From: Rebecca billardiae RCC1528
Lineage: Eukaryota; Protista; Haptophyta
Assembly (NCBI GenBank): GCA_965240325.2
Contig: OZ251248.1
Coordinates: 62,001-126,000, forward strand
Direction of reading: 5' to 3'
DNA: 64,000 nucleotides
Shown: one piece after another, positions 1-64,000 of the stretch
How the letters are laid out: each line of letters starts with the position of its first letter
Position numbering within the stretch: position 1 is the stretch's first letter
Position numbers and translations under genes: made by a program
Notes under the pieces: generated by a model
The model's database searches: none
What the model was told of the DNA's origin: nothing
Seen by the model: the letters and a program-made list of their open reading frames with translations, nothing else

Positions 1-2
1 TC

Positions 3-1020
3 GTGGGCGGGCTGCGCGCGCACGCGCCGCGCGGCTGCGGCGCGCGCGGCGCGGCGCGCGCCGCCGCGGCGTGCGCGCGCGAGCCGGCGGCGTGCGCGCT
101 CGCGGCGCACGCGCTCGCGGCGGGCGCGGCGCTCGCGCGCGCCGACGCGGCCGCGCGCGTGCGCGTCGCGCGCGCCGCGCCCGCGCTGGTCGCCGAGGCG
201 GCGGGCGGGCTGCTCGCGCTGGCGAGCGCGCTCGGCGAGGGCGGCGGCGGCGAGGGCGGCGGGCGCGCGCCGGGCGCGCCGCCGCCGCTGCCGCCGCTGC
301 TCCGCCGCGCGCTCGCGCGCGCGCTGCCCGCGCTCGGCGGCGCGCTCGGCGCGCTCGGCGCGGCCGCGTGCGCGGAGGCCGTGCCGGGCGCGCGCGCGCT
401 GCTGCCGCCGCCGCCCGCCGCGCCCGCCGCCGCGCCCGCCGCCGCGCCGCCGCCGGCGGCGCAGCTCGACGGCCTGGGCGGCAGCGTGCTCGCGCTGTGC
501 GCGCGGCTGTGCGCGCTCCTCGGCTCGCCGTGCGCCCACGCCGCCGCGCGCGCGCACGGCGCGCTGCTCGCGCTGCGCGCGGACGGCTACGCGCGCGCCG
601 CGCTCGGCGCGGCGGCCGCGGCGGAGGCGGCGGCGGAGGCGGCGGCGGCGGCGGACGGCGGCGGCGACGCGGCGGGCGAGGAGGGCGGCGGGCCGGCGGA
701 GGCGGACTCGGAGTGGCTCGCCGCCGAGTGCGCCGCCGGGCCGTGGCTCGGCGCCGGGCTGGGCACGGCGGCCGGCGCCGCGCTCGGCGCCGCGCGCGCC
801 GCCGCGGCGCGCGCGCGCGCCGACGAGGCGGCCGCGGCCGCGCGCGCCGCGTCCGCGCGCGCGCTCGCGGCCGCGCTCGCGCCGTACGCGCAGCGCGAGC
901 CGGCGGAGGGCGGCGAGCCGCCGGCGGGCGCGCCGCGCGCGCGCGACGCGCCCGCGCCGCCCGAGGCGTGGGCGGCCGCGGTGCGCGCCGCGCTCGGCCT
1001 CGGCGGCGGCGCCTCGCGGC

Positions 1021-1056
<36 letters not shown>

Positions 1057-1946
1057 TGCTCGGCTGCACGAGTCTTGCGCCGCTGGCGGCGGCGCTGTGC
1101 GAGCTGGGCGCGGGCGCGGAGCTGCCGCTCGTGCGCGCGTGCGCCGCGCCGCGCGGCGCGTGCGAGCTCTCGCCGCCGCTCGCCGACGCGGCCGTGCTCG
1201 TCCTTGCCCACGCCGCGCTGCGCCGCGCCGACAGCGCGCGCGCGCTCGGCGGCGCGCTCGGCGGCGCGCTCGAGCGAGCGGCGCGCGCGCCGCCGAGCCG
1301 TGGGCTCGCGCGGCTGCTCGGCGTGCTCGCGCAGCTGCGCGGCCACGAGCCACCCGCCCGCGCCGACGGCGCCGCCGCGCCGCTCGAGCCGCCGCAGCCG
1401 CAGCCGCAGCCGCAGCCGCAGCCGCAGCCGCAGCCGCCGCAGCCGCCGCAGCCGCAGCCGCAGCCGCCGCAGCCGCAGCCGCAGCCGCCGCAGCCGCAGC
1501 CGCAGCCGCCGCCGCACCCGGGCGGCGCGCGCGCGCGCGCCGAGTTCTGGGGGGCGGTGCCGCGGCTGGCGGCGGCGGCGTGCGCGGCGCGGTGCGGCCG
1601 CCCGGCGCTCGCCGCGGCGTGGCTGGACGAGGCGCGCCTCGCGCGCGGCGGCGGCGCGCCGTGCGCCGCCGAGCGCGCGCTGCGCCGCGGGCTGCTGTGC
1701 GCCGAGGCGGCGCGCGCCGGCGTGCCCGCCGACGACGCGGCGCGCGCCGACGCCGACGACGCCGACGCCGAGGCGGAGGCGGAGTCGGAGTCGGAGGCGG
1801 AGGGCGGCGGCGGTGCGTGGGCGCGCGGCGGCGTGTCGGATCGCCCGGGGGCCGGCGCCGCCGAGGCCGTGCCGGGCGGCGCGTGGCTCGCGGCGCCCGT
1901 GGCGGCGCTGCGCACGCGCGACGCGGCGTGCCAGGCCGCGGCGCTC

Positions 1947-1990
<44 letters not shown>

Positions 1991-2212
1991 GTGCGCGCCC
2001 GCGCTGCTCGCCGCCGGCCTCGCCGCCGTCGTGAGCGAGATGGGCGGGCCGCGCGCCGGCGCGGCCGGCCTCGGCGCCGCCGCCGCCGCCGCGCAGTTTG
2101 AGGCTGCGTGGCGGCTGGGCGAATGGTCGCTGCCGCCCGCGCAGCGCGGCGCGGGCGGCGCGGGCGGCGCGGGCGCAGCGGGCTGGGGCGCGGCGCGGCA
2201 GCAGCCGCGGCC

Positions 2213-2244
<32 letters not shown>

Positions 2245-2996
2245 TGTACGCGGCGGCGCGCGCGGCGAGCCTGCGCCAGCCGCAGCTGTGCGCGGCGCGC
2301 GCGAGCGCCGCGAGCGCGCGTCTCGTCCGCGCGCTCTGCGCCGCCGGCGCCGGCGGCGGCGGGTGCGCCGGCCCCGCGGCCGAGCCATCGCTGGACAGCG
2401 GCGCGCTGCTGCCGCTGTGTCTGCTCGGGCAGCTCGATGCGGCGACGCGCGCGCTCGGCGGCTGGGCGGCGCTCGGCGAGGCCGAGGACGCGCACACGCC
2501 GCCGAGCGCCTCCGCGGAGGCGGGCGGCGGCGTCGCCGCGCTCGGCGGCGTGTGGCGCGCGGCCGCGGCCGCCGCGGACGCCGGCGTGCCGCCGCCGCTC
2601 GCAGAGCCGCCGCTCGGTGCGACGCGCCGCGCGGGCGGGCGGCGCGCGCGCGCGCGCGCACGGCGCGGCGCGCGCTCATCGCGCGCACCCGCGCGGCGCC
2701 CCCCGCGCCCCGCGCCGCCCGCCCGCGCCGCGCGCGCAGCGCTGCTGTGCGCCATGCTGCGCACCGCCGGCGCGGACGCGGAGGCGGCCGCGTGCGCGCT
2801 CGCGCGCGCGCGGCTCGCGCGGCGCGCGGGCCAGGAGATGGCGGCTGCGCGCGCGCTGTGCGAGGCGCGCCGGCTGGCGGCGGGTGCGCGCGCCGCGCCG
2901 CGCCGCCCGGCGCTTCTCCGCGCGCCGCCCGCCCGCGCGACGGGCGGCGGTGCCGTGGCCCAGCGCGCCGCCGCCCCTCGCCCCTTCCGCGCGGAC

Positions 2997-3041
<45 letters not shown>

Positions 3042-6000
3042 GCGCAGGCGTGGGCGGCGTGGGCGGCCTCGGCTGCGCGCTGCAGCTCGAGCGCGCGCAG
3101 CTCTGCTGGGGGCTGGGCGGAGGCGGCGCCCACGGCGGCGGCGGCGGCGGCGCCCGGCTGCTTGACCCGGCCGGCGGCGGCGGCGGCGGCGCCGAGCCCG
3201 CCTCCGCGGCGTCCGCCGCCCAGCGCGAGGCCGCGGGCGCGTCCGAGGCGCTGGCCGTGCTCGGCGCGCTGCTCGGCGCGCTCGACGCGCAGCCGCCGCC
3301 GCAGGGGCCGGCACACAGCAGCAGCGGCAGCTCGGCAGCCGCGCAGCACGTGCGCGCGCGCGCGCTGCGCCGCGCGGCCGAGTGGGCGGCGGCGACGCAT
3401 GCGCTTTCGGCCGAGCAGGTGGAGAGCTCGCGCTTCCGGCCGGCGGCGAGCGCGGCGCAGGCGGCGCACAGGGCGGCGCGCGCGGCCGCGCTCGCCGCGG
3501 CGGACGGCGCGGCGGGCGCGGCGGACGGCGGCGCGGCGCGCGAGGCCGCGTGGCGCGCGCATGACGCCGCCCTCGACACGCGGTGCGCGCCGCCGCCGCC
3601 GCGCGAGGCGCGCTCCCGCCACCTGGCCTGTCTGTCTGCTGTCTGTCTCTCTCCTGTCTGTGTTCTGTCTGTCTGCTGTCTGTCTCTCTCCTGTCTGTGT
3701 TCTGTCTGTCTGCTGTCTGTCTCCTGTCTGTCTGTCTCCTGTCTGTCTCCTGTCTGTCTGTCTGCTGTCTGTCTCCTGTCTGTCTCCTGTCTGTCTCCTG
3801 TCTGTCTCCTGTCTGTCTGTCTCCTGTCTGTCTGCTGTCTGTCTCCGGGCGGCGGCGGCGCGCGCGGCGCACCGTCGCCTCTGCATCCTGCCGGCACACA
3901 CACCGCCCGGGTCGCGCACACGCCGCGCGCGCGCCCCTCCCGCCGCCGCGCGCCCTGCCTGCCGCGCCGCGCCTCGCCACAGGTACGGTTGCCTCGCCGC
4001 GTTCGCCGCCTTCGCCTCCGCCGAGCTCGGCGGCGCGCGCACGCAGCTGCGCTCGGCGGACGCGCGGCGGCGGCGCGCGCTCGGCGCGCGCATGCGCGCC
4101 GCCATCGCCGACGCCAACGCCGCCCTGGCGGAGGCGCAGCAGCAGCAGCAGCAGCCGCCGCCGCAGCAGGGCAGCGGCTCGGCGGCGGGCGGCGGGCCGG
4201 CGGCGCCGAGCGGCGGCGGACCCGCGGACGGCGGGCGGCGGCGCGGCAGCGGCGGCCGAGCCAGCGCCGCGCCGCCCGCGCCCACCGCCGCCTCCAAGCG
4301 CCGGCGCTCCGCCGACGCGGGCGCGCGCCGCGTCGACTCGCGCCAGCTGCGGCTGCAGCTCGGCACGCTCAGCCGCAAGCTCGCTGAGCTGCGCGCGGCC
4401 GACGACGACGCGGCGCGGCGCGCGGAGCGCTGGGCCACGGTCTCGCTCGAGGCGCACCTGCTCGCGCTGCGCGCCGGTGCGCGCTGCGCTGCGCGCGCGA
4501 CCGCGCGCTCGGCCGCGAACAGCCCCGCGCGCTCACGCCCGCGCCGCGCGCGCGCGCGCGCGCTCACTCGGCGGGTGGCGCCGCAGCGTCCGCGCGCTCG
4601 GCGGGCGCGGCGCGCGCGCACGCCACCGCCGCGCTGGCGGTCTGGCTCGAGCGGCCGGCGGGCGGGGCGGCGGGCGGCGCGCGCGCGGACGATGCGGCGT
4701 GCGCGCTGCTGCGCACGCACCTCGTCGCGCCCGCGGGCGCCGGCGGCGAGGGTGGCGGGCCGCGCCAGTGCCTCGCGCCGTTTGCGCAGCACGCCGGTGC
4801 GCCGCGCCGCGCCGCGCGCCGACCGCGCGCCGCGCGCGCCGCGCGCCGCGCCGACGGCCCGCCGCGCGCCGCCGCCGCCCGACCGCGCGCGCGGCCGCGC
4901 GCGCGCCGCTCCGCCGCCGCGCCGCGCCGCGCCGCGCGCCGCGCGCAGAGACGCTCGCCGCGCGCGCCGCCGCGGGGCACCCGGGCCTCTCCCCGGGCTG
5001 CGCCGAGCTCGAGGCGGCGCTGCTGCTCGCGCTGTGCGCGCCGCACGCGGGCGCGGCCGAGCGCGCGGCCGCGGCCGGCGCGCGCGGCGGCGGCGGCGGG
5101 TGCGCGGCCGAGCGCGCCGAGGGCGGCGGCGGCGGCTGGGCGGGCGGCCCCGCGCTGTGCGCACTCGTCGCGCTCGAGGGCAGCCCCGTCGAGGAGCCGC
5201 CGCTCGGCGGCGCCGCGCGCTCGCGCGTGCGCTCGCTGCTCGGCGCGGCCGGCGCGCGCTCCGAGGCCGCGCGCGCCGCGGTCGACGGCGCGCGGCGCGC
5301 GGCGCGCGGGTACGTCGCTCTGGCCGCGGCGGCGGCGTGCGCGGGCGCGCGCGGCGCGGCGGAGGCGGGCCCGCGCGCGGGCTCGCTCAGCCGCTGCCTC
5401 GGCGCGGCGGGCGTGCCGCGCGCCGACTGGCTCTGCCCCACCGCGCCCGCCGCCGCCGCCGCCGCCGCCGCGGCCGGCGGCGGCGGCGGCGCGCCGCTCG
5501 GCGTGCGGCGCGCGGCCGCGCGCGCGCCGCTGCCGAGCGCGCCGCCGCCGTGCGCCGCGCTCGGCGCGTACGCGGACGCGCGCGGGCGCGAGCTCGCGCT
5601 GCCCGGCGCGGGCGGCGTGTGCGGCTTCGACGACGAGGTGCGCTTCGTCCGCCTCGACGTGCGCGCGCACGCCATCGGCCTGCCCGCCGCCGCGGGCGCC
5701 GAGGCGGAGGCGGCGGCGGGCGCGGAGGCGGAGCGCTGGGCTTGGGCCGCGCTCGTGCGCGCGCGGCTCGGCGCGCCCGCCGACGGCGGTGGCGCCGAGG
5801 GCGGCGGCGGCGGGCGCGGGTGCTGGCAGCTCGTGCGCGCGCTGCCGCTGCTCTGCGCGCGGCGCGAGGCCAGCGTCTCCCGCCTGCTCCGCGCGCTCGA
5901 CGACACCCTCGCCGCGGACGGCGCGTGCGCGCGCGCGCGCGCGAGGCTGCGGCTGCGGCCGGCGGCGATGGTGGCGACAGCGGAGCCGCCGACCGCGCCC

Positions 6001-7023
6001 GCCGGCGGCGGCGGCGGCGGCGGCGGCTCGCTGCGCGGCGCGGCGGGCGTGTGCGTGCGCGAGTGGAGCGACGACGCGCAGCCGCTCGCGCGCGTGATCG
6101 ACGCCTCGCGCGCGCCGCGAGACGCCGCCGCGCTCGCGGCCGCGCGCGCGCGGCTCGCGGCACTCGACGGCACGCGCGCGGCCGCGGCCGCGGCCGCGGC
6201 CGCCGCGGCCGCGCCGCCGCCCGCGCCCTCGGCCGCGGCCGCCGCGGCGCGCGCGGCGGCGTTCGAGGCGGCGCGCGCGGCGGGCCCGCCCGCCGACGCG
6301 CTCGCGTGCGCGCTGCACGCGCGCCTCGGCGCCGCGCCTGACTGGCTCGCCGCGCGCGCCGCGCTCGCGCGCAGCACCGCCGCCGCTGCCGTCTGCGGCT
6401 GGGCGATCGGCGCCGGCGGCCGCACCGCGCGCGCAGGCGTGCGGCTGGACGCGCGCAGCGGCGTGCTCGAGCTCGCCGAGCTGGGCGGGCTGGCGTTCGG
6501 TGAGGGCGAGCGCGCGGCGTGGGCCGAGGCCGTCCCCTTCCGCCTCACGCCCGCGCTCGAGCGCGCCCTCGGCCCCGCAGGCGCCGACGGCGGCGTGCTC
6601 GGCCTGCGCGCCGCCGCCGAGGCGTGCGCGCGCGCGCTGCGCGCGCCGCGCGCCGCGTCGGCGCTGCTCGGCGCGCTCGACGCGCTCGCGCACGACCCGC
6701 TGCACCGCTGGGTGCTGCGTGCCGACGCCGAGGGCCGCGCCGACGCGCCGCGCGCGCGCGCCCTCGCCGCCGACGACGACGACGCCGACGCCGACGCCGA
6801 CGCCGACGAGCACTCGCCCGAGCGCGGCGGCGGCGGCGGCGGGGCGGAGGAGGCCGCGCGCGCCGCCGTGCGCGCGCGCGTGCTCGCGCGGCTCGAGGGC
6901 CGCGAGCGCGCGCGCGGCGCCGAGGCGCTCGGCGTGGAGGCGCAGGTCGGCCGGCTGATCGAGGCGGCGACCGACGGCGCGCGGCTCGCCGCCGTCCACC
7001 ACGCGTGGGAGGCGTGGCTCTGA
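3..7023 (+). CDS. ATM: ATM/Tel1-like PIKK protein (FAT, kinase-like and FATC domains), 5'-partial, catalytically degenerate. Inferred exons <3-2616, 2740-2883, 3048-3582, 3983-4476, 4587-4796, 4949-7023
   Basis: The C-terminus GVEAQVGRLIEAATDGARLAAVHHAWEAWL* resembles the ATM FATC domain. EAVPFRLT and LAHDPLHRW match PIKK kinase-lobe motifs. FAT-region matches are QFEAAWRLGEW, LQLERAQLCW and AVWLE. Five GT-AG introns (2617-2739, 2884-3047, 3583-3982, 4477-4586, 4797-4948) join the homologous segments in frame. Confidence 0.8.
1393..1512 (+). repeat. (CCGCAG)n coding repeat encoding a PQ tract
   Basis: Directly visible hexamer repeat that translates as PQPQPQ... in the ATM-like frame. Confidence 0.85.
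3628..3846 (+). repeat. Intronic (CTGT)n/CTCCTGT compound microsatellite
   Basis: About 220 nt made only of C, T and G in CTGT/CTC units, inside intron 3583-3982. Confidence 0.9.
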
Positions 7024-8420
7024 TCCGGACGACGAGCAGCGGCCGCGCGCCGGTCACTTCGCGCTGCTGTCACGGCGGCTGCGCGCCAAGTTAGGACTAT
7101 ACTACCGCGACGATATATGAATAAGTATACAGGGTCTCCAACACTGCTAAACTGGCGGACATGCACTTTGGGCAGCAGCTGCTCAGCGTACGGCCTGTGG
7201 CTCGGCCTGCCGTCCGACGCAGGGGTCAACGACGGCGGCCCCGCCGGAGCGGCCGGGCTTGTGTAGCACCTGCCCGCCTTTATTGGCAACTGCATGATGT
7301 GGTGGCGACTCGCGCTGCTCACTCACGAGTGCTCGGCCCGGGCACGCTGCACGCCGACGGCACGGGGCGGCGCTCCCGGCGCGGGCGCCAGATACAGTAG
7401 TACACGCAGCAGCAGACGACGAACGCGCCTCGTCGCGACGTGAGTGCGCGCACCGGCTCCCACTCCGCTGCGGCCGTGTCGCATTCAGACGACTGTGCGG
7501 CCGTGCGCCTAAGTAAGCCGTGGCCGTAGCCCGTAGTAGTATATGAGCAGCAAGTACGTTATTATTGGCGCGCCCACAGCTGTGCGCGCAGCCGGCTGCG
7601 GTGAGTCGGCGATGATGAGGCTTTATTTGCGTACTACTACCTTATACCTACGACAGTATAGGCAATCGCGGGCGCAATAGCAGGCGCGGACCTGTAGTCG
7701 CGTCGTCTAATCACGTATAGCGTTAAGTAACAGGCCGGGCGATCTCGGGCCGCGCCTAGACTGAACTGAGACTCGGCGATTGGCTGGTTCGCTCGCTAGT
7801 AGATACGCATCATATAGTCACATCATCATCACTATAAGTGAACCGGGCCCGGACTAGCTACTGTCCGGTCGCGGCTGACCGGAGAGTCAGATTGGTCCGC
7901 TGAGGCGCACGGACGCAGCAGTCGGCCCGCACGGTGGCGGGACCGGCCCGGCGCGCGGCCCGACCGTACGAGTACAGTAGGCCAAGTCCCGACTTCTCTG
8001 ATGACTTAGATGACTCCTGGCCAGTGCACCGCGGCATCCGTATGCAACATCGTCATGCCAGAGTTGCTCGATCCAAAATGGCGCCGCCCATCAATGAGAA
8101 TAATATATTATAAATAAAAGTTTCGTCGGCCTCGCCGGCCGGGCCTTTGAATATTAATTTGGACTCGTCAGTGAATACAGTGATGCTGTCTGAGCATTGC
8201 CGCGGGGGGCTCTGCCCACCTGCGCCCCCCGCGCCTGCGCGGCGGGCGGGCCTAGCTAAGAAACTGAGACTCCGTAGGCGCTCGGGCTACCGAACGGCTA
8301 AGAAACCGAGACTAGCCGTGAGATCTCTGACTTGTTATTGCCCGCGATTGCCTGTACGGGCAGTCGCTCTTCCCCGGTATGCGTCGCCCGAGTGGCCCGC
8401 CAGCTAGCCCATCGCTGGAC

Positions 8421-8830
8421 TCAGCTGTTCTCGCCGCAGCCGCGTGACGCAGCGCGAGCAGGTGGTCGGCGCCGGCCGCGACAGCGCGCACGCGCACCGC
8501 GCTGAGCGAGGGCACGCGTGCTGGCAACAGTGGCACGCGCACGGGCGGGGCATCCTCGGCAGCGCCAGTGCCACAACGGACCACTACGCGCCGGAGGTAC
8601 GCCATGTATGTGCCCACCGTCATGTCCCGCCTGCTCCTCGCCGCACGTGTGCAGCGCGCCACCCGTGCCGACGAGCGCGCTCAGCGCGCAATACACCGCC
8701 GACGCGCAGGAGGCGACGTGCGCGCACGCCAGCTCGGAGACGCGTTCGCGCGCGAGCAGCTCCTCCGTCGGTCCGTCCACGTGTGCGCGTTGCTCGTCGC
8801 TCGGCAGCGACGGCGACAGCGCTGGCGACT
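8421..8830 (-). pseudogene. RCC1-repeat gene relic (frameshifted)
   Basis: One frame gives ALVGTGGALHTCGE. Another frame gives PARVPSLSAVRVRAVAAGADHLLAL, a typical RCC1 repeat motif. No intron joining the two frames was found, and the frame stops soon after. Confidence 0.4.
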
Positions 8831-9163
8831 GGCGAGCGGCCGCCGCCCGGCACACCGCGGAAGAGTCGAGCGGCAGCGTTCGCGCTGCACAGGTCGCGCG
8901 GCGGCAGGCCCTCCGCGATGCACCCTCACCTCGACCGGCAGGCCAAGCGCGGGTCGGCCGTGTTGAGTGTGCAAGACTCCAACGCCTGGCGGCAGCCGTC
9001 CGGACTCATCTGTTGTCCATCCGGACTGCGCCAGCAGCAAATCCGTTGCAGGGCGGGCGCCGTTCTCGGGCGGCTGGGCTTCTCACGAGCGCTCTCCGCG
9101 CACCGGCGGCGCTCGCGCGAGCGCCGGCCGCGCAGGCAGCGAGCACCCCCCCTCGAGCGCGCG

Positions 9164-9477
9164 ATGGCGCCCCCTGGCGCCGCGCTCCCCCCACTCCCCG
9201 TGCCCCCCGCGCCGGCGCCGCCCGCGGCCGACGGCGGCGGCCGCGCGCGCGACGGCGGCGCGGGCGGCGCCGAGCCGCAGCAGCAGCAGCTGCGCGCCGC
9301 CGGCTCGACGCCGCACATCCGCTCGGCGCGCGAGGCGCGCACGGCGCCGCTGGAGGGCGAGCGGCCGGACGCCCGGCCCTCCTCCGCCCCGCGCCGCGGC
9401 TCGAGCACCCAGCTCCCAACCCTCGGCGCCGCGGCCGACGGCGGCGGCGCCAAGCCGCCGCCGCCGCGGCCGGCGTG

Positions 9478-9516
<39 letters not shown>

Positions 9517-11912
9517 GCTCGGCGCGCCCGGCCGCAGCGTGCGCGCGCCGCTGCTCGTGCCCCCCGGTGGCCGCGCCGCCGCCGGCGGCGCGTCGCTGTC
9601 GCTCGGCGTCGGCGGCGTCGACGGCGGCGGCGCGTGCGGCGGCGGCCATGCTGGTTGGGGCGGCGCGGGCGCGCAGCCGCAGCCGCTGCAGCACGCGGCG
9701 GGCTCGCCGTCGAGCGTGCGGCTGGACGCGCGCGAGCGCGCGCTGCTCGAGCTGCTCTCGGGCCCGTGCGCGATGCCGCTCCACGTCCTCGAGACCGCCG
9801 TCAGCTCGGACGCTCACCAGCTCGGCCTCGTGCGAGCGTTTGTGAGCGCAAAGCCGCCGCCGCCGCCGGCGGGAACGGCGGCGGCGGCCGTCTCGGCGGG
9901 CGGCGGCGGTGGTGATGGGGGCGGCGGTGGCGGTGCCGCGCCGTGCCGCGTGCTGCTCCTCTACCGCTCGGCCGAGCGCGACGCGTCGGGCCTGCTGCGC
10001 GAGCGCGCCCTCGTCTCGCGCCCCGGCGGCGCCGTGCCGTCGGCGTTTGCATCGGAGCTGGTCGCACTGGTCGTGCGCGTCACGCCGGCGGAGCAGCAGG
10101 CGGCGCAGGGGCTGCCGCCGCCGGCGGGCGGGGCGTGCGGCTCGCTCGGCGGCGGCGGCGGCGGCGGCCTCGGCGGCGCCACCGCCGGCGGCTCGACCGC
10201 GCTCGTGCTGAGCGCGCCCGGCGGCGGCGGCGCGGCCGCGGGCGGCGCGCTCGCGCCTTACGGCGTGGGCGCGGGCGGCGCGTCCGCGGCGGCGGGCGGG
10301 CTGGGCGGGCTGGGCGTGCTGGCGTCCGCGGCGTTCGCGGACGAGCGCGCCGACGCGCCGATCCCCAGCGCGCGCGACGTGCGCCACTGCGTCTCCATCG
10401 CCGTGCTCGCCGCGGGGCGCGCGGCGCTGCCGTCGCCGCGCGCCGACGCGGGCCTCGCGCCGCGCGGCCGCGGCGGCGGCGGCGCGGCCGGCGGCGGCGG
10501 CGCGGCGGGCGGGCTGGGCGGCGGCGCGGGGTTCCCCGTGCTCGGCGCCGAGTCGCCGCTCGCGCAGCCCCTCGCCGCGGCGCAGGCGCTCCTCTCGCAG
10601 CTCTACCTGCCCCTCCTCGGCGCGATGCTCCGCACGGCCAACCGCGCGGCCGCGCAGCACCCGACGCGGCGCGCGGCCGCGGCGCTCGCCGACGGCGGCG
10701 GCGGCGGCGGCGGCGTCGGCGGCGGCGGCGCGCGGCTGCTGCGCGGGCCGGAGGGCGGCGGCGGCGAGGGCGGCGCGCCGGTGCTCGCGCGGTACGACGG
10801 CGGCGGCGCCGGCGCCGGCTCCGCCGGCCGCGCCGTCCGCGCCGCGCAGCGCGCCGCCGCCAAGCAGGCCGAGGCGGCCGCGCGCATCGCCGACGCGCTG
10901 CTCGCACTGCGGCAGCAGCTTGTGCGCGCAGCCGAGAAGCTGAGCGAGGCGTCGGACTGCATGACGCTGACGTTCCACCTGCACGCGCCCGAGATGGACG
11001 GCGTGCCGCTCGCCGACTTCCCCGCGCACGTCCTCGCCGAGGCGCTCGGCCCGCCGCCGCCGCTCTCGCCGCGCGCCGGCGGCGGCGGCGGCGGCGCGTG
11101 CGGAGCGTTCGCTCTGGTCTCGGCGGTCGCGGCGTCCGTCGGCCCCGCCGGCTCGCCCTCGGGTGCGGAGGGCGGCGAGGAGGCGGGGCTGGAGGCGGAG
11201 GGGTCGGGCGTCGGCCCGTCCGCCTCCGCGCTCGGCGGCGCGCCCTCTGCGCAGCCCTCCGCCCTCTCCGACGCGCCCTCCGCCTCCGCCGCCGCCGCGG
11301 GCCCGCAGCCGTCCGCGCTCGCGCGGCTGCCGTCATGCTGCGCGTCCGCGTGCGGCGGCCATGCTGACGGCTCGGTGGCGACGGCGCACACGGCGAACTC
11401 GGGCGGCGGCGGCGGCGGTGGTGGCGGCGGTGGCGGCGGCGGCGGCGCGCGCGCCGCGCCGCCCGTCTCCGCGCGCGAGCTCCTCGCCCGCCTCGACGGC
11501 CCCGACGACTTTGCGATGGCGGCCGACGCGCCGCGCATCGGCGACTACTGCGCGCGCGTGCTCGGCGCGTGGCTGCACGAGCTGCGCGGCGCGCTCGAGC
11601 TCGGCGGCGCGAGCGGCGCGGCGATCGTGGCGCAGCCGCCGCCGCCGTCGCCGCCGGCCGCGGCCACGCGCACCGACTCGCCCGGCGGCGCCGCCGTCGC
11701 CGCGGCCGCGGCCGCGGCCGCGGCCGCGGCCGGCGGCGCGCGCGCGCCGCGCCCAAGCCTCCGGCTGAGCACCGCGGCGGGCGGCGGCGGGCCGGCGGCG
11801 GGGAGCGCCGCGCCCTCGCCCGCGCCGTCGCGCACCGTGTCGGCGGGCGCGGCGGTGGCGGCGCGCCGCTTCTCCGTCGAGTCGGCGGGCGCGTTTGGCG
11901 TCGCGCACACGC

Positions 11913-11950
<38 letters not shown>

Positions 11951-12150
11951 GCGTCCGGCGGCGGCGCCGGCCCCACGCAGATCCGCGTGCACCCGGTCGC
12001 GGAGGGCGACGAGGAGGAGGAGGGCGGCGGCGTCGGCGGCGTCGGCGTGGGCGTGGGTCCGGGCGTGGCGGGCGAGGAGGAGGACGACGCGGCGAGCGGC
12101 TCCGCGGGCGGCGCGGGCTCGGCCGGCGCGGGCTCGGCGCACGCGGACGA

Positions 12151-12188
<38 letters not shown>

Positions 12189-14999
12189 GCGGCGGCGGCG
12201 AGGGCGGCGAGGGCGAGGAGGCGGACGGCGACGACGACGACGACGACGACGATGGCGGCGGCGGCGTCGACGCGCGCGCGGCCGACGCGGACGGCGCGGG
12301 CGCGGATGGCGGCGTGGCGCCGGGCGGCGGCTCGATGCGGCGGCGGGTGCGGCGCCGGCCCCGCGCCGACGGCGGCGGCTCGGACGCGAGCAGCTCGGCC
12401 GGCGGCGGCAGCAGCTTTGCGCGCACGCCGCGCGGCGGCGGCGGCGTCGGCGTCGGCGTCGGCGGCGTCGGCGGCGGCGTGGGCGGCGGTAGTGGCGGCG
12501 CCGACGCGCTCGGCGCGGCGCGCGGCGCGGCGGCCGCGGCCGCTGCGGCGATGGCGGAGGCGGGCCTCGCGGCGGACGGCGCGGATGATGGCGAGGACGA
12601 GCGGTTCGCAGAGCCGGCGGGGTACGCGGCGGAGGCGGCCGACGCCGACGCCGGCCCGCTCGTCGAGCTGGAGTACTGGCGGCGGCGGATGGGCGCGATG
12701 CTGCAGATCGAGCAGCAGCTGCGCTCGCGCGAGGCGGTCGCCATCGTCGGCGTCGTGCTGCACTCGGGCCGCCGCTTCCGCGAGCTCGCGCGCCGGTGGC
12801 AGGACCTCGTGTTCGGCGTGACGGACGCGGCGAACGAGGCGAAGGACAACGTCAAGTACCTCACGCTGCTCGAGCCGCAGCTGCGCGCGCTGTACGGCGG
12901 CTCGCTCGGCGCGATGGCCGAGGCGGTCGCGCCCCTCACCGAGCAGCTCAAGCTGGTCGGCACCGTGTCGCGCCACTACAACACGACGGAGCGGCTGGCC
13001 AACCTGCTGCACCGCGTGGTGCACCAGACGGTGCGCAACATGCGCGCGTGCCTCGAGCCCGCCGGCGGCCCCGCGCTGCTCCGGCAGCACCCCGCGCCCG
13101 CGCTCGAGCGGCTCTCGGAGGCGCAGGCGCTGTGCCGCTCGCTCGAGGCGGCGGTGCGCCGGCTCGCGGCCGAGCTGCCCGCCGGCCGGCTGGGCGGCGG
13201 CGAGCTCGACGCGCTGCTCGCGCCGCTCGAGATCTTCGCGCACCGGCTGGAGCAGCTGGGCACGGTGCTCTCCACGTGCCTCCAGTTCGCCGAGCTCGGC
13301 ACGATGCGCGTCGACGGCCTCGCCGAGCTCGCCGCGCTCTTCCGCGCGGCGCTGCGCGTGCTGCACGGCCGGCACGCGGCGGTGCTCGACACGTCCAACG
13401 CGCGCTTCGAGATCGACTTTTACCACTTTTTGGTGGTGGTGCGCAACCTGGAGAGCACGCTGCAGTCGTACATCAACGCGCGGTTCGACAACACGCGCAA
13501 CACCGAGGCCGCGCTCCAGCTGCTCTCGCAGTTCTCCGGCCTGCTGCGCGCGGGCGTCGTGCGCGACGACCTCTCGTCCAAGCTGGCGGTGATCTTCTCG
13601 GCGTACGCGCTCGACCTCGAGGACGTGCAGGCGCTGTACGAGGCGCACAAGGGGCGGCCGCCGTGCCCGCGCGGCTTCCCGCCCGTCGCGGGGCGCGTCG
13701 TGTGGGCGCGCCAGCTCCTCCGCCGCATCGAGCAGCCCATGCGCTACTTTGGCGCGCACGAGGCGCTGATGCGCGCGCCCGACTCGCGCAAGATTGTAAG
13801 GCAGTACAACCGGGTCGCGCGCGTGCTCGTGCAGTTCGAGGGGCTGTGGGTGGGCGCGTGGGCGCGCGGCGTGCCCGCGGTGCGCCGCGCGCTCGACGCG
13901 ACGCTGCTCGTGCGCGACCCGTCCGACGGGTCGCTCCACGTCAACCTCGACCCGGCGGTGCCGCAGCTGCTCGCCGAGGCGCGCCACCTGCTGCGGCTGG
14001 GCGAGGCCGTGCCGGCAGACGCGCTCACGCTGCTGCACGCGGCGCCGCGGCTGCGCGCGCACGCGAACGCGCTGGCGCACGCGCTGGGCGTGCGCGCGCG
14101 GCTGGGCTCGGCGCTGCCCGCCGAGCTGCGCCCGCTCCTCAAGCCGCACGTCGACGCCGTCGACGCCGTCCTCGCCGAGGGCACGGTCGCGCACACGTGG
14201 GCGGGCGCAGACACCTACTTCTTCCTGAGCGGCCTCGGCGGCGCGCTCGCCGACCTCGAGACGCTCGTGGGCAAGGTGAAGGCGGTGGCGGAGGTGCAGC
14301 TGCACCGCTCGCTGCGCAGCATGGCCGCCGCGCAGCTCGTCTCGCTGCCGTCCGAGGGCACCGTCGCGCTCGCCGAGTTTGTCGCCGTGCAGGTGAGCGC
14401 GGCGCCGTGTTGTCTCGTGTGTGTGCGTGGAGTGTGCGCGCGTGCGTGTGCGCGCGTGTTGTCTCGTGTGTGCGCGTCGAGTGTGCACGCGTGTGGAGTG
14501 TGCGCGCGTGCGTGTGCGCGCGCGTTGTCGTCTTTGAGCGTTGAGCGTGCGCGTGTGCGTGTTTGTGTGTGTGCGTGCCAGTGCGCGCGCGCGGCGGCGA
14601 GCGCGCACGTGCGCGCGGGCTGCGCGGCTCACGCGGCGCGCGCGCGCGCGCACCCGCCCGCCCGCCGCAGCGCGAGTCGTGCGCGCGCGCGGCCGCGCTG
14701 CTCGACGCCAAGTCGGAGGAGGCGGAGCGCGCGGTCAACCTGCTCTTCGAGATGGCGGCGGAGGCGCCGCTCGGCGGGCGGCGCGTGCCGGTCGAGCCGG
14801 GCGCGATGGCGGCCGTGCGGCGGCACTACGCCGAGCTGTGCGAGCACGCGGTGCTGAGCGCGGTGCGCGCCGCGCTCAAGGCGCTGCACGAGCGGCTCAC
14901 CGTGCGCGGCGGCGCGGCGCGGCTCGGCGCCGTCGGCGGCGGCGGCGGCGCGCTCGTCGGCGCTGGCGGCGGCGGCGGCGGCGGTGCCGCCGCCGCGGC

Positions 15000-15032
<33 letters not shown>

Positions 15033-18000
15033 GCGCGGCGGCGGCGCGGCCAAGCCGGGCGGCGGCGGCGGCGCGCGCGCGCCGCCGCCCGGCGCGGCCG
15101 CGCCGTCCGCGCCCGCGGCGCACGCGCGCGCGCTCGCGCCGCCCGCGCCCACACCCGCCCAATCGGCACCCGCCGGCGTCGCCGGCCGGTCCGGCGCGGT
15201 CGGCCCGCCGATGCCGCCCGTCGGCGGCTTCCTGTGGACGCAGCGGCCGTTTTTCGAGGTGCACGTCGAGCTGAGCGTGCCCGCCGTCTCCATCGTGCCG
15301 TCGGTGGACGCGGTGCAGGGTGCGGTGAACGGCGCGGCGCGCGAGGTGCTCGGCGTCGCGCGCGCGCTGCAGCCGTGGAGCTGGCCCGAGTCGATCGCCG
15401 AGCAGCTGCAGGCGGCGGACGCGGCGCACGCGCGGCTGGACGCGTCCGCGGCCGCCGCGCGCGCGCACTCCATACTCGCCCCGTCGGGCGGCGGCGGCGG
15501 CGGCGGCGAGGAGGAGGGCGCGCTCCATCACTCATCGGAGTACGGTGGCGGCGGCGGCGGGCTTGGCGCGGCCTCGCCGCTCGCGCGCACGCCCGCGCGC
15601 TCGCCGATGCGCTCGCCGTCCGCGCGCGGCGGCGGGCTGGGCGCGCACTGGGGCTCTGCCTCGGAGCGCGGCGGCGGCGGCGACGACGGCGGCGGCGGCG
15701 GCGGCGTTCTGCTCAGCCGCGCGGAGCGGCAGCGCCTGCAGCAGGCCGTGGCCGACGGCGCGTTCATCCGGTGCGCGCGCGCGCGCCGAGATCGCAACCT
15801 CGCGCCCGCGCGCGCCGACGCGACCGCCGCCGCCGCGCGCCCGACTGAGCGCGCGCGCCCACGCGCCGCCGCCGCCCGCCGCGCGCGCGCGCGCGGCGCA
15901 GGCGCGCGCGGCAGCTCTTCGACGCGGCGGCGCACGCCGAGGCCGCGGCGCGCGCGTCCGCCGCCGCGCCCGCGCCCGCCGAGCCCGCCGGCGGCTCGGC
16001 GGCGGCGCGCCCGCCGGCGGCGCGCGCGCGCGCGCCCGCCGGCCGCGAGATTGCAATCTCGCGGCAGAACTCGCCGCCCGCGCTCGCGGTCGTGGTGCCG
16101 GGGCGCGAGATTGCAATCTCGAAGGAGTCGATGCGCGCGACGCTGCTCGCCGAGCTGCTCCACGGCGTGCCCGGCCACGGCGGCGGCGCGCACCCCGCGC
16201 ACGCGCACGGCCACGCGCACGGCCACGGCGGCGGCGCGGGCGGCGCCGACTGGCTGCGCGATGAGTCGGGCGGGCCCTCGGCCGGCGGCGGCGGCGGTGG
16301 TGGCGGTGGCGGCGGCGGCGCGGCCGCGCCGCGCTCGCCCGCGCCGGCGCGCAGCCCGCGCCCGTCGGGCAGCTTCAGCGCGGCGCGGCGCGCGCCGTCG
16401 CCCGCCGCCGCCGCCGCCGCGGCCGCGGCCGCCGGCGCCAAGCCCGCCCACGCGGCGCGCGCGCTCGGCGGCGCGGCCGCGGCGGGCGCGGGCGCGGGCG
16501 CGCAGCAGCAGCAGCAGCAGCAGCAGGCGCAGCAGCAGGCGCAGGCGAGCGCGTCCGCCGCGGTGGCGCGCGAGCGCGCGGCGGCGGTCGCGGCGATCGA
16601 GCGGCGGCTCGGCGCGGCACTCGCGCGCTCGGACCGCGACCACTCGGGCGACGTGACCTTTGCCGAGTTCCTCGCCACGTGCAAGCGGCTCTCGCGCCGC
16701 GCGTCCTTCTCGATGCTGCCGCGCGTCGGCTCGGACATGTCGGTTGTGGTGGCGGTGCTGCGGCTGGCGGGCGGGCTGCACGGTCTCAAGCTGGCGGTGG
16801 ACGCGCACACGGCCACGTTCGCAGACTTCTCGCACCTGTGGACCGCGTCGGTGCGCGAGGAGGTGGGAGCATTCGTCGCGGGCTCGCCGCGCCCCGAGTC
16901 GTTCGTCGCGCAGCTCGACGGCTACGGCGGGCTGGACGCGCGGATCGCGCGGCTGGCGCCCGTGCACACGGCGGGGCCCTTGTCCCTCAACGCGACCCAC
17001 CTCAAGGTGGCGCTGCGCGCGGAGTGCGCGGCGTGGCGCGCGGCGTACGCGGCGGAGCTGCACGCCATCGCCAAGGCGCGGCTCGAGACGCGCCTCGCGC
17101 ACTTTGCCGAGTGCCGCCGCCACCTCGGCCGCGAGATTGGCCACCTGCTGCTCGCCGCCGAGGCGGGCGGCTCGGGCGGCGCGGCGGCGGGGCAGCCCGC
17201 GGCCGACGAGGCGGGCGGCGGCGGCGGCAGCGGCGGCGGCGGCGGGCTGCTGGGCACGTCGCTGCTGTCGGAGGTGCGCGCGCTGCTGCACGCGGTGCGC
17301 ACGATGCACGCGGCGGACGAGGCCGTCGACCACGACGTCTCGCGCCTCGAGGAGCTGTACGGCCACCTCGCGCGCCACGCGGGCGCGGCGGACGTGCCGC
17401 GCGCCGAGCTGGACGCGGTCGACGAGCTGCGGCATGAGTGGCGTGTGCTGCGCGCGCGCGCGGATGAGCGCTCGGCGGAGATGTCGGGGCTGCAGGAGCG
17501 GCTGCACGCGCAGCTGCTCGGCGCGCTGCGCACGTTCACGGCCGAGCTGCGCGCGCTCGGCGCCGAGTTCGACGCCGCCGGGCCCATGTCCGCGGGCATC
17601 TCGCAGGGTGAGGCGCGCGCGCGCCTCTCGCGGTTTGCTGCGTCCGCGGACAACAGGGCGCTGCAGCTGCGCGAGCTGAACGTGGGCGAGGCGCTGTTCG
17701 GGCTGCAGCCCACGTCGGCGCTCGAGCTGGGCGAGATCCAGCGGCAGTGCGCGCTGTGCGAGCGCGTCCTCGGCCTCGAGGCCGAGCTCGAGCGCACCGT
17801 CGTCCGCCACCTCGACGCGCCATGGGCGCAGGCGGCCGAGCGGCTGTCCGACGGCGCGTTTGGGAACGCGGTCGCGTCGATCGCCGGCCTCGCCGCCAAG
17901 CTGCCGCCCGAGGCGCGGCGCGCGCCGGCGTCGGCGCGGCTGCGGCGCACGCTCGAGGCGATGCGCTCGGTCGTGCCGCTGCTGCAGGCCCTCGCGCACC

Positions 18001-18273
18001 CCGCCATGCGCCCGCGCCACTGGGAGGCGCTCTCGCAGCTGTGCGGCCTGCCAGAGCCGCTGCGGCCGCGCGAGCCGTCGCTCACGGCGCGCGCGCTGCT
18101 CGACGCGGGCGTGCGCCTCCGCTCGGCGGAGGTGCTCGCGCTGTGCCACACGGCGCGCGAGGAGGCGGCGCTCGAGGCGCGGCTCGACTCGACCGTCTCC
18201 GACTGGTGGTCCGCCTCGCTCGCCCTCACGCACCCGTATGCGCCCGGCGGCGCGCCATCCGGCGGCGGCGCGG

Positions 18274-18314
<41 letters not shown>

Positions 18315-19737
18315 GACGGGCGCGCGCTGCTCGACCTCGACGCGGCGCTGGAGCAGCGCGCGCGGATCGACGACGCGCTGGCCGAGCTCGCGTCGATCAC
18401 CGCCTCGCGCTACGGCGAGCCCTTCGCCGCGCGCTGCGCCGACGCGATGGCGCGGCTCGGCGCGGTCGGCGAGCTGCTCGACGCGTTCACGCGCGCGCAG
18501 CGCGCCTACGTGCGGCTGGCGCCGCTGTTCAGCGCGGCAGACGTGGCGCGCTCGCTGCCGCGGCAGGCGAAGGTGTTCGAGGCGGCGGAGCGCGGGTGGG
18601 ACAAGCTGCTCCGCCGCGCGGCCGACTCGCCCGCGCTCGTCTCCCTCGCCGACGCCGACTCCGCGCTGCTCCACGCCATCGAGCACGTGCTCGCGCAGCT
18701 CGAGTCGTGCGCGCGCGCACTGTCCGCGTACCTGCACGCCAAGCGGCGGGTGTTCCCAAGGCTCGGGCTGGTGGGCGACGCGGCGCTGCTCGAGCTGCTC
18801 TCGCAGGCGGGCGCGCAGCCCGCGGCGGTGCTCGGGCCGCAGATGCCCGCGCTCTTCGACGCGGCGACGCGGCTGCTCCTCGTCGACGACTCGAGCGCGC
18901 TCGCGCCCACCACCGCCGCGGCCGGCGGCGGCGGCGGCGGCGGCGCGGAGGGCTCGGCAGAGGAGCGTGCGGCGGCGGCCGCCGCGACCGCCGCGCGGCG
19001 CGTGCGCTCGCACGCCGCGGGCGGCGGCGGCGGCGGCGGCGCGCGAATCGGCGGCGGCGGCGGGCCGGGCGGCGGCTCGCACAAGCCGCCGCCCCTCTGG
19101 CGCATCGTCGGCCTCGCCGACGCGGCGGGCGAAGTGCTCGCGCTCGCGCCGCCCGCGCTCACCATGGCCGCGGGCGCGCGCGGTCGCGCGGCCGCGGCCG
19201 CGGCGGCGCACGCCGACGGCGGCGGCGCGGCGGCGCACGCGGCGGGGGCGGGCCCGCCCTCCGCCGCGCAGCCCGCGCCGCCCGCCGCGCTCCCGTCCAT
19301 CGGCGACGCCACCGTCGCCGTGACGGTCGCTGAGGTGGACGCTGAGTGCGCGGAGCACGGCGCGCGCGTCGCGCCGCCCGGCGCGCCCGGCTCGGGCGGC
19401 GCGCGCGCGCAGGCGCTGGCCGCGCTGGGCGCGGCGGCGGGCGGCGGGCTGGGCGGCGCGGGCGCGCTCACCGCCGCGGGCGCGACCACGCGCGAGGTGG
19501 GCATCGAGGTGGCCGGCCCCGTCGAGGGCTGGCTCGCGCGCGCGCTGCACCTCGCGCGCTGCGTGCTGCGCGCGCACTGCCGCGCGGCCGCGGCGGACGC
19601 GCTCGACGGGCTCGGCGTCGCCGCGTCGACGCCCGAGGCGCTGGCGGAGCCGCACGTGCCCGCGCAGGCGGCGGCGCTGTGCCTCGCGCTGCGCTTCGAC
19701 GCGGAGGTCACCGACGCGCTCGGCGCGATGGCGGCGA

Positions 19738-19768
<31 letters not shown>

Positions 19769-20143
19769 GGGCGGCGGCGCGGCGCCGCTGCTCGCGGTCG
19801 GCCGCCGGCTGCGCGCGCGGATCGCGCGCGTCGCCGACGCGACGCTGGGCGCGCACGCGCACGCCGCGGCGTCGGAGGCGCGGCGCGGCGGCGGTCCCGC
19901 GGCGCCCGGCGCGCCCTCCGCGCTCGCGTGGGCGCGGCTGCAGGGGCTCTGCCTCGAGCTGATCCGGCAGCGCGACGCGCACGCCGCGCTCCTCGACGCG
20001 CGCGCCGCCTCGGCCTCCGACTGGGCGTGGGCGGGGCAGCTGCGCCCCGCCTTCTCGACGAGCGCGCCCTCGCCCGGGTACGGGCACCAGCACATCAGCA
20101 CAGGCGGCGGCGGTGGCGGCGGTGCGGGCGGCGGCGGCGGCGG

Positions 20144-20176
<33 letters not shown>

Positions 20177-23100
20177 CGGCGGTGCCAAGGGGTGCGGCTG
20201 CGGCCCAAAGCCGGGCGGCGGCGGCGCGAGCAGTGCGGTGATCAGCTCCGCCGTCGAGCGGCGGCAGGCGGTGGACGCGGAGCGCGCGGTCGGGCGCGGG
20301 CCGGGCGGCGGCAAGGCGGCGGCGGCGGCGGCGGCGGCCGCGGCGCAGTCGCAGGCGGAGGCGCGCGCGGCGGCGGGCTCGATGCAGCTGCTCGCGCCCG
20401 GCGGCGTCGCGGTGGAGTGCGGCTTCGAGTGGGCCGGCGGCTTCGGCGCCGGGCTCGCGCAGCACGGCGGCTCCGCCGGCGGTTACGCCGGCGGTTACGC
20501 GTACGTGTGCGGCGGGTACGGCGGGTACGTGCTCGGCGCGGGCACGGCGCGCGCGCAGCTCGCGCTCGCGCACGCGCTGCGCGACCTGCGCGCCGTCTCC
20601 GTCGTGAACGCGGGCGGGCCGTCCGTCGCGCCCGTCGGCGTCGGCCGCGCGTCCACAGTGCGCGCGCTCGCCGCCGCGGCGGGGCGTCTGTGCGTCACCG
20701 TCACGGCCGCGCCCGCGGGCGCGGCGGCGCTGCCGCGGCTGCTCGCCGCGGCGGCGGGCTCGGGCGCGTGGCTGCTGGTGCGCGAGCTCGAGCACGCCGC
20801 GCCGCCCGCCGCGCTCGCGACGCTCTCCCTCGGCCTCGCCGCCGCGCTCGGCGCGCTGCGCGCCAAGGCGCGCTCCTTTGTCGACCCGAGCGCGCCCGCG
20901 CCCGCCAACGGCGCGGACTGGGGCGCGGCCGCGCTCGTCTCGGGGCGGAGCGGCGGCGCGTCCGACCCGGCCGCGAGCCCGGTGCTGCTCGCGTACCCGT
21001 TCGCGTGCGCGCTCACGCTGCCCGCGCCGATGGGCGCGGGCCGCGCGCCGCTGCCGCCCGCGCTGCGCGCGCTCCTCCGGCCGGTGGCGCTGGTGCCGCC
21101 GCACCCGCCAGCGCTCGCGGCCGCGCTGCTCGGCGCCGCCGGCTTTGCCGACGCGCCGGCGCTGTGCGCGCAGCTCGGCGCGGCGTGCGCGTTCGCCGCG
21201 CACGCGCTCTGCGCGCCGCACAAGACGGCCGACGGCTACGCCGGCGTGCCCACGCGCGGCGGTGTGATGCACGCCGACCTCACCAAGGGCCAGCTGCTCA
21301 ACGCGCACACCGCCGCGCGCGCGGCGCACGGCGCGGCCGAGGCGCGGCGCGCGCACGGCGCGCGCGCGGCGGCGGCGGCGCTCGCGGCGGGCGCGCGCGA
21401 CGACGGCCCCGCGGCGGCGGCGGCGGCGGCGCTCGGCGCGGCCACGCCCGAGCTCGAGCGCGCCTGGCTCGCCGAGGGCTGGCGCCGCGCGGTGAGCGCG
21501 CGCCTGCCCGCCGCGGACGCGGCCGCCGCCACGCAGGCCGTGAGTGCGTACCTGCTCGCCGAGCGGCCGCCGCACGCGCCCGCGCCGCCGGGCGGCGCGG
21601 ACGGCGGCGGCGCGAGCGGCGGCGGCGGCGCGGCGGCGGCGGGCGGGCCGACGACGGGGCGGCGCTCGCCGCCCACCGTCGTCGCGCCCGCCGAGGCGGC
21701 GGAGGCCGTGGGCGCGCCCGCCGCGGCCGCGCCGCCGTCCGCGGCCGGCGCTTTGCCCGCGGGCGGCGGCGGCGCGGGCGGCGGCGGCGCGGCCGCCGCG
21801 CCGCTCGCGGCCGTGGGCGGCAAGGGCGGCGAGGGCGGCGGCGTGGGCGCGGCGCAGCGCGCGGCGCTGCTCGACGCGCTGCGCCGGCCCGACGCGCTCG
21901 CCACCGCGCCGCCCGCCGCGCCGCTGCCGCCCGCGCCCGCGCCCGCGGCCGCGGCCGCGGCGGCCGGCACCGGCCGCGGCGGGCCGGCGGTGGCGCGGCG
22001 CGCGGCCGAGCAGCGCGCGGCCGAGCGCGCGCTCGCGCGCGCGGCGGAGCGCGGCGCCGCGAGCCTGCGCGCGCCGCCGCTGCGCGAGGCGGAGGCCTTC
22101 GTCGCGGCGTGCGAGGCGCTGCACGCCGCCGCGTCCGCGCACGCGTGCGTCATCGTCTGCGGCGAGGCGGGCTCGGGCAAGACTGAGGGTACGCGCGCGG
22201 TGCTGCGCATGCGCACGCGGCTGCTGCACGCGCCGCCGCCGGGCGGCGCGCACGCGCGCCGCGGCTCGTCGCACCGCGGCACGAACGCGCCGGGCGGCGG
22301 CGGCGGCGGCGGCGGCGCGCGCCGCGGCCGCGCCGCCGCCGCCGCCGCCGCCGCCGCGCAGTGGCGCGAGTGCCGCGTGTACACGGGTGCGCTCTCAACC
22401 GCCGCGCTGCTCGGCGGCACGCACGCGCGCCACCGCGAGTGGGCGGACGGCGCGCTCACCGCGGCGTGGCGCGCCGCGCTGGAGGAGACGAGCGCGGCCG
22501 CGGCGGTCGGCGCGGGCGGCGGCGTGTGGCTCGTGCTCGACGGCCCGCTCGCCTCCGCTGGCGCCGCCGCGTCCGCGGGCGGCGCGGGCGGCGGGCTCTC
22601 GTCCGAGGTCGCGCTGCTCGAGGTCGGCGCGGCGCTGCGCTCGCCCAAGCCGACGCTCGCGCTGGGCAACGGCGACCGGCTGCCGCTCACCGCGGGGATG
22701 GGCGTGCTCTTCGAGACCGACTCGATCGCGCACGCCGCGCCCGCCGCGCTCTCGGGCTGCGCCCTCGTCCAGTTCGGCCCTGAGCTGCCGTGGCGCGCGC
22801 CGTGGGCGCGCTGGCTGGCGGCACATCCGTTGCTCTCGCCAAAGCAGCGCGCGACGCTTGCCTCGCTGGCGGACACGTACTTGGGCGTGGCGGGTGCGCC
22901 GGGCGGGGGCGGCGGCGGCGCGGCGGCGGCGGGGGCGCACGGCGGGCAGCACCCGCCGCCGCAGCCGCACGCGCGCGGCGGCGGCGGCGCGCTCGCCGTC
23001 GCCGCGCTCGCGTGCGGCCCCACGGCGCTCCCGCAGACGGACGGCGCGCGCGTGTGCACGCTCACCGCGCTCATCGACGCGCACCTCGCGGACGCGCACG

Positions 23101-24577
23101 CGGCGGCGCTCGAGCTGGGCGAGGAGATGGGGCAGGACGAGGGCGGCGACGGCGCGGACGGCGGCGGCGACGAGGCCGAGCTGCGCCGCGCCGCGCCCGC
23201 CGCCTCCGAGGCGGGTGGCGCGCGCGGCGGCGCGCGCGAGCCACCCTCGCGCGGCGGCGGCGGCGGCGGCGGCGGCGCGCCGTCGGGCCCCGTCTCGGCC
23301 GACGCGCTGCCGGGCACCGAGTTTGCCCGCGACCGCGCGTCCGCCGTGCCCGGGCTGGGCGCGCTCGCGCTCGAGCGCATCTTCGTGCATGCGCTGTGCT
23401 GGGCGCTGGGCGGCGCGCTGCCCGCGGCCGGGCGCGCGCGGCTTGAGCTGTGGCTGCGCTCCGTCGCGCAGGGGCCGGAGAAGGCGGGCGGCGCGGGCTC
23501 GGGCGGCGGCGCGGGCGGCGGCGGCGGCGGCGGCACCGCGGCCGCGATCGCCGCCGCCAAGGCGCGCGGCGCCGCGGGCGCCAAGGGGCGCGCGGCGAAG
23601 GAGGCGGCGGCGGCGGCGGCGGCGGCGGCGGAGGCGGTGGCCAACTCCGTCCTCCCGCCCGCGCCGCCGCCCAGCCCGCCCCCCGGCTCCGCCGCCGCCA
23701 CCGCCGCGGCGGACGGTCTCTGGGGGCTGTTGCTGCGCGTGAGCGCCACCGCCGCTACGTGGGAGCAGGCGGACGAGGCGCTCGCGGCGCTGCGCGGCGG
23801 CGGCGCGGACGGCGGCGGCGCGGACGGCGCCGCCGCCTCCGCGCCGCTGCACTCCGGCTGGACGCCCGCCGACGCGCTCGTGCCCGCCGTGCCCGCCGCG
23901 CTCGTCGGGCCGGGCCAGCCGCTGCCGCTCACGGCCGGCCGCGCGCTCGCCGTCACGGGCGAGTTGCTGGTGCACTCGGCGCACTCGCTGGCGATCGGGC
24001 TGGTGCTGCGGCTCGCGCACGCGCCGCCGCCCGCGCGCGCGCACGCGGAGGGCGCGGGCGAGGCGAGCCGCGCGCCCAACGCGCGGCGCCTCGCGCTGCT
24101 CCTCGGCGCGCCCGGGCTGGGCAAGCGCTCGATCGCACGGCTGCACGCCGCCGGCGCGTGCGTGCGCGCCTACTCGCGCGCCGCCGTGTTCGGCGGCGGC
24201 GGCGCGGACGACGGCGGCGGGAGCGGCGGCGGCGGCGGCGGCGGCGCGCGGCAGCTGCGGCCGAGCGTGGGGTATGCCGAGCTGCCGATGCGGCTGCTCC
24301 GCCTCGCCGGCGCGTGCGGGCTGCACGGCGCGCTGCGCGCGCAGCTCGACGCGCTGCCGCAGGGCCGCGCGCTCGGGCCGGCGGGCGGGCGCGCGCGGCT
24401 CACCGTCTGCATCGACGACCTTGGCGTGGGCGGCGGCGGCGGCGGCGCGTGCGCGGCGGCGGAGGTGCTGCGGCAGCTGCTCGACTCGCGCACGCTGCCC
24501 GCGGCGCAGGGCGCGCCGAGCTCCGCGTCCGCGTGGGCCGCGCCGCTCGTGCCCTCCGCCGTGCCCGCGCCGCCCGC

Positions 24578-24619
<42 letters not shown>

Positions 24620-24840
24620 GGGCGCGCGCGGCGGCGGCGGCGCGGGCGCGCGCGGCGGCGCGGCGGGCGCGGCCGCCGCGGCGGTGCACGCGGCCGCCGC
24701 CGTCGCGGGCGGCGTGGGCGTCGAGGGCCTCGCCCTCCTCGGCATCGTGCACACGCCGGCCACGCCACTCCACTCGCAGCCCGCCGCGCCGCCGCCGGGC
24801 GCCGGCGCCGCCGCGCCGCCGAGCGGCGCGCACGGCCGCG

Positions 24841-24872
<32 letters not shown>

Positions 24873-25483
24873 AGCGGGCGCTCCAAGGCGGGCGCCGCGG
24901 CCGCGGCCGCGGCGGCGGCGGCCGCGCCGCCGCCGCCGCCCGCGCACGCGCGCGCGCAGGGCGCGCTCTCCGCGCGGCTCACGCGCCACGCCACCGTGGT
25001 CGCGCTCGGCGCGCCCACGGGCCGCATCGTGCAGCAGCTCTTCGCTCCGCTGCTGCGCGCGGCGCTCTTTGCGCCGCCGCCGCGGCCGGCGGGCTCGGCG
25101 CTCGCGAGCGTCGCGGACGGCGCGGCGGCGGCGGCGGCGGCGGCGGCGATGGCGGCGGCGGCGGCGGCGGGCGCGGCGGGCGGCGGGAGCGGCAACGCGC
25201 TCGTCGACGGCGGCGGCTTTGCTCAGCCGCTCGCCGCCACCGCCGACGCTGTCGCCGCTGCCGGCGGCGGCGGCGGCGGCGGCGGCGCGGCCGGCGGCGC
25301 GGGCGGCGCCGCGGGCGGCGCCGCCGCGCCCACGCCCGCCTCGGCCGTGGGCACGGGCGGCGCGCGCGCCGCGCTCAACGCGTTCCACCAGGTACGCGCC
25401 GCGGGCAGCGGCGGCGTGCTCGGCGCCGCGGGCGCGCACGCCGCCGCCGCCGCCGCCACCGCCGGGCCGGCGGCGGTCGACCG

Positions 25484-25514
<31 letters not shown>

Positions 25515-26578
25515 GGCGGCGGCGGCGCGCGCGGCGCGCGCGGCCGCGGCGGCGGCGGCGCGGCGGGCGGCGGCGCGGCGGCGGGCGGCGCGGGCGGCGC
25601 GCGCGCCGGGCCGGCCGCGGGCGTGGTGGCCGCCGCGACGGGCGCCGCCGTGGGCGCGTCCGCGGGCGGCGCTGGCGCGTCCGCGGGCGCGGCGGCGGGC
25701 GCGGCGGGCGCGGGCGCGGCGGGCGCGGCGGGCGCGGCGGGCGGCGCGGACGGCGGCGGCGCGGACGGCGCCGCCGCCGCCGACGGCTCGTCGCGGCACA
25801 CCGTCTCGGCGGAGGTGGTCGCGGCGCAGCTAGCGCCGATCGTCGAGCTGCTGCCCGCGCTCACCGCCGCGCTCTGCACCGCCGCGCTCACCGGCCGGCC
25901 CGCCGAGCTGGGCGGCGCGGGCGCGGCGGCGGCGGCCGCGGCCGCGGCCGCGGCGTCCGCGCAGCAGCAGCCAGCACCCTCGCCGCACGGGCACGCGCGC
26001 GCCGAGCGCGGGCTGCACACGCCGGCGCACGCGCACGCGGCGCACGCGAGCCCCGCGCTCGTGCTCGCGCCGCCCTCGCCCTCGGCGCGCGCCGCGCAGC
26101 TGCCGCCGCCGCTGCCGCCGCCGCCGAGCGGCGGCGGCGGCGGCGCGGGCTCAGCCGGCGGCGGCGGCGCGCCGCTCGGCGGCGCCGCCGCGACGGTCGG
26201 GGCGACGGCGACGCCGTCCTCGCCCGGGCGGCGCGGCCACGGCGCTGCGGACGAGGAGGGCGCGAGCCCGCCCGCGCTGCCGACGCCCGAGCCGCGCACG
26301 CCTGGCGGCGGCGGCGGCGGTGCCGCCGGCGGCGGCGGCGGCGGCGCGGGCGCCGAGCGCGGCGGCGCGGACGGCGGCACCGCCGGCCCGGCGGGCGGCG
26401 GCGCGGACGGCGGCGGCGCCGCCGGTGCCGCCGCCGCCGCCGACGGCGGCGCCGCACCCGACGCCGAGCGGCGCGGCGGCGCGGACGACGCCGACGGCGC
26501 CTCTGCCGCGGCCTCGCGCGCCGCCGCGCGCGCCGCCACGCCCGGCGCGGCCGCCGGCGCGCGACTGGGCGACGAGCT

Positions 26579-26626
<48 letters not shown>

Positions 26627-27338
26627 GTGCGCGCCGGCCTCGCCGCTCTCCGCGCCGCGCGCGCCCGCCGCGCGGTACGGGCGCACGCCGCTGCCCGAGC
26701 GCTCCGCGGCCGCAGCGAGCGGCGGCGCAGACGCGTCGCACGAGCCCGCGCTCGCGGCGCTCTCGCCCGCGGCGGCGGCGGCGGCGCTCCTGAGCGCGGC
26801 GGCGGTGGGCGTGGAGGGCGGCGGCGCGCCCACGCTGCATGCGGTTTCGGCCGTGATGGCGGGGATCTCGTCGTGCCCCATCGTGCGGCTGGTGCGCGCG
26901 CGCGCCGAGTCGCTGGCCGAGCGGCGGGAGGAGGCGGCCGCGGCGGAGGCGGCGCTCGAGGACGCGGCGGCGCGTCTGCAGCGCGTGGCGCAGCTGCCGG
27001 CCGCGGGCGGCGCGAGCGCGGCGCTCGGCGGCGCCGCCGCCGCCGGGCTCGCGCCGCCGCCGCCGGGCGTTGCGCTCGCCGGCGCGGCCGCGGCGGCCGC
27101 CGGCTCGCCCGGCGGCGCGGACGCGCACCGCGCCGCCGGCCGCGGCCGCGCGCACCGCCCGCTCGTCTCGCGCCAGTCCTCGCACGACGCCATCGCCCCG
27201 CCGCCGCTGCAGCAGCCGGCGCGCGTCGCGGCCGCGGCCGCGGCCGCGGCCGGCGGCGGCCTCGCCTCCGCCGCCTCGGGCGGCGGCGGCTCGACGGCGC
27301 GCTCGGCGGAGCGGGACGCCGAGCCGGCGGCCGCGGCG

Positions 27339-27403
<65 letters not shown>

Positions 27404-29437
27404 GGCCGAGGGCGGCGAGGAGGAGGAAGGCGTCGCGGCCGGCGCGGCCGGCTCGCCCGCCGCGGCGGCGGACGGCGGCGGCGACGGCGGCGGCGCGGAC
27501 GGCGGCTCGCCGCGCGGCGGCGAGGACGGCGGCGCGGGCGCGGACGCCGACGCCGACGCGGACGGCGCCGCCGCCGGCGGTGGCGGCGGCGCCGAGCCGG
27601 CCGCCGCGGCCGCGTCCGCGGGCGGCGGCGCCTCGCCCGCGGCGGGCGCGGGCGGCGGCGGCGGCGGTTGCGGCTCGGAGCCCTCCGCCTCGCCCGGCAC
27701 CGCCGCGGCCGCCGCGCTCGCGCTCGGCCGGCCGCCGTCGGTGCGCCTCCCCGACAGCTGCGCGCCCGCCGCCGGCTCGGGCGGCGGCACGGCGCGCAGC
27801 GCGCTCGGCGCGCCCGCGCCGGCGGTCGCCGTGCGCCCGACCACGCCGCCGGACGCGGTGCCTGGCGGCGGCGGCTCGGGCGCGGGCGCGGGGCTGGCGG
27901 TGGAGGCGCCGCCGCCCACGCCGACGCCGTCGGTCGCCAGCACCGCGCGCGCGGGCGCGGCCGGCGGCGCGTCGGCGCGCCCGCCCGCCACGCCCTCGGC
28001 CGGCGGCGCCGAGCGCGAGGGGAAGGGCGGCGGCTCGTACAACCCGCCCAGCATCACGGCTGCAGCGTGGTGGCGGCGCGGCGAGAAGGCGCAGGCGCAC
28101 GAGGTGCACTCGGCGACGACGGTCGCGTCGATGGTGGGCCCGCCGCTGCTGCTCAGCCTGTGGCTGCACGAGTGCGAGCGCGTGCTGCTCGACGCGCAGC
28201 TCGGCGGCGGCGGCGGCGGCTTTGGCGCGGGCGTGCTCGGCGGCGCGGCCGCGGCCGCCGCCGCCGACGCCGGCGCCGAGCTGCCCGACGCGCTCGAGCT
28301 GCGAGCGCTGTACGCGCGCGCCGCGCCGCCCGGCGCGCTCGACGGCGTGGCGGCGGGCGAGGGCGAGGGCGGCGGCGGCGGCGCGCGGCGCGAGTCGCTC
28401 GGCCCGAGCGCCGAGCTCAGCCTCGCCTTTGGCGCCGCCTTTGCCGCCGGCGGCGGCGGCGGCGGCGGAGGCGGCGGGCACAGGCTGGGCGGCGGCGCGG
28501 CGGGCGGCGTGGGCGCGCGCGCGTGGCTGCACGGCCAGGCGGAGCGGCTGATCCGCGCGCTCTTCCCCGAGCACGCGGGCGCGGCGCTGCACGAGGCGCG
28601 CGCCACCGTCGTTTGGATGCCTGCCGCGCTGCAGCCCGCGCCCGCCGTCGTGCAGGCGGCCGTGCTCGGCGTGCCGCCGCCCGCCGCGCGCGCCGCCGCG
28701 CCGCCGCCGCTGCCGCTGCTGGCGCAGCGCGGCGAGGGCGGCGCCGAGCGCGAGCGCGGCGGCGGCGGCGGCGAGAGCGCGAGCTTCGCCGCGCGCCGCC
28801 GCTCCGCGATCGGCGAGCCGCCGCCCGGCGGCGTGCTCTGCTCCACCACCGGCGGCGCGTTCACACTGCCTCCCTCCTTTGTGGTCGGGCTCAGCATGGC
28901 TGCCGCCAACGGCGGCCATGCTGCCGCCGCCGCCGGCGGCCATGCTGAGCCGGGCGCGTCCGCGCCGCCGCTACTCGAGTGCCGGCCGTGGCTGAGCGCG
29001 GCGCAGGTGGCGGACGGCAGCGGGCTCGCCGAGCTCACGCACGCGCTGCGCACGCACGCGCAGGCGCTCGAGGCCGCCTCGCCGCCCATCCGCCGCGCCA
29101 TCGCGCCCTCGCCCTCGCAGCTGCTCCTGCACGACGGCGCGGTGCTCGCGGCGACGCGGCTGTGCCGCATCCTGGCGCTGCCGGCGGGCGGCGGCGGCTC
29201 GGCGGCGGAGGAAGGGCGCGGGCTGATCGGCGGCGGCTCGGGCGGGCACGCGCTCCTCCTCGCGCCCGCCGCGTCCGGCCGGCGCTCGCTCGCGCGCCTC
29301 GCCGCGTTCGTGCTGGGGTACGCGACGCTGATGCCGCCGCCGCCAGCCGCGGAGCAGGCGGCGGCCTCGGCCGGCCTCGCCGCGGCCGGCGCGCGCGCGC
29401 CCGCGGCCGGCGGCGGCGAGGCCGGCGGCGGCGGGGC

Positions 29438-29470
<33 letters not shown>

Positions 29471-29501
29471 GCGCCGCGACGCTGGCGGCGGCGGCGCGTC
29501 G

Positions 29502-29551
<50 letters not shown>

Positions 29552-30205
29552 GCCCGCGGCCGGCGGTGCCGCCGCGTCGCCGCTCGGCGGCGCGGCGGCG
29601 GCGGCGGCGGCGCTGCTCGACGGCTGCCTGTACCATGCGCTGCGCGCGGCGGTGGTGCTGCGGCAGTCGACCGCCCTCGTGCTCTCCGACGCGCACGTGC
29701 GCCACCCGTCCTTTGCGCCCACCGCGCACGCGCTGCTCCGCTGCCCCGAGCAGCTGCTGCAGATGCTGCCGAGCGCCCACGCGCACGCGCTGTGGGCCGA
29801 GCTCGAGGCGACCGAGCGGCTGCGCGAGCGGCGCGCGGCGGCGGCGGCGAGCGCGGCGGCGCAGGCCGCGGCGGACTCGGCCGCCGCCGCGGCGGCGGCG
29901 GCCGCGGCGCAGGCGCACGCCGCGGCCGACGAGCGCCGCCCGCGCGCGCTCGCGCCGCCGCCGCCCGACGGCGGCGGCGGCGGCGGCGGCGGCGGCGCGT
30001 CGGCCAACGCGCCGCCGCCCTCGCCCTCGCGCAAGTCGAAGCGCGCGCACGCGCCGCTGCCGCAGGCGCGCGCGCTGCGCGAGCCGGCGCGCGGCGCTGA
30101 CATGAGCCGGAGCTCCGCCGGCGGCGCCGCGCTCGCCGCCGCCGCCGCCGCCGCCGGCGGCGCGCAGGGCGGCGGCGGCGGCGGCGGCGCTGGCGGCGGC
30201 GGCGG

Positions 30206-30238
<33 letters not shown>

Positions 30239-31094
30239 CGGCGCCGCCGCCGCGGGCCCGGCCGCGGCCGCCGCGGCCGCCGCCGCGGCGGCGGCGGCCG
30301 CCGCCGCGTCGGCCGCCTCGTCCGTCGGCGTGCGCCGCGCGTCGCTCGGCGACGAGCTCAACGCGTATGGCCGGCCGCCCGCGGGGCACGGCGCGGGCGG
30401 CGGCGGCGCGGACGGCGGCGGCGCCGACGGCGGCGGCGGCGAGGGCGGCGGCGGCGGCGCGTCCGCCGCCGCGGCCGCGGTCGGCGCGGCGCCCGCCGAC
30501 GCGCGGCTGCTCGCCGCGGCCGCGCGGCGCGTGCGCCGCCACGTCCGCCTCGTCGTGATGCTCGCGCCCTCGCCGCCCGACGGCGCGCTCGCGCGCGCCG
30601 CGTCGGCGGCGGGCGTCGGCGGCGGCGGCGGCGGCATCGAGGCGCTGTTCGCGTCTGAGCGTGCGCTTCTGCACTACCTCACGCCGCTCGCGCTGCCGCC
30701 GTGGCCGGCGTCGGCGCTGCGCGGGCTCGCGCTCGGCGCCGTCTCGGACGCGGACGCGTCCGCCGCCGCGCTCGCCCTCGCGCCGCCGCACCACCTCGAC
30801 CCGGAGGGCTTTGTCGAGTCGGCGCCGCTCGGCTCTGGAGGGTACGGCGTCGCGGCGGCGCTCGCGGCGCGCGGCGGCGCGCACGGCGCCGCCGCGGCCG
30901 CGGCCGCGGCGGAGGCGGAGGGCGAGGGCGAGGCGGAGGGCGGCTCGCTCGCGCCGCTGCGCGCCGCGCCCACCTCCGCGCGCCCGCAGTCCGCGCTCTC
31001 CACCGGCACCGCCTCGTCGGGCGCGGACGATTTGGCGCTGGCGGCGCTGAGCTGCGCGCTGTCGTCCGCATCCGCCGCGTCCGCGGCCGCGCCG

Positions 31095-31132
<38 letters not shown>

Positions 31133-33828
31133 GCGCACGTCGGTGAGCGCCGCCGTCGTCGCCGCGGCGGGCTCGGCGGCGGGAGGCGCCGACGCCGTCG
31201 ACGCCGCCGTCGCCGAGGCCGCGCTCGCGGACGCGCGCGCCGCCGCGGCCGCCGCCGCCGCCGCCGCCGCGGACGACGACGGCGGCTCCGAGCTGCACGC
31301 TCGCGTCGCGTCGGCGCTGGCGGACTGCCACCTGGCGGCGCTGCGGCTGCGCGCGCGCGAGCTCGCCGCGGCGTGCGCCGCCGACGGCGGCGCGCTCGCG
31401 CCGCCGCTCCTCGTCTCGCCCGCGCGCCTCCTCGCCGCCGCGCGCGCGTACGCAACGCTGCAGCGCGCGGCGGACGCGCGGCTCGGCGGCGCGGAGGACG
31501 CGATCGGTGGCGCTCTCTCCAAGCTGGCGAGCGCGGAGGAGGACGTGGGCGCGCTCGCGGAGGCGGTGTCGGCGCAGAAGGCGGCGCTCGAGCGCTCGGG
31601 CGAGGAGCTCGCCGACATGCTCCGCCTCATCACCCTCACCACCACCGAGTCTGCGCGGCGCAAGGGCGCGCTCGCCGTCTCGCAGAAGGCCCTCGGGGAG
31701 CGCACGCGCCGGCTGGCAGAGCTCGAGCGCCAGCGCTCGCACGCGCTCGGGGACGCGCTCGCGCTGATGACGGTGGCGGACGAGGCGGTGCTCAACGTCG
31801 CGCCCAAGGACCTCGCGTGGCTCCGCGCGCTCAAGAGCCCGCCCGAGGCCGTCAAGCTCGCGCTCGAGGCCGTGCTCCTCGTCCTCAGAGAGCCAGCCGC
31901 CGAGATTGGGCTGCGCGAGCGCGAGCCGACGCGCGCCGAGGCCATCTCGATGCGGCAGGCGGCGGCGCGGACGGGCGTGGAGCAGCGCAACCCGCTGGTG
32001 ATCAACGTGTCGTGGGCGCACCTCAGCGCCGCGCTGCTCGAGCCCGCCGCCGCCGCCGCCGCCGCGCTCGAGGAGGGCGGCGGCGGCGGCGGCCGCGGCG
32101 GCGGCCGCGCCGCCGGCGGCGGCGGCGCGGCGGCCTCGGCGGACGGCGGCGGCGCGCAGCCGCCGCCGCCGCCGCCGCCGCCGGCGGAGGGCGGCGGCGG
32201 GCAGGCGGCGGCGGCGGAGGGCCCGGCGCTGTTCACGCAGCGGCTGTGGGCGCTGGACAAGGACGCGATCTCCGCCGAGACGCTCGAGCTCCTCCAGCCG
32301 TACCTCCGCCACCCGGACTTCAACCTCGCCGCAGCCAAGCGCGCGGCGCCCGCGATCGGGGCTGTCGTCGGCTGGCTGCAAGCGCTCGAGACTTTCCACG
32401 GCGCGGCGGCGCGCGCGCGGCCGCTGCTCGCGGAGGTGGCGCGCGCGCGGCGCGAGCTGGGCGCGCACGAGCGGCACCTCGCGGCGGTGGGCGCGCGCGG
32501 CGGCGCGGCCGACGAGCTCGAGCACATGCAGCGCCGCTTCGAGGCCGCGACCGCGGCGCGCACCGCACTCACCACAGAGCAGCGCGCCGCGGCGGACAAG
32601 CTGACGACGGCGCGCGCGCTCGTGTCCGCGCTCGCCGCCGAGCGGCCGCACTGGCAGGCGGCGCGCGCGGCGGCGGCGGCGGAGCGCGGCGCGCTGCAGG
32701 CGGACTGCGCGTACACCGCGGCCGCGCTCACCTACGCCGCCGAGCTCCCGCCCGGCCGGCGCGCGCTGCTGCTGCCAGAGCTGCTGGGCGCGTGCGCGCG
32801 CGCCGGGCTTCAGCCGCGCCCGGCCGTGCGCGCGGCGCCGGCGCTGTTCGGCGCGACGCCGATCGAGCGGGTGCGCTGGGCGGAGGCGGGGCTGGTGGAC
32901 GCGGACGGCGACGGCGGGCTCTCCGCGCTCGCGCTGCGCCACGCCTCCGGCTGGCCGCTCCTCCTCGACCCGCACGGCCTCGGCCTCCGCTGGGTGTGCG
33001 CGACGCACGCGTCGGCGCACCGGCACGCGGCGAGCGTGGGCGCGGCCGCGCCCGGCGGCGGCGCGGCCGGCGGCCGGCGCGCGTCGAGCGCGGCGGGCGG
33101 CGCGCGCGACGGCGGCGGCGGGCCGGCCGCGCGCGCCGCCGCCGCCGCCGCCGCAGCCGCCGCCGCCGCAGCCGCGCGGCCCGGCGGCGCCGCGCGCGTG
33201 TACGGCTCCGCCGCGCGCGGCGGCGGCGGCGGCGGCGGCGGCGCGCCGCCCGGCGGCGCGGCCGCGCCGCCGGGCGGCGCGCCGCACGCGTCCGCGGCGA
33301 GCGGCGCGGCGGCGGCGGCGGCGGCGGCGGCGTGGTGGGCGCCCGCGCTGGGCGCGCCGAGCGCGCGCGCGCGCGGCTACGTGCTCGTCCCCGCCGCCGC
33401 GCCCGACGCCGTCCTCGAGCGCGCGCTGCGCGTCGCGGCGGGCGTCGGCGTCGCGCTCATCGTGCACGGCTTCGAAGGAGGGGCGTTGCCGCGGCCGCTG
33501 CGCGCGGTGCTCGGCGCGGCGGCGCGCGCGCGGCACCTCGCGGTGCGCGCGGCGGGCGCGGCGCGCGCCGCGGCGCACGCCGCGCGCACCGACGCCGCCG
33601 CCGCCGCCGCCGCGGGCCACGCCGCGCTCGTGGGCGGCGGCTCGGCCGCTGACCGCTGGCTCCCCATCTCGGCTTCGGCCGATACGGCCGCGGCCGCCGC
33701 CGCCGACGCGGACGGCGGCGGCGCGTTGGGCGGCGGCGGCGCGGACGGCGGCGGGGCCGCCGGCGGCGGTGGAGGCCCCGGCGCCAGGCCCGACGGCGCG
33801 ACCGCGTCGGGCGGCGGCGGCGGCGCGG

Positions 33829-33872
<44 letters not shown>

Positions 33873-34038
33873 TCGGACGGCGCCGACCCGGCCGGCGCGC
33901 CGCTCACGGAGGCGGACCGCCCGCCCGCCGCGCTGCGCGGGCTCAGCCGGCGGCGGCACTCGTTCGCGCTCGCGGCGGCGGCCGCCGCCGCCAGCGCCGC
34001 CGCCGCGGACGACGGCGGCGCCGGCTCGTTCGACGGGC

Positions 34039-34094
<56 letters not shown>

Positions 34095-35647
34095 AGCGGC
34101 TCGCGCGTGCGCGTCGCCCTCGCCGCGTCCGCCGCGGCGGAGGCGGAGCTGGGCCCGCCGGCGAACGGCGCGGCGCAGCCGCACCTCGCGGGCGCGGCGG
34201 CGCCGCAGCCGTCCGACTCGGACGACGCGCGCGTGCTCGAGATTGACGTCTCGCGCGGCTTCTTCTTCTACCTCGTCACCGGCCGCGCGCGCGGCGCGTC
34301 GGCTGCGCTGGGCGCGGGCGACGCGGTGGCGATGGCGGAGGGCACGGCGGCCGCGCCGCGCGCCGCCGCCGCCGCGCCGCTGTGCGCGCCGCCGCCGTGC
34401 GCGCTGTGCGAGTGGAGCCAGATGCGGCTCACGCCGCTCTCCTTCTCCCCCTCCGGCGCCGCGCTCGCCGACGCGCTCCTCGCACCCATCCTAGCCGTCG
34501 AGCGGCCTTCGCTGCTCGCGCAGACGCTCACCCTGCGCGCCGACGTCGCGCGCGCCGACGCGCAGATCGCCGCGTGCGAGCGCGCGCTGCTCGGCTCGCT
34601 CGCGTCGGCGCGCGGGCGCGTGCTCTCGGACATGTCGGCGCTCGCGTCGCTCGGCTCGCAGCGCGCAGCGATCGCCACCGCCGTCGCGCGCCGCGAGCTC
34701 CGCTCCGACATTGTATCGCGGCTCGAGCGCGGCACCGCTGACTGGGCCCGCGTGTCGGCGCACGGCGCGCTGCTGCTCGTCGCAGCGAGCGACCTCGCGC
34801 GGCGGCTGCCGCACGCGGCGGGCGCGGCGAGCCTGCGCTCGCTCGAGGCGGTGCTCGCGCGCTCCGCCGTGAGCGCGCGCCACCACCGCCTCGCCGACGT
34901 GCGCGCCGCGCAGCTCTGCGTCGAGCTGACCGCCCGGTGGCGCGCGGCCGTGAGCCGCTCGCTGCGCTCGGCCGAGGAGGAAGCGCTTTGGGACCTGCTG
35001 CTCGCGGCGCGGCTGGACGAGGCGCGCTCCGGGCTGCCCGCGCTCGCGGCGGTGCTCGGCGCGTCGCACTCGCTGCCGCGCGCCTCCGTCTTCGCCGACG
35101 CGGCCGTGCCGCCCGCGCCGCCGCCGAGCGCGGCCGCGGGCGGCGGCGGCGCCGACGGCGGCGGCGCCGACGGCGGCGCCGACAAGGGCGGCGGCGGCGA
35201 GAAGGGAGGAGGCAAGGGCGGCGGCGGCGGCGGCGGCTCGGGCGCGGCGGCGGCGGCGGCGGCCGCGCCGCCCGCGCAGCCCGCGCACCTCACCACCGCG
35301 ATGGGCGCGGGCCTCCCCGGCGGTTACATCACGGCGGCCACGCTGCTCGGCGCGCCGGGCGAGCGCGGCGGCGCGCCGCACGGCGCGTGGCGGTGCGGCG
35401 CGGGCGCGGGCGGCGCGGTCTCGGACCCGTTCCTCGCCGCGTCCGCCGCGGCGGCGGGCGCGCGCCGCGCCGCGCGCGGCTCGGACGCCGGGCCCGCCGC
35501 CGCCGCCGCCGCCGCCGGGCTGAGCGGCTCCCCCGCGTCCGTCGACCGGCGGTTTGCGGCCGCGGCCGCCGCCTCGCCGCTCGGCTCGCCCGCGCGCGGC
35601 GCGCTCGGCGGCGGCGCGGGCGCGGCGCCAGAGCACGCGGGCTCGGC

Positions 35648-35678
<31 letters not shown>

Positions 35679-35998
35679 GGCTCGGGCGCGGCGCCCGCGT
35701 TCGTGCCGCCCGGCGGCTGGCCCGCGTGGCTCTCCGTGCGCGCCGTCGCCGAGGTCGTCGCGCTGCACGCGCTGCCGCCCGCCTTTGGTCTGCGCTTCCT
35801 TGCCGTGTCGCTCGCGTCCCCGCTGGCCGACACGCAGGCGGCGTGGCAGCGCTTCGTGGCGCTGGCGGAGCCCGAGCGCGCGGCGCACCCGCGGTTCGCG
35901 CGCGACGAGCTGCCCGCGCTCTCGCGGCTGCTGCTCGTGCGCGCGCTCCGCCCCGACCGCGCCGAGGCCGCCGCGCTGGTGTACGCTCAGGAGGTGCT

Positions 35999-36061
<63 letters not shown>

Positions 36062-36209
36062 AGCGCCCGCCGCGCTCGGCGCCGCGCCGCCCGCCGCCGT
36101 CGGCGCGGGTGCGCTCGTCACGCCCGGCGCGGCCGGCGGCGGCGCGCGCCTCGGCGGCGGCGGCGCGGGCGGGCTGCCCGCCGGCGGCATCGGCGCGCTC
36201 GGCGCCGCC

Positions 36210-36243
<34 letters not shown>

Positions 36244-36920
36244 GGCTGCGCGACCGGCTGCGCGCCGCCGCGCTCGACGGCGCCGCGCACACCCCCATAC
36301 TCGTGCTGGCAGACTCGCCGCCGCCGGGCGGCGGCGGCGTGCTGCCGCCGGCGCCGCCGGACTACTCGCCCCCCGGCCTCGCGGCGGACGCGATCGCCGC
36401 GCTCGGCGCCTCCACCGCGTGCCTGCGCGAGGAGGAGGACACAGCGGCCATCCACCCGACGTTTGGCGCGCCGCACGTGCGCCTGCGGCTCGGGCGCGAG
36501 GCGGCGGGCGGCGCGCTCGGCCGGCCCGGCGCCGACGACGACGGCGGCGGCGGGGGCAGCCTGGTCGGCCGCGGCGGCGGCGGCGCCGTCGGCGGCGTGG
36601 TCGGCGTGCACTCGCGCCACGCCGCCACGGGCGGCGGGCGCACCGACGCGGACGACGAGCCCGACGCGCCGCCGGGCGGCGCCCCGCCGGTGTCGCGCGT
36701 CGCGCTCGGCCCGCCCGGCGCGCGCGTGCGCGCGCTCGGCGCGCTGCGCGCGGCGCTCGCGCGCGGCGAGTGGCTGATCGTCGAGGGGGTGGGCGCGGAC
36801 CCGGCGGGCGCGTGGGCGCTCGCGTGCGTCGCGCTGCCCGCGCTGCTCGACACGCCGCCGCCGCTGCCCGCCGGCGGCGGCGGCGGCGGCGCGGACGGCG
36901 GCGGCGGCGGCGGCTCCGCG

Positions 36921-36960
<40 letters not shown>

Positions 36961-36986
36961 CCGCGGGTGCGCACGACGCGGAGCAC

Positions 36987-37026
<40 letters not shown>

Positions 37027-38899
37027 GCAGCGCGGCCGAGCTCGTGCCCGCGCTGTACCACGCCGTCGCGCCCTCGCCGCGCTTCCGCCTCTTCCTCGTC
37101 GCCGACGGCGGCGACTGCGGCACGGGCGAGGCGGCCTCCGAGTATGTCGCCGCCGAGGGCGGCGCGGACGGCGGCGCGGCGCACGACGGCTCGCAGCTCG
37201 CCGACGCGGACGCGGAGGCGGCGGGCCGGGCGGGCGGCTCGGCGCGGCGCTCGGCGAACGGGCGCTGGTGGCGCGAGCTCTCGCGCACCTGCGCCACCCT
37301 CGCCGTCCGCCCCGCCGCGTCCGCGCGCGAGCTTCTGCTCGAGGCCGCGGAGGCCGTGCGGGCAGAAATCGGCCCTTCCATCGCTGCGGACCTGCAGCCG
37401 CCTGACTGGCAGCTGCTGCGCGCGGTGGCGCAGCTGCACGCGGCGATCCGCGCGCGGTGCGCGCGGCGGCACAGCGCGCGGCACGCGCCCGTCAACGGCC
37501 ACGCCTGCCTCCCCGGCCGCTCCGAGCTCCTCCTCGCAGTCAGGGAGGCGCTGCTTGTGGCGGACGAGCGCGCGCCCGGCGCGCCGATGCCGTGGCCGCG
37601 TGTGTACTGGGGCGTGCTCGGCGTGGCGTATGCGCCGTTCTGCGGGGCGGACGCGGCGGAGTGGGGCGCGTGGCTGCAGCTCGCGCGGCGGCTGCTGCCC
37701 GACATGCGCGCCACGTACGCGCCGCGCCGCGTGTACGCCCTCGCCGGGCCCGTCGGCGCCGCCCACGAGTCGGCGCTCGCGGCGTCGCCCTCCGCCGCCG
37801 CCGCCGCCGCCGCCGCCGCAGAGGACGGAGGGATCGTGCTGACGGGCGGCGCGGGCGCGGGCGCGGAGGGCGAGGGCGGCGGGGCGGGCGAGGGCGGCGG
37901 CGGCGCGGGCGGCGCCGCCGCCGCGTCCGCGTCCGCCGCGTCCGCCGCCACCGCCGCCACCGCCGCCGCCACCGCCACCGCGCGCGGACCAAAAGGCAGC
38001 AGGTCGGCGCGCGCCGCCGCCGCGTCCGCGTCCGCGTCGGCCACGTCGGCCGCGGCCGAGCGCGCGCACCACGCGGCGCACGCGGGCGGCGAGTCGCGCG
38101 CGGCGGAGCGGCAGCAGAGCGCCGCCGCCGCCGCCGCCGCCGCCGCGTCCGCCGCCGCCGCCGCCGCCGCCGCGTCGGCCGCGGCCGCGCCGGGCGGCGG
38201 CGGTCTCGTCGGTGGCGGCTCGGCGCGCGGCGGCGGCGCGGGCTCGCGCGGCGGCGGCGGCGCGGCGGCGCAGGCCGGGCCCGCGCCGGGCGAGCCGAGC
38301 GGCGGCGAGGGCGTGTACCGCGCGCCCGGCGACGACGACGCCACCGCGCTCGTCCTCGCCAAGCCCTCCGCCGCGGGCGGCGCGGGCGCGCGCGGCGGCG
38401 GCGCGGGCGGCGGCGCGCACCGCACCGCCGGCGGCTACGGCGCGGGCACCTGGGGTGCCTACGCGACGCCGTCGGTGGCGTTCGGCCCGCGCGGCGGCGC
38501 GGGCGCGTTCGAGCTGGGCGCGAGCCTCGCGCCCGCCCTCGCCGCGCTGCTCGGCGCGGGCGAGCGCGGCTGGGCGCGCCACGCGCTCGCCACGCTGCCC
38601 GCGCGCGACGGGCGCGGTCTGAGCGGCCTCGGCGCGACGGTGGAGGGCTTGGCCGCGGACGCGGGCGCGCGCGCGCTGCTCGTCGGGTGCGCGGCGGTGG
38701 CGGCGGCGGTGCTGGCGCACGCGCGCGAGCACGCGGTCGCGCCGCGCGCGCGCACCGCGCCGCCGCTGCTGCTGCTCGGCGGCGGCAGCGCCGCCGGCGC
38801 GGGCGGCGACGCGGCCGGCGGCGCGGGCGGCGGCGGGTTTGACGGCGGCGCGGCCGGCGGCGGCGCGGCCGGCGGCGGCGGGCCGGCCGGCGGCGGCGC

Positions 38900-38963
<64 letters not shown>

Positions 38964-39188
38964 GCCGTGCGCCGCACCGCCACCAACGCCGCGCGCGCCA
39001 ACCCCGGCGCCGCCGACCTCGACGGCGGCGGCGCGGGCGGCACGGCGCGCGCGCTCGGCGGCGCCGCGTCGCGCGGCGCCCCGCCCGGCCCAGTGCCGCC
39101 TGGCGCGCCGGGCGGGCGGATGCGCGGCTGCCGCGCGAGCGGCGCGGCGTCGGGCGCGGGCGGCGGCGCGTGCGGCGCGGCCGCCGCG

Positions 39189-39220
<32 letters not shown>

Positions 39221-42056
39221 CGCCGCCACCGCCGCGAGCGCGCCGCTCCCGCCGCCGTCGATGCGCACGCCGACGGTGGGCGCGCGCGCGTGCGCGCGCG
39301 CGGCAGAGGTGCTTGATGCGCTGTCGTTGCGCGGGCGCATCCCGCCGCCGACGGCGCCGTCGGCGCAGAGCGCGGGCGGCGCGGCGCCCGCCGAGCCGTA
39401 CGCGCTGTGCGGCGGGCTGCTCCGCCTGCTCGCGGACGCGAGCGCGCGCCGCCGCTCGGCGGGCGCGCCGCCGACCGCGTACGACAGGCTGCTCCACGCC
39501 GAGGTGCGGCCGCGCGCGGCGCGCGGCGAGCGGCGCGCGGCGCGCGGCGCGCGCACGCGGCGGCCGGCCGCACGCGCGCGCGCGGCCGCACGCTCACCCG
39601 TACCCCTCCGCCCCGTGGCGCGCGCGCAGGTGCTCTCGGCGCACGCGGTGCTGTGCGGCGTGCACGCCGCGCTGCGGCCGCTCGCCCTCGTGCAGGCGGC
39701 GGCGGGCCCGCGCGCCGCCGCGCCGTCCGCGCGCGCCGGCGGCGGCGCGGGCGCGCCGGCCGCGGGCGCGCCGGGCGGCGCCGCCGGCGCGGCGAGCCCG
39801 CTGCCCGCCGCGGCGACCGCCGTGCTCACGCTCGCGACGCTGGGCACGGCGTACGAGCGCACGCTGCCCCCGCCGCCGCCGGGCGTGCGCCTCTCCTCCG
39901 CCGAGGAGGCCACCGCCACCGTCACCGCCCTCGCCGAGGGCTCGGTGCCCGCCTCGTGGCGAAAGCGCATGTGGGGCGTGCCGTGCGCGTTCGCGCCGCC
40001 CGAGCCCACCGCGCTCTCGGCGGCGGCGGCGCCGCCGCCGAGCGGCGCGGCGGCGCCGACGGCGGTGAGCGCGGCGGTGGAGGCGGACTCGGCGCTGGGC
40101 CACTGGCTGCTCGCCACCACGCGGCAGCTCGAGCAGGTGCGTGCGCTGCGCGTGCGCTGCGCGTGCGCCGTGCCTGCGCCCTGCGCTGCGCGTGCGCGCG
40201 CCGTGCGTGCGCTGTGTGTGCGCGCGCTGTGCACTGCGCCGTGCGTGCGCTGCGCGTGTGCCGTGCGCTGCGCCGTGCGCGCGCTGCGCGTGCGCTGAGC
40301 GCGCGCGCGAGCCGCCGCGTAGCCGAGGCGCACCGCCGGCGCGCCGCTCACCGCACGGTGCCGCCGCGCACCGCACCGCGCGCGCGCGCGCGCAGCTCGT
40401 CGTGTGGATCCAAGCGTGGGGCGGGCTCCTCGAGGGGCGCAGGCGGCGCGCGCCCGCGCCGCTGCCGCGGCTGCTGTGGCTGGGCGGGCTGCGCCACCCG
40501 CGCGCGCTGCTGGCCGCCCTGCACCAGCACGCGGCGGCGACGCACGGCTGGGCGCTGGGGTCTCTCGTGAGCTCGGCGCGGGTGTTGCCTGTCAGCGCGC
40601 GCCAGCTGCGCGCGTACGGCGGGTATCAGCCGCTCGGCGGCGGCGGCGGCGGCGCGGGCGCGGCCGCCGCGCCGCGCGCGGGCGCGGCCGGTGGCGCGGC
40701 GGGCGGCGCGGACGGCGGCGGCGCGGGCCACGCGGCCGCGCAGGGCGGCGGCGCGGGCTCGCGCGCGGACGCCGAGCGCGCGCCGCCGGTCGCGGGCTGC
40801 GGCGCGAGCGGCGGCGCCGGCTCGAGCGGCGGCGCCGGCGGCGCGGGCTCGGGCTCGGGCGGGCACGGCGCGCGCTCGCGCGGCGGCGGCGGGCGCGCGG
40901 CGGACCGGCGCGGCGGCGGCGCCACCGCCGCCGCCAGCGGCGGCGGCAGCGCGCGCGATGAGCTGATGTCAGGCCCCCACGCGTCGCACGGCGCGGCGGC
41001 GGCGCAGCCGGGCGGCGCGAGCGCAGGTGGCGGCGCGGACGCCGACGCGCCGCGCGGCGCCTCGCTCGCCGACGGCGCGGGCGCCCACGACGCGCACGGA
41101 CCCGAGCCGCCCTCGCCCGGCGGCGGCGGCGGCGCGGCGGCGGCCATTGTCGATCTGGAGTCGCCCGGACACGGTGCGTGGCGTGGCGCGCGGCGGCGGC
41201 GGCCGTGCGCGCGCGGACGGCGGCTGCCCGGGTCGAGCCGCGCATGTGGCCCCGCGCCCCTGCCCGCCCCTGCGCCCTCACCGCCCGTCCTCCTCCTCTG
41301 CCACGGCTACTACCCCTGCGCCCACCGCACGCCCCTGCGCGCGCAGGTGTGTACGTGTACGGCATCCGGCTGGCGGGCGCGCTCTGGCAGGCGACGCCGC
41401 CCGCGAGCGCGGCCGTGGCGCACCACGGCGGCGGCGCGCTCGCCGTCGGCGGCGGCGACGGCGGCACGGCGCTCGTGCAGCCCGGCCGGCACGCGCCTCC
41501 GGCCGGTGGCGCACCCGGCGGCGCGACGGGCGGCGGCGCCGGCGGCGGCGCGCCGCTCGCCGCCGCCGCCACCGCGCAGTTCAAGCCCCACGTTCTCGAG
41601 TCGGGGCTGCACGCGGGCGTGCCGGCGCCGGACGGCGAGCTGCCCGTGCTGTGGCTGGGCGCGGTGCCGCGCTCCTCGCTGCCGCCGCCGCCGCCGCCGC
41701 TCGGCGCGAGCGCCGCCGCGGCGGGCCCGGCGGCGGCCATGTCCCTCGGCGGCGTGGAGGCCTACAACGGCGGCGCCGCCGCCGCCGACGCGGCCGCGGC
41801 CGACGCGGCGGGCGGCGGCGGCGCGAGCATCACGGCGGTGCGGTACGAGCCGCCCGCCGCGTCGCTCGGCACGCACGGCGGCGTGCAGGCGCGCGACGCG
41901 CCGCTGCGCACGCACCCCGTCCCGGTCTACTCCGCGGCGGGGCGGCCCGACGTCGAGCCCGTGCTCACGATCAGCCTGCCCGTGCGCCGCGCGGCCGAGC
42001 TCACCGCGTGGGAGCTGCGCGCGCTCGGCGCGCACTTTGCGCCGCACCAGGCGTAG
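9164..42056 (+). CDS. Giant axonemal dynein heavy chain-like protein (outer-arm gamma/DNAH5-8-like tail), ~10,641 aa. Exons 9164-14392, 14671-15770, 15902-39503, 39630-40136, 40396-41173, 41347-42056
   Basis: DHC_N1: GPLVELEYWRRR, VTDAANEAKDNVKYL, SRHYNTTERL, PPVAGRVVWARQL. Linker: AMRPRHW, YLHAKRRVFPRL. AAA2: GEAGSGKT, EWADG, WLVLDGP, LGNGDRL. AAA3: GAPGLGK, IDDL. AAA4: HALLL...SGRRSLARLAAF. Stalk/MTBD: LKSPPEAVKLALEAV, LQPYLRHPDF. AAA5: WPLLLDPHG. AAA6: GEWLIV, PRFRLFL. C-terminal: LWLGGLRHPRALL, GVYVYG. Five GT-AG introns keep the frame; total CDS is 31,926 nt. The start codon is uncertain. Confidence 0.9.
14393..14670 (+). repeat. Dynein intron 1 rich in (GT)n/(GC)n alternating purine-pyrimidine repeats
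   Basis: GTGAGC donor and CCGCAG acceptor. Internal reiterated GTGTTGTCTCGTGTGTG and GTGTGCGCGCGTGCGTGTGCGCGCG blocks. Confidence 0.75.
16632..16667 (+). other. EF-hand Ca2+-binding loop within the dynein tail
   Basis: DRDHSGDVTFAE matches D-x-D-x-S-G-x-V-x-x-x-E. It is followed by FL and preceded by a plausible helix (IERRLGAALARS). Confidence 0.7.
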
Positions 42057-42310
42057 CCGCCCGCCCGCGCCACGGCGCTGATGCGTGGGATGAACCGCAG
42101 CAGCTAGCCGATACAGGAGCCGACGTCGGCGCGTCGATGCTGGTGATGAGGCGCGCACGGCGACGATTCGATGCTGCTGATGGCGCGGATTAGCGAGCAG
42201 CAGCAGGCCGCAGCAGCCGAGCATCAGCGCCGGCCGCGCACGACGACAATCCGAATATGATACGACGACGCGACCTAGCAGCTACACTAAGCTATGACTA
42301 AGATCGATGA

Positions 42311-44402
42311 TGGTTGTATAACCGCTCGGTTATGCGGGTATAACTCACCGGTAGCCCTCATGAGGGCGGGCTGGCAGCCAGGGTCCGGCTGCCTGGAGGT
42401 TTTCCGGTCGTCAAGCCGAGCCAGGCCCGGATTGGGCGCGGGCCTGGATTGGCTCAGCAGCTTGGCAAGCGATGCGCGTCTGGGTGCGGCCGCGCTCGCT
42501 GGCTGCACCCGCGGCGCGGCGGCCGGCGTGGCTGCTCTGGTCACCGCTGCGCTGGTGGCTGCTCCTCCTCTGGGAGTTGTTTCTTCCAGGTGCGTGTGCG
42601 TCGGCGGTAGGCCGCCCTCAGCCCTCGCTCTCTCCACTCGTGCACCTGCCCTGCTTGCTGCCAACGCGCGATCGGGCTGGGCTGTCTGTCGCTTCTGCTC
42701 GCTGCGAGGGCACCTCGGACCCCTCCGGGTGCTCTCTGCTTTCGATGGGGGCGCCTCGGAACCGCTTCGAGGCGTCCCCGTCTGCAATCTATCTTCTCAT
42801 GCTCTGCTTTCGATGGGGGCGCCTCGGAGCCGCTTCGAGGCGTCCCCGTCTGCAATCTTCTCATGCTCTATCTGCTTTCGATGGGGGCGCCTCGGAGCCG
42901 CTTCGAGGCGTCCCCGTCTGCAATCTATCTTCTCATGCTCTGCTTTCGATGGGGGCGCCTCGGAACCGCTTCGAGGCGTCCCCGTCTGCAATCTTCTCAT
43001 GCTCTGCTTTCGATGGGGGCGCCTCGGAACCGCTTCGAGGCGTCCCCGTCTGCAATCTTCTCATGCTCTGCTTTCGATGGGGGCGCCTGGGAACCGCTCC
43101 CAGGCGTCCCCGTCTGCAATCTTCTCACGCTTCGCAGTCTCGCTTGCCTTCATCGCCTGGCGGGTGGGTGCTGCTCTCTCCTTCTCTGCCGCCTCCTCTG
43201 CAGTCTGCCGTGCACTGCTGTGTGTGGGATGCGACCTGCTACCTTATCTGACGCTACGCGTGCGTGTCTCGCGCCTGCTTCCCGCCTGCGCCGCCGCCGC
43301 CGCGCATGTCTTCGTGCCCACTGTCTCATGCCGTCTGGATCGTCCTTACTCATACAACCCTGCGGGGAGCCCCTCTGGGCCTCTGCCGCCTTCGGTCCTC
43401 GCGCTACTCCTTCGGCGGCCTCGGCCTCTTCGGGCCCCCGGCCACCACCCCTGCGGGGTGTGGCATTCCACACCTCCTTCGAGGCCTCTGCCTCCTGCGG
43501 CGCCGCGCTCTGCCCAAACTTGCGTTGGGGGGGGGGCGTCGGCTGCCAGCGCCTGCGGTCTACGTGCTCCATCGAGTACTTCCTCTTCGGCGTCTAGGCG
43601 GTCATCGGCTTCTGTCGGCGTAGTTGCTCGAATGCATCGGCGAGTCCTTCCTGGTCGGCGTCGCATCCTGGACGGCTTCGGGGGTGTGACCTAGTCACCT
43701 CACGCGTTTATCAACGCGGCCCCCACCTCAATCTACTCTCATGTGGGTCTACCGAGTGAGTTATGGTTGTATAACCGCTCGGTTATGCGGGTATAACTCA
43801 CCGGTAGCCCTCATGAGGGCGGGCTGGCAGCCAGGGTCCGGCTGCCTGGAGGTTTTCCGGTCGTCAAGCCGAGCCAGGCCCGGATTGGGCGCGGGCCTGG
43901 ATTGGCTCAGCAGCTTGGCAAGCGATGCGCGTCTGGGTGCGGCCGCGCTCGCTGGCTGCACCCGCGGCGCGGCGGCCGGCGTGGCTGCTCTGGTCACCGC
44001 TGCGCTGGTGGCTGCTCCTCCTCTGGGAGTTGTTTCTCCCTGCCCTCCCACCCTGCTGGTTGCTGGGTGGGCATGGCCTTGGGTGCGCGCGGTGTCGGGG
44101 GGGTGGAGGCCCTCGAGGCCTCTGCCTCCTGCGGCGCCGCGCTCTGCCCAAACTTGCGTTGGGGGGGGGCGTCGGCTGCCAGCGCCTGCGGTCTACGTGC
44201 TCCATCGAGTACTTCCTCTTCGGCGTCTAGGCGGTCATCGGCTTCTGTCGGCGTAGTTGCTCGAATGCATCGGCGAGTCCTTCCTGGTCGGCGTCGCATC
44301 CTGGACGGCTTCGGGGGTGTGACCTAGTCACCTCACGCGTTTATCAACGCGGCCCCCACCTCAATCTACTGATACTCTCATGTGGGTCTACCGAGTGAGT
44401 TA
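42311..44402. mobile_element. Non-autonomous element with split direct repeats (A1 42311-42584, internal, B1 43479-43763, A2 43764-44037, 75-bp spacer, B2 44113-44402). TOC1/PAT-like (DIRS order) architecture
   Basis: A1 and A2 are both 274 bp and appear identical. B1 and B2 differ by small indels. No TSD: the flanks GATGA and TACAG join at an A|T. GC is lower than in the host genes, there is an internal tandem array, and no RT or recombinase ORF is recognisable. Confidence 0.75.
42736..43131 (+). repeat. Tandem array of six 64/68-bp hairpin units
   Basis: Units start at 42736, 42804, 42872, 42940, 43004 and 43068. Each holds the 17-bp stem GATGGGGGCGCCTCGGA / TTCGAGGCGTCCCCGTC with a 5-nt loop. 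Confidence 0.92.
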
Positions 44403-44618
44403 TACAGTCGTCGATCGTACTCGTTCACGTTGCATCGCGCATCAAGCAGCTCATCTCTGCGAGCGCAGTAGGCGTAACGCTCCGCGCCGGTTCGCGGAGG
44501 GACGGCAGGTGGCGGGCGGCTGGGCGCAGCGGCGGCGGCTCGCGTGGCGGTTGGCTGATCGACCACGTTCGCCATCAGCTGCGCGTTGCGTCCAGGCAGT
44601 TGGCAGGCAGCAGCCGCC

Positions 44619-45509
44619 ATGGTCGCTGGCTCGGGTGCGCCGCTCGGCGCCGCGCTCGGCGCGGCGCTCGTCGCGGCGGCGGCGTACGCGGTGTGGCGCC
44701 GCACGCGGCGCCGGCCGACCGTGGTGCTCTTCGACGTCGACGGCACCCTCGCCGTCCCCGCGCAGAAGGCGCCCGACGCCATCGTGGAGATGCTCGCCGA
44801 GCTGCGCGCGCGCGATGGCTTCCTGGTCGGCATCATCGGCGCGGGCGACTTCGAGAAGCAGCAGGGGCAGCTGGGCGGGCCCGGGCTGCTGCGCCGGCTG
44901 GACTTTGTGTTCTCCGAGAACGGCGTCCACGCCTTCCGCGGCGAGCGCCTGCTCCACTGCAAGTCGATCGTCGAGCAGCTCGGCGCGGCGCGGTGGGCGG
45001 AGTTTGAGGCCGAGCTGGACGCGCTGCTCGCGCGCGTGGCGCCCGAGGCGGAGGCGCTGCTCAAGCAGGCGGCGGGGCCGGGCGCGTCGCTCGGTGCGCG
45101 CGGCACCTTCCTCGAGAAGCGCATGTGCACGTGCAACATCTGCGTCATCGGCCGCACGCCCACGCTCAGCAAGGCGGAGCGCGCCGCGTTCGAGGTGGCC
45201 GACCGCGCCGCCGGGCTGCGCGCGCGCGTGCTCGCCGAGCTCGTCGCGCGCTTCGGCCCGGGGACGGCGTACGGGCTGTCCTTCTCGATCGGCGGGCAGA
45301 TCGGCATCGACTGCGCGCCCGTCGGCTGGGACAAGACCTTCTGCCTCCGCTTCCTCCCGCCCGCCCAGTACCCGACCATCCACTTCTTCGGCGACAAGAC
45401 CGCGCCGGGCGGCGGCGACTACGAGCTGTACGAGCACGCGCGCACGATCGGGCACGCGGTGGAGGACGCGGCGCACACGCTGCGCGAGGTAAAGCGGATA
45501 TTCGGCTGA
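44619..45509 (+). CDS. PMM: Phosphomannomutase-like HAD-IIB enzyme (PMM/Sec53 family) with an N-terminal hydrophobic segment, intronless
   Basis: Motifs LFDVDGTL, DFVFSENG, IGR, FSIGGQI, GWDKTFCL, IHFFGDKT..GG.DYE. Likely ATG at 44619 (GCCGCCATGG context). Confidence 0.9.
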   Translation: MVAGSGAPLGAALGAALVAAAAYAVWRRTRRRPTVVLFDVDGTLAVPAQKAPDAIVEMLAELRARDGFLVGIIGAGDFEKQQGQLGGPGLLRRLDFVFSENGVHAFRGERLLHCKSIVEQLGAARWAEFEAELDALLARVAPEAEALLKQAAGPGASLGARGTFLEKRMCTCNICVIGRTPTLSKAERAAFEVADRAAGLRARVLAELVARFGPGTAYGLSFSIGGQIGIDCAPVGWDKTFCLRFLPPAQYPTIHFFGDKTAPGGGDYELYEHARTIGHAVEDAAHTLREVKRIFG

Positions 45510-45838
45510 GCGCCCGGGCCGCGGGCGAGCGCGGCGTGGCGCTCGCCGTGGAGCCGCCGCCTCGCCACTTCCGGGGGCCTCGGCAGTAGCATCCGCCAGT
45601 AGCGAGCAGCAGCCAGCACAGCGGTCGAGCGGACGGCTCGGACGCTCCAGCTCATCAGACAGATCCGAGTGAGTGGCTGAGTGCGCCTTAGTTCGTCATC
45701 ATGTTACTTGTAGTCAGTATCAGATGATGCTATATAGCAGCAGCTGACAGATGATACGACGACGTCATAGGAGACTCAGACTGGCTCACTGCGTTCGACC
45801 GGGGCCGTCTACACGTGGCTCGACCGGCAGACGGGCAG

Positions 45839-47221
45839 TCACGCCTCGCCCTCGACGAGCAGCCGGCCATCCTCGATGTCGACGGTGATGCGCGCGGCGC
45901 GCAGCCGGTCCAGTCGCTGCCTGCGCGCGCTGCCGCCGCCGCGCGTCTCGGCGGCTCCCACGCCGCGCTCGGCGCTGCGCGGGCGCGGCCCGCCGCCGCC
46001 CGCGGCGCCCTCCACCACGCCAGAGAGCATCGCCTGCCCCAGGACGACAAAGTGCGGCGGCGGCGCCGCCGAGCCGCGCGGCGCGGCCGCCCGCGGCGCC
46101 GGCAGCCGCCCCGGCCAGGGCCTCTCTGCCGCGGGGCGCGCGGGCGGTGCGGGCTGCTGGGCCGGCGGCGCGGCGGGATCGTCGGCAGCGCCGCCGCCGC
46201 CGAAGAGCGCGGCGCTCTCGACCTCCGCGACGTACAGCTGGCCAATCGCCACGGCGGGGGCGCCGTCAAAGGTGCGCACGGCGCCGCGCTCTGTTGGCAC
46301 TGCCACCGTGAGCCCCTGCCAGCTCTCGGCCGGCCGCAGCCGGCGCCCGGCGCGCCGGCGCTGCCGCGCCGCCTCGGCGACGAGCTCGGAGGAGACGAGG
46401 GCGGAGGAGCAGCCGGAGTCGAAGATGGCGACCACGGGGCGCGAGAGCGCGTCCAGCTCCACGCGCGCGCCGTCCAGCCACAGGTCGCTCACCCGCGCCG
46501 CGTAGTGCGCGACAGGCGAGCCGAACGGTCGGAGGTCGACCAATGGGATCGCGCCGTCCGCCGAGCGGCTGATCAGCGGCGCCGCGGAGAGGGTGAGGGC
46601 GCGCGCGCCGCCGTCGAGGCAGAAGGCGACGACGCGCGCGCCGGACCCACCGCCCGCCCCGCGCCGCGCCGCGCCACGCGGCGCCGCGGCCGGCGCCAGC
46701 CGCAGCTGCTGCAGCAGAGCCGGATGCGCCGCGTCATCCGTCCGGCCGATCAGCCCCGCGAAGAAGCCGCCACCCGCGCGCTCGAGGACGAGGTCGGGCG
46801 CGCCGACGAGCACGGCCGTGCCGAGCTCCGCGCCGCCCGCCGCCACGGACACGCGCGACGCCGTGCGCCACGCCATCTCGCCGCTCAGCCCACCGTATGT
46901 CTCGCGGGTGCGCGGCAGGCCGCGCGCGGGCGGCAGCGCGTCCGCGCAGCCGTACGGCGCGGGCGGCGAGCAGAGGACGCCGGTGGGCACGGTGAGGAAG
47001 GGCGAGCCCGTGTCGACGATGGCCTGCACGCGCGAGCGCGCGCCGCCGCCGCGCAGCTCGAGCTCGGCGCACAGCGTGCCCACGCCGCACGCGCTGAGAG
47101 GCACGCGCACGCTCGCAGCGGCCGGGGCGGGCTCCACCGGCCCGGCGCGCGGCGTGCCCAGCGTGGCGAGCGCCGTCGTGAGCACGCGGAAGAGCTCGCG
47201 GCGGGTGCCAGCCGGCCGCAT
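45839..47221 (-). CDS. Pepsin-like (A1) aspartic protease, intronless
   Basis: Two catalytic motifs, AIVDTGS and AIFDSGCS, plus a flap-like ETYGG, a GLIG motif and a C-terminal VVLG. The N-terminal segment could be a targeting peptide. Confidence 0.8.
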   Translation of the reverse strand: MRPAGTRRELFRVLTTALATLGTPRAGPVEPAPAAASVRVPLSACGVGTLCAELELRGGGARSRVQAIVDTGSPFLTVPTGVLCSPPAPYGCADALPPARGLPRTRETYGGLSGEMAWRTASRVSVAAGGAELGTAVLVGAPDLVLERAGGGFFAGLIGRTDDAAHPALLQQLRLAPAAAPRGAARRGAGGGSGARVVAFCLDGGARALTLSAAPLISRSADGAIPLVDLRPFGSPVAHYAARVSDLWLDGARVELDALSRPVVAIFDSGCSSALVSSELVAEAARQRRRAGRRLRPAESWQGLTVAVPTERGAVRTFDGAPAVAIGQLYVAEVESAALFGGGGAADDPAAPPAQQPAPPARPAAERPWPGRLPAPRAAAPRGSAAPPPHFVVLGQAMLSGVVEGAAGGGGPRPRSAERGVGAAETRGGGSARRQRLDRLRAARITVDIEDGRLLVEGEA

Positions 47222-48444
47222 GGTCGCCCAGCGGGTCGGGGCCGTCGGCGGCGTCGCTCCGGCCGGGCTTTATTTTTCCGCGGGGGGGGCACGTCCGTTT
47301 CGACGGGACGGCCGCCCCCGCGGCTTTGCGTAGCATCAAGGAGAGTCCGGAAAATGGAATCCGGGGACGCTCTTCAACTCGCGGGGGGCCCTGTTTGACG
47401 GCCGCGCCGAGCACCCGAGCGTCTCGACCCGCGCCTCGTGTGTCACCTCGCATTTGGCGGGGCGCGCGCGGAGCGCGCCGCGAGTGGGCGCGTCGGCCCG
47501 TACGCTCGGAGCCCCGGGGGACTTTCGCCCGAGCGCGCCGCGCCGCGCCCGTCGCGCCGCGCTGCGTCGTGCGCCGTGCACACGTTCGGCTCGGCTCGGG
47601 TGCCGAGCGCCGTCGACGAGCGGGAAGAGCTCCAGGGGCGGGTGCGCTGGCGCGGGCGGGGTGTGGAGGCACGATGTGGGAGTCTACCTCTCGTACCGGG
47701 CGCGCGCGCCCGCTCGGCGCCGTCGCTTCGCGCGGCCGTAGGCGTCCAAGCGTCGATGGTTTGGCCTCGAGAACCGCTAGAAGGGGGGCTGCCTGCCGCA
47801 AGCGACGCGGGTAACGATTGACGAGACCGAGCACGCATCTGACGAGACCGAATACGCACCAGGCGGCACGCGCAACGGCCCAGCACATTGAACATGGAGG
47901 CTCGATGGCCGCGCGCCGCGCGCTCATCAGGCGGGGCGCGCGCACGGAGTCCGCCGCGCGTGGGGGCCTCAGGCCCCCGGGAGAAGCAAGCGCGGCATCG
48001 CCGCGCCGTGCCCGCGCCACGGCATACGTCCAACGACCCAGGTGCGACCGCGCACGCTGCGCGCTATGCGGCACTCTGGGGCGGATGGTCATGGTGCGCG
48101 CGCCGCGCGCGGGGGCTGCATGTGGAGGCGGGCGGTGGTTGTCCGGCTCGCTCGCCGCGCGCGCGCGTCGCCCTGCGTTACGCTATGAACTCTTTGTGCG
48201 CGCACGGTGCGGATGCTGCACGAGTAAGCCACGGTGCTTAGTGTCACGGTCACTTGGTCCGCACTCACTCCACTGTCTCGCCGCGCCAGCACGTTGCGGC
48301 TGCAGCAGCCGCAGCTCACGGGACCAATGATGCCAGGTGTCAAATCTGAATCGGCAGGGAAGCGGAAGGAGCGCGCCACCTAGCGTGCGGCTCGTGCTGG
48401 AGGGCGGCCCGGTCGGACGCACTACTCTGTACAGACGCCCGTTA

Positions 48445-48674
48445 CGGCCGTGCTGGTGAGGGGGCCGTAGGTGGTCAGGTGCCGTGACCACTCAGTCACA
48501 GGTCTGGCCAGGCTTCAGCGCCGCACGATGACCCCGGCTGGTCGTCATCGGCCGTGCTGGTGAGGCGGGCCGTACGGGTGGTCAGGTGCAGTGACCACTC
48601 AGTCACTGCCAGTCACAGGTCTGGCCAGGCTTCACTCGCCTTCAGCGCCGCACGATGACCCCGGCTGGTCGTCA
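48445..48674. repeat. Imperfect tandem duplication (103-bp and 126-bp copies)
   Basis: CGGCCGTGCTGGTGAGG...GATGACCCCGGCTGGTCGTCA at 48445-48547 and 48549-48674. The second copy has short insertions. Confidence 0.85.
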
Positions 48675-49217
48675 CTCAGTCTCCTCAACAGATGCCCGGT
48701 CGGCTAAGTTGGTCTAAATGGTCACCGTCACCGTGTCGGTTTCAGACAGTGAGTTGTGAGAGTGGTAGCCAGTCAGTCTGCCACTTGCCACCGTAGTGCC
48801 AGCAAGGGTGCCAGTCACCGGTGAGGATATCGTTTGCGTAGCACGGCCGGGGCCGCGGATCTTTTTCCTCGAGTTATTTTTTAGTTACTGTCGTGGGTGC
48901 CCGTGGCGGCGGCGGCGATCATTTCCTGCTGTTCAGTAATCAGTCTTCCGGGCGCGCGCCATGCGCGCGGATGACCCGAGGCCGATCGATGACTTCAGCA
49001 GGCTGCCAGGCTCGTCAGCGTCCCGACCGATGTCCGATCGGCGATCAGCTCCGCCGCGCTGTCAGACCGCTGCGGCGGCCTCGCCCGGGCAATCACCACG
49101 GACAGCACGCTGCACGTCACTCGTCAGGCCGCAGTCCGCCGACTCGTCCGGCTCGCCGAGGCCGAGCCGCCCGGCGCGGCTCTGCCGCGCCGCTCTGGTC
49201 CGACGGACTGCTACTGC

Positions 49218-50901
49218 CTACATGTGGCACACTTGTCCCGAGGGCGCCATGAGCGCCACGGCCAACGGGGCCGCGACCATCGGCGACGGCGGCGCGCCCA
49301 GCACCGCCATCGCCGAGCACGGCCTGGCCAGCCCAGCGGGTGGCGGCGGCGGCGGCGCGCCCGGCGCATAGTCGTAGGCAAAGTAGCCGTTATGATTGTC
49401 ACAGTGGCTGTAGGCTGCTGGCGGCGGCGGCGGCGCGCGGCAGAAGGTTGCGCTCGACGGCGGCGGGAGCGGCGGCGCGCCGTGCGACACGTACGCGCCC
49501 GGCGGCAGCGGCGGCGGCGGCGCGTGCGCGACGAGCTGCGCGGGGCCACTCGGCACGTGCTGCGCATCCGCTGCCATCGCGGGCGGCGCATGCTGCACTG
49601 CCCCGCTCGAGGGCGGCAGCGCGGGCGGCTGCGGCACGCCCGCACGCGCGCCACGCGGGTGCTCTGCCCTCGCGCTCGGCTCGGCGGCCGCTCGCACCCC
49701 GCCGCCCGCGGCCCGGTCGGTGGCGACGCTCGCGGGCAGCAGCTGCGGCAGCGGCGCACCGGCCACAGAGAGGGCGATGGCGGCCGAGGCGATGGCGGCC
49801 GAGGCGCCGCCGGAGGGGCTGGGCGCGGGCGTGACGAGCACCGCGCCGCCGCCAGGCGCCGCCGGCGCCGCGCAGCTCGCGGCGCAGGTGCGCGCGGGCA
49901 GCGGCGGCAGCGGCTGTTGCTGCAACGGCGGCGGCAGCGGCGGCTGCGGCGCGGGCACGCCCACGGGCTGCGGCGGCGGCGCGGCGGTAAGGAAGGCAGG
50001 CCAGGGCGCGGCGGCGGCGGCGGCGGTCGGGCTGGTGTAGCCGTGCGCGCCGCCGTGCGCGGGCGTGTACGCCATCGAGCTGTACGCACAAGGCGCGGGC
50101 GCGGTCGTCAGCGTCATCGGCGGCGGCGCGTGCATCATCACCATGTGAGGCTGCCTGTGCGGCTGCGGCTGCGGCAGCGGCTGCGGCTGCGGCTGCGGCT
50201 GCGGCTGTGGGTGCGGTGGGTGCGGCGCCGTCGCCGACAGCGGCCGCTGCGGCGCCGGCGCGGCGGCAGTGCCGTCGGCCGCCGACTTGTCGAGGCGCGC
50301 GAGCGCGCGCTTCTTGGCGATTTGGCGCCTGCGCCCGACACGGCGCGCGGGCGCATGGCGATGTCAGGCTCGGCCCGGCGCGCGTGTCGGGCGCATGCAG
50401 GCGGTCGCGCGAGCTCGCGCGCGCGCGCGAGCGCGCGCACCGGTTCTGGAACCAGTTTTGCACCTGGCGCGTGGTCATCGCGCAGGGCTGGCTTAGCTGC
50501 TCGCAAACCTCCGGCGTCGGGTACGGCGTGTGGCGGAACACCGCCTCGAGCGTGCGCCTCGCCGCCGTGGACGCATACCGACGGATCGGCCCCGAGGGGC
50601 CGGGCGGCGACGCGGCGGCCGCCGGCGCGGGCGGGAGGCGGAGCGGCTGGAGAGGGGCCTCGGCAGGCGGGCCCGCCGCGAGAGTCGGCGTATGTGCGGG
50701 GGGCGGCTCGACGCCGGCCGCGGGCGACGTGGGCGCAGAGCCCACCGCCACGTCCGCGAGCTGCATGAGCATGCTGACCACGCGCGAGCCCGAATCGTTG
50801 TGCTCGAGGCGGGACTTCGGGGGCCGACTCGATGGCGGTTCGCAGATGCCGTTTCTAGCAGGGCCCCTGAAAACCGTCCAATCGGTCTCGTCGGAGTCCA
50901 T
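49218..50901 (-). CDS. Homeodomain transcription factor with a Pro/Ala-rich C-terminus. Exons ~50901-50441 and 50328-49218
   Basis: LEAVFRHTPYP...MTTRQVQNWFQNR|RQIAKK. The GT-AG intron 50329-50440 splits WFQNRR and joins ORF 49218..50144 in frame. The start could be 50952, 50901 or 50772. Confidence 0.88.
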
Positions 50902-51368
50902 GAACGAAGCCTCCGAAGGGCAACGGTCCGAGCCTGTCCCAGCCTGTCGCATAGGGCCACTTCAGGGAGGTTAGCTACCACGAGACGGCTTCAAGACTGA
51001 CAGTCTTGCAGCTCTGATTCCACAGGCCCTCAACTCGATAGCTGTTCAGCCTCGAAGGGGCGTAACCGTATCAGGCTGGCTACGAAATTGTGAGAGATTC
51101 TGATCCCAAGTGGGGAGCCAAGTGCTCATAAGTCATATTCAAATCAGTTTTACCCAAGGCGACCGTCTGTGAGACTACCGTTGCAAGGTAACTGCTGTGA
51201 CTCTGTCAGTTATGAGGCACAGGCAGGCCGTCTCTGTTGCCAAGGCCCGCGGCGCGGGGCGTGCAAGGACCGCCTTGCCCGACGCCTCACGGGGCGTCAC
51301 GGCCGAGTTCAGAGTGCAGATCCAGGAGGCCTGCCGCGTCCCTGGTACGGGATTGTAACGGTCAACGG

Positions 51369-52531
51369 TCAGCCGGGCCTCCCGCCCGGCGCCGCCTGCG
51401 AGTGCGTGTGGCCGAGCTGCTCCTCCACGTCGTCGAGCCGCTTGCAGACGAACTCCTCGAACTCGGTCGACGACTGCTGCAGCTCCGACTTGACGCGCAG
51501 GATCAGCTCGACCAGCCGCGCGTCCTCCGTCGTGGCCGAGCGGTCCTGCAGGTTCTCCGAGAGCCGGTGCGCCACGAACGCGCCCGCCCACTGCGCGGCC
51601 GCGCCTGCGCGCCGCCGCGGCGGCCGGGCGCGCGGGGGGCTCGTGGGCGCGTGCGCGGCGAGGCGGGCCGGGCGGCGCGGCCGCGCGACGGCGGCGCGGC
51701 GCGCGGCGGCGCGCACCGAACAGCGCGCCCGTCATCCGCCTGCCGATCTTGCCGTGCACGGACGTGCAGTCGAGCTCGAGCTCGTCCGATGGCACGCCCG
51801 GCGGCACGTGCGCGCAGTACTCCGACTGCAGCCGCGCGTCGCGCAGCTCGATGTACAGCCGCGTCGTGATGAGCGCAAGGCCCTGCGCGGCGCACGGGGG
51901 TGGGGGCGCGGCGGGAGGGGGCAGGGGGAGCGCCGCTCAACCGGCGAGTCCGCTCGGCGAGCGGCGCCGAGCGCGCGCGGAGAGGCGGGATGGGCGCGGG
52001 CGGGCGGGCGGCGGCGATGAGCCGCCGCGCGCGCGGCGCGGCGGCCGCGTACCCAGAGCTGGTTGATGAAGAAGACCAGCAGGGCTGCGCGCGCTCGGAA
52101 GAAGCCGCCAAAGAAGCCCAGGATCGAGCTGCCGGCCGAACCGTGCGCGCGGCGCGCACGCGTCGGCCGTGGCACGCGCAGAGCGCGCGCGCGCTGGGGG
52201 GGGGCGTAGCGCGACGCAGCGTGGCGCGCGGCGCGCGGCGTGCAGCGGCACATCACAGCCCCCGTGCGCCGCACCTGAGCAGCAGCAGCAGCGCGCCGCC
52301 CACCGAGTAGACGCGCTCCTCGTACAGCGGCTCGGACGCGCCGTCCGCCAGCCACACGAGCGACGTGACGAATTGGACGAGGCAGAGGAGGCTCAGGAGC
52401 ATCGTCTGCGTGCGCGTGCGGGCGAGCATGCTCGCCGAGAGTGTCTGCTGCTTGCGCACCGCCTCCACGTCCGGCCCACCATCAAACGGCGCGTACTTGT
52501 TGCCCGGTGCGTCCTCGGCTCGCGCCGCCAT
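51369..52531 (-). CDS. Four-transmembrane (tetraspanin-like) protein with a C-terminal coiled coil. Exons 52531-52275, 52128-52053, 51882-51717, 51604-51369
   Basis: Three GT-AG introns give one continuous frame. Hydrophobic segments MLLSLLCLVQFVTSLVWL, VGGALLLLLSSILGFFGGFF, AALLVFFINQLWGLALI and GALFGAAAQWAGAFV. Two Cys lie in the large loop. Confidence 0.72.
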
Positions 52532-53782
52532 GGTTGCGCGGAGTGGACGGCCGTTCAATAGCGCGCAGTCACTACTTTGCGGGTAACTTTACTGCTTCAT
52601 GCAATACGAGCATTGGTTCTGCTCTTATCATAAAATCCGCCAATTGTCCGCCCAATTTTTGGCGCGACCGCGCGGCTCTGTGCAGCCGGCTGGAGGCAAG
52701 GGTGGCCACCCTTGTCGGACCAGGAGGTGAGTCAGGTGACGCTTTCTATCGTAGGCTCGTGCCGTGTATGTATGGCCACACCCCACCACCCCACCCTCCT
52801 CCACCCCGTGAGCCAACACGGGTCACGGCATCTGGGTCACCGCCACTCGCCATTCGGCCCGTGTGGTGCCCGGCAGGCCGCCGGAGTCAATGCCCCCTCC
52901 GGCACTGGTGCCAACAGGGGCTCCCTGCGCGGCATTTGGCCATTGCTCACTGCAGCCATCCGAGGCTGCTGCGTGACAGTCTGAGATTCGGCCCTACGAT
53001 ACCAGCCGCCGCGGCAGGATGAAGATGAGTCAGAAAACCGCCGTAGCGTGCTGCGCAGCCAAGAGGCAAGACCGCCGAGTGCCTGCCCGGACAGCGGCCC
53101 GGTGAGGAAGCGCGCACCGCTAACAGCGGTGCGACGCGCACCGCGGGCGGAGCGCGGTGGGCTCGCGCGCGAGTCTCGGCGTGGGTAGCGTGGGCAACGG
53201 TGCGACGCGCAGGGGCCGACGCATTCGCTCTCCGTCGAGCCGTCGCGCCTCGGCGCGCCGCGCCGTCAAGGGAAGCCATGTCGCGCAAGGCAGCGCGCCT
53301 GGCGTCGACCGGCTGCCGTCCTGCGCCAGTCCCTGGACCCCCCCCGTTCTCGCGGACCGAGACTCGCCTTCGGTTGCCGATATGGACGACGGCGGGGAGA
53401 CGCAGCAGCGGGCGAAGCGCTCCCTGCCAGCCGCAGCAGCGCATGCCGCTGCCAGCCAGCCAACTTGGGCCGAGCGGCACAGGGCCGCCAATGGGGCACG
53501 GGGACGGCGTTACCAGCTGTCCAGCTGCGACCCGCGGCTGGGACTGCTATCTGGCCTCCGGGCCTGCGCATCGCCCTCGACTGGGGCACAGCAGGTCCAT
53601 GCGAGCTGCGCAGCCGCAGGTGGATCGGCTGCACCGACACCCTTGATCAGGTGACAGCCGCGGCGGAGCAGCCCGAGACCCCGAGTAGGTAGGAGTCCGG
53701 GGGCCAGGGCGGCTGGGACTTGGGCAGATGTACAGGACTGGATGATGATTAACATTCCTCATGACGATGGGTCGTAATATTA

Positions 53783-54403
53783 CCGATTTCAGGCACCCGT
53801 GGAAGTCAATCGTCGAAGTCAGAATCAGTTCGGATCAGTTCTGCTTTGGTCCTTCATCCGAATCGATCGCGATCGAAGGGGGTCGCTTGCGATCGATTGT
53901 GATTGGCCAGATCAGTTCGCCGATCCAATCTCGATCCGAACTGAGTTGAACAGCTCATCATTCTGATTTGATCTCGATCGATCGGCGAACCTCGATTGAT
54001 TGGGATCGATCGAGTTTGAGATCGAAACGATCGATTTACGAAACGCGTTCAGCGAATCGATCGACACCTCATCATGACGCCTATGTATCACTTACAAAGT
54101 TGCGACCGATTTAGCTGGTATCAGTCATCACAAAAGGCGAGCCATCGATTTGCTTCTTCATGATCGATTACGATTGATCACGATCGTTTGTGAATCGGAG
54201 TAGATGATCGATCGCGATCGAACGCATCCGTTTTGTCGATCGAAGCCAATCGAATCGTGATTGTGATCGGGTTCGCGATCGGCAAATCGATTCGCGATCG
54301 AACTCGTGATCCACAAACACGATCGATCTCGATCGATCTGATCGGCACGATCGAAGAGGGTCAAAGTGAATCGTGATTGACTTCCACGGGTGCCTGAAAT
54401 CGG
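53783..54403. mobile_element. MITE with perfect terminal inverted repeats and TA flanks (Tc1/mariner-pogo type)
   Basis: CCGATTTCAGGCACCCGTGGAAGTCAATC (53783-53811) is the exact reverse complement of 54375-54403. TA lies on both sides, and the symmetry extends to 53778/54408. The interior is non-coding and GATC-rich. Confidence 0.88.
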
Positions 54404-55385
54404 TAATACTTTGTACGCATAATCATCCACGAGTACTCATCTCGGTTAGCGGCTTTGTGATGAGTAAACAGGGTCGTAGTGTCGAAAACATTATCGGCGT
54501 CCTCGGACTGTTCATGAGTATAGGCCGAAGAACCCGACGAGACGAGGTCGGGTCGTGATTCAGGCTCCTCCCTTCATTAGGGTATGACTATGACCATGAG
54601 AATCAAGCCCGTCCCTTCAAAATGCAAAATTCACGTAAGGGCCCTTGAACGCATGTACGGCCATATGGAAAGCCTAAAAGGCATCTTTAAGCATGGTCCT
54701 GAAGCATCATCAACTGCCATTTCGGTTCAAATTGTGGAATACTTCGCTTCACATTTCGGTTTCGTGCGGCTCGCCCATTGGAGTACTCAGTCGTACTAGT
54801 TGCTAGTAATTGCTATGAACACCTTTGAGGCGTTGACGTCGTCGTCGCCAGATGCTGCTCACCAGATGTATGCTGAGTCGTTTAAAACGGCTCCACGAAA
54901 AGCGCCGATGTCATTGATGTGGGATGATTCGCTTTGGGTTCATCGTCAAATATGGGTGCTCTTAATTACTAGGAGGGCGCGACTGGATCCGAACGAATCA
55001 CTAATAACTCACCAAACAGCGCGCTTGGCGAACGACCACCCGCCTTTCGAATACTCGAGTGCGGCAAACTTTTGCCGCGGCCGGCCTGCTGACCGACTAA
55101 CACCGTTCGACGAGCCCTGCCACTCGCCGCCTCTCAGCCGACATGCCCCGCCACGCCGATTGGCAGTCGGCCCGAACCCACAGCTGCGCACGACCGCGCC
55201 ATCCGCCGGCCGATACCGCAGCAGACACGCACCCGACGACGCCGAGCGCACTCGCCCTCGGTGCGCACAGGCTCGCGCTCGCCCCGGCCGCGCGCGACGC
55301 CGCGTCGGCTCTGGGCGCCGCCCGAGCGCGGCGCGAGCCGCCCGCCCTCGGCGTCCGCGGCGCGGACGGCGCCGGCGCCGCCGCG

Positions 55386-57353
55386 ATGGTGCCGGCGCTC
55401 GTCGCGCTGCTCCTCCTCGCCACGATCGCCCTGCTCCTCCTCGCCCGCTCCCGCGCGCGCGCGCGCGCCGAGCTGCGCGTCGCGCGCGCGGCGATGCGCT
55501 TCTGGTCGCACGAGTCGAAGAACGCTCTGCTCGGCGCGCTGGTGACGGTGGACGCGGCGCACGACGCGCTGGCCGAGGGCGTGGCGAGCGGCGCTCCCAC
55601 CGACCCCGCCGCCGACGCGCCGAGCACGGCGCACGCCGCCGCCGCCTCGCTCGCGGCCGTGTCGGACGAGCTGCAGACAGCGCTCGACACTCTACTCAAT
55701 ACGGCGCGCGCGACCGCGCTCGCCGCGGGCACGTACACGGCGCGGCCGGCGCCGACCGAGCTGCGCGAGCTGCTCGCCGCGTCGGCGCGCGGCGTCGGCC
55801 TCGGCGCGCGCCACGCCCTCCGCGTCTCCGTCGACGCCGACGCCGACGGCCCGCGCGCCTCCCGGCCGCCGCGCCGCGTGCTGATCGACGGTGAGATCCT
55901 GAGGCACGCGCATGCCAACGCGCTCTCGAACGCGACCAAGTACGGCGCGCCGGACGCGCCGATCGTGACGGAGGCGCGGGTGTCGCGCGCGGGCGGGCTG
56001 CGGCTGAGCGTGACCAACGCGCCCGGCCCGGGCCACGACGCGCTGTGCACGCTCGGCGCGCGCCGCGCGACCTCGCTCCTCGCGTCGCCCGGCGAGCGTG
56101 CCTCCTTCCAGCGCGCGGGCTCGGCGCTCGCGGGCGCGGCGCGCGCGCGCGCGTCCGCGGGCGACGGCGGCTGGATCATGGACACGTGCGTGCGCGTGCT
56201 CGGCGGCGCGATGAGCTTCGAGGCGCGCGAGGGCGTCGTCGAGTGGACGCTCACGTGCCCCGCGCCGCTCGCGCCGTGGACGCCGCCGCCGCCGCCGAGC
56301 GTCGTCGACGGCGCGCCGCCGCCGCCCGACGCCTCGCCGGCCGCGTCGCCGCTGCCGGCGGCGCTCTTCGACGCGTCGCTCTCCGACGCGCTCAGCGCGC
56401 ACCGCGCGCGCGTGGCGAGCGCGGGGCTCCGCATCGCCTCCGCGCCGCCCTCGCCCAGCCTCACCACCGCCGGCCTGCGCAAGTACAGCTCAGATTTCAA
56501 TCTCCCGTCGCACGCGTACGTGCTCTGTGTCGACGACTCGCGCGTGCAGCGCGCGCTGCTGTCGCGCACGCTGCCCGCCGCGCTCGGCGTGTCGACGGCG
56601 CAGCTGCTCGTGCGCGGGCGCACGGCGGGCGAGATCGCCGAGTTCGGCGCGCTCGCGCAGCGCATGGTGCGGGCCGAGCCGGGTGCAGTCTTCCTCGTCC
56701 TCGCCGACGAGCACCTCGGCTGCCCGGATGGCGCCATGCCAGAAGGCGCGGGGCCTGCTGCCGCGGGCGTGCTCGGCGCCGCCGCCGCCGCCGCGGCCGC
56801 CGCCGCCGGGAGCCCGCTCGCGCCGTGCGTACTCGCGCCGAGCGGGCCGGCGGGCGCGGACGCGGACGACGCGGACGCGCCGGTCTCTGGCTCGCGCATC
56901 CTCGGCGCGCTGCGCGCCGCGCTCGGCGCCGAGCTCGAGCGGCGCACGCTGTGCGTGGTGCGCACCGCCGCCGACGCGGACGAGGCGGCCGCGTACACGC
57001 GCGCCGGGCTCGCGCACGGCGTGATCGCCAAGGGGCGCGGCGGCGCGGTGGAGCTGCGCGCGGCGCTGGAGCCGCTGTGGCGGGACCGCTTCGCGCCGGC
57101 CGACGGCGGCGGCCCGGCGCGGCAGCGCAGCTTTGGCAGCGCCGCGGTCGACACCTCCTCCGAGCCAGGCTCGCACTCGCCCTCGCCCATCGCGAGCGCG
57201 CGGCCGCAGAGCCTGATCGACGAGCCGACGGGCGCGCGCGCGCCGATCGCCGGGTTCGACCAGCCGATCTGGCCGACGGGCGGCTGTCTGAAGCGGTTCG
57301 TCGCCACGCGCCCGCGCAGTAGACTAGACAGCCTGGCATCGTCGGCGCGCTGA
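55386..57353 (+). CDS. Membrane-anchored hybrid histidine kinase (TM, HisKA, HATPase, receiver), intronless
   Basis: Hydrophobic LVALLLLATIALLLLA, H-box FWSHESKNAL, N-box NALSNATKYG, VRVLGGAMSF. Receiver motifs VLCVDDS, LVLADEH, SGSRIL, VRTA, IAKG. An upstream in-frame ATG exists at 55143. Confidence 0.85.
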   Translation: MVPALVALLLLATIALLLLARSRARARAELRVARAAMRFWSHESKNALLGALVTVDAAHDALAEGVASGAPTDPAADAPSTAHAAAASLAAVSDELQTALDTLLNTARATALAAGTYTARPAPTELRELLAASARGVGLGARHALRVSVDADADGPRASRPPRRVLIDGEILRHAHANALSNATKYGAPDAPIVTEARVSRAGGLRLSVTNAPGPGHDALCTLGARRATSLLASPGERASFQRAGSALAGAARARASAGDGGWIMDTCVRVLGGAMSFEAREGVVEWTLTCPAPLAPWTPPPPPSVVDGAPPPPDASPAASPLPAALFDASLSDALSAHRARVASAGLRIASAPPSPSLTTAGLRKYSSDFNLPSHAYVLCVDDSRVQRALLSRTLPAALGVSTAQLLVRGRTAGEIAEFGALAQRMVRAEPGAVFLVLADEHLGCPDGAMPEGAGPAAAGVLGAAAAAAAAAAGSPLAPCVLAPSGPAGADADDADAPVSGSRILGALRAALGAELERRTLCVVRTAADADEAAAYTRAGLAHGVIAKGRGGAVELRAALEPLWRDRFAPADGGGPARQRSFGSAAVDTSSEPGSHSPSPIASARPQSLIDEPTGARAPIAGFDQPIWPTGGCLKRFVATRPRSRLDSLASSAR

Positions 57354-57776
57354 GTCAGGTCGGTCCACAACGTGCAGGCGGGGCCCTTGCTCACCAGCAC
57401 GACGGCTCACAGTCACCGTCTCACTGATGATGACTGCTACATCGTCATCAATGATTCATCCGCCTCAGCATCACGACCGCGCGCAAGCCAGAGTTCGTTC
57501 GTCCGGTTGACAATATTAATATATCGTGCGGTACTTCACCGTTCACGGTAACGGTCGGTATAACTACTCTCGCGTGTGAGACTGCTGAGTCTGTGAGAGT
57601 GAGATGCGCCTGCTGATGACGACTACTGTCGACTGCTGTGTCTGTGAACCTGAACCGGCGCGGCGTGCCAGCCGGCGTCCGCGCGGGATGATATCATGAT
57701 GATGACGACGACGAACGTCGTCAGTCAAATGTCGTACCGCGATGACTATGTGTAAGTGCCGCCGCCGGCAGTGCGG

Positions 57777-60612
57777 CTACGTCGACTGCCTCTTGCGCCC
57801 TCCGAGCCTCGAGACCGCGCCGAGCGCGCGCCGCAGCCCGCCGAGCGCGCCGCCACGCCGCTTCTGCGCAGACGCAGCCGCGTCGGCGCCCGCGCCGCCC
57901 GCGGCCGCGGCCGCGGCCGGCCGCTCGTCCGACGCTGCGCCGGGCCCCGGCGTGGAGGCGGCGGCCACGCCGAGCGCGAGCCCGGCCGCGCCGCCCTCGC
58001 GCGGAGGAGCGCTCGCCGAGCCACCGCCGCAACCCGCCGACTCTGCGCCGCCATCGTGCGCGCCGCCGCCCACGGGCGCGGCGCCGCCTCGCGCGCCCGC
58101 CGCCGCCGCCGCGCCGGCGGCGGCGGCGCCATCAGCCGGCGCCGCGCCGCCTCCCGCCGCGCCGCCCGCGCCGGCGCCGCCGGCCGGCACGGCGGGCGCA
58201 AGCGCGTCCGCGCCGGCGGGCATGAGCTGCAGCGGCTGCCACGCGCCGTGGGCCGCGCCCACGGCCGGCGCCGCCAGCCTGCTGGGAGGCGGCGGCGCGT
58301 TGGCGGCTGTCAGCACGCCGCCGCTCCCGTCGGAACCACCGCCCGCGTCCGCGCCGCCGCCGCCCGCGTCCGCGCCGCCGCCGCCGCGGTCCGCGCCGGC
58401 GGCAGCCGCGCCGCCGGCGTCGCGCTCGGCGCCCGCCGCGGCACCGGCCGCGCCGAACGCGTCAGCGCTCAGCGGCAGCGGCGGCGTGGCCGCACACGAC
58501 GGGAAGGGCGCGGCACCGCCGCCCGCGCCGCCCGGCTCGCCGCCGCCGCCACCCTCCGCAGCCGCGGCCGCGCCCGGCGGCGGCGTGTGCGCAGCCCCGG
58601 CCGCAGCGCCGAGCGGCGCGCCGGAGCGCGCGAGCATGCGCCGCAGCACCACGATCTCCTCGGCCTGCTCAGCGAGACGGAGCGACTGCACGGCCAGCCG
58701 GCGCTCGACGGAGCCCGCGTCGGCGAAGTCGAGCTCAGCGGCGGCGGCAGAGGCGGCCGCCGCGGCCGCCGCCTCGGCGCGCGCGGAGTCCGCCTCCGCG
58801 CCGCCGTCGCCGCCGCCGCCGCCGCTGGCCTGCCGAGCCGCCGCGCCGCCGCCGCCGCCGTCTGCGCCGCCCGCGCTTCCCGCGCTCGCCGAGTGCGCGC
58901 CCAGCGAGAGCGGCGGCGGGCGCGGCAGCTCGCCCCCCTGCTCCTCGCCCGCCGCCGCCGTCGGCGCCGCCGCGGGTGAGACGGCGGCGCCGGTGGCCGA
59001 GGGTTGACGCGAGTGCGCGCGTGCCGCGCCGCCGCCCGGCTTGTCCGCGCCGCCGCCGCCCGGCGCGAGGCGCGGCGTCGTCGGCCACGAGGCGGCGAAG
59101 CGCACGGTGGGCTGCGCCGAGTGCACCGAGTGCGCCGAGCGCGCCGCGTCGGCGCCGCCGCTCGGCGAGGCCCACGCGCCGCCGCCGTCGGCGCCACCGC
59201 CGCTCTCGGCGAGCGAAGCCGTCGCCGCCGCCGCGGCGGCCTCTGCGCGACCAGCGCGCGCGCGCTCGGCGGCGAGCTCGGTAAGCAGTGCGGCGCGCGA
59301 GCGCACGCGCGCGGAGGGCTCGGCGGCGCCGCCGGGCGCGCAGTTATGTGGCGCCGGCGCGGAAGGCGGCGAGGCGCCGGCCGCCGCGTGCTCGGCGGCC
59401 CAGCCGTCCGCGCCGCCGCCATCCGCGCCGCCGCCGTCGCCGCCGCCACCGGCCGCGAGCGCGGCCGCGGCCGCGTCCGCGCGCGCCGCCAGCGCCATGG
59501 CCTCCGCCGCGTGCCTTTGGTGCAGCTGCGCGCGGCGCGGGGCGCGCGGCGCGCCGCGGCGGCGGCGCCCCGGGGGCGGGCGGAGCGCGGTGGGCTCGCG
59601 CGCGAGGGCGGGCGCGAGGCGTGCGCGCGGCGCGCGCGCACGCCTGCCGCCCTCGCGCCCACCACCGAGGGCCCCGCCGCAAGCGCGCGCGCGCCGGCGG
59701 CGGCGCGGGCTCGCAGCGGCAGCAGCAGCGCGCGCACCTCGGCTGCGGCGCGCGAGGCGGCCGCGCGCTCCTCCGACGCCGCGGCGCGCGCGCGCGCTGT
59801 GGCCACGGTGGGTGGCGCGCGGCGCGGCGGGCGGCGCGGGTGCGCGTGAGCGCGCGCGCGCGCGCGCGCGCGCACGCGCGCGCCGCAGCAGAGGGAGCTC
59901 GCGCACGCACCGCCGCGCGCCGCCGCCTCGGCTGCCGCCGTCGCGTCCTGCGCCTCCGCCAGCCGTGCCAGCAGCAGCCGCCGGTCCGCGTCCGCGGCGG
60001 CGCGCAGCGCGGCCGTCTCCGCCTCCGCCTCAGCGATGGCGGCCTGCAGCAGCAGCGCTCCGCCGCCAGCTGTGCCGCCGGCGGCGTCGGTCGCGCGCTG
60101 CGCGGCCGAGCCGTCCTCAGCGCCGTCGCCCGCACCGCCGCCGCCGCCGCCACCCGCCGTGACCTTCGTCGCTGGCGAGGGCGTGAGGGCGGCGGCGCCG
60201 CCGCCCGCGCCGGCGGGCGGCGGCGCGGCGCCGGCCCAGGCCGGGCGGTGGGCTGGGCCAGCGCGCGGCGTGCGGCGTGCGGGGCTGTGTTGCCTGTGCG
60301 CGCCAAACGCGCCGCCGCCCTCGCCACCCGCCCAGCCCGCGCGCGCCTCGCCGCCGCCGCCGTGCAGCGCAAGCAGCGCTGGCAGCAGCGGGGTCGCCGC
60401 CGCCGCCTCCACGGCCGCGCGCCAGCCGGCGGCGAGCGCAGCGCCGGCTGCGCTCAGCGCGGCGCCCCCCGCCATCTCCTCTGTCGAGCGCGCGACAGCC
60501 GCCTCGTCCCAGTCCGCCGCGTCCGCGCGCCGCCGCGCCGCCGCCTCGGTGAGGTCCGGGTGAGGGCTCGGGCTGTGGTTCAGGCTAGGGTTTGGGGTAG
60601 GGTGCCGCCGCG

Positions 60613-60643
<31 letters not shown>

Positions 60644-61444
60644 CTCATCGATCAACAGCTCGAGGGCGGAGGCGGTGGCGCACAGCGCGTCCAGGAGAGG
60701 CGTCGACGCGGCGGCGGCGTCGTGCACGCGCGCGAGCGCGTCGTCGCGCGCCGCCTCGCCGCGCGCGCCCGCGCCCGCGTCCGCGCCGCCGCCAACGCCC
60801 ACGCCAACGCCCACGCCGCTGCCGCGCGCGCCGGCATAGCGGCCACCCCACGGCGAGGGCGCGCGCGCGGCCGGCGAGCGACCGGCGGAGGGGGTGGCGG
60901 TGGCGGGGCTGCGGAGCGCGAGGCTGGCGGCGCGCGACGAGGTGGCGGCGAGCGCGCGCGCGCTCGCGCCCGCCGCCGCGGCCGTCGCGCCCTGCGCCCG
61001 CGCCGTCGCGCTCGCGCCGGACGCGGCGGCGGTGCCTCCTCCAACCGCAGCCGGCGGCAGCGGCGCGTGCGCGCCCGGCGACGCGCGCGCGGGCGAGCCG
61101 CGCCCCCCCTCGGCCGCCGCCGCCGCGCCGTCCGCATCGCGCGCGACGTCGCGCATCCCCCCGCCCTCCGCCTCCGCCTCCGCCGCGCCCGTCGTCGCGA
61201 GCAGCTGCGCGACGAGCGAGCGCGAGCGCGCGTCACTCAGAGGCGCCACGTCTGCGCCGCCGCCGTGCGCGGCGGCGAGGAGGGCGGAGAGCTGCTGCTG
61301 CAGCGCGCGGTCGTGCGGGCGCTCGCGCACGAGGCGGCGCAGCAGCGCCAGCGTCTTGGCGCGCGAGCGGTGCGGCGTGCCCGCGCCGTCGTACCCGCCG
61401 GCCGCGGGCGAGGGCGCGCCCATCGTGGACGGCGCCAAGTGCAT
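57777..61444 (-). CDS. Hypothetical Ala/Gly-rich protein with coiled-coil segments. Inferred exons 61444-59911, 59796-59738, 59525-57777
   Basis: Helical islands (KTLALLRRLVRERPHDRALQQQL, LLLQAAIAEAEAETAALR, LRLAEQAEEIVVLRRML). GT-AG introns 59797-59910 and 59526-59737 keep the frame. No family was recognised. Confidence 0.55.
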
Positions 61445-62232
61445 CGCGGAGCAGTGAGCACGGGAGGGAGCAGCAGCAGCTTTGAACTTCCAGCGGAACA
61501 GCTCCGGCAGAGTCCGGAGGCTGCCCAGGCACCACAGGTGCACCACGACTCTCGGCAGGCATCGCGCGGTGTCCGTGATGACGCCCGCCTAGCCGACGAT
61601 GCTCAGTGATTGACGCGATGCGATGACGATGATATGGCCGCCGGCTCAGCCCGGCCCGAGTCTGACTCTGACAAGGATGTCACACTCACAGCCGGCTGGC
61701 TGACCGCCCGGGCGGCCGGCGCCGGGGCCGCGGAGTGAGGGCGCGCCGCCCGCCGAGGTCAGTGCCATGGCCCGGCACGAGTGGGATGCGCGCCGCTCCG
61801 TGCGATCGCGAATATAAGTCTCGCTCCGCCGATCGATCGACTGGCGTCCATGGCTCTGAGCTGAGGCCCTGAGCAGCCCTGAGCCGCCCTGAGCCCTCGG
61901 CCGCCCCGGTTCCGACGCCGCCACTCATTGGCCTCGCCGCGGCACTGCCGCCGACTGCCGGCGCCGGCGGAGCGGCTGAGAAGCGCCCCGCAAGCGGCGG
62001 CGCCCTCGGTCGTCCTGAGCAGGGCAGCGCCCGCCGCCCTCGCAGGCTCGTCAATAATATATTAATAATATATATATAATGATACGACGATCTGCTTATA
62101 GTCCGCTCAGTGCCCGCGTCGGCCGCCTGTGTGTACTGCTGGCTGCTGCTTGCTGGCTTCTCGAGACTCCTGCCATCCGACTCAGCACACGTACTCACAT
62201 TGCAGCGGCTCAGCCCGCTCCGAGTGTCTGAC

Positions 62233-63931
62233 TCAGTGCCCGTCGGCCGCCTGTGTGTACTGCTGCTTGCTCTTCTCGACCCAGCACACGTACTTGGCGA
62301 CCTGCGTCGGGTTGAGGATGGTGCGCAGCCCGTTGAGCACGACATGCTGGTTCTGCAGGTGCTCTTCCACCTGCCAGCCACGTCAAGGGGTGGGTAGGGT
62401 AGGGTTGGCGGCGGCGGTTAGGGTTTGAGGCATGCGTGGTGTGGCGTGCGGGAAAGCGTCGGCTCGACGGCACACGGCAGCCGAGCGCGCGGCCCGACCA
62501 ACCCAACCAACCCTACCCCCTGCCCTACCTTTGCGCGCAGCTCCTCGACCAGCTTGGCGCACGTGACGAGGATCTCGCGGTCGCCGTGCACGTGCGCGCG
62601 GTGCTGCGCGAGCGCCTCGAGCTGCGGCGGCGAGAGGCTGAGCTCGGCCGCGATCACGTCGAGCATGTGAGAGCCCACGGACGGGCGGCGCACGCGCGCG
62701 GAGGAGGAGTCGGTGGCGTCGGCGGCGGCGGCGGCTGCGGGCTGCTGCGCCTCTGGCGCCGCGCCGCCGCCGGCCGCTGCCGCCGCCGCCGCCGCGTCGG
62801 AGCCGTCCGCGCCGCCGTTCGCAGCAGCGCCCGCGTCCGCCGCGGCCGGCGCGGCCGGCGGCTCCGTCACCTGCGGCCAGCCGGGGGCGGAAACCGCAAA
62901 AGGAGAACAAATGCAAAAATGCCGAGCGGGCGGGGAGCGCGGAAGGGCGGCGCGCGCGCGGGCGGGAGAGAAGTCGGGTGAGAGCGCGCGCGCGGCGCGG
63001 CAGCCAGCCGCGCCCTGCCGCGCGGCAGGCCAGACGCGGAGCCCGCCGCACTGGCCCCCGCGCGCTCGGCCCGCGCCCCGCCCGGTTGGGTCGCGCACGG
63101 GGAACGGCGGCATGCAGGCGCGCGAGTGACGCGGCCGAGGGCGGGGCCGCGCGCTCGGCCGTGCGAGATGCGCGCGCTGCGCCGAGTGCGCGGCAGCCCT
63201 TCCGCCCCGCAGCAGCTCGCACTCCCTCCCGCCCCACGACCCGCCTCCCCGCTGGCCCGATGCCCCCGATGCCCCCGAGGCCCCTTGCGTGTGCGTGTGC
63301 GTGTGCGTGTGCGTGTGCGTGTGCGTGTGCACTGCACGCCGTGGCATGCAACGGGGTAAGGCGTGCGCGCGCGCGGGTGTGTGTGCTCGTGCGTACCCTA
63401 CCCCTAACCCTACCCCCTAACCCTACCCCCTACCCCGACCCCTAGGTGCGTGCGCGTACCCCTTTGGAGAAGGCGAGTGTGACGAGCGCGGACGGCTCGA
63501 GGATCTCCTCGATGATGTCGAGGTAGCCCAGCATCACCGTCTCGCGCTGCCGCTTCGAGCCCACGTACCTACGCGCGCGAGGGGCGGGGGCGGAGGGGGC
63601 GGGCGGGGGGCCGGTCGGTCGCTCCGGCTCAGCCGAGGCTGGCGGCGCGGCGGCGCGGCGGATGCAGCGCATGTGCGCACGGGCACGCGCGCGCGCACTT
63701 CTCGATCAGCGCGTTCGTCTCGGGCTGCAGCTGCTCCACCGAGCGGCGGCGCAACAGCGTCTCCATCGCGGACAGCTGCGACGCACGCTCCGACTCAGAG
63801 GTGGGCGGCGCGGCCTCGGCCGCGGGGAGCGTGGGCGCGGCGGCGGCGCCGGAGCCGGCGAGCGCGCGCTTGTGCGCGAGCTTCGCCTTCGCCGCGTCGA
63901 TGCGCGCCTGCGCCCGCGCCGCGCGGGCCAT
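62233..63931 (-). CDS. 3' part of a DOG1-like-domain protein (probable bZIP-type transcription factor). Exons ..63699, 63568-63460, 62870-62529, 62370-62233; the 5' end probably lies beyond the window
   Basis: The spliced product ends ELSLSPPQLEAL...LRTILNPTQVAKYVCWVEK...GH*, resembling the ILTPxQxAK..WV signature downstream of algal bZIP domains. Introns 63569-63698, 62871-63459 and 62371-62528 are GT-AG and keep the frame. Confidence 0.65.
63396..63445. repeat. Degenerate telomere-like (CCCTAA/CCCTAC) tract inside an intron
   Basis: Reiterated CCCTA(A/C) units near the 5' end of intron 62871-63459 (minus-strand gene). Confidence 0.8.
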
Positions 63932-64000
63932 CGCCGGCGTGTGCCGCGCGCGCCGCCGCGGTCGGCCGAGGCAGGCGGCGCGCGGCGCGCGCCGGCGCGC

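What the first reader, a model, noticed from the sequence alone, without database searches (positions are those of the whole stretch)
9164..42056. A ~10,600-aa dynein heavy chain, more than twice normal size, with a single 23.6-kb exon
Seen: all dynein modules occur in the correct order in one spliced frame of 31,926 nt, but nearly every loop is inflated by Gly/Ala/Pro low-complexity inserts. Known: dynein heavy chains are typically ~4,000-4,700 aa. Inference: an intact frame, canonical introns and retained motifs over 33 kb suggest a functional, hugely expanded paralogue rather than a pseudogene. The extreme GC content lowers the chance of stop codons, which weakens this argument.
Basis: partly seen in the sequence, partly recalled or inferred. 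Interest (0 to 1): 0.8.

Follow-up and report, generated by a model that had tools for sequence, protein, structure and literature searches.

The report
Giant dynein with a dead motor
A very GC-rich alga carries one real gene for a flagellar dynein of about 10,600 residues, over twice normal size because floppy Gly/Ala/Pro stretches pad its loops, and its main ATP-burning site is dead, so it is most likely a non-moving scaffold like the DNAHX dynein of animal sperm rather than a super-sized motor.

Summary
The gene model is right: six exons, five GT-AG introns, 31,926 nt, 10,641 aa (about 1.0 MDa), one 23,602-nt exon. A codon/intron model finds no hidden intron in that exon (0 of 783 windows; all five real introns score as introns). 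57% of residues lie in Gly/Ala/Pro/Ser-rich stretches against 0-3% in ten normal dyneins of this genome. The tail and stalk are outer-arm gamma type (DHC3, DNAH5/8), and it is the fourth gamma-type chain here. It is not a working motor: AAA1 has lost the Walker A Lys and Thr, the Walker B Asp, sensor I and the arginine finger. Stalk and microtubule-binding domain still fold. One orthologue fragment from a metagenome is 73% identical in the tail, so the tail is old and under purifying selection. It works like sea-urchin DNAHX (gamma-derived, insert-laden, dead AAA1, reported absent from protists), probably of separate origin, though a shared origin is not rejected. No RNA evidence could be obtained. 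The scan noted another dead, inflated dynein on other DNA of this genome. Verdict: new variant of a known kind.

The parts
9164..14392 (+). Exon 1 (1,743 codons): inflated N-terminus and DHC_N1 tail
   Evidence: the first 1,160 aa match the gamma N-terminus only weakly (6.8 bits, equal to the best shuffle), so the start codon is inferred
12644..14203 (+). DHC_N1 tail domain, outer-arm gamma type; best conserved part
   Evidence: Pfam 2e-112; best solved match Chlamydomonas gamma chain 7KZM_C; 73% to the orthologue fragment
14671..15770 (+). Exon 2, tail
   Evidence: gamma profile runs unbroken across the exon 1/2 joint
15902..39503 (+). Exon 3, 23,602 nt: end of tail, linker, AAA1-6, stalk
16632..16670 (+). 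Single EF-hand-like loop inside a 400-aa tail insert
   Evidence: Pfam EF-hand_1 E 0.002 on the excised piece, below the curated cut-off; the only match to the EF-hand pattern in the protein, absent from the own gamma chains
17736..18887 (+). DHC_N2 / linker
   Evidence: Pfam 6e-52
20628..21056 (+). Dead AAA1 site: Walker A APVGVGRAS for GPAGTGKTE, Walker B LLVRE for CFDE, sensor I Asn replaced
22161..22760 (+). AAA2: Walker A intact (GEAGSGKT); arginine finger for AAA1 lost (LSG for VSR)
24105..24989 (+). AAA3 motifs: Walker A with Lys, Walker B DD, arginine finger RLTRH, spread by inserts
   Evidence: motif match only; no Pfam hit
29262..29288 (+). AAA4 P-loop remnant
   Evidence: Pfam AAA_8 E 0.009
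31425..32642 (+). Stalk coiled coil and microtubule-binding domain, with a 60-aa Gly/Ala/Pro insert after helix 3 and a one-residue deletion in CC2
   Evidence: model pLDDT 81; fold matches dynein stalk structures 8I3J, 5AYH
32955..35021 (+). AAA5 and buttress, split by inserts
   Evidence: Pfam AAA_9 9e-8
39630..40136 (+). Exon 4, C-sequence
   Evidence: profile collinear across the exon 4/5 joint
40396..41173 (+). Exon 5, Dynein_C
   Evidence: Pfam 2e-4
41347..42056 (+). Exon 6, end of C-sequence and stop

Best explanation
An expressed, catalytically dead dynein heavy chain that arose by an old duplication of the outer-arm gamma chain in this algal lineage (probably a haptophyte; inferred). 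Shown: gamma-type tail and stalk, dead AAA1, conserved tail in an orthologue, coding-type inserts. Inferred: the tail still dimerises with a beta-type chain and the intermediate/light chains, so the protein enters an outer-arm-like complex where it acts as a passive partner (assembly or transport scaffold, or a static brake), not as a motor. Once hydrolysis was lost, constraint on the ring relaxed and GC-rich triplet repeats expanded in the surface loops, which accounts for the doubling in size; most inserts are disordered filler.
For: AAA1 motifs lost while 18 other own dyneins show the exact GPAGTGKT motif. Tail and stalk both match the Chlamydomonas gamma chain best. Identity to the own gamma chain falls from 34% in the tail to 24% in stalk and AAA5, whereas ordinary gamma chains are equally conserved in both. 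Orthologue fragment L046: 73% over 161 aa against 45-47% to own gamma chains, other intron positions, pair support 100; dN 0.24 with near-saturated synonymous sites, rough omega 0.1-0.3. Inserts have GC3 0.97 and the same codon bias as the core; no intron-like window. Inflation follows divergence across the family here: 0% low-complexity in canonical chains, 10-18% in two divergent ones, 48% in a second dead one. Precedent: DNAHX (PMC11785096).
Against: No transcript or peptide evidence. The orthologue fragment covers only the tail, so the dead motor and the giant size are seen in one genome only. Folding of a six-module ring carrying about 6,000 residues of inserts is untested. Partner chains and localisation are inferred from the tail type alone.
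Confidence: 0.6

Rival explanations
1. Only the tail works. The motor half is a decaying passenger that stays in frame, like the motor-less gamma chain of the Chlamydomonas oda2-t mutant, or the whole gene died recently in this strain.
For: Conservation is concentrated in the tail; AAA3, AAA4 and AAA6 are nearly unrecognisable; oda2-t arms assemble without the gamma motor (PMC12338079).
Against: 7,867 codons without a stop where 41 are expected; stalk length, microtubule-binding fold, AAA2 P-loop and the AAA3 arginine finger are kept despite a motor branch of about 4 changes per site; splice sites of the last three exons are intact. A dispensable motor half should have been truncated.
Confidence: 0.18
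2. It is an orthologue of animal DNAHX (class 12), so that the non-motile gamma-derived family is far older than animals.
For: Same tail class, inserts and dead AAA1; the AU test does not reject a clade of this protein with DNAHX-like chains (p 0.29); a choanoflagellate chain groups with them.
Against: Best trees keep it apart from the DNAHX-like clade (support 100) and near haptophyte/green gamma chains; tail identity is 34% to the own gamma chain and 23-24% to DNAHX-like chains; the AAA1 lesions differ (DNAHX keeps the Lys and Walker B and traps ATP).
Confidence: 0.1
3. The low-complexity blocks are unrecognised in-frame introns and the protein is about 4,500 aa.
For: One of the five real introns (39504-39629) is itself in frame and free of stops; no RNA data.
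Against: 0 of 783 windows and 0 of 58 in-frame GT-AG candidates in exon 3 score as intron, while each real intron does in leave-one-out; the annotated frame is the best of six in 153 of 157 windows; inserts keep GC3 0.97 and codon bias.
Confidence: 0.06
4. It is an active giant motor with special mechanics.
For: All modules in order, stalk and microtubule-binding domain fold; AAA2 and AAA3 keep their Walker A Lys.
Against: AAA1, the site that drives the power stroke, lacks the Walker A Lys and Thr, the Walker B Asp, sensor I, a recognisable sensor II and the arginine finger.
Confidence: 0.04

Closest known systems
DNAHX / dynein-X (Chai et al. 2025, PMC11785096); probably Kollmar's class 12
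   Same: Derived from the DNAH5/8 (gamma) outer-arm chain, longer than normal through many disordered inserts, degenerate AAA1, predicted non-motile.
   Different: DNAHX is about 5,270 aa, reported only in animals and absent from protists, keeps the AAA1 Lys and Walker B and traps ATP, and has a kinked stalk. This protein is 10,641 aa, has lost the Lys and the Walker B Asp, keeps an unbroken stalk, and does not group with DNAHX-like chains in the best trees.
Outer-arm gamma heavy chain (Chlamydomonas DHC15/ODA2, human DNAH5/DNAH8; Kollmar class 3)
   Same: Tail and stalk match it best; same domain order; gamma-type flap in the microtubule-binding domain.
   Different: 2.4 times longer, AAA1 dead, 57% low-complexity, an EF-hand-like loop in the tail.
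DNHD1 (human orphan dynein)
   Same: Disordered inserts in the motor and an AAA1 without the catalytic Walker B residues; needed for cilia and sperm flagella (as summarised in PMC11785096).
   Different: Normal size; relationship not tested here; no sign of orthology.
Orphan dyneins of Kollmar 2016 (PMC5100056)
   Same: [quoted passage not shown]
   Different: No size or motif comparison with those 75 sequences was possible.
Pavlovales sp. CCMP2436 KAJ1621951.1 (P0024, 5,524 aa)
   Same: Divergent, mildly inflated gamma-type chain of a haptophyte; sister to this protein in the stalk/AAA5 tree (96).
   Different: Keeps a working-looking AAA1; only 34% identical in the tail; the pairing may come from shared Ala/Gly bias.

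Membership tests
Dynein heavy chain | Tail, linker, six AAA modules, stalk with microtubule-binding domain, C-sequence in order | tested here: met
   AAA3, AAA4 and AAA6 only as motifs or weak profile hits
Dynein heavy chain (motor-active) | AAA1 Walker A GPAGTGKT, Walker B DE, sensor I Asn, sensor II Arg, arginine finger from AAA2 | tested here: not met
Outer-arm gamma class (DHC3, DNAH5/8) | Tail groups with gamma chains | tested here: met
   inside the gamma side of the tree, support 100 against beta and I1 chains; best solved match 7KZM_C
Outer-arm gamma class (DHC3, DNAH5/8) | Motor domain groups with gamma chains | tested here: met
   stalk and AAA5 tree separates it from beta, I1 and single-headed chains, on a very long branch
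Outer-arm gamma class (DHC3, DNAH5/8) | Assembles in the outer arm with beta chain, IC/LC and LC1/LC4 | not testable with these tools
   needs proteomics or cryo-ET
DNAHX | Monophyly with DNAHX | tested here: inconclusive
   not in the best trees; not rejected by AU test, p 0.29. DNAHX-like reference chains were chosen by size, taxon and motif, not by an accession from the paper
DNAHX | Degenerate AAA1 | tested here: met
   degenerate, but at other positions than in DNAHX
DNAHX | Insertions in CC1 and CC2 that kink the stalk | tested here: not met
   CC1 aligns without gaps, CC2 has a one-residue deletion only
DNAHX | Folded pre-sensor-II insert in the AAA4 small domain | not tested
   region too diverged and inflated to align
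DNAHX | Occurs in animals with external fertilisation, absent from protists | tested here: not met
   host is a protist with three alpha-type and three beta-type outer-arm chains

The most novel reading that the evidence does not exclude
A haptophyte-wide, undescribed class of non-motile outer-arm dyneins, invented independently of DNAHX and DNHD1. Without the AAA1 Lys it cannot enter the ATP state, so with its intact stalk it would hold the neighbouring doublet in a rigor-like grip and act as a built-in brake or cross-link, perhaps tuned by calcium through the tail EF-hand; at 1 MDa it would be the largest dynein chain I could find.
Probability: 0.2. Interest if true: 0.78.

Novelty: new variant of a known kind. 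Interest (0 to 1): 0.55.

Why it matters
Non-motile dyneins were described from animal sperm only in 2025 and reported absent from protists. A gamma-derived dead dynein in an alga, with a conserved orthologue, suggests that the outer-arm gamma chain has been turned into a pseudo-motor more than once, and gives a culturable single-celled system in which to ask what such chains do. It also shows how far a dynein fold tolerates padding (about 6,000 extra residues) once catalysis is lost. The size itself is mostly compositional bloat of a very GC-rich genome, which lowers its surprise.

Tried and rejected
One search went out in the same turn with a reference that spans that stretch, and (failed, timed out) used the same reference with a region outside it; later searches used references beside it. 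The joined spliced protein was not sent to any search tool; it was built only in local scripts and searches were made exon by exon. Idea that this is the gamma chain of a third outer-arm type (the genome has three alpha and three beta chains): weakened, because a further divergent gamma chain at C13:1640-1658 kb with a working-looking AAA1 fits that slot better. Raw NG86 dN/dS of 0.51 was rejected as inflated by GC3 saturation. Paper searches on dead or very long dyneins gave nothing beyond DNAHX. The bacterial promoter scan is not informative here.

Full report
Observation. The window is C32:62001-126000 of a 72-Mb, 41-contig genome and is 80-89% GC over most of the gene. Ala, Gly, Pro and Arg make up 60% of the chain. 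A profile of gamma chains runs collinearly across the exon 1/2 and 4/5 joints. The start codon is less sure: the first 1,160 aa resemble the gamma N-terminus no better than the best shuffle.

Is the long exon real? One true intron is in frame and free of stops, so hidden introns were a real risk. I trained a coding model on exon 1 and an intron model on the five introns. Each real intron scores as intron when left out of training; none of 783 windows of exon 3 and none of 58 in-frame GT-AG candidates does; the annotated frame is the best of six in 153 of 157 windows. The inserts have GC3 0.97 and the same synonymous codon bias as the conserved parts. Long exons are also the rule for this family here: about 20 other dynein genes lie in open frames of 3,900-5,200 codons.

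How unusual is the inflation? 6,078 residues (57%) lie in 30-aa windows with at least 70% Gly/Ala/Pro/Ser, against 0-3% in ten canonical dyneins of the same genome. There are 55 poly-Gly and 42 poly-Ala runs of six or more. Around AAA1, canonical own chains have 0%, two divergent chains 10% and 18%, and a second degenerate chain on C21 48%. Inflation therefore tracks loss of constraint in this genome. No longer dynein turned up among the hits of any search here (longest 6,060 aa), but these searches cannot prove a record.

What it is. Tail and stalk both match the Chlamydomonas outer-arm gamma chain best among solved structures, and the own gamma chains best within the genome. The genome holds three alpha-type, three beta-type and three other gamma-type chains (C8, C5 and a divergent one on C13), so a normal outer arm does not depend on this gene. 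In trees of 1,295 tail columns it is a long branch inside the gamma class, loosely near haptophyte and green gamma chains and apart from the DNAHX-like clade; forcing it together with that clade is not rejected (p 0.29). The host is probably a haptophyte of the Pavlovales type: high GC and few introns fit Diacronema (PMC8379373), and earlier scan notes say haptophyte, but I did not test this directly.

The motor is dead. AAA1 reads APVGVGRAS where 18 other own dyneins have GPAGTGKTE: the Lys and the Mg-binding Thr are gone. Walker B is LLVRE for CFDE, sensor I has lost its Asn, sensor II is unrecognisable and the arginine finger from AAA2 is Gly. From established dynein mechanics, AAA1 hydrolysis drives the power stroke, so no motility is expected. 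AAA2 keeps its Walker A and the AAA3 arginine finger that completes that site; AAA3 keeps a Lys and Walker B DD; AAA4 is a remnant. The stalk aligns without gaps in CC1 and with a one-residue deletion in CC2, and the microtubule-binding domain has a 60-aa insert after helix 3. A model of this part has mean pLDDT 81 and matches dynein stalk structures; the model leans on an alignment of normal dyneins, so it shows compatibility, not binding. Identity to the own gamma chain is 34% in the tail and 24% in stalk and AAA5, whereas ordinary gamma chains are equally conserved in both parts.

It is old and maintained. A search of 1.84 billion representatives with the DHC_N1 domain gave one orthologue, a 193-aa gene call on a 1,064-bp metagenome contig. 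After removing its two introns it is 73% identical over 161 aa, against 45-47% for either sequence to the own gamma chains, and the two form a pair with support 100 on a long stem. Its introns fall where this gene has none, and synonymous sites are close to saturation (80 identical codons of 114, 68 expected at saturation), giving a rough omega of 0.1-0.3. This covers the tail only.

How it most likely works. The conserved gamma tail suggests that it still pairs with a beta-type chain and the intermediate and light chains; Kollmar argues the same for divergent dyneins with ancient tails (PMC5100056). With no power stroke it would be a passive member of such a complex: an assembly or transport scaffold, as proposed for dynein-X, or a static link. 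Unlike DNAHX, which keeps the Lys and traps ATP in the pre-powerstroke state with a kinked stalk (PMC11785096), this chain probably cannot bind ATP at AAA1 and keeps a straight stalk, which from my knowledge of Walker A mutants would favour a rigor-like state; whether it still binds microtubules is open. A single EF-hand-like loop at 16632 sits in a 400-aa insert of the tail; gamma chains are regulated by calcium through LC4 bound to the tail (PMC4415241), so it may matter, but it is below the Pfam cut-off and unpaired.

Verdict. It works like DNAHX and DNHD1 but fails two of the DNAHX features tested and is not filed under it. New variant of a known kind, interest 0.55. The joined spliced protein was used only in local scripts; all database searches were made exon by exon by reference.

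Noticed in passing
L024 (G000:C21:119138-122347, minus strand): A second dynein-like gene with a degenerate AAA1 (P-loop GAAGCGKR, Walker B lost) and 48% low-complexity residues; probably the gene of scan notes s1-360780 and s1-360751.
   Followed up: partly
L020, L022, L023 (G000:C13:1640-1658 kb, minus strand): A third, divergent gamma-type heavy chain with introns, some inserts and a working-looking AAA1 (GPAGVGKT).
   Followed up: partly
L011-L016, L009-L010: The outer-arm set is triplicated with the same shape for alpha and beta chains: one recent pair plus an older third copy. With the C13 gamma chain this suggests a second, older outer-arm type.
   Followed up: partly
L018, L019 (C8:1030 kb; C17:577 kb): Two further divergent dyneins with 10-18% low-complexity inserts; L019 has AAA1 GVPGVGKT and Walker B DELHR.
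   Followed up: no
window 16632-16670: EF-hand-like loop inside the tail insert (scan note s1-341099); Pfam E 0.002, below cut-off.
   Followed up: yes
window 42310-44370: Split direct repeats just after the stop: 278 nt at 42310 and 43763, about 260 nt at 43476 and 44110, both essentially identical, with a 64-68-nt tandem array at 42732-43131; looks like a non-autonomous DIRS/TOC1-type element. No Pfam hit in its frame.
   Followed up: partly
window 3565-7023: Upstream gene ends in a FATC domain (Pfam 8e-6) with no kinase-domain hit, in line with the scan note of an ATM-like pseudokinase; it is also rich in Gly/Ala/Pro.
   Followed up: partly
L046:777-1022: An intron of the orthologue holds a run of CCCTAA telomere-like repeats and a short tandem repeat.
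   Followed up: no
P0106, P0104: A choanoflagellate chain (Salpingoeca infusionum, 5,517 aa) groups with the vertebrate DNAHX-like chains at support 100, which hints that DNAHX predates animals.
   Followed up: no
G000:C12:1357355, C12:1635967, C7:108536, C32:44107: Dynein stalk/MTBD matches outside dynein genes, as earlier scan reports describe.
   Followed up: no

What the first reader, a model, noticed from the sequence alone, without database searches (positions are those of the whole stretch)
16590..16700. Canonical EF-hand embedded in the dynein heavy chain tail
Seen: DRDHSGDVTFAEF is a textbook EF-hand loop and forms a high-complexity island in Ala/Gly sequence between DHC_N1 and the linker. 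Known: Ca2+ control of outer-arm dynein normally acts through separate EF-hand proteins (LC4, calaxin, DC3). Inference: built-in Ca2+ sensing plus a dead AAA1 suggests a Ca2+-switchable microtubule cross-linker. If the host is a haptophyte, the Ca2+-dependent haptonema is a speculative candidate site. Only one EF-hand was seen.
Basis: partly seen in the sequence, partly recalled or inferred. Interest (0 to 1): 0.75.

Follow-up and report, generated by a model that had tools for sequence, protein, structure and literature searches.

The report
Built-in EF-hand in a dynein tail
A giant flagellar-type dynein gene of a very GC-rich alga carries one textbook calcium-binding loop in its tail, kept almost unchanged in the only relative found, probably at the spot where other algae dock a separate calcium-sensor protein; calcium binding itself is untested.

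Summary
DRDHSGDVTFAEF (window 16632-16670, frame of the 8,068-codon ORF) matches PROSITE PS00018. It is the only match in six frames of the window and the only relaxed EF-loop in the whole dynein gene. About 0.003 matches are expected by chance in that ORF.

It is more than a chance motif. One relative exists, a 964-bp JGI metagenome contig. It has DRDQSGDVSYAEF at the same place, inside a clean exon joined directly to conserved tail sequence. The 35-codon EF-hand is 71% identical, against 47-62% for the flanking tail. Its non-synonymous divergence is half that of the tail (Fisher p = 0.017).

A two-sequence profile hits almost only EF-hand proteins in the PDB. AlphaFold2 gives helix, 9-residue loop, helix with canonical boundaries, at low confidence. 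Pfam EF-hand_1 stays below its cut-off, and no partner hand exists.

The host gene belongs to the outer-arm gamma/DNAH5 family and has degenerate AAA1 Walker motifs. The EF-hand ends a roughly 400-residue insert in a loop that is 11-19 residues long in Chlamydomonas and Tetrahymena. By my inference this loop is the helical-bundle 6/7 junction, where the light chain LC4 binds.

Calcium binding, expression and location are untested. The cross-linker and haptonema ideas have no support. Earlier notes of this scan cover the same gene (size, dead AAA1); none shown to me covers the EF-hand.

The parts
16632..16670 (+). EF-hand Ca2+-binding loop. The 12 loop residues DRDHSGDVTFAE are at 16632-16667; the following Phe completes the 13-residue PS00018 match.
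   Evidence: Pattern match, unique in six frames of the window. Candidate ligand positions 1, 3, 5, 9 and 12 are D, D, S, T, E, with Gly at 6 and Val at 8. All are kept in the relative, with T changed to S at position 9.
16500..16631 (+). Entering (E) helix. Its conserved part is 16593-16631 (AIERRLGAALARS); the model extends it back through an Ala/Gln run.
   Evidence: AlphaFold2 helix 2-24 in model 1 and helix 200-245 in model 2, with pLDDT 72-87. The residue just before the loop is Ser, not the usual hydrophobic one. Pfam aligns only from profile position 8.
16659..16700 (+). Exiting (F) helix, FAEFLATCKRLSRR. It starts at loop position 10, as in canonical EF-hands.
   Evidence: AlphaFold2 helix 34-47 and helix 253-266, pLDDT about 60-66. 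11 of 14 residues are identical in the relative.
15385..16730 (+). Lineage-specific insert of about 400 residues between two conserved tail segments. It is mostly Ala/Gly/Pro/Gln/His low complexity, with the EF-hand at its C-terminal end. It includes a tentative GT-AG intron at 15771-15901 that moves the frame from 1 to 0.
   Evidence: The flanks align to Chlamydomonas gamma-HC 889-941 and 953 onward, so the loop there is 11 residues. GC3 stays at 0.93-1.0 in frame 1 and then frame 0. AlphaFold2 pLDDT is about 30 over most of the insert. The intron is inferred from frames only.
15226..15384 (+). Conserved tail segment upstream of the insert (PFFEV...PSVDAVQGAVN...), reading frame 1.
   Evidence: phmmer to Chlamydomonas gamma-HC 889-941, E = 7e-8, and to Tetrahymena Dyh3 918-969. 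Assignment to helical bundle 6 is my inference.
16731..17741 (+). Conserved tail helical bundles between the EF-hand and the linker.
   Evidence: 293 dynein relatives align from here on. It aligns to gamma-HC 953-1241. AlphaFold2 pLDDT exceeds 90, and Foldseek's top hits are outer-arm heavy-chain tails.
12644..14203 (+). DHC_N1 domain of the same gene.
   Evidence: Pfam PF08385, E = 1e-112.
17736..18887 (+). DHC_N2 (linker) domain of the same gene.
   Evidence: Pfam PF08393, E = 6e-52.
20409..21251 (+). AAA1 region with degenerate Walker A (GKT to GRA) and Walker B (DE to RE).
   Evidence: phmmer alignments to human DNAH10 and DNAH3. Only one G-x4-GK[ST] motif exists in the ORF, at residue 2024, which is downstream of AAA1.
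14370..14600 (+). T-rich intron without codon periodicity, between the DHC_N1 exon and the next exon. It shows what introns look like in this gene.
   Evidence: T fraction 0.23-0.31 and no GC3 periodicity. The protein sense of the frame is lost here.

Best explanation
This is a genuine, translated, single canonical EF-hand (helix, 12-residue loop, helix). [quoted passage not shown] The exiting helix runs, after a 4-residue turn, straight into the next conserved tail bundle. The insert occupies a loop that is only 11-19 residues long in Chlamydomonas and Tetrahymena. By my inference this loop is the junction of helical bundles 6 and 7, the flexible junction where the separate calmodulin-like light chain LC4 docks on the Chlamydomonas gamma chain. 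Proposed mechanism (inferred, not shown): Asp1, Asp3, Ser5, the backbone of residue 7, Thr9 and Glu12 of the loop bind Ca2+. The resulting change in the angle between the two helices is passed to the adjoining bundle and alters tail geometry, or the docking of a partner, at this regulatory junction. A lone EF-hand normally needs a partner hand, so it probably pairs in trans, with an EF-hand of a light chain or of another heavy chain. Shown: the motif, its coding context, its conservation and constraint in one relative, its EF-hand sequence affinity, and the host family. Inferred: Ca2+ binding, the bundle 6/7 assignment, trans pairing, and any effect on motility.
For: - The PS00018 match is unique in the window and in the gene, with a chance expectation of about 0.003.
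- The only relative covering the site (P0015, locus L001) keeps all ligand positions (DRDQSGDVSYAEF). There the motif lies in an exon with a pyrimidine tract and CAG acceptor 13 codons upstream, and it is contiguous with conserved tail sequence.
- Three exons of L001 align to the window at 47-71% identity, so it is the same gene lineage.
- The EF-hand is 71% identical, with pN 0.18 against 0.32 in the remaining 144 aligned codons at equal pS (0.45 vs 0.44); Fisher p = 0.017.
- A profile of the 37-residue region hits, among its best 50 PDB matches, only EF-hand proteins: CDPK calmodulin-like domain at 2.8e-8, then CML18, calcineurin B, ALG-2, troponin C, calmodulin, centrin. ESM-Atlas feature neighbours are EF-hand clusters.
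- Two AlphaFold2 runs give helix, loop, helix with the exiting helix starting at loop position 10.
- Frame-0 GC3 of 0.93-1.0 is continuous across 15850-17100, unlike the real intron at 14370-14600.
- Host family: the best PDB matches are Chlamydomonas gamma-HC, DNAH5 and Tetrahymena Dyh3.
- Junction mapping: the flanks align to gamma-HC 889-941 and 953 onward. LC4 binds at the bundle 6/7 junction, whose loops are unmodelled because flexible (PMC7817835 and its supplement). Tetrahymena beta-HB6 includes residues 952-973 and LC4A binds alpha-HB6 (bioRxiv 10.1101/2020.12.08.415687). About three bundles' worth of helices lie between the site and DHC_N2.
Against: - Pfam EF-hand_1 is below its gathering score in both sequences: 16.4 and 19.7 bits against 25.4.
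- The entering helix is atypical, with Ser instead of a hydrophobic residue before the loop and a Gly in mid-helix.
- No partner hand exists anywhere in the gene.
- AlphaFold2 confidence over the loop is below 50-60.
- Conservation rests on a single relative of unknown organism, with near-saturated and GC-biased synonymous sites.
- No RNA run was listed, so translation and splicing in this genome are inferred.
- None of the other relatives listed from the exhaustive search (the best 150 of 293) has the motif, so it is not needed for dynein function in general.
- The bundle 6/7 assignment rests on transferring residue numbers, not on coordinates.
Confidence: 0.55

Rival explanations
1. It is a structural helix-loop-helix only. 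The sequence descends from an EF-hand, or converged on one, and is kept because it packs against the tail or binds a partner. It does not sense Ca2+ physiologically: either it does not bind, or it is always occupied by Mg2+ or Ca2+.
For: It is a lone hand without a partner. Pfam is sub-threshold and the entering helix is atypical. AlphaFold2 confidence is low. Unpaired EF-hands generally bind weakly (established knowledge of the family).
Against: Every ligand position, Gly6 and the hydrophobic position 8 are canonical and are kept across roughly 45% synonymous divergence. The substitutions seen (H to Q, T to S, F to Y) are the kind that EF-loops tolerate.
Confidence: 0.27
2. It is a chance match to a permissive pattern inside a fast-evolving low-complexity insert, with no function.
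For: PS00018 is known to give false positives.
Against: It is conserved in L001 at 71% identity with lower pN than the adjoining conserved tail. The profile hits EF-hand proteins almost exclusively. The flanking low-complexity sequence is not conserved, whereas this island is.
Confidence: 0.05
3. The stretch is not part of the mature protein in this genome. It would be an intron or an alternatively skipped segment that stays open only because stop codons are rare at 85% GC.
For: At this GC content, long ORFs arise by chance on both strands. No RNA evidence could be obtained. At least one frame change, probably an intron, lies upstream at about 15771-15901.
Against: In the less GC-rich relative, the motif sits in a clearly bounded exon fused to conserved tail codons. 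Frame-0 GC3 is 0.93-0.97 with GC2 of 0.53-0.57 over the motif, unlike the aperiodic, T-rich true intron. There is no AG at the position homologous to the relative's acceptor, so the window's exon simply extends further upstream.
Confidence: 0.07
4. One reading: the dead-AAA1 dynein is a Ca2+-switchable microtubule cross-linker, possibly working in the haptonema.
For: AAA1 Walker motifs are degenerate while stalk/MT-binding Pfam domains remain. Haptonema coiling depends on Ca2+ and its mechanism is unknown (PMC6398456).
Against: There are no localisation or binding data. The gene is of the axonemal outer-arm gamma family. No dynein-like structures have been seen in haptonemata (PMC6398456). By my own recollection, not checked here, pavlovophytes have a reduced, non-coiling haptonema.
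Confidence: 0.05

Closest known systems
LC4 / LC4A, the calmodulin-like Ca2+-binding light chain of outer-arm dynein (Chlamydomonas, Tetrahymena)
   Same: EF-hand chemistry acting on the tail of the same heavy-chain family. LC4 docks at helical bundle 6 and the bundle 6/7 junction, which is, by inference, where this insert lies. Ca2+ changes the tail conformation through LC4 (PMC7817835; bioRxiv 10.1101/2020.12.08.415687; PMC10886578).
   Different: LC4 is a separate polypeptide with paired hands (three EF-hand motifs plus one degenerate helix-loop-helix). Here a single hand is encoded within the heavy chain itself. No homology to LC4 in particular was shown; the nearest sequence matches are CDPK-type hands.
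Calaxin, the opisthokont neuronal-calcium-sensor-type regulator of outer-arm dynein
   Same: A Ca2+ sensor that binds the stem of the orthologous heavy chain and modulates the motor (PMC4415241).
   Different: It is a separate protein with several hands, restricted to opisthokonts, and not an insertion in the heavy chain.
DNAHX (and possibly DNHD1), non-motile heavy chains derived from the outer-arm alpha (= Chlamydomonas gamma) lineage in animals
   Same: Derived from the same heavy-chain family. AAA1 motifs are poorly conserved. The protein is much enlarged by many disordered insertions, including a prominent one in the tail (PMC11785096).
   Different: It is an animal lineage. Neither 'EF-hand' nor 'calcium' occurs in that paper's text. 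Its stalk/MTBD is disrupted, whereas here Pfam still detects stalk domains. A common origin is unlikely and was not tested.
EF-hands of the calmodulin-like domain of plant and alveolate Ca2+-dependent protein kinases (PDB 2aao, 1s6i)
   Same: They are the closest sequence matches to the loop plus exiting helix, for example D-x-D-x-SG-x-[IV]-x-[FY]-x-EF-[IL]-AA.
   Different: Those hands come in two pairs fused to a kinase. Each hand alone matches the profile only weakly (single-hand E-values of about 3-11).

Membership tests
Canonical EF-hand (PROSITE PS00018 / Pfam PF00036) | 12-residue loop with oxygen ligands at positions 1, 3, 5, 7 (backbone), 9 and 12; Gly at 6; hydrophobic residue at 8; Glu or Asp at 12 | tested here: met
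   DRDHSGDVTFAE fits PS00018 in full. The relative has DRDQSGDVSYAE.
Canonical EF-hand (PROSITE PS00018 / Pfam PF00036) | Loop flanked by an entering and an exiting alpha-helix, the latter starting at loop position 10 | tested here: met
   Two AlphaFold2 models give helix, 9-residue coil, helix with the exiting helix starting at position 10. pLDDT is only about 50-70 in this part.
Canonical EF-hand (PROSITE PS00018 / Pfam PF00036) | Score at or above the Pfam EF-hand_1 gathering threshold | tested here: not met
   16.4 bits (window) and 19.7 bits (relative) against a cut-off of 25.4; E = 0.0064 and 0.00058. The entering helix does not match the profile.
Canonical EF-hand (PROSITE PS00018 / Pfam PF00036) | Occurs as a pair of hands forming one domain | tested here: not met
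   There is no second strict or relaxed loop in the whole gene. Upstream sequence is predicted disordered and downstream sequence is dynein tail. Pairing in trans cannot be tested here.
Canonical EF-hand (PROSITE PS00018 / Pfam PF00036) | Binds Ca2+ | not testable with these tools
   This needs ITC, 45Ca overlay or Tb3+ luminescence on a recombinant fragment.
Outer-arm dynein heavy chain, gamma (Chlamydomonas) / alpha (Tetrahymena, sea urchin) / DNAH5-8 family | Dynein heavy-chain architecture: DHC_N1, DHC_N2, AAA modules, stalk | tested here: met
   Pfam DHC_N1 1e-112, DHC_N2 6e-52, AAA_6, MT stalk, AAA_9.
Outer-arm dynein heavy chain, gamma (Chlamydomonas) / alpha (Tetrahymena, sea urchin) / DNAH5-8 family | Closest to gamma-type chains rather than to beta-type, inner-arm or cytoplasmic chains | tested here: met
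   The best PDB sequence matches over tail and linker are 7kzm_C (gamma-HC, 4e-63), DNAH5, trypanosomatid ODA-alpha and Tetrahymena Dyh3. The next families score 1e-28 or worse. Foldseek agrees. No tree was built.
Outer-arm dynein heavy chain, gamma (Chlamydomonas) / alpha (Tetrahymena, sea urchin) / DNAH5-8 family | Catalytically competent AAA1 (Walker A GKT, Walker B DE) | tested here: not met
   GKT is replaced by GRA and DE by RE in the alignment to DNAH10 and DNAH3.
Dynein Ca2+-sensor light chains (LC4, calaxin, DC3) | Separate small EF-hand protein that binds the dynein or its docking complex | tested here: not met
   The hand is encoded within the heavy-chain reading frame. It may work like these sensors, but it is not a member of that group.

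The most novel reading that the evidence does not exclude
The heavy chain has internalised its own Ca2+ switch at the bundle 6/7 junction. This is the regulatory hot spot that binds LIC in cytoplasmic dyneins, the third heavy chain's kelch domain on the beta chain, and LC4 on the gamma chain. The lone hand would pair in trans with the unpaired hand of an LC4-like light chain, or replace LC4. Ca2+ would then bend the tail of a non-hydrolysing, still microtubule-binding outer-arm-type dynein. The result would be a Ca2+-set brake or strut in the pavlovophyte flagellum: the first dynein heavy chain that senses Ca2+ directly.
Probability: 0.2. Interest if true: 0.75.

Novelty: new variant of a known kind. 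Interest (0 to 1): 0.55.

Why it matters
In every system described so far, Ca2+ control of outer-arm dynein works through separate EF-hand subunits: LC4, calaxin and DC3. How their signal reaches the motor is still unclear. A heavy chain with a conserved EF-hand wired directly into the tail, probably at the very junction where LC4 docks, would be a natural fusion experiment. It would point to that junction as the place where Ca2+ information enters the heavy chain. It would also give a small, expressible fragment (the EF-hand plus the next bundle) in which Ca2+-driven tail bending could be measured. Finally, it adds a regulatory feature to the emerging class of non-motile dyneins derived from outer-arm chains (DNAHX in animals). 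The evidence is computational and rests on two sequences, so this is a lead and not a result.

Tried and rejected
- RNA evidence: the look-up of sequencing runs listed no run for 14000-19000. Read laying was therefore never used, and splicing could not be checked.
- More relatives:
  - Two metagenome scans found nothing confirmable. One was seeded on the EF-hand peptides, the other on the adjoining tail peptides.
  - The word-index search with the 119-residue profile returned only P0015.
  - P0015's own cluster has one member.
  - A search of the full ORF restricted to residues 150-950 was meant to list the Pfam architectures of full-length relatives.
- Cluster look-ups of ten top hits gave no useful taxonomy, so I did not verify the organism.
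- Partner hand: strict and relaxed loop patterns, Pfam, and a 613-residue AlphaFold2 model of the whole frame-0 exon start found none.
- MAFFT first forced the EF-hand onto the unrelated PSL..IQ..IN segment of the homologues. I trimmed the homologues and realigned before folding.
- Exact residues of the IQ motifs and LC4 contacts on the gamma chain: Sakato et al. 2007 is not held, and the supplement of PMC7817835 gives no numbers. The bundle 6/7 mapping therefore stays an inference.
- P0104 and P0038 aligned early in the query, but by low complexity only; they lack the motif.
- Papers: four searches found no dynein heavy chain with an intrinsic EF-hand. This library is incomplete.
Full report
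**What is at the coordinates**

The window is 62-89% GC in 2-kb bins. It holds one giant dynein heavy-chain gene:
- Pfam finds DHC_N1 at window 12644-14203.
- DHC_N2 is at 17736-18887.
- Weaker AAA_6, stalk (MT) and AAA_9 hits follow, all in the same orientation.

From 16092 to 40298 a single 8,068-codon frame is open. In that frame, window 16632-16670 encodes DRDHSGDVTFAEF.

A regular-expression scan with the PROSITE PS00018 pattern finds this site and no other in all six frames of the 64 kb. From the ORF's own amino-acid composition, 0.002 matches are expected in the ORF; 2,000 shuffles gave a mean of 0.0035. A much looser EF-loop pattern also finds only this site in the three reading-frame segments that make up the gene. 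The observation, including 'only one EF-hand', is therefore confirmed.

Pfam is less generous. EF-hand_1 scores 16.4 bits (E = 0.0064) on an 82-residue piece, below the 25.4-bit gathering score, and aligns only from profile position 8 onward. The reason is visible in the sequence. The loop and exiting helix are textbook. The entering helix has Ser where a hydrophobic residue usually precedes the loop, and it has a Gly in the middle.

**Is it coding?**

At this GC content stop codons are rare, and long ORFs appear on both strands. An open frame therefore proves nothing, and no RNA run could be listed for the region. Two other lines of evidence help.

1. Codon periodicity. The real intron after the DHC_N1 exon (about 14370-14600) is T-rich (0.23-0.31) and aperiodic. 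From about 15850 to beyond 17100, the third position of frame 0 is 93-100% GC, while the second position drops to 53-57% over the motif.
2. The relative described next, which is far less GC-rich, carries the motif inside an unmistakable exon.

Upstream, the gene reads in frame 1 (14640 to about 15790) and then in frame 0. A GT-AG intron at 15771-15901 (131 nt) would make that change. It is only a model.

**Conservation**

An exhaustive HMMER search was run with the 394 residues from window 16560 to 17741 against 1.84 billion representative proteins. It gave 293 hits, of which the best 150 are listed. Nearly all listed alignments start at query position 43-56 or later, which is just after the EF-hand; they are dynein tails.

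Only one hit truly covers the hand. P0015 is a 178-residue call from a 964-bp JGI metagenome contig, fetched here as L001. It reads DRDQSGDVSYAEF, so every ligand position, Gly6 and Val8 are kept.

On the contig, a pyrimidine tract and CAG acceptor lie 13 codons before the loop. The exon then runs without interruption through the hand into the conserved tail sequence and ends at a CAG|GTGTGT donor. Two further exons of the contig align to the window at 59% and 62% identity, across two introns that the window lacks. It is therefore the same gene lineage.

Over 35 codons the EF-hand is 71% identical, against 47-62% for the rest. A Nei-Gojobori count gives:

| Segment | pN | pS |
|---|---|---|
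| EF-hand, 35 codons | 0.18 | 0.45 |
| Other aligned tail, 144 codons | 0.32 | 0.44 |

The Fisher test on non-synonymous changes gives p = 0.017. The hand is thus the most constrained part of what can be compared.

Further relatives were sought with two metagenome scans and a word-index search, and none was found. The evidence for constraint therefore rests on two sequences.

**Is it an EF-hand?**

- A profile of the 37 aligned residues of the two sequences, searched against all PDB chains, returns only EF-hand proteins among its best 50 matches. These include CDPK calmodulin-like domains (2.8e-8, summed over their four hands), CML18, calcineurin B, ALG-2, troponin C, calmodulin and centrin. 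Matches to a single hand are individually weak.
- ESM-Atlas feature neighbours are EF-hand clusters at 0.91-0.92, with few shared features, so this is only a lead.
- AlphaFold2 with a trimmed 27-sequence alignment predicts helix 2-24, coil 25-33 and helix 34-47. The exiting helix starts at loop position 10, as in canonical hands. pLDDT is 49-72 there and above 90 in the following tail.
- A second model of the whole frame-0 exon start (613 residues) gives the same local picture. It has a long entering helix through the Ala/Gln run (pLDDT 72-87), disorder over most of the insert, and nothing that looks like a partner hand.

**The host and the place**

Tail and linker match Chlamydomonas outer-arm gamma-HC best (7kzm_C, 4e-63). 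DNAH5, trypanosomatid ODA-alpha and Tetrahymena Dyh3 follow, and other dynein families score 1e-28 or worse. Foldseek on the model agrees.

AAA1 is degenerate. In the alignment to DNAH10 and DNAH3, Walker A GKT reads GRA and Walker B DE reads RE.

The conserved segment upstream of the insert (window 15226-15384) aligns to gamma-HC 889-941 and Dyh3 918-969. The segment right after the hand aligns to gamma-HC 953 onward and, through the 4,615-residue hit P0010, to about residue 989. The loop between them is 11-19 residues long in those species. Here it is about 400 residues, with the EF-hand as its last ordered element, four residues from the first helix of the next bundle.

Which junction is this? 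The evidence is indirect:
[quoted passage not shown] They note that the loops there are unmodelled because flexible (PMC7817835 and supplement).
- Rao et al. place LC4A on alpha-HB6 and give residues 952-973 for part of beta-HB6.
- The numbering of the alpha and beta chains differs by about 22 in the linker.
- About three bundles' worth of helices lie between the insertion point and DHC_N2 in the model.

From these I infer, with perhaps two-in-three confidence, that the insert sits in the bundle 6/7 junction loop, the LC4 and LIC site. I could not check this on coordinates.

**Mechanism**

The most likely reading is a cis-encoded Ca2+-binding hand whose helix re-orientation acts on the adjoining bundle, or on a docked partner, at a known regulatory junction. 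A lone hand probably needs a partner in trans. Ca2+ binding, pairing and any effect on the flagellum are all inferred.

The main rival is a structural relic that no longer senses Ca2+. Chance and non-translation are now unlikely.

The gene family is axonemal, and no motor-like structures have been seen in haptonemata (PMC6398456).

**Comparison and novelty**

Known Ca2+ sensors of outer-arm dynein (LC4, calaxin, DC3) are separate proteins (PMC4415241). The animal non-motile DNAHX shares the parent family, the degenerate AAA1 and the many insertions. A search of that paper's text for 'EF-hand', 'calcium' and 'Ca2+' found none of them (PMC11785096). Four full-text searches found no dynein heavy chain with an intrinsic EF-hand.

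I rate this a new variant of a known kind, of moderate interest. It is clearly real and conserved, and its location is mechanistically suggestive. It is known from only two sequences and has no functional data.

**Limits**

- I did not verify the organism; other notes of this scan call it a pavlovophyte.
The HB6-insert-HB7 unit was never modelled as one chain.
- One large protein search timed out.

Noticed in passing
window 16046-16061, 16106-16121 and 15787-15802: The perfect 16-bp palindrome CGAGATTGCAATCTCG occurs twice, 60 bp apart, with a 2-mismatch copy 260 bp upstream. About 0.11 matches (at up to 3 mismatches) are expected in the window by chance; 4 were found. In frame 0 the copies read REIAIS, inside the tail insert.
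   Followed up: partly
window 16120-16165 versus 16728-16780: KESMRATLLAELLHG in the insert resembles the conserved tail helix SDMSVVVAVLRLAGGLHG that follows the EF-hand. This may be a partial internal duplication flanking the insert. AlphaFold2 gives it a helix after a small hairpin, at pLDDT of only 44-51.
   Followed up: no
window about 16180-16235: A His-rich run (HPAHAHGHAHGHG) lies in the insert. It is low-complexity sequence that could bind metal.
   Followed up: no
window 16695-16706: RRAS, a basic-kinase (PKA-type) consensus, follows the exiting helix directly. It is not kept in the relative, which has RRHMHS.
   Followed up: no
window 20409-21251: AAA1 Walker A reads GRA in place of GKT, and Walker B reads RE in place of DE, when aligned to DNAH10 and DNAH3. 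The only G-x4-GK[ST] motif in the ORF is at residue 2024 (window 22161), downstream of AAA1.
   Followed up: partly
L001 471-579 and 682-782: The metagenomic relative has two short introns in the tail, one of them starting with a (GT)n run, that the window's gene lacks. The window's copy is intron-poor and much richer in GC (about 80% against 66%).
   Followed up: partly
window about 11900-12100: A long Asp/Glu/Gly acidic run lies in the N-terminal part of the same gene, upstream of DHC_N1.
   Followed up: no

What the first reader, a model, noticed from the sequence alone, without database searches (positions are those of the whole stretch)
20550..21110. Dynein AAA1, the main ATPase site, looks catalytically dead while the microtubule-binding domain is retained
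Seen: Walker A (canonical GPAGTGKT) reads APVGVGRA (20628-20651). Walker B (WGCFDEFN) reads WLLVRELE, and the sensor-I Asn of TMNPGYAGR is absent (LTLPAPMGAGR). AAA2 GEAGSGKT (22161-22184), AAA3 GAPGLGK and the MTBD helices (~31790-32400) remain recognisable. Known: the AAA1 Lys and Walker B acidic residues are needed for motility. Inference: this is a pseudo-motor acting as a microtubule tether, brake or scaffold, analogous to degenerate chains such as DNHD1.
Basis: partly seen in the sequence, partly recalled or inferred. Interest (0 to 1): 0.85.

Follow-up and report, generated by a model that had tools for sequence, protein, structure and literature searches.

The report
Giant dynein with dead main ATPase
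A GC-rich haptophyte alga carries an intact, twice-normal-size flagellar dynein gene whose main ATP-burning site has lost its key residues while its microtubule-binding stalk is kept, a protist counterpart of the non-motile dyneins recently described in animal sperm.

Summary
At 20628-20651 the AAA1 Walker A reads APVGVGRA (canonical GPAGTGKT). Walker B reads WLLVRELE (WGCFDEFN), and the sensor-I Asn is gone.

- **No hidden site.** No other frame of the gene holds an intact AAA1 P-loop.
- **Real gene.** It spans about 9200-42050. It includes one 24.2-kb open exon with GC3 of 0.97 throughout and no stops, where about 38 are expected.
- **Family.** The tail is a well-conserved outer-arm gamma (DNAH5/DNAH8) type.
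- **What is kept.** The linker, the AAA2 P-loop, the stalk and the MTBD are retained.
- **What is degenerate.** AAA3 is weak, AAA4 has K to R, and AAA6 is undetectable. Ala/Gly-rich inserts roughly double the protein's size.
- **Shared, not an error.** The only close relative found is a fragmented, mis-annotated locus in Pavlovales sp. CCMP2436. It shares the derived AAA1 (GxGR, D to K, Asn lost) across three GT-bounded exons. This rules out assembly error or recent private decay.

The best reading is a conserved non-motile heavy chain. The tether or brake role is only inferred. The closest known are DNAHX (2025 preprint, reported absent from protists), DNHD1 and Kollmar's orphan dyneins, so I rate it a new variant of a known kind.

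Three things are untested: expression, a canonical gamma paralogue, and orthologues outside the Pavlovales relative. This scan also noted a second AAA1-dead dynein elsewhere in this genome, which I did not check.

The parts
9200..42050 (+). Whole dynein heavy-chain-like gene (approximate limits). From codon periodicity: exon A about 9200-14450, exon B about 14700-15900, exon C about 15900-40200, exon D about 40500-41100, last coding stretch about 41400-42000.
   Evidence: GC3 periodicity and frame switches. Pfam DHC_N1, DHC_N2, AAA_6, MT, AAA_9 and a weak Dynein_C hit, in order. Exon limits are inferred from composition, not from RNA.
12629..14392 (+). Tail (DHC_N1) of the outer-arm gamma / DNAH5-DNAH8 type.
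   Evidence: Pfam DHC_N1 E 3.3e-112. The best solved match is the Chlamydomonas outer-arm gamma chain, 310 bits, ahead of the beta and inner-arm classes at 149 bits or less. Own profile 371 bits.
17265..18890 (+). Linker (DHC_N2).
   Evidence: Pfam DHC_N2 E 5.8e-52. Own profile 264 bits. Best solved matches are DNAH5 and outer-arm gamma. 61% identical to Pavlovales KAJ1631679.1.
20529..21167 (+). AAA1 module, degenerate.
   Evidence: Own profile 18.6 bits, aligned over model positions 1872-2049. phmmer to solved dyneins. AF2 model with mean pLDDT 62 whose best structural matches are all dynein motors.
20628..20651 (+). AAA1 Walker A position: APVGVGRA (canonical GPAGTGKT). Lys to Arg, Thr to Ala.
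20769..20792 (+). AAA1 Walker B position: WLLVRELE (canonical WGCFDEFN). Asp to Arg, Glu kept.
21012..21044 (+). AAA1 sensor-I position: LTLPAPMGAGR (canonical ITMNPGYAGR). Asn lost. The following LLRPV Arg is kept.
22086..23480 (+). AAA2 with intact P-loop GEAGSGKT (22161-22184) and recognisable LDGP and LFE..D..A.PA..S motifs.
   Evidence: Own profile 52 bits. The best solved match is DNAH5.
24105..24488 (+). AAA3 remnant: P-loop GAPGLGKR (24105-24128) and Walker B RLTVCIDDL.
   Evidence: weak: 7.7 bits in a restricted search.
29241..29327 (+). AAA4 P-loop region GHALLLAPAASGRRSLARLAAFVLGY. Lys to Arg.
   Evidence: Own profile domain 6. Weak Pfam AAA_8 hit.
31416..33008 (+). Stalk CC1, MTBD (about 31800-32410, with a low-complexity insert of about 65 aa before H3), CC2 and the start of AAA5.
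   Evidence: Pfam MT 1e-11. Own profile 45 and 103 bits. Alignment A2. AF2 model pLDDT 82.9, matching dynein stalk structures 5ayh and 3wuq at TM 0.85-0.88.
34443..36002 (+). AAA5 and following conserved blocks.
   Evidence: Pfam AAA_9 1e-7. Own profile domains 9 and 10.
40390..40596 (+). C-terminal domain remnant, in a different frame (exon D).
   Evidence: Pfam Dynein_C 6e-4. Own profile positions 4392-4446.

Best explanation
This is an intact, selectively maintained gene for a giant heavy chain of about 10,000 or more residues. It descends from the outer-arm gamma (DNAH5/DNAH8, OAD-alpha) dynein family.

Its tail and linker are conserved. It should therefore still assemble with intermediate and light chains and a partner heavy chain, as gamma-type tails do. 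That step is inferred from family knowledge.

Its AAA1 site has lost the residues that bind Mg-ATP and catalyse hydrolysis: Walker A Lys to Arg and Thr to Ala, Walker B Asp to Arg, and the sensor-I Asn. It therefore cannot run the ATP-driven powerstroke and release cycle. The substitutions are shown in the sequence; the loss of activity is inferred.

The AAA2 structural nucleotide site, a straight coiled-coil stalk and an MTBD are kept. The head is thus most likely a folded but static ring that can still reach a microtubule.

The most likely role is a non-motile structural or regulatory heavy chain in or near the flagellar axoneme. It could be an ATP-insensitive cross-bridge (tether or brake), or a DNAHX-like inert partner for another heavy chain. 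Which of these applies is not shown.
For: **Motif losses.** They are aligned by three independent methods. No alternative intact AAA1 P-loop exists in any + frame of 8000-42600. None of about 110 dynein hits covering this P-loop has Lys to Arg.

**The gene is maintained.** Exon C is an 8068-codon open frame. Codon-position-preserving shuffles give a mean of 38 stops and a minimum of 20 in 2000 shuffles. GC3 is 0.94-1.00 in nearly every 300-bp window of exon C, against about 0.6-0.7 in flanking non-coding DNA.

**The derived state is shared with an orthologue.** The Pavlovales sp. CCMP2436 locus L001 encodes the same state in three exons, at least two of them ending at GT donors:
- Walker A: GATGAGRG.
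- Walker B: WVLLKGLERA.
- Sensor-I Asn lost.
- 92 of 203 residues identical, including derived blocks such as ARAQLA-AHALRD and MRALLRP.
- Rough dN/dS is 0.48 for AAA1 and 0.35 for the linker, with dS about 1.

**Family of origin.** Tail, linker and AAA2 all match outer-arm gamma/DNAH5 best.

**Stalk and MTBD.** Profile 103 bits; model pLDDT 82.9 matching solved dynein stalks.

**Precedents.** DNAHX is a non-motile heavy chain derived from OAD-alpha, insert-rich, with a non-conserved AAA1 (10.1101/2025.01.18.633724). Orphan dyneins keep outer-arm tails while their motors diverge (PMC5100056). Gamma and beta tails alone suffice for outer-arm assembly (PMC12338079).
Against: - No RNA or protein evidence: no sequencing run was listed for this DNA. 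Expression, splicing and the reality of the Ala/Gly-rich inserts as translated sequence are therefore unproven.
- Only one orthologue was found, and it is partial and gap-ridden. With dS about 1 it may be a fairly close relative, so conservation is shown only over a modest evolutionary distance.
- dN/dS of 0.35-0.48 is relaxed for a dynein. It was computed on locally alignable blocks only.
- AAA3, AAA4 and AAA6 are so diverged that an intact ring is not demonstrated.
- The AAA1 model has low confidence at the P-loop (pLDDT below 50). Both models lean on alignments of canonical dyneins.
- The MTBD carries inserts at a site where inserts are proposed to impair binding in DNAHX.
- The Walker B Glu is retained here, and Arg can sometimes partly replace the P-loop Lys.
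Confidence: 0.6

Rival explanations
1. DNAHX-like inert partner or chaperone. The protein does not work on microtubules at all. It pairs through its tail and head with another heavy chain, holding it inactive for transport or assembly. The MTBD is vestigial.
For: It shares much with DNAHX: same family of origin, over-length, disordered inserts throughout including one before MTBD helix H3, and a non-conserved AAA1. An earlier scan note reports a second AAA1-dead, MTBD-less dynein elsewhere in this genome that could be a partner (unchecked).
Against: The stalk is predicted straight and canonical, and the MTBD helices are well conserved. This is the best-scoring part of the motor at 103 bits. 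In DNAHX the stalk is kinked and folded back. Nothing here tests pairing.
Confidence: 0.17
2. Still an active motor. Arg substitutes for the P-loop Lys, or hydrolysis has moved to another site such as AAA3, which keeps its Lys and a DD Walker B. The protein would then still generate force.
For: The Walker B Glu and the LLRPV Arg are retained in this species. AAA3 keeps GxxGxGK and IDDL. The linker is well conserved.
Against: Four separate catalytic or Mg-binding positions in AAA1 are lost together. The Glu is not conserved in the orthologue (K-G). AAA3 lacks the P-loop Ser/Thr and is barely detectable. No known dynein moves without AAA1 hydrolysis (established knowledge of cytoplasmic dynein mutants, as summarised in the abstracts listed).
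Confidence: 0.08
3. A decaying relic: a former gamma heavy chain under relaxed selection, on its way to loss as happened to flagellar dyneins in Emiliania huxleyi CCMP1516. It is kept open only because stop codons are rare at 85% GC.
For: The motor is extremely diverged and filled with low-complexity Ala/Gly runs (29% Ala, 18% Gly). dN/dS is relaxed. Dynein pseudogenes are documented in a haptophyte (PMC4438323).
Against: There are zero stops where about 38 are expected even after preserving codon-position composition. The other five frames have 6-67 stops. GC3 of 0.97 and the frame are unbroken over 24 kb. The tail is as conserved as in canonical gamma chains. The derived AAA1 sequence is itself conserved in a second species with intact exon-intron structure. 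The E. huxleyi pseudogenes decay by large deletions, not like this.
Confidence: 0.1

Closest known systems
DNAHX (Chai et al. 2025, bioRxiv 10.1101/2025.01.18.633724; sea urchin XP_041462850 and animal orthologues)
   Same: It derives from the outer-arm alpha/gamma (DNAH5/DNAH8) family and is unusually long because of disordered inserts in the tail, motor and MTBD, including one before H3. Its AAA1 motifs (Walker A, sensor I, sensor II) are not conserved, and it is interpreted as non-motile.
   Different: - DNAHX keeps the Walker A Lys (Thr to Val) and Walker B, and binds ATP. Here Lys to Arg, Thr to Ala and Asp to Arg make Mg-ATP binding doubtful.
- The DNAHX stalk is kinked and folded back. 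Here the stalk is predicted straight.
- DNAHX is 5272 aa. This gene encodes roughly twice that.
- DNAHX was reported absent from protists. This is a haptophyte.
- Homology versus convergence could not be tested, because no DNAHX sequence was available to the tools.
DNHD1 (Kollmar class 11)
   Same: An aberrant heavy chain with disordered inserts and a poorly conserved AAA1 lacking catalytic Walker B residues. It is needed for cilia and flagella despite being a presumed non-motor.
   Different: It has a different origin: it has no gamma-type tail and no detectable specific sequence relationship. It is animal-specific.
[quoted passage not shown]
   Same: Their tails align to outer-arm class 3 or 4 while their motors are strongly diverged. 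They were argued to be bona fide genes that occupy outer-arm-like positions.
   Different: Class 12 lacks a typical MTBD and coiled coil, whereas this gene keeps both. The ATP sites of those classes were not analysed in that paper. No haptophyte member was described, because only fragments were known from E. huxleyi. Membership could not be tested without their sequences.
Canonical outer-arm gamma heavy chain (Chlamydomonas ODA2, human DNAH5/DNAH8)
   Same: Tail (DHC_N1 376 bits), linker, AAA2, stalk-MTBD order and best-match family.
   Different: AAA1 catalytic motifs are lost, AAA4 has Lys to Arg, and AAA3 and AAA6 are barely or not detectable. There are about 5000 extra residues of inserts and an N-terminal extension of about 1100 residues.

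Membership tests
Dynein heavy chain superfamily | Tail (DHC_N1), linker (DHC_N2), AAA modules, stalk/MTBD and C-terminal domain in canonical order. | tested here: met
   Pfam DHC_N1 3e-112, DHC_N2 6e-52, AAA_6 4e-8, MT 1e-11, AAA_9 1e-7, weak AAA_8 and Dynein_C, all collinear. Own profile gives 10 collinear blocks. AAA6 was not detected.
Outer-arm gamma / DNAH5-DNAH8 (OAD-alpha, Kollmar class 3) heavy chains | Tail of the class-3 type. | tested here: met
   Gamma-family chains score 258-310 bits. Beta and inner-arm chains score 149 bits or less.
Outer-arm gamma / DNAH5-DNAH8 (OAD-alpha, Kollmar class 3) heavy chains | Catalytically competent AAA1 (GPAGTGKT, hhhhDE, sensor-I Asn). | tested here: not met
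   APVGVGRA, LLVRE and no Asn. I therefore do not file it as a canonical gamma heavy chain.
Non-motile dynein heavy chains of the DNAHX kind | Descent from OAD-alpha, with non-conserved AAA1 catalytic motifs shared by orthologues. | tested here: met
   Family of origin. Degenerate AAA1 shared with the Pavlovales orthologue.
Non-motile dynein heavy chains of the DNAHX kind | Sequence orthology to animal DNAHX, including its AAA4 pre-sensor-II insert that locks the C-terminal cap. | not testable with these tools
   No DNAHX sequence or structure was retrievable.
Non-motile dynein heavy chains of the DNAHX kind | Disrupted, folded-back stalk and impaired MTBD. | tested here: not met
   The model shows straight CC1 and CC2 and a canonical MTBD core, TM 0.85-0.88 to 5ayh and 3wuq. 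A disordered insert before H3 is present.
Processed or decaying pseudogene | Stops, frameshifts, or loss of codon periodicity. | tested here: not met
   0 stops against about 38 expected. GC3 of 0.97 is unbroken over exon C.

The most novel reading that the evidence does not exclude
This may not be a side-copy. It could be the only gamma-type heavy chain of these haptophytes. Their three-headed outer arms would then carry a permanently ATP-dead, microtubule-binding inner head, with all force coming from the alpha and beta heads.

Alternatively, it could be a deep orthologue of animal DNAHX/class-12. That would push non-motile 'dynein-X' back to an early eukaryotic ancestor, contrary to the claim that it is animal-specific.
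Probability: 0.12. Interest if true: 0.8.

Novelty: new variant of a known kind. Interest (0 to 1): 0.55.

Why it matters
Non-motile dynein heavy chains have only just been recognised, through DNAHX and the DNHD1 disease genes. They are thought to be animal inventions.

A protist gene of the same design would show that turning an outer-arm motor into a static element is a recurrent or ancient solution. It has a gamma-type tail, a dead AAA1 and massive inserts, and it is conserved between two haptophytes.

This version differs usefully from DNAHX. It keeps a canonical-looking stalk and MTBD, so it offers a natural test of what a dynein head does on a microtubule when it cannot hydrolyse ATP at AAA1.

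It also shows that such genes are missed or shredded by annotation. The Pavlovales orthologue is split into small unrelated-looking models.

Tried and rejected
**Searches that found no orthologue**
- Word-index protein searches with the linker found only distant canonical dyneins.
- The same search with the AAA1 module found nothing.
- The same search with the tail found only canonical gamma-type tails at 37% identity or less.
- The exhaustive search gave one close hit (Pavlovales fragment, 54%). All other hits were about 30% identical and generic.
- The organism names of 20 top hits were unrelated eukaryotes.

**Candidate loci rejected as orthologues**
- L002 is a Chlamydomonas-like canonical gamma chain with intact GPAGTGKT.
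- L003, L004 and L005 are canonical dyneins from metagenomes.

**Other dead ends**
- Two metagenome scans, using AAA1-specific and linker-specific conserved peptides, found no relative.
- Two sequencing-run searches listed no run, so read laying was not used and there is no expression evidence.
- An exact look-up of a neighbouring ORF to identify the assembly failed.
- I considered and rejected the idea that the true AAA1 sits in another frame or exon.
- I also rejected the idea that the long frame is a by-product of GC content.
- A labelled phylogeny against DNAHX and class 12/13 was not possible, because those sequences could not be fetched.
Full report
**1. What is at the coordinates**

The window is extremely GC-rich, 75-89% over the first 42 kb. 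The finding lies inside an 8068-codon open frame, 16092-40298 on the + strand.

| Motif | Coordinates | Sequence |
|---|---|---|
| AAA1 Walker A | 20628-20651 | APVGVGRA |
| AAA1 Walker B | 20769-20792 | WLLVRELE |
| AAA1 sensor I | 21012-21044 | LTLPAPMGAGR |
| AAA2 P-loop | 22161 | GEAGSGKT |
| AAA3 P-loop | 24105 | GAPGLGKR |

Three independent alignments put the AAA1 residues on the AAA1 motifs of real dyneins.
- phmmer against solved structures aligns APVGVGRAST to GPAGTGKTET, GAWLLVRELEH to GAWGCFDEFNR and PMGAGR..LRALLRPVA to PGYAGR..LKALFRPVA.
- Pfam AAA_6 matches the sensor-I/II part (E 4e-8).
- A profile I built from ten full-length heavy chains aligns residues 1480-1692 to AAA1.

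Among about 110 dynein hits covering this P-loop, 95 read exactly GPAGTGKTET. A few aberrant ones differ elsewhere, but none replaces the Lys by Arg.

No other GxxxxGK[ST] exists in any + frame between 8000 and 42600 apart from AAA2. There is therefore no hidden intact AAA1.

**2. It is a real, maintained gene**

Codon-position GC shows one gene of about 33 kb.
- Exon A is about 9200-14450.
- A non-periodic gap follows.
- Exon B is about 14700-15900, in another frame.
- Exon C is about 15900-40200, in one frame.
- Exon D is about 40500-41100.
- A last coding stretch reaches about 42000.

Across exon C, GC3 is 0.94-1.00 in nearly every 300-bp window. Flanking non-coding DNA sits near 0.6-0.7.

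Shuffling bases within codon positions gives a mean of 38 stops, with a minimum of 20 in 2000 shuffles. The real frame has none, and the other five frames have 6-67. The long frame is therefore not a by-product of GC content.

The price is composition: 29% Ala and 18% Gly, in long low-complexity inserts.

**3. Architecture**

- **Tail.** Pfam finds DHC_N1 at E 3e-112 in exon A. The best solved match is the Chlamydomonas outer-arm gamma chain (310 bits), followed by the trypanosome, DNAH5/8 and Tetrahymena equivalents. Beta and inner-arm chains score 149 bits or less.
- **Linker and AAA2.** Both also match DNAH5/gamma best. The whole protein descends from that family and is not a chimera.
- **Collinear blocks.** My profile recovers linker (264 bits), AAA1 (18.6), AAA2 (52), AAA4 P-loop region (5), CC1 (45), MTBD-CC2-AAA5 (103), two AAA5/6 blocks (22, 24) and a C-terminal block in exon D.
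- **AAA3.** It is visible only as GAPGLGKR plus RLTVCIDDL in a restricted search.
- **AAA4.** It reads APAASGRR, another Lys to Arg.
- **AAA6.** It is not detected.
- **Inserts.** About 1500 extra residues lie between AAA2 and AAA4, and about 500 between AAA4 and the stalk.

**4. Stalk and MTBD**

The alignment with 25 canonical dyneins keeps the CC1 Pro, the conserved Trp helix, H3-H6 and CC2. About 75-80 extra residues lie between H1 and H3, of which about 65 form a low-complexity insert directly before H3.

An AlphaFold2 model built on that alignment has mean pLDDT 82.9. It shows straight CC1 and CC2 helices and a disordered 46-residue stretch at the insert. It superposes on solved dynein stalks: 5ayh at TM 0.88 and 2.8 Å, 3wuq at TM 0.85 and 2.3 Å.

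The AAA1 model is weaker, with mean pLDDT 61.9 and the P-loop stretch below 50. Its best structural matches are all dynein motors.

Both models lean on canonical sequences in their alignments. They show compatibility with the fold, not proof of it.

**5. Orthologue**

The exhaustive search of 1.8 billion representatives returned one close relative. It is a 258-aa fragment, 54% identical (61% in alignment A4), annotated in Pavlovales sp. CCMP2436 (KAJ1631679.1).

Its genomic locus (L001, GCA_026770615.1) is gap-ridden and split into small gene models. It nevertheless contains the AAA1 module in three exons, at least two of them followed by GT donors.

| Motif | Canonical | Window | Pavlovales |
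|---|---|---|---|
| Walker A | GPAGTGKT | APVGVGRA | GATGAGRG |
| Walker B | WGCFDEFNRI | WLLVRELEHA | WVLLKGLERA |
| Sensor I | TMNPGYAGR | LPAPMGAGR | APSSAGGGG |

The two species share 92 of 203 aligned residues. These include blocks that differ from all canonical dyneins, such as ARAQLA-AHALRD, LE after Walker B, and MRALLRP.

The loss of the catalytic set therefore predates their split, and the new sequence has itself been conserved. Rough NG86 estimates give dN/dS of 0.48 for AAA1 and 0.35 for the linker, with dS about 1.

It covers only a modest evolutionary distance.

No further orthologue was found by word-index searches or two metagenome scans. Other candidate loci proved to be canonical dyneins.

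**6. Organism**

I could not identify the assembly. An earlier follow-up in this scan calls the genome a GC-rich haptophyte. My only independent support is that the sole close relative is a Pavlovales haptophyte.

**7. Interpretation**

Four things are shown:
- The catalytic residues of AAA1 are replaced.
- The gene is open and codon-structured.
- The derived state is shared by an orthologue.
- Tail, linker, AAA2 P-loop, stalk and MTBD are retained.

The following is inferred from established AAA+ and dynein knowledge. Without the P-loop Lys and Thr, the Walker B Asp and sensor I, AAA1 cannot drive the mechanochemical cycle, so the chain is non-motile. Because gamma-type tails mediate assembly with the beta chain and the IC/LC complex, and suffice for arm assembly even without the motor (PMC12338079), the protein probably joins an outer-arm-like complex.

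Whether the head then acts as a static microtubule cross-bridge or as an inert partner is open. I give the general pseudo-motor reading 0.6, with the tether role as its favoured but unproven sub-case.

**8. Comparison with the known**

- Kollmar 2016 (PMC5100056) described 75 orphan dyneins and new classes that keep outer-arm tails but have diverged motors. That paper argued they are real genes and did not analyse ATP sites. It had only three fragments from a haptophyte.
- Chai et al. 2025 described DNAHX from sea urchin sperm. It is derived from OAD-alpha, is 5272 aa long with many disordered inserts including one before H3, has a non-conserved AAA1, is locked pre-powerstroke, and was stated to be absent from protists.
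- DNHD1 is proposed to be a structural analogue.

The present gene is the same kind of thing in a protist. It differs in four ways: stronger loss at AAA1 (Lys to Arg, Asp to Arg), Lys to Arg at AAA4, a canonical-looking stalk, and about twice the size.

I file it as a new variant of a known kind. Orthology to DNAHX/class 12 could not be tested.

**9. Limits**

- No run was listed for RNA or DNA.
- No canonical gamma paralogue could be searched for in this genome. E. huxleyi ESTs listed alpha and beta but no gamma outer-arm chains (PMC2784329). That is weak and sampling-limited, but it keeps the 'sole gamma chain' reading alive.
- Earlier scan notes report a second AAA1-dead, MTBD-less dynein elsewhere in this genome. 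I could not inspect it.

Noticed in passing
L001 (Pavlovales sp. CCMP2436, GCA_026770615.1 MU631431.1, 285257-308627): The orthologous giant dynein is annotated as several small unrelated-looking proteins (258, 179 and 301 aa) separated by assembly gaps and AT-rich introns. The gene is effectively missing from that proteome, which helps explain why protein searches find no family.
   Followed up: partly
window 31900-32230: Between MTBD helices H1 and H3 the model predicts an ordered beta-hairpin plus helix (pLDDT 77-93), followed by a disordered Gly/Ala/Pro-rich stretch. This is the position of the 'flap' of some inner-arm dyneins and of the DNAHX insert before H3.
   Followed up: partly
window 16590-16700: The sequence DRDHSGDVTFAEF, between tail and linker, looks like a canonical EF-hand loop, as another first-stage note says. 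The Pfam scan of this protein reported no EF-hand family at E of 0.1 or better.
   Followed up: no
window 9200-12600: About 1100 codons of periodic, Ala/Gly/Arg-rich coding sequence precede the DHC_N1 tail. This is an N-terminal extension with no Pfam match. The canonical first ~280 tail positions were not detected.
   Followed up: no
window 49399-50952 (-): An ORF with a homeodomain (Pfam PF00046, E 1e-13).
   Followed up: no
window 45839-47221 (-) and 42300-44400: A lower-GC block (62-70%) without codon periodicity lies downstream of the dynein gene. A weak aspartyl-protease hit (E 2e-4) suggests a retroelement remnant. Another first-stage note calls part of this block a TOC1-like element.
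   Followed up: no
window 29262-29285: The AAA4 P-loop also has Lys to Arg (APAASGRR), the same kind of change as at AAA1. Only the AAA2 site keeps a full GxxxxGKT.
   Followed up: partly
another piece of the same genome (earlier notes s1-360780, s1-360751): The scan has noted a second dynein-like gene with a predicted dead AAA1 and a stalk without an MTBD. If real, it could be a partner chain, like the class-12/13 pairing proposed by Kollmar.
   Followed up: no
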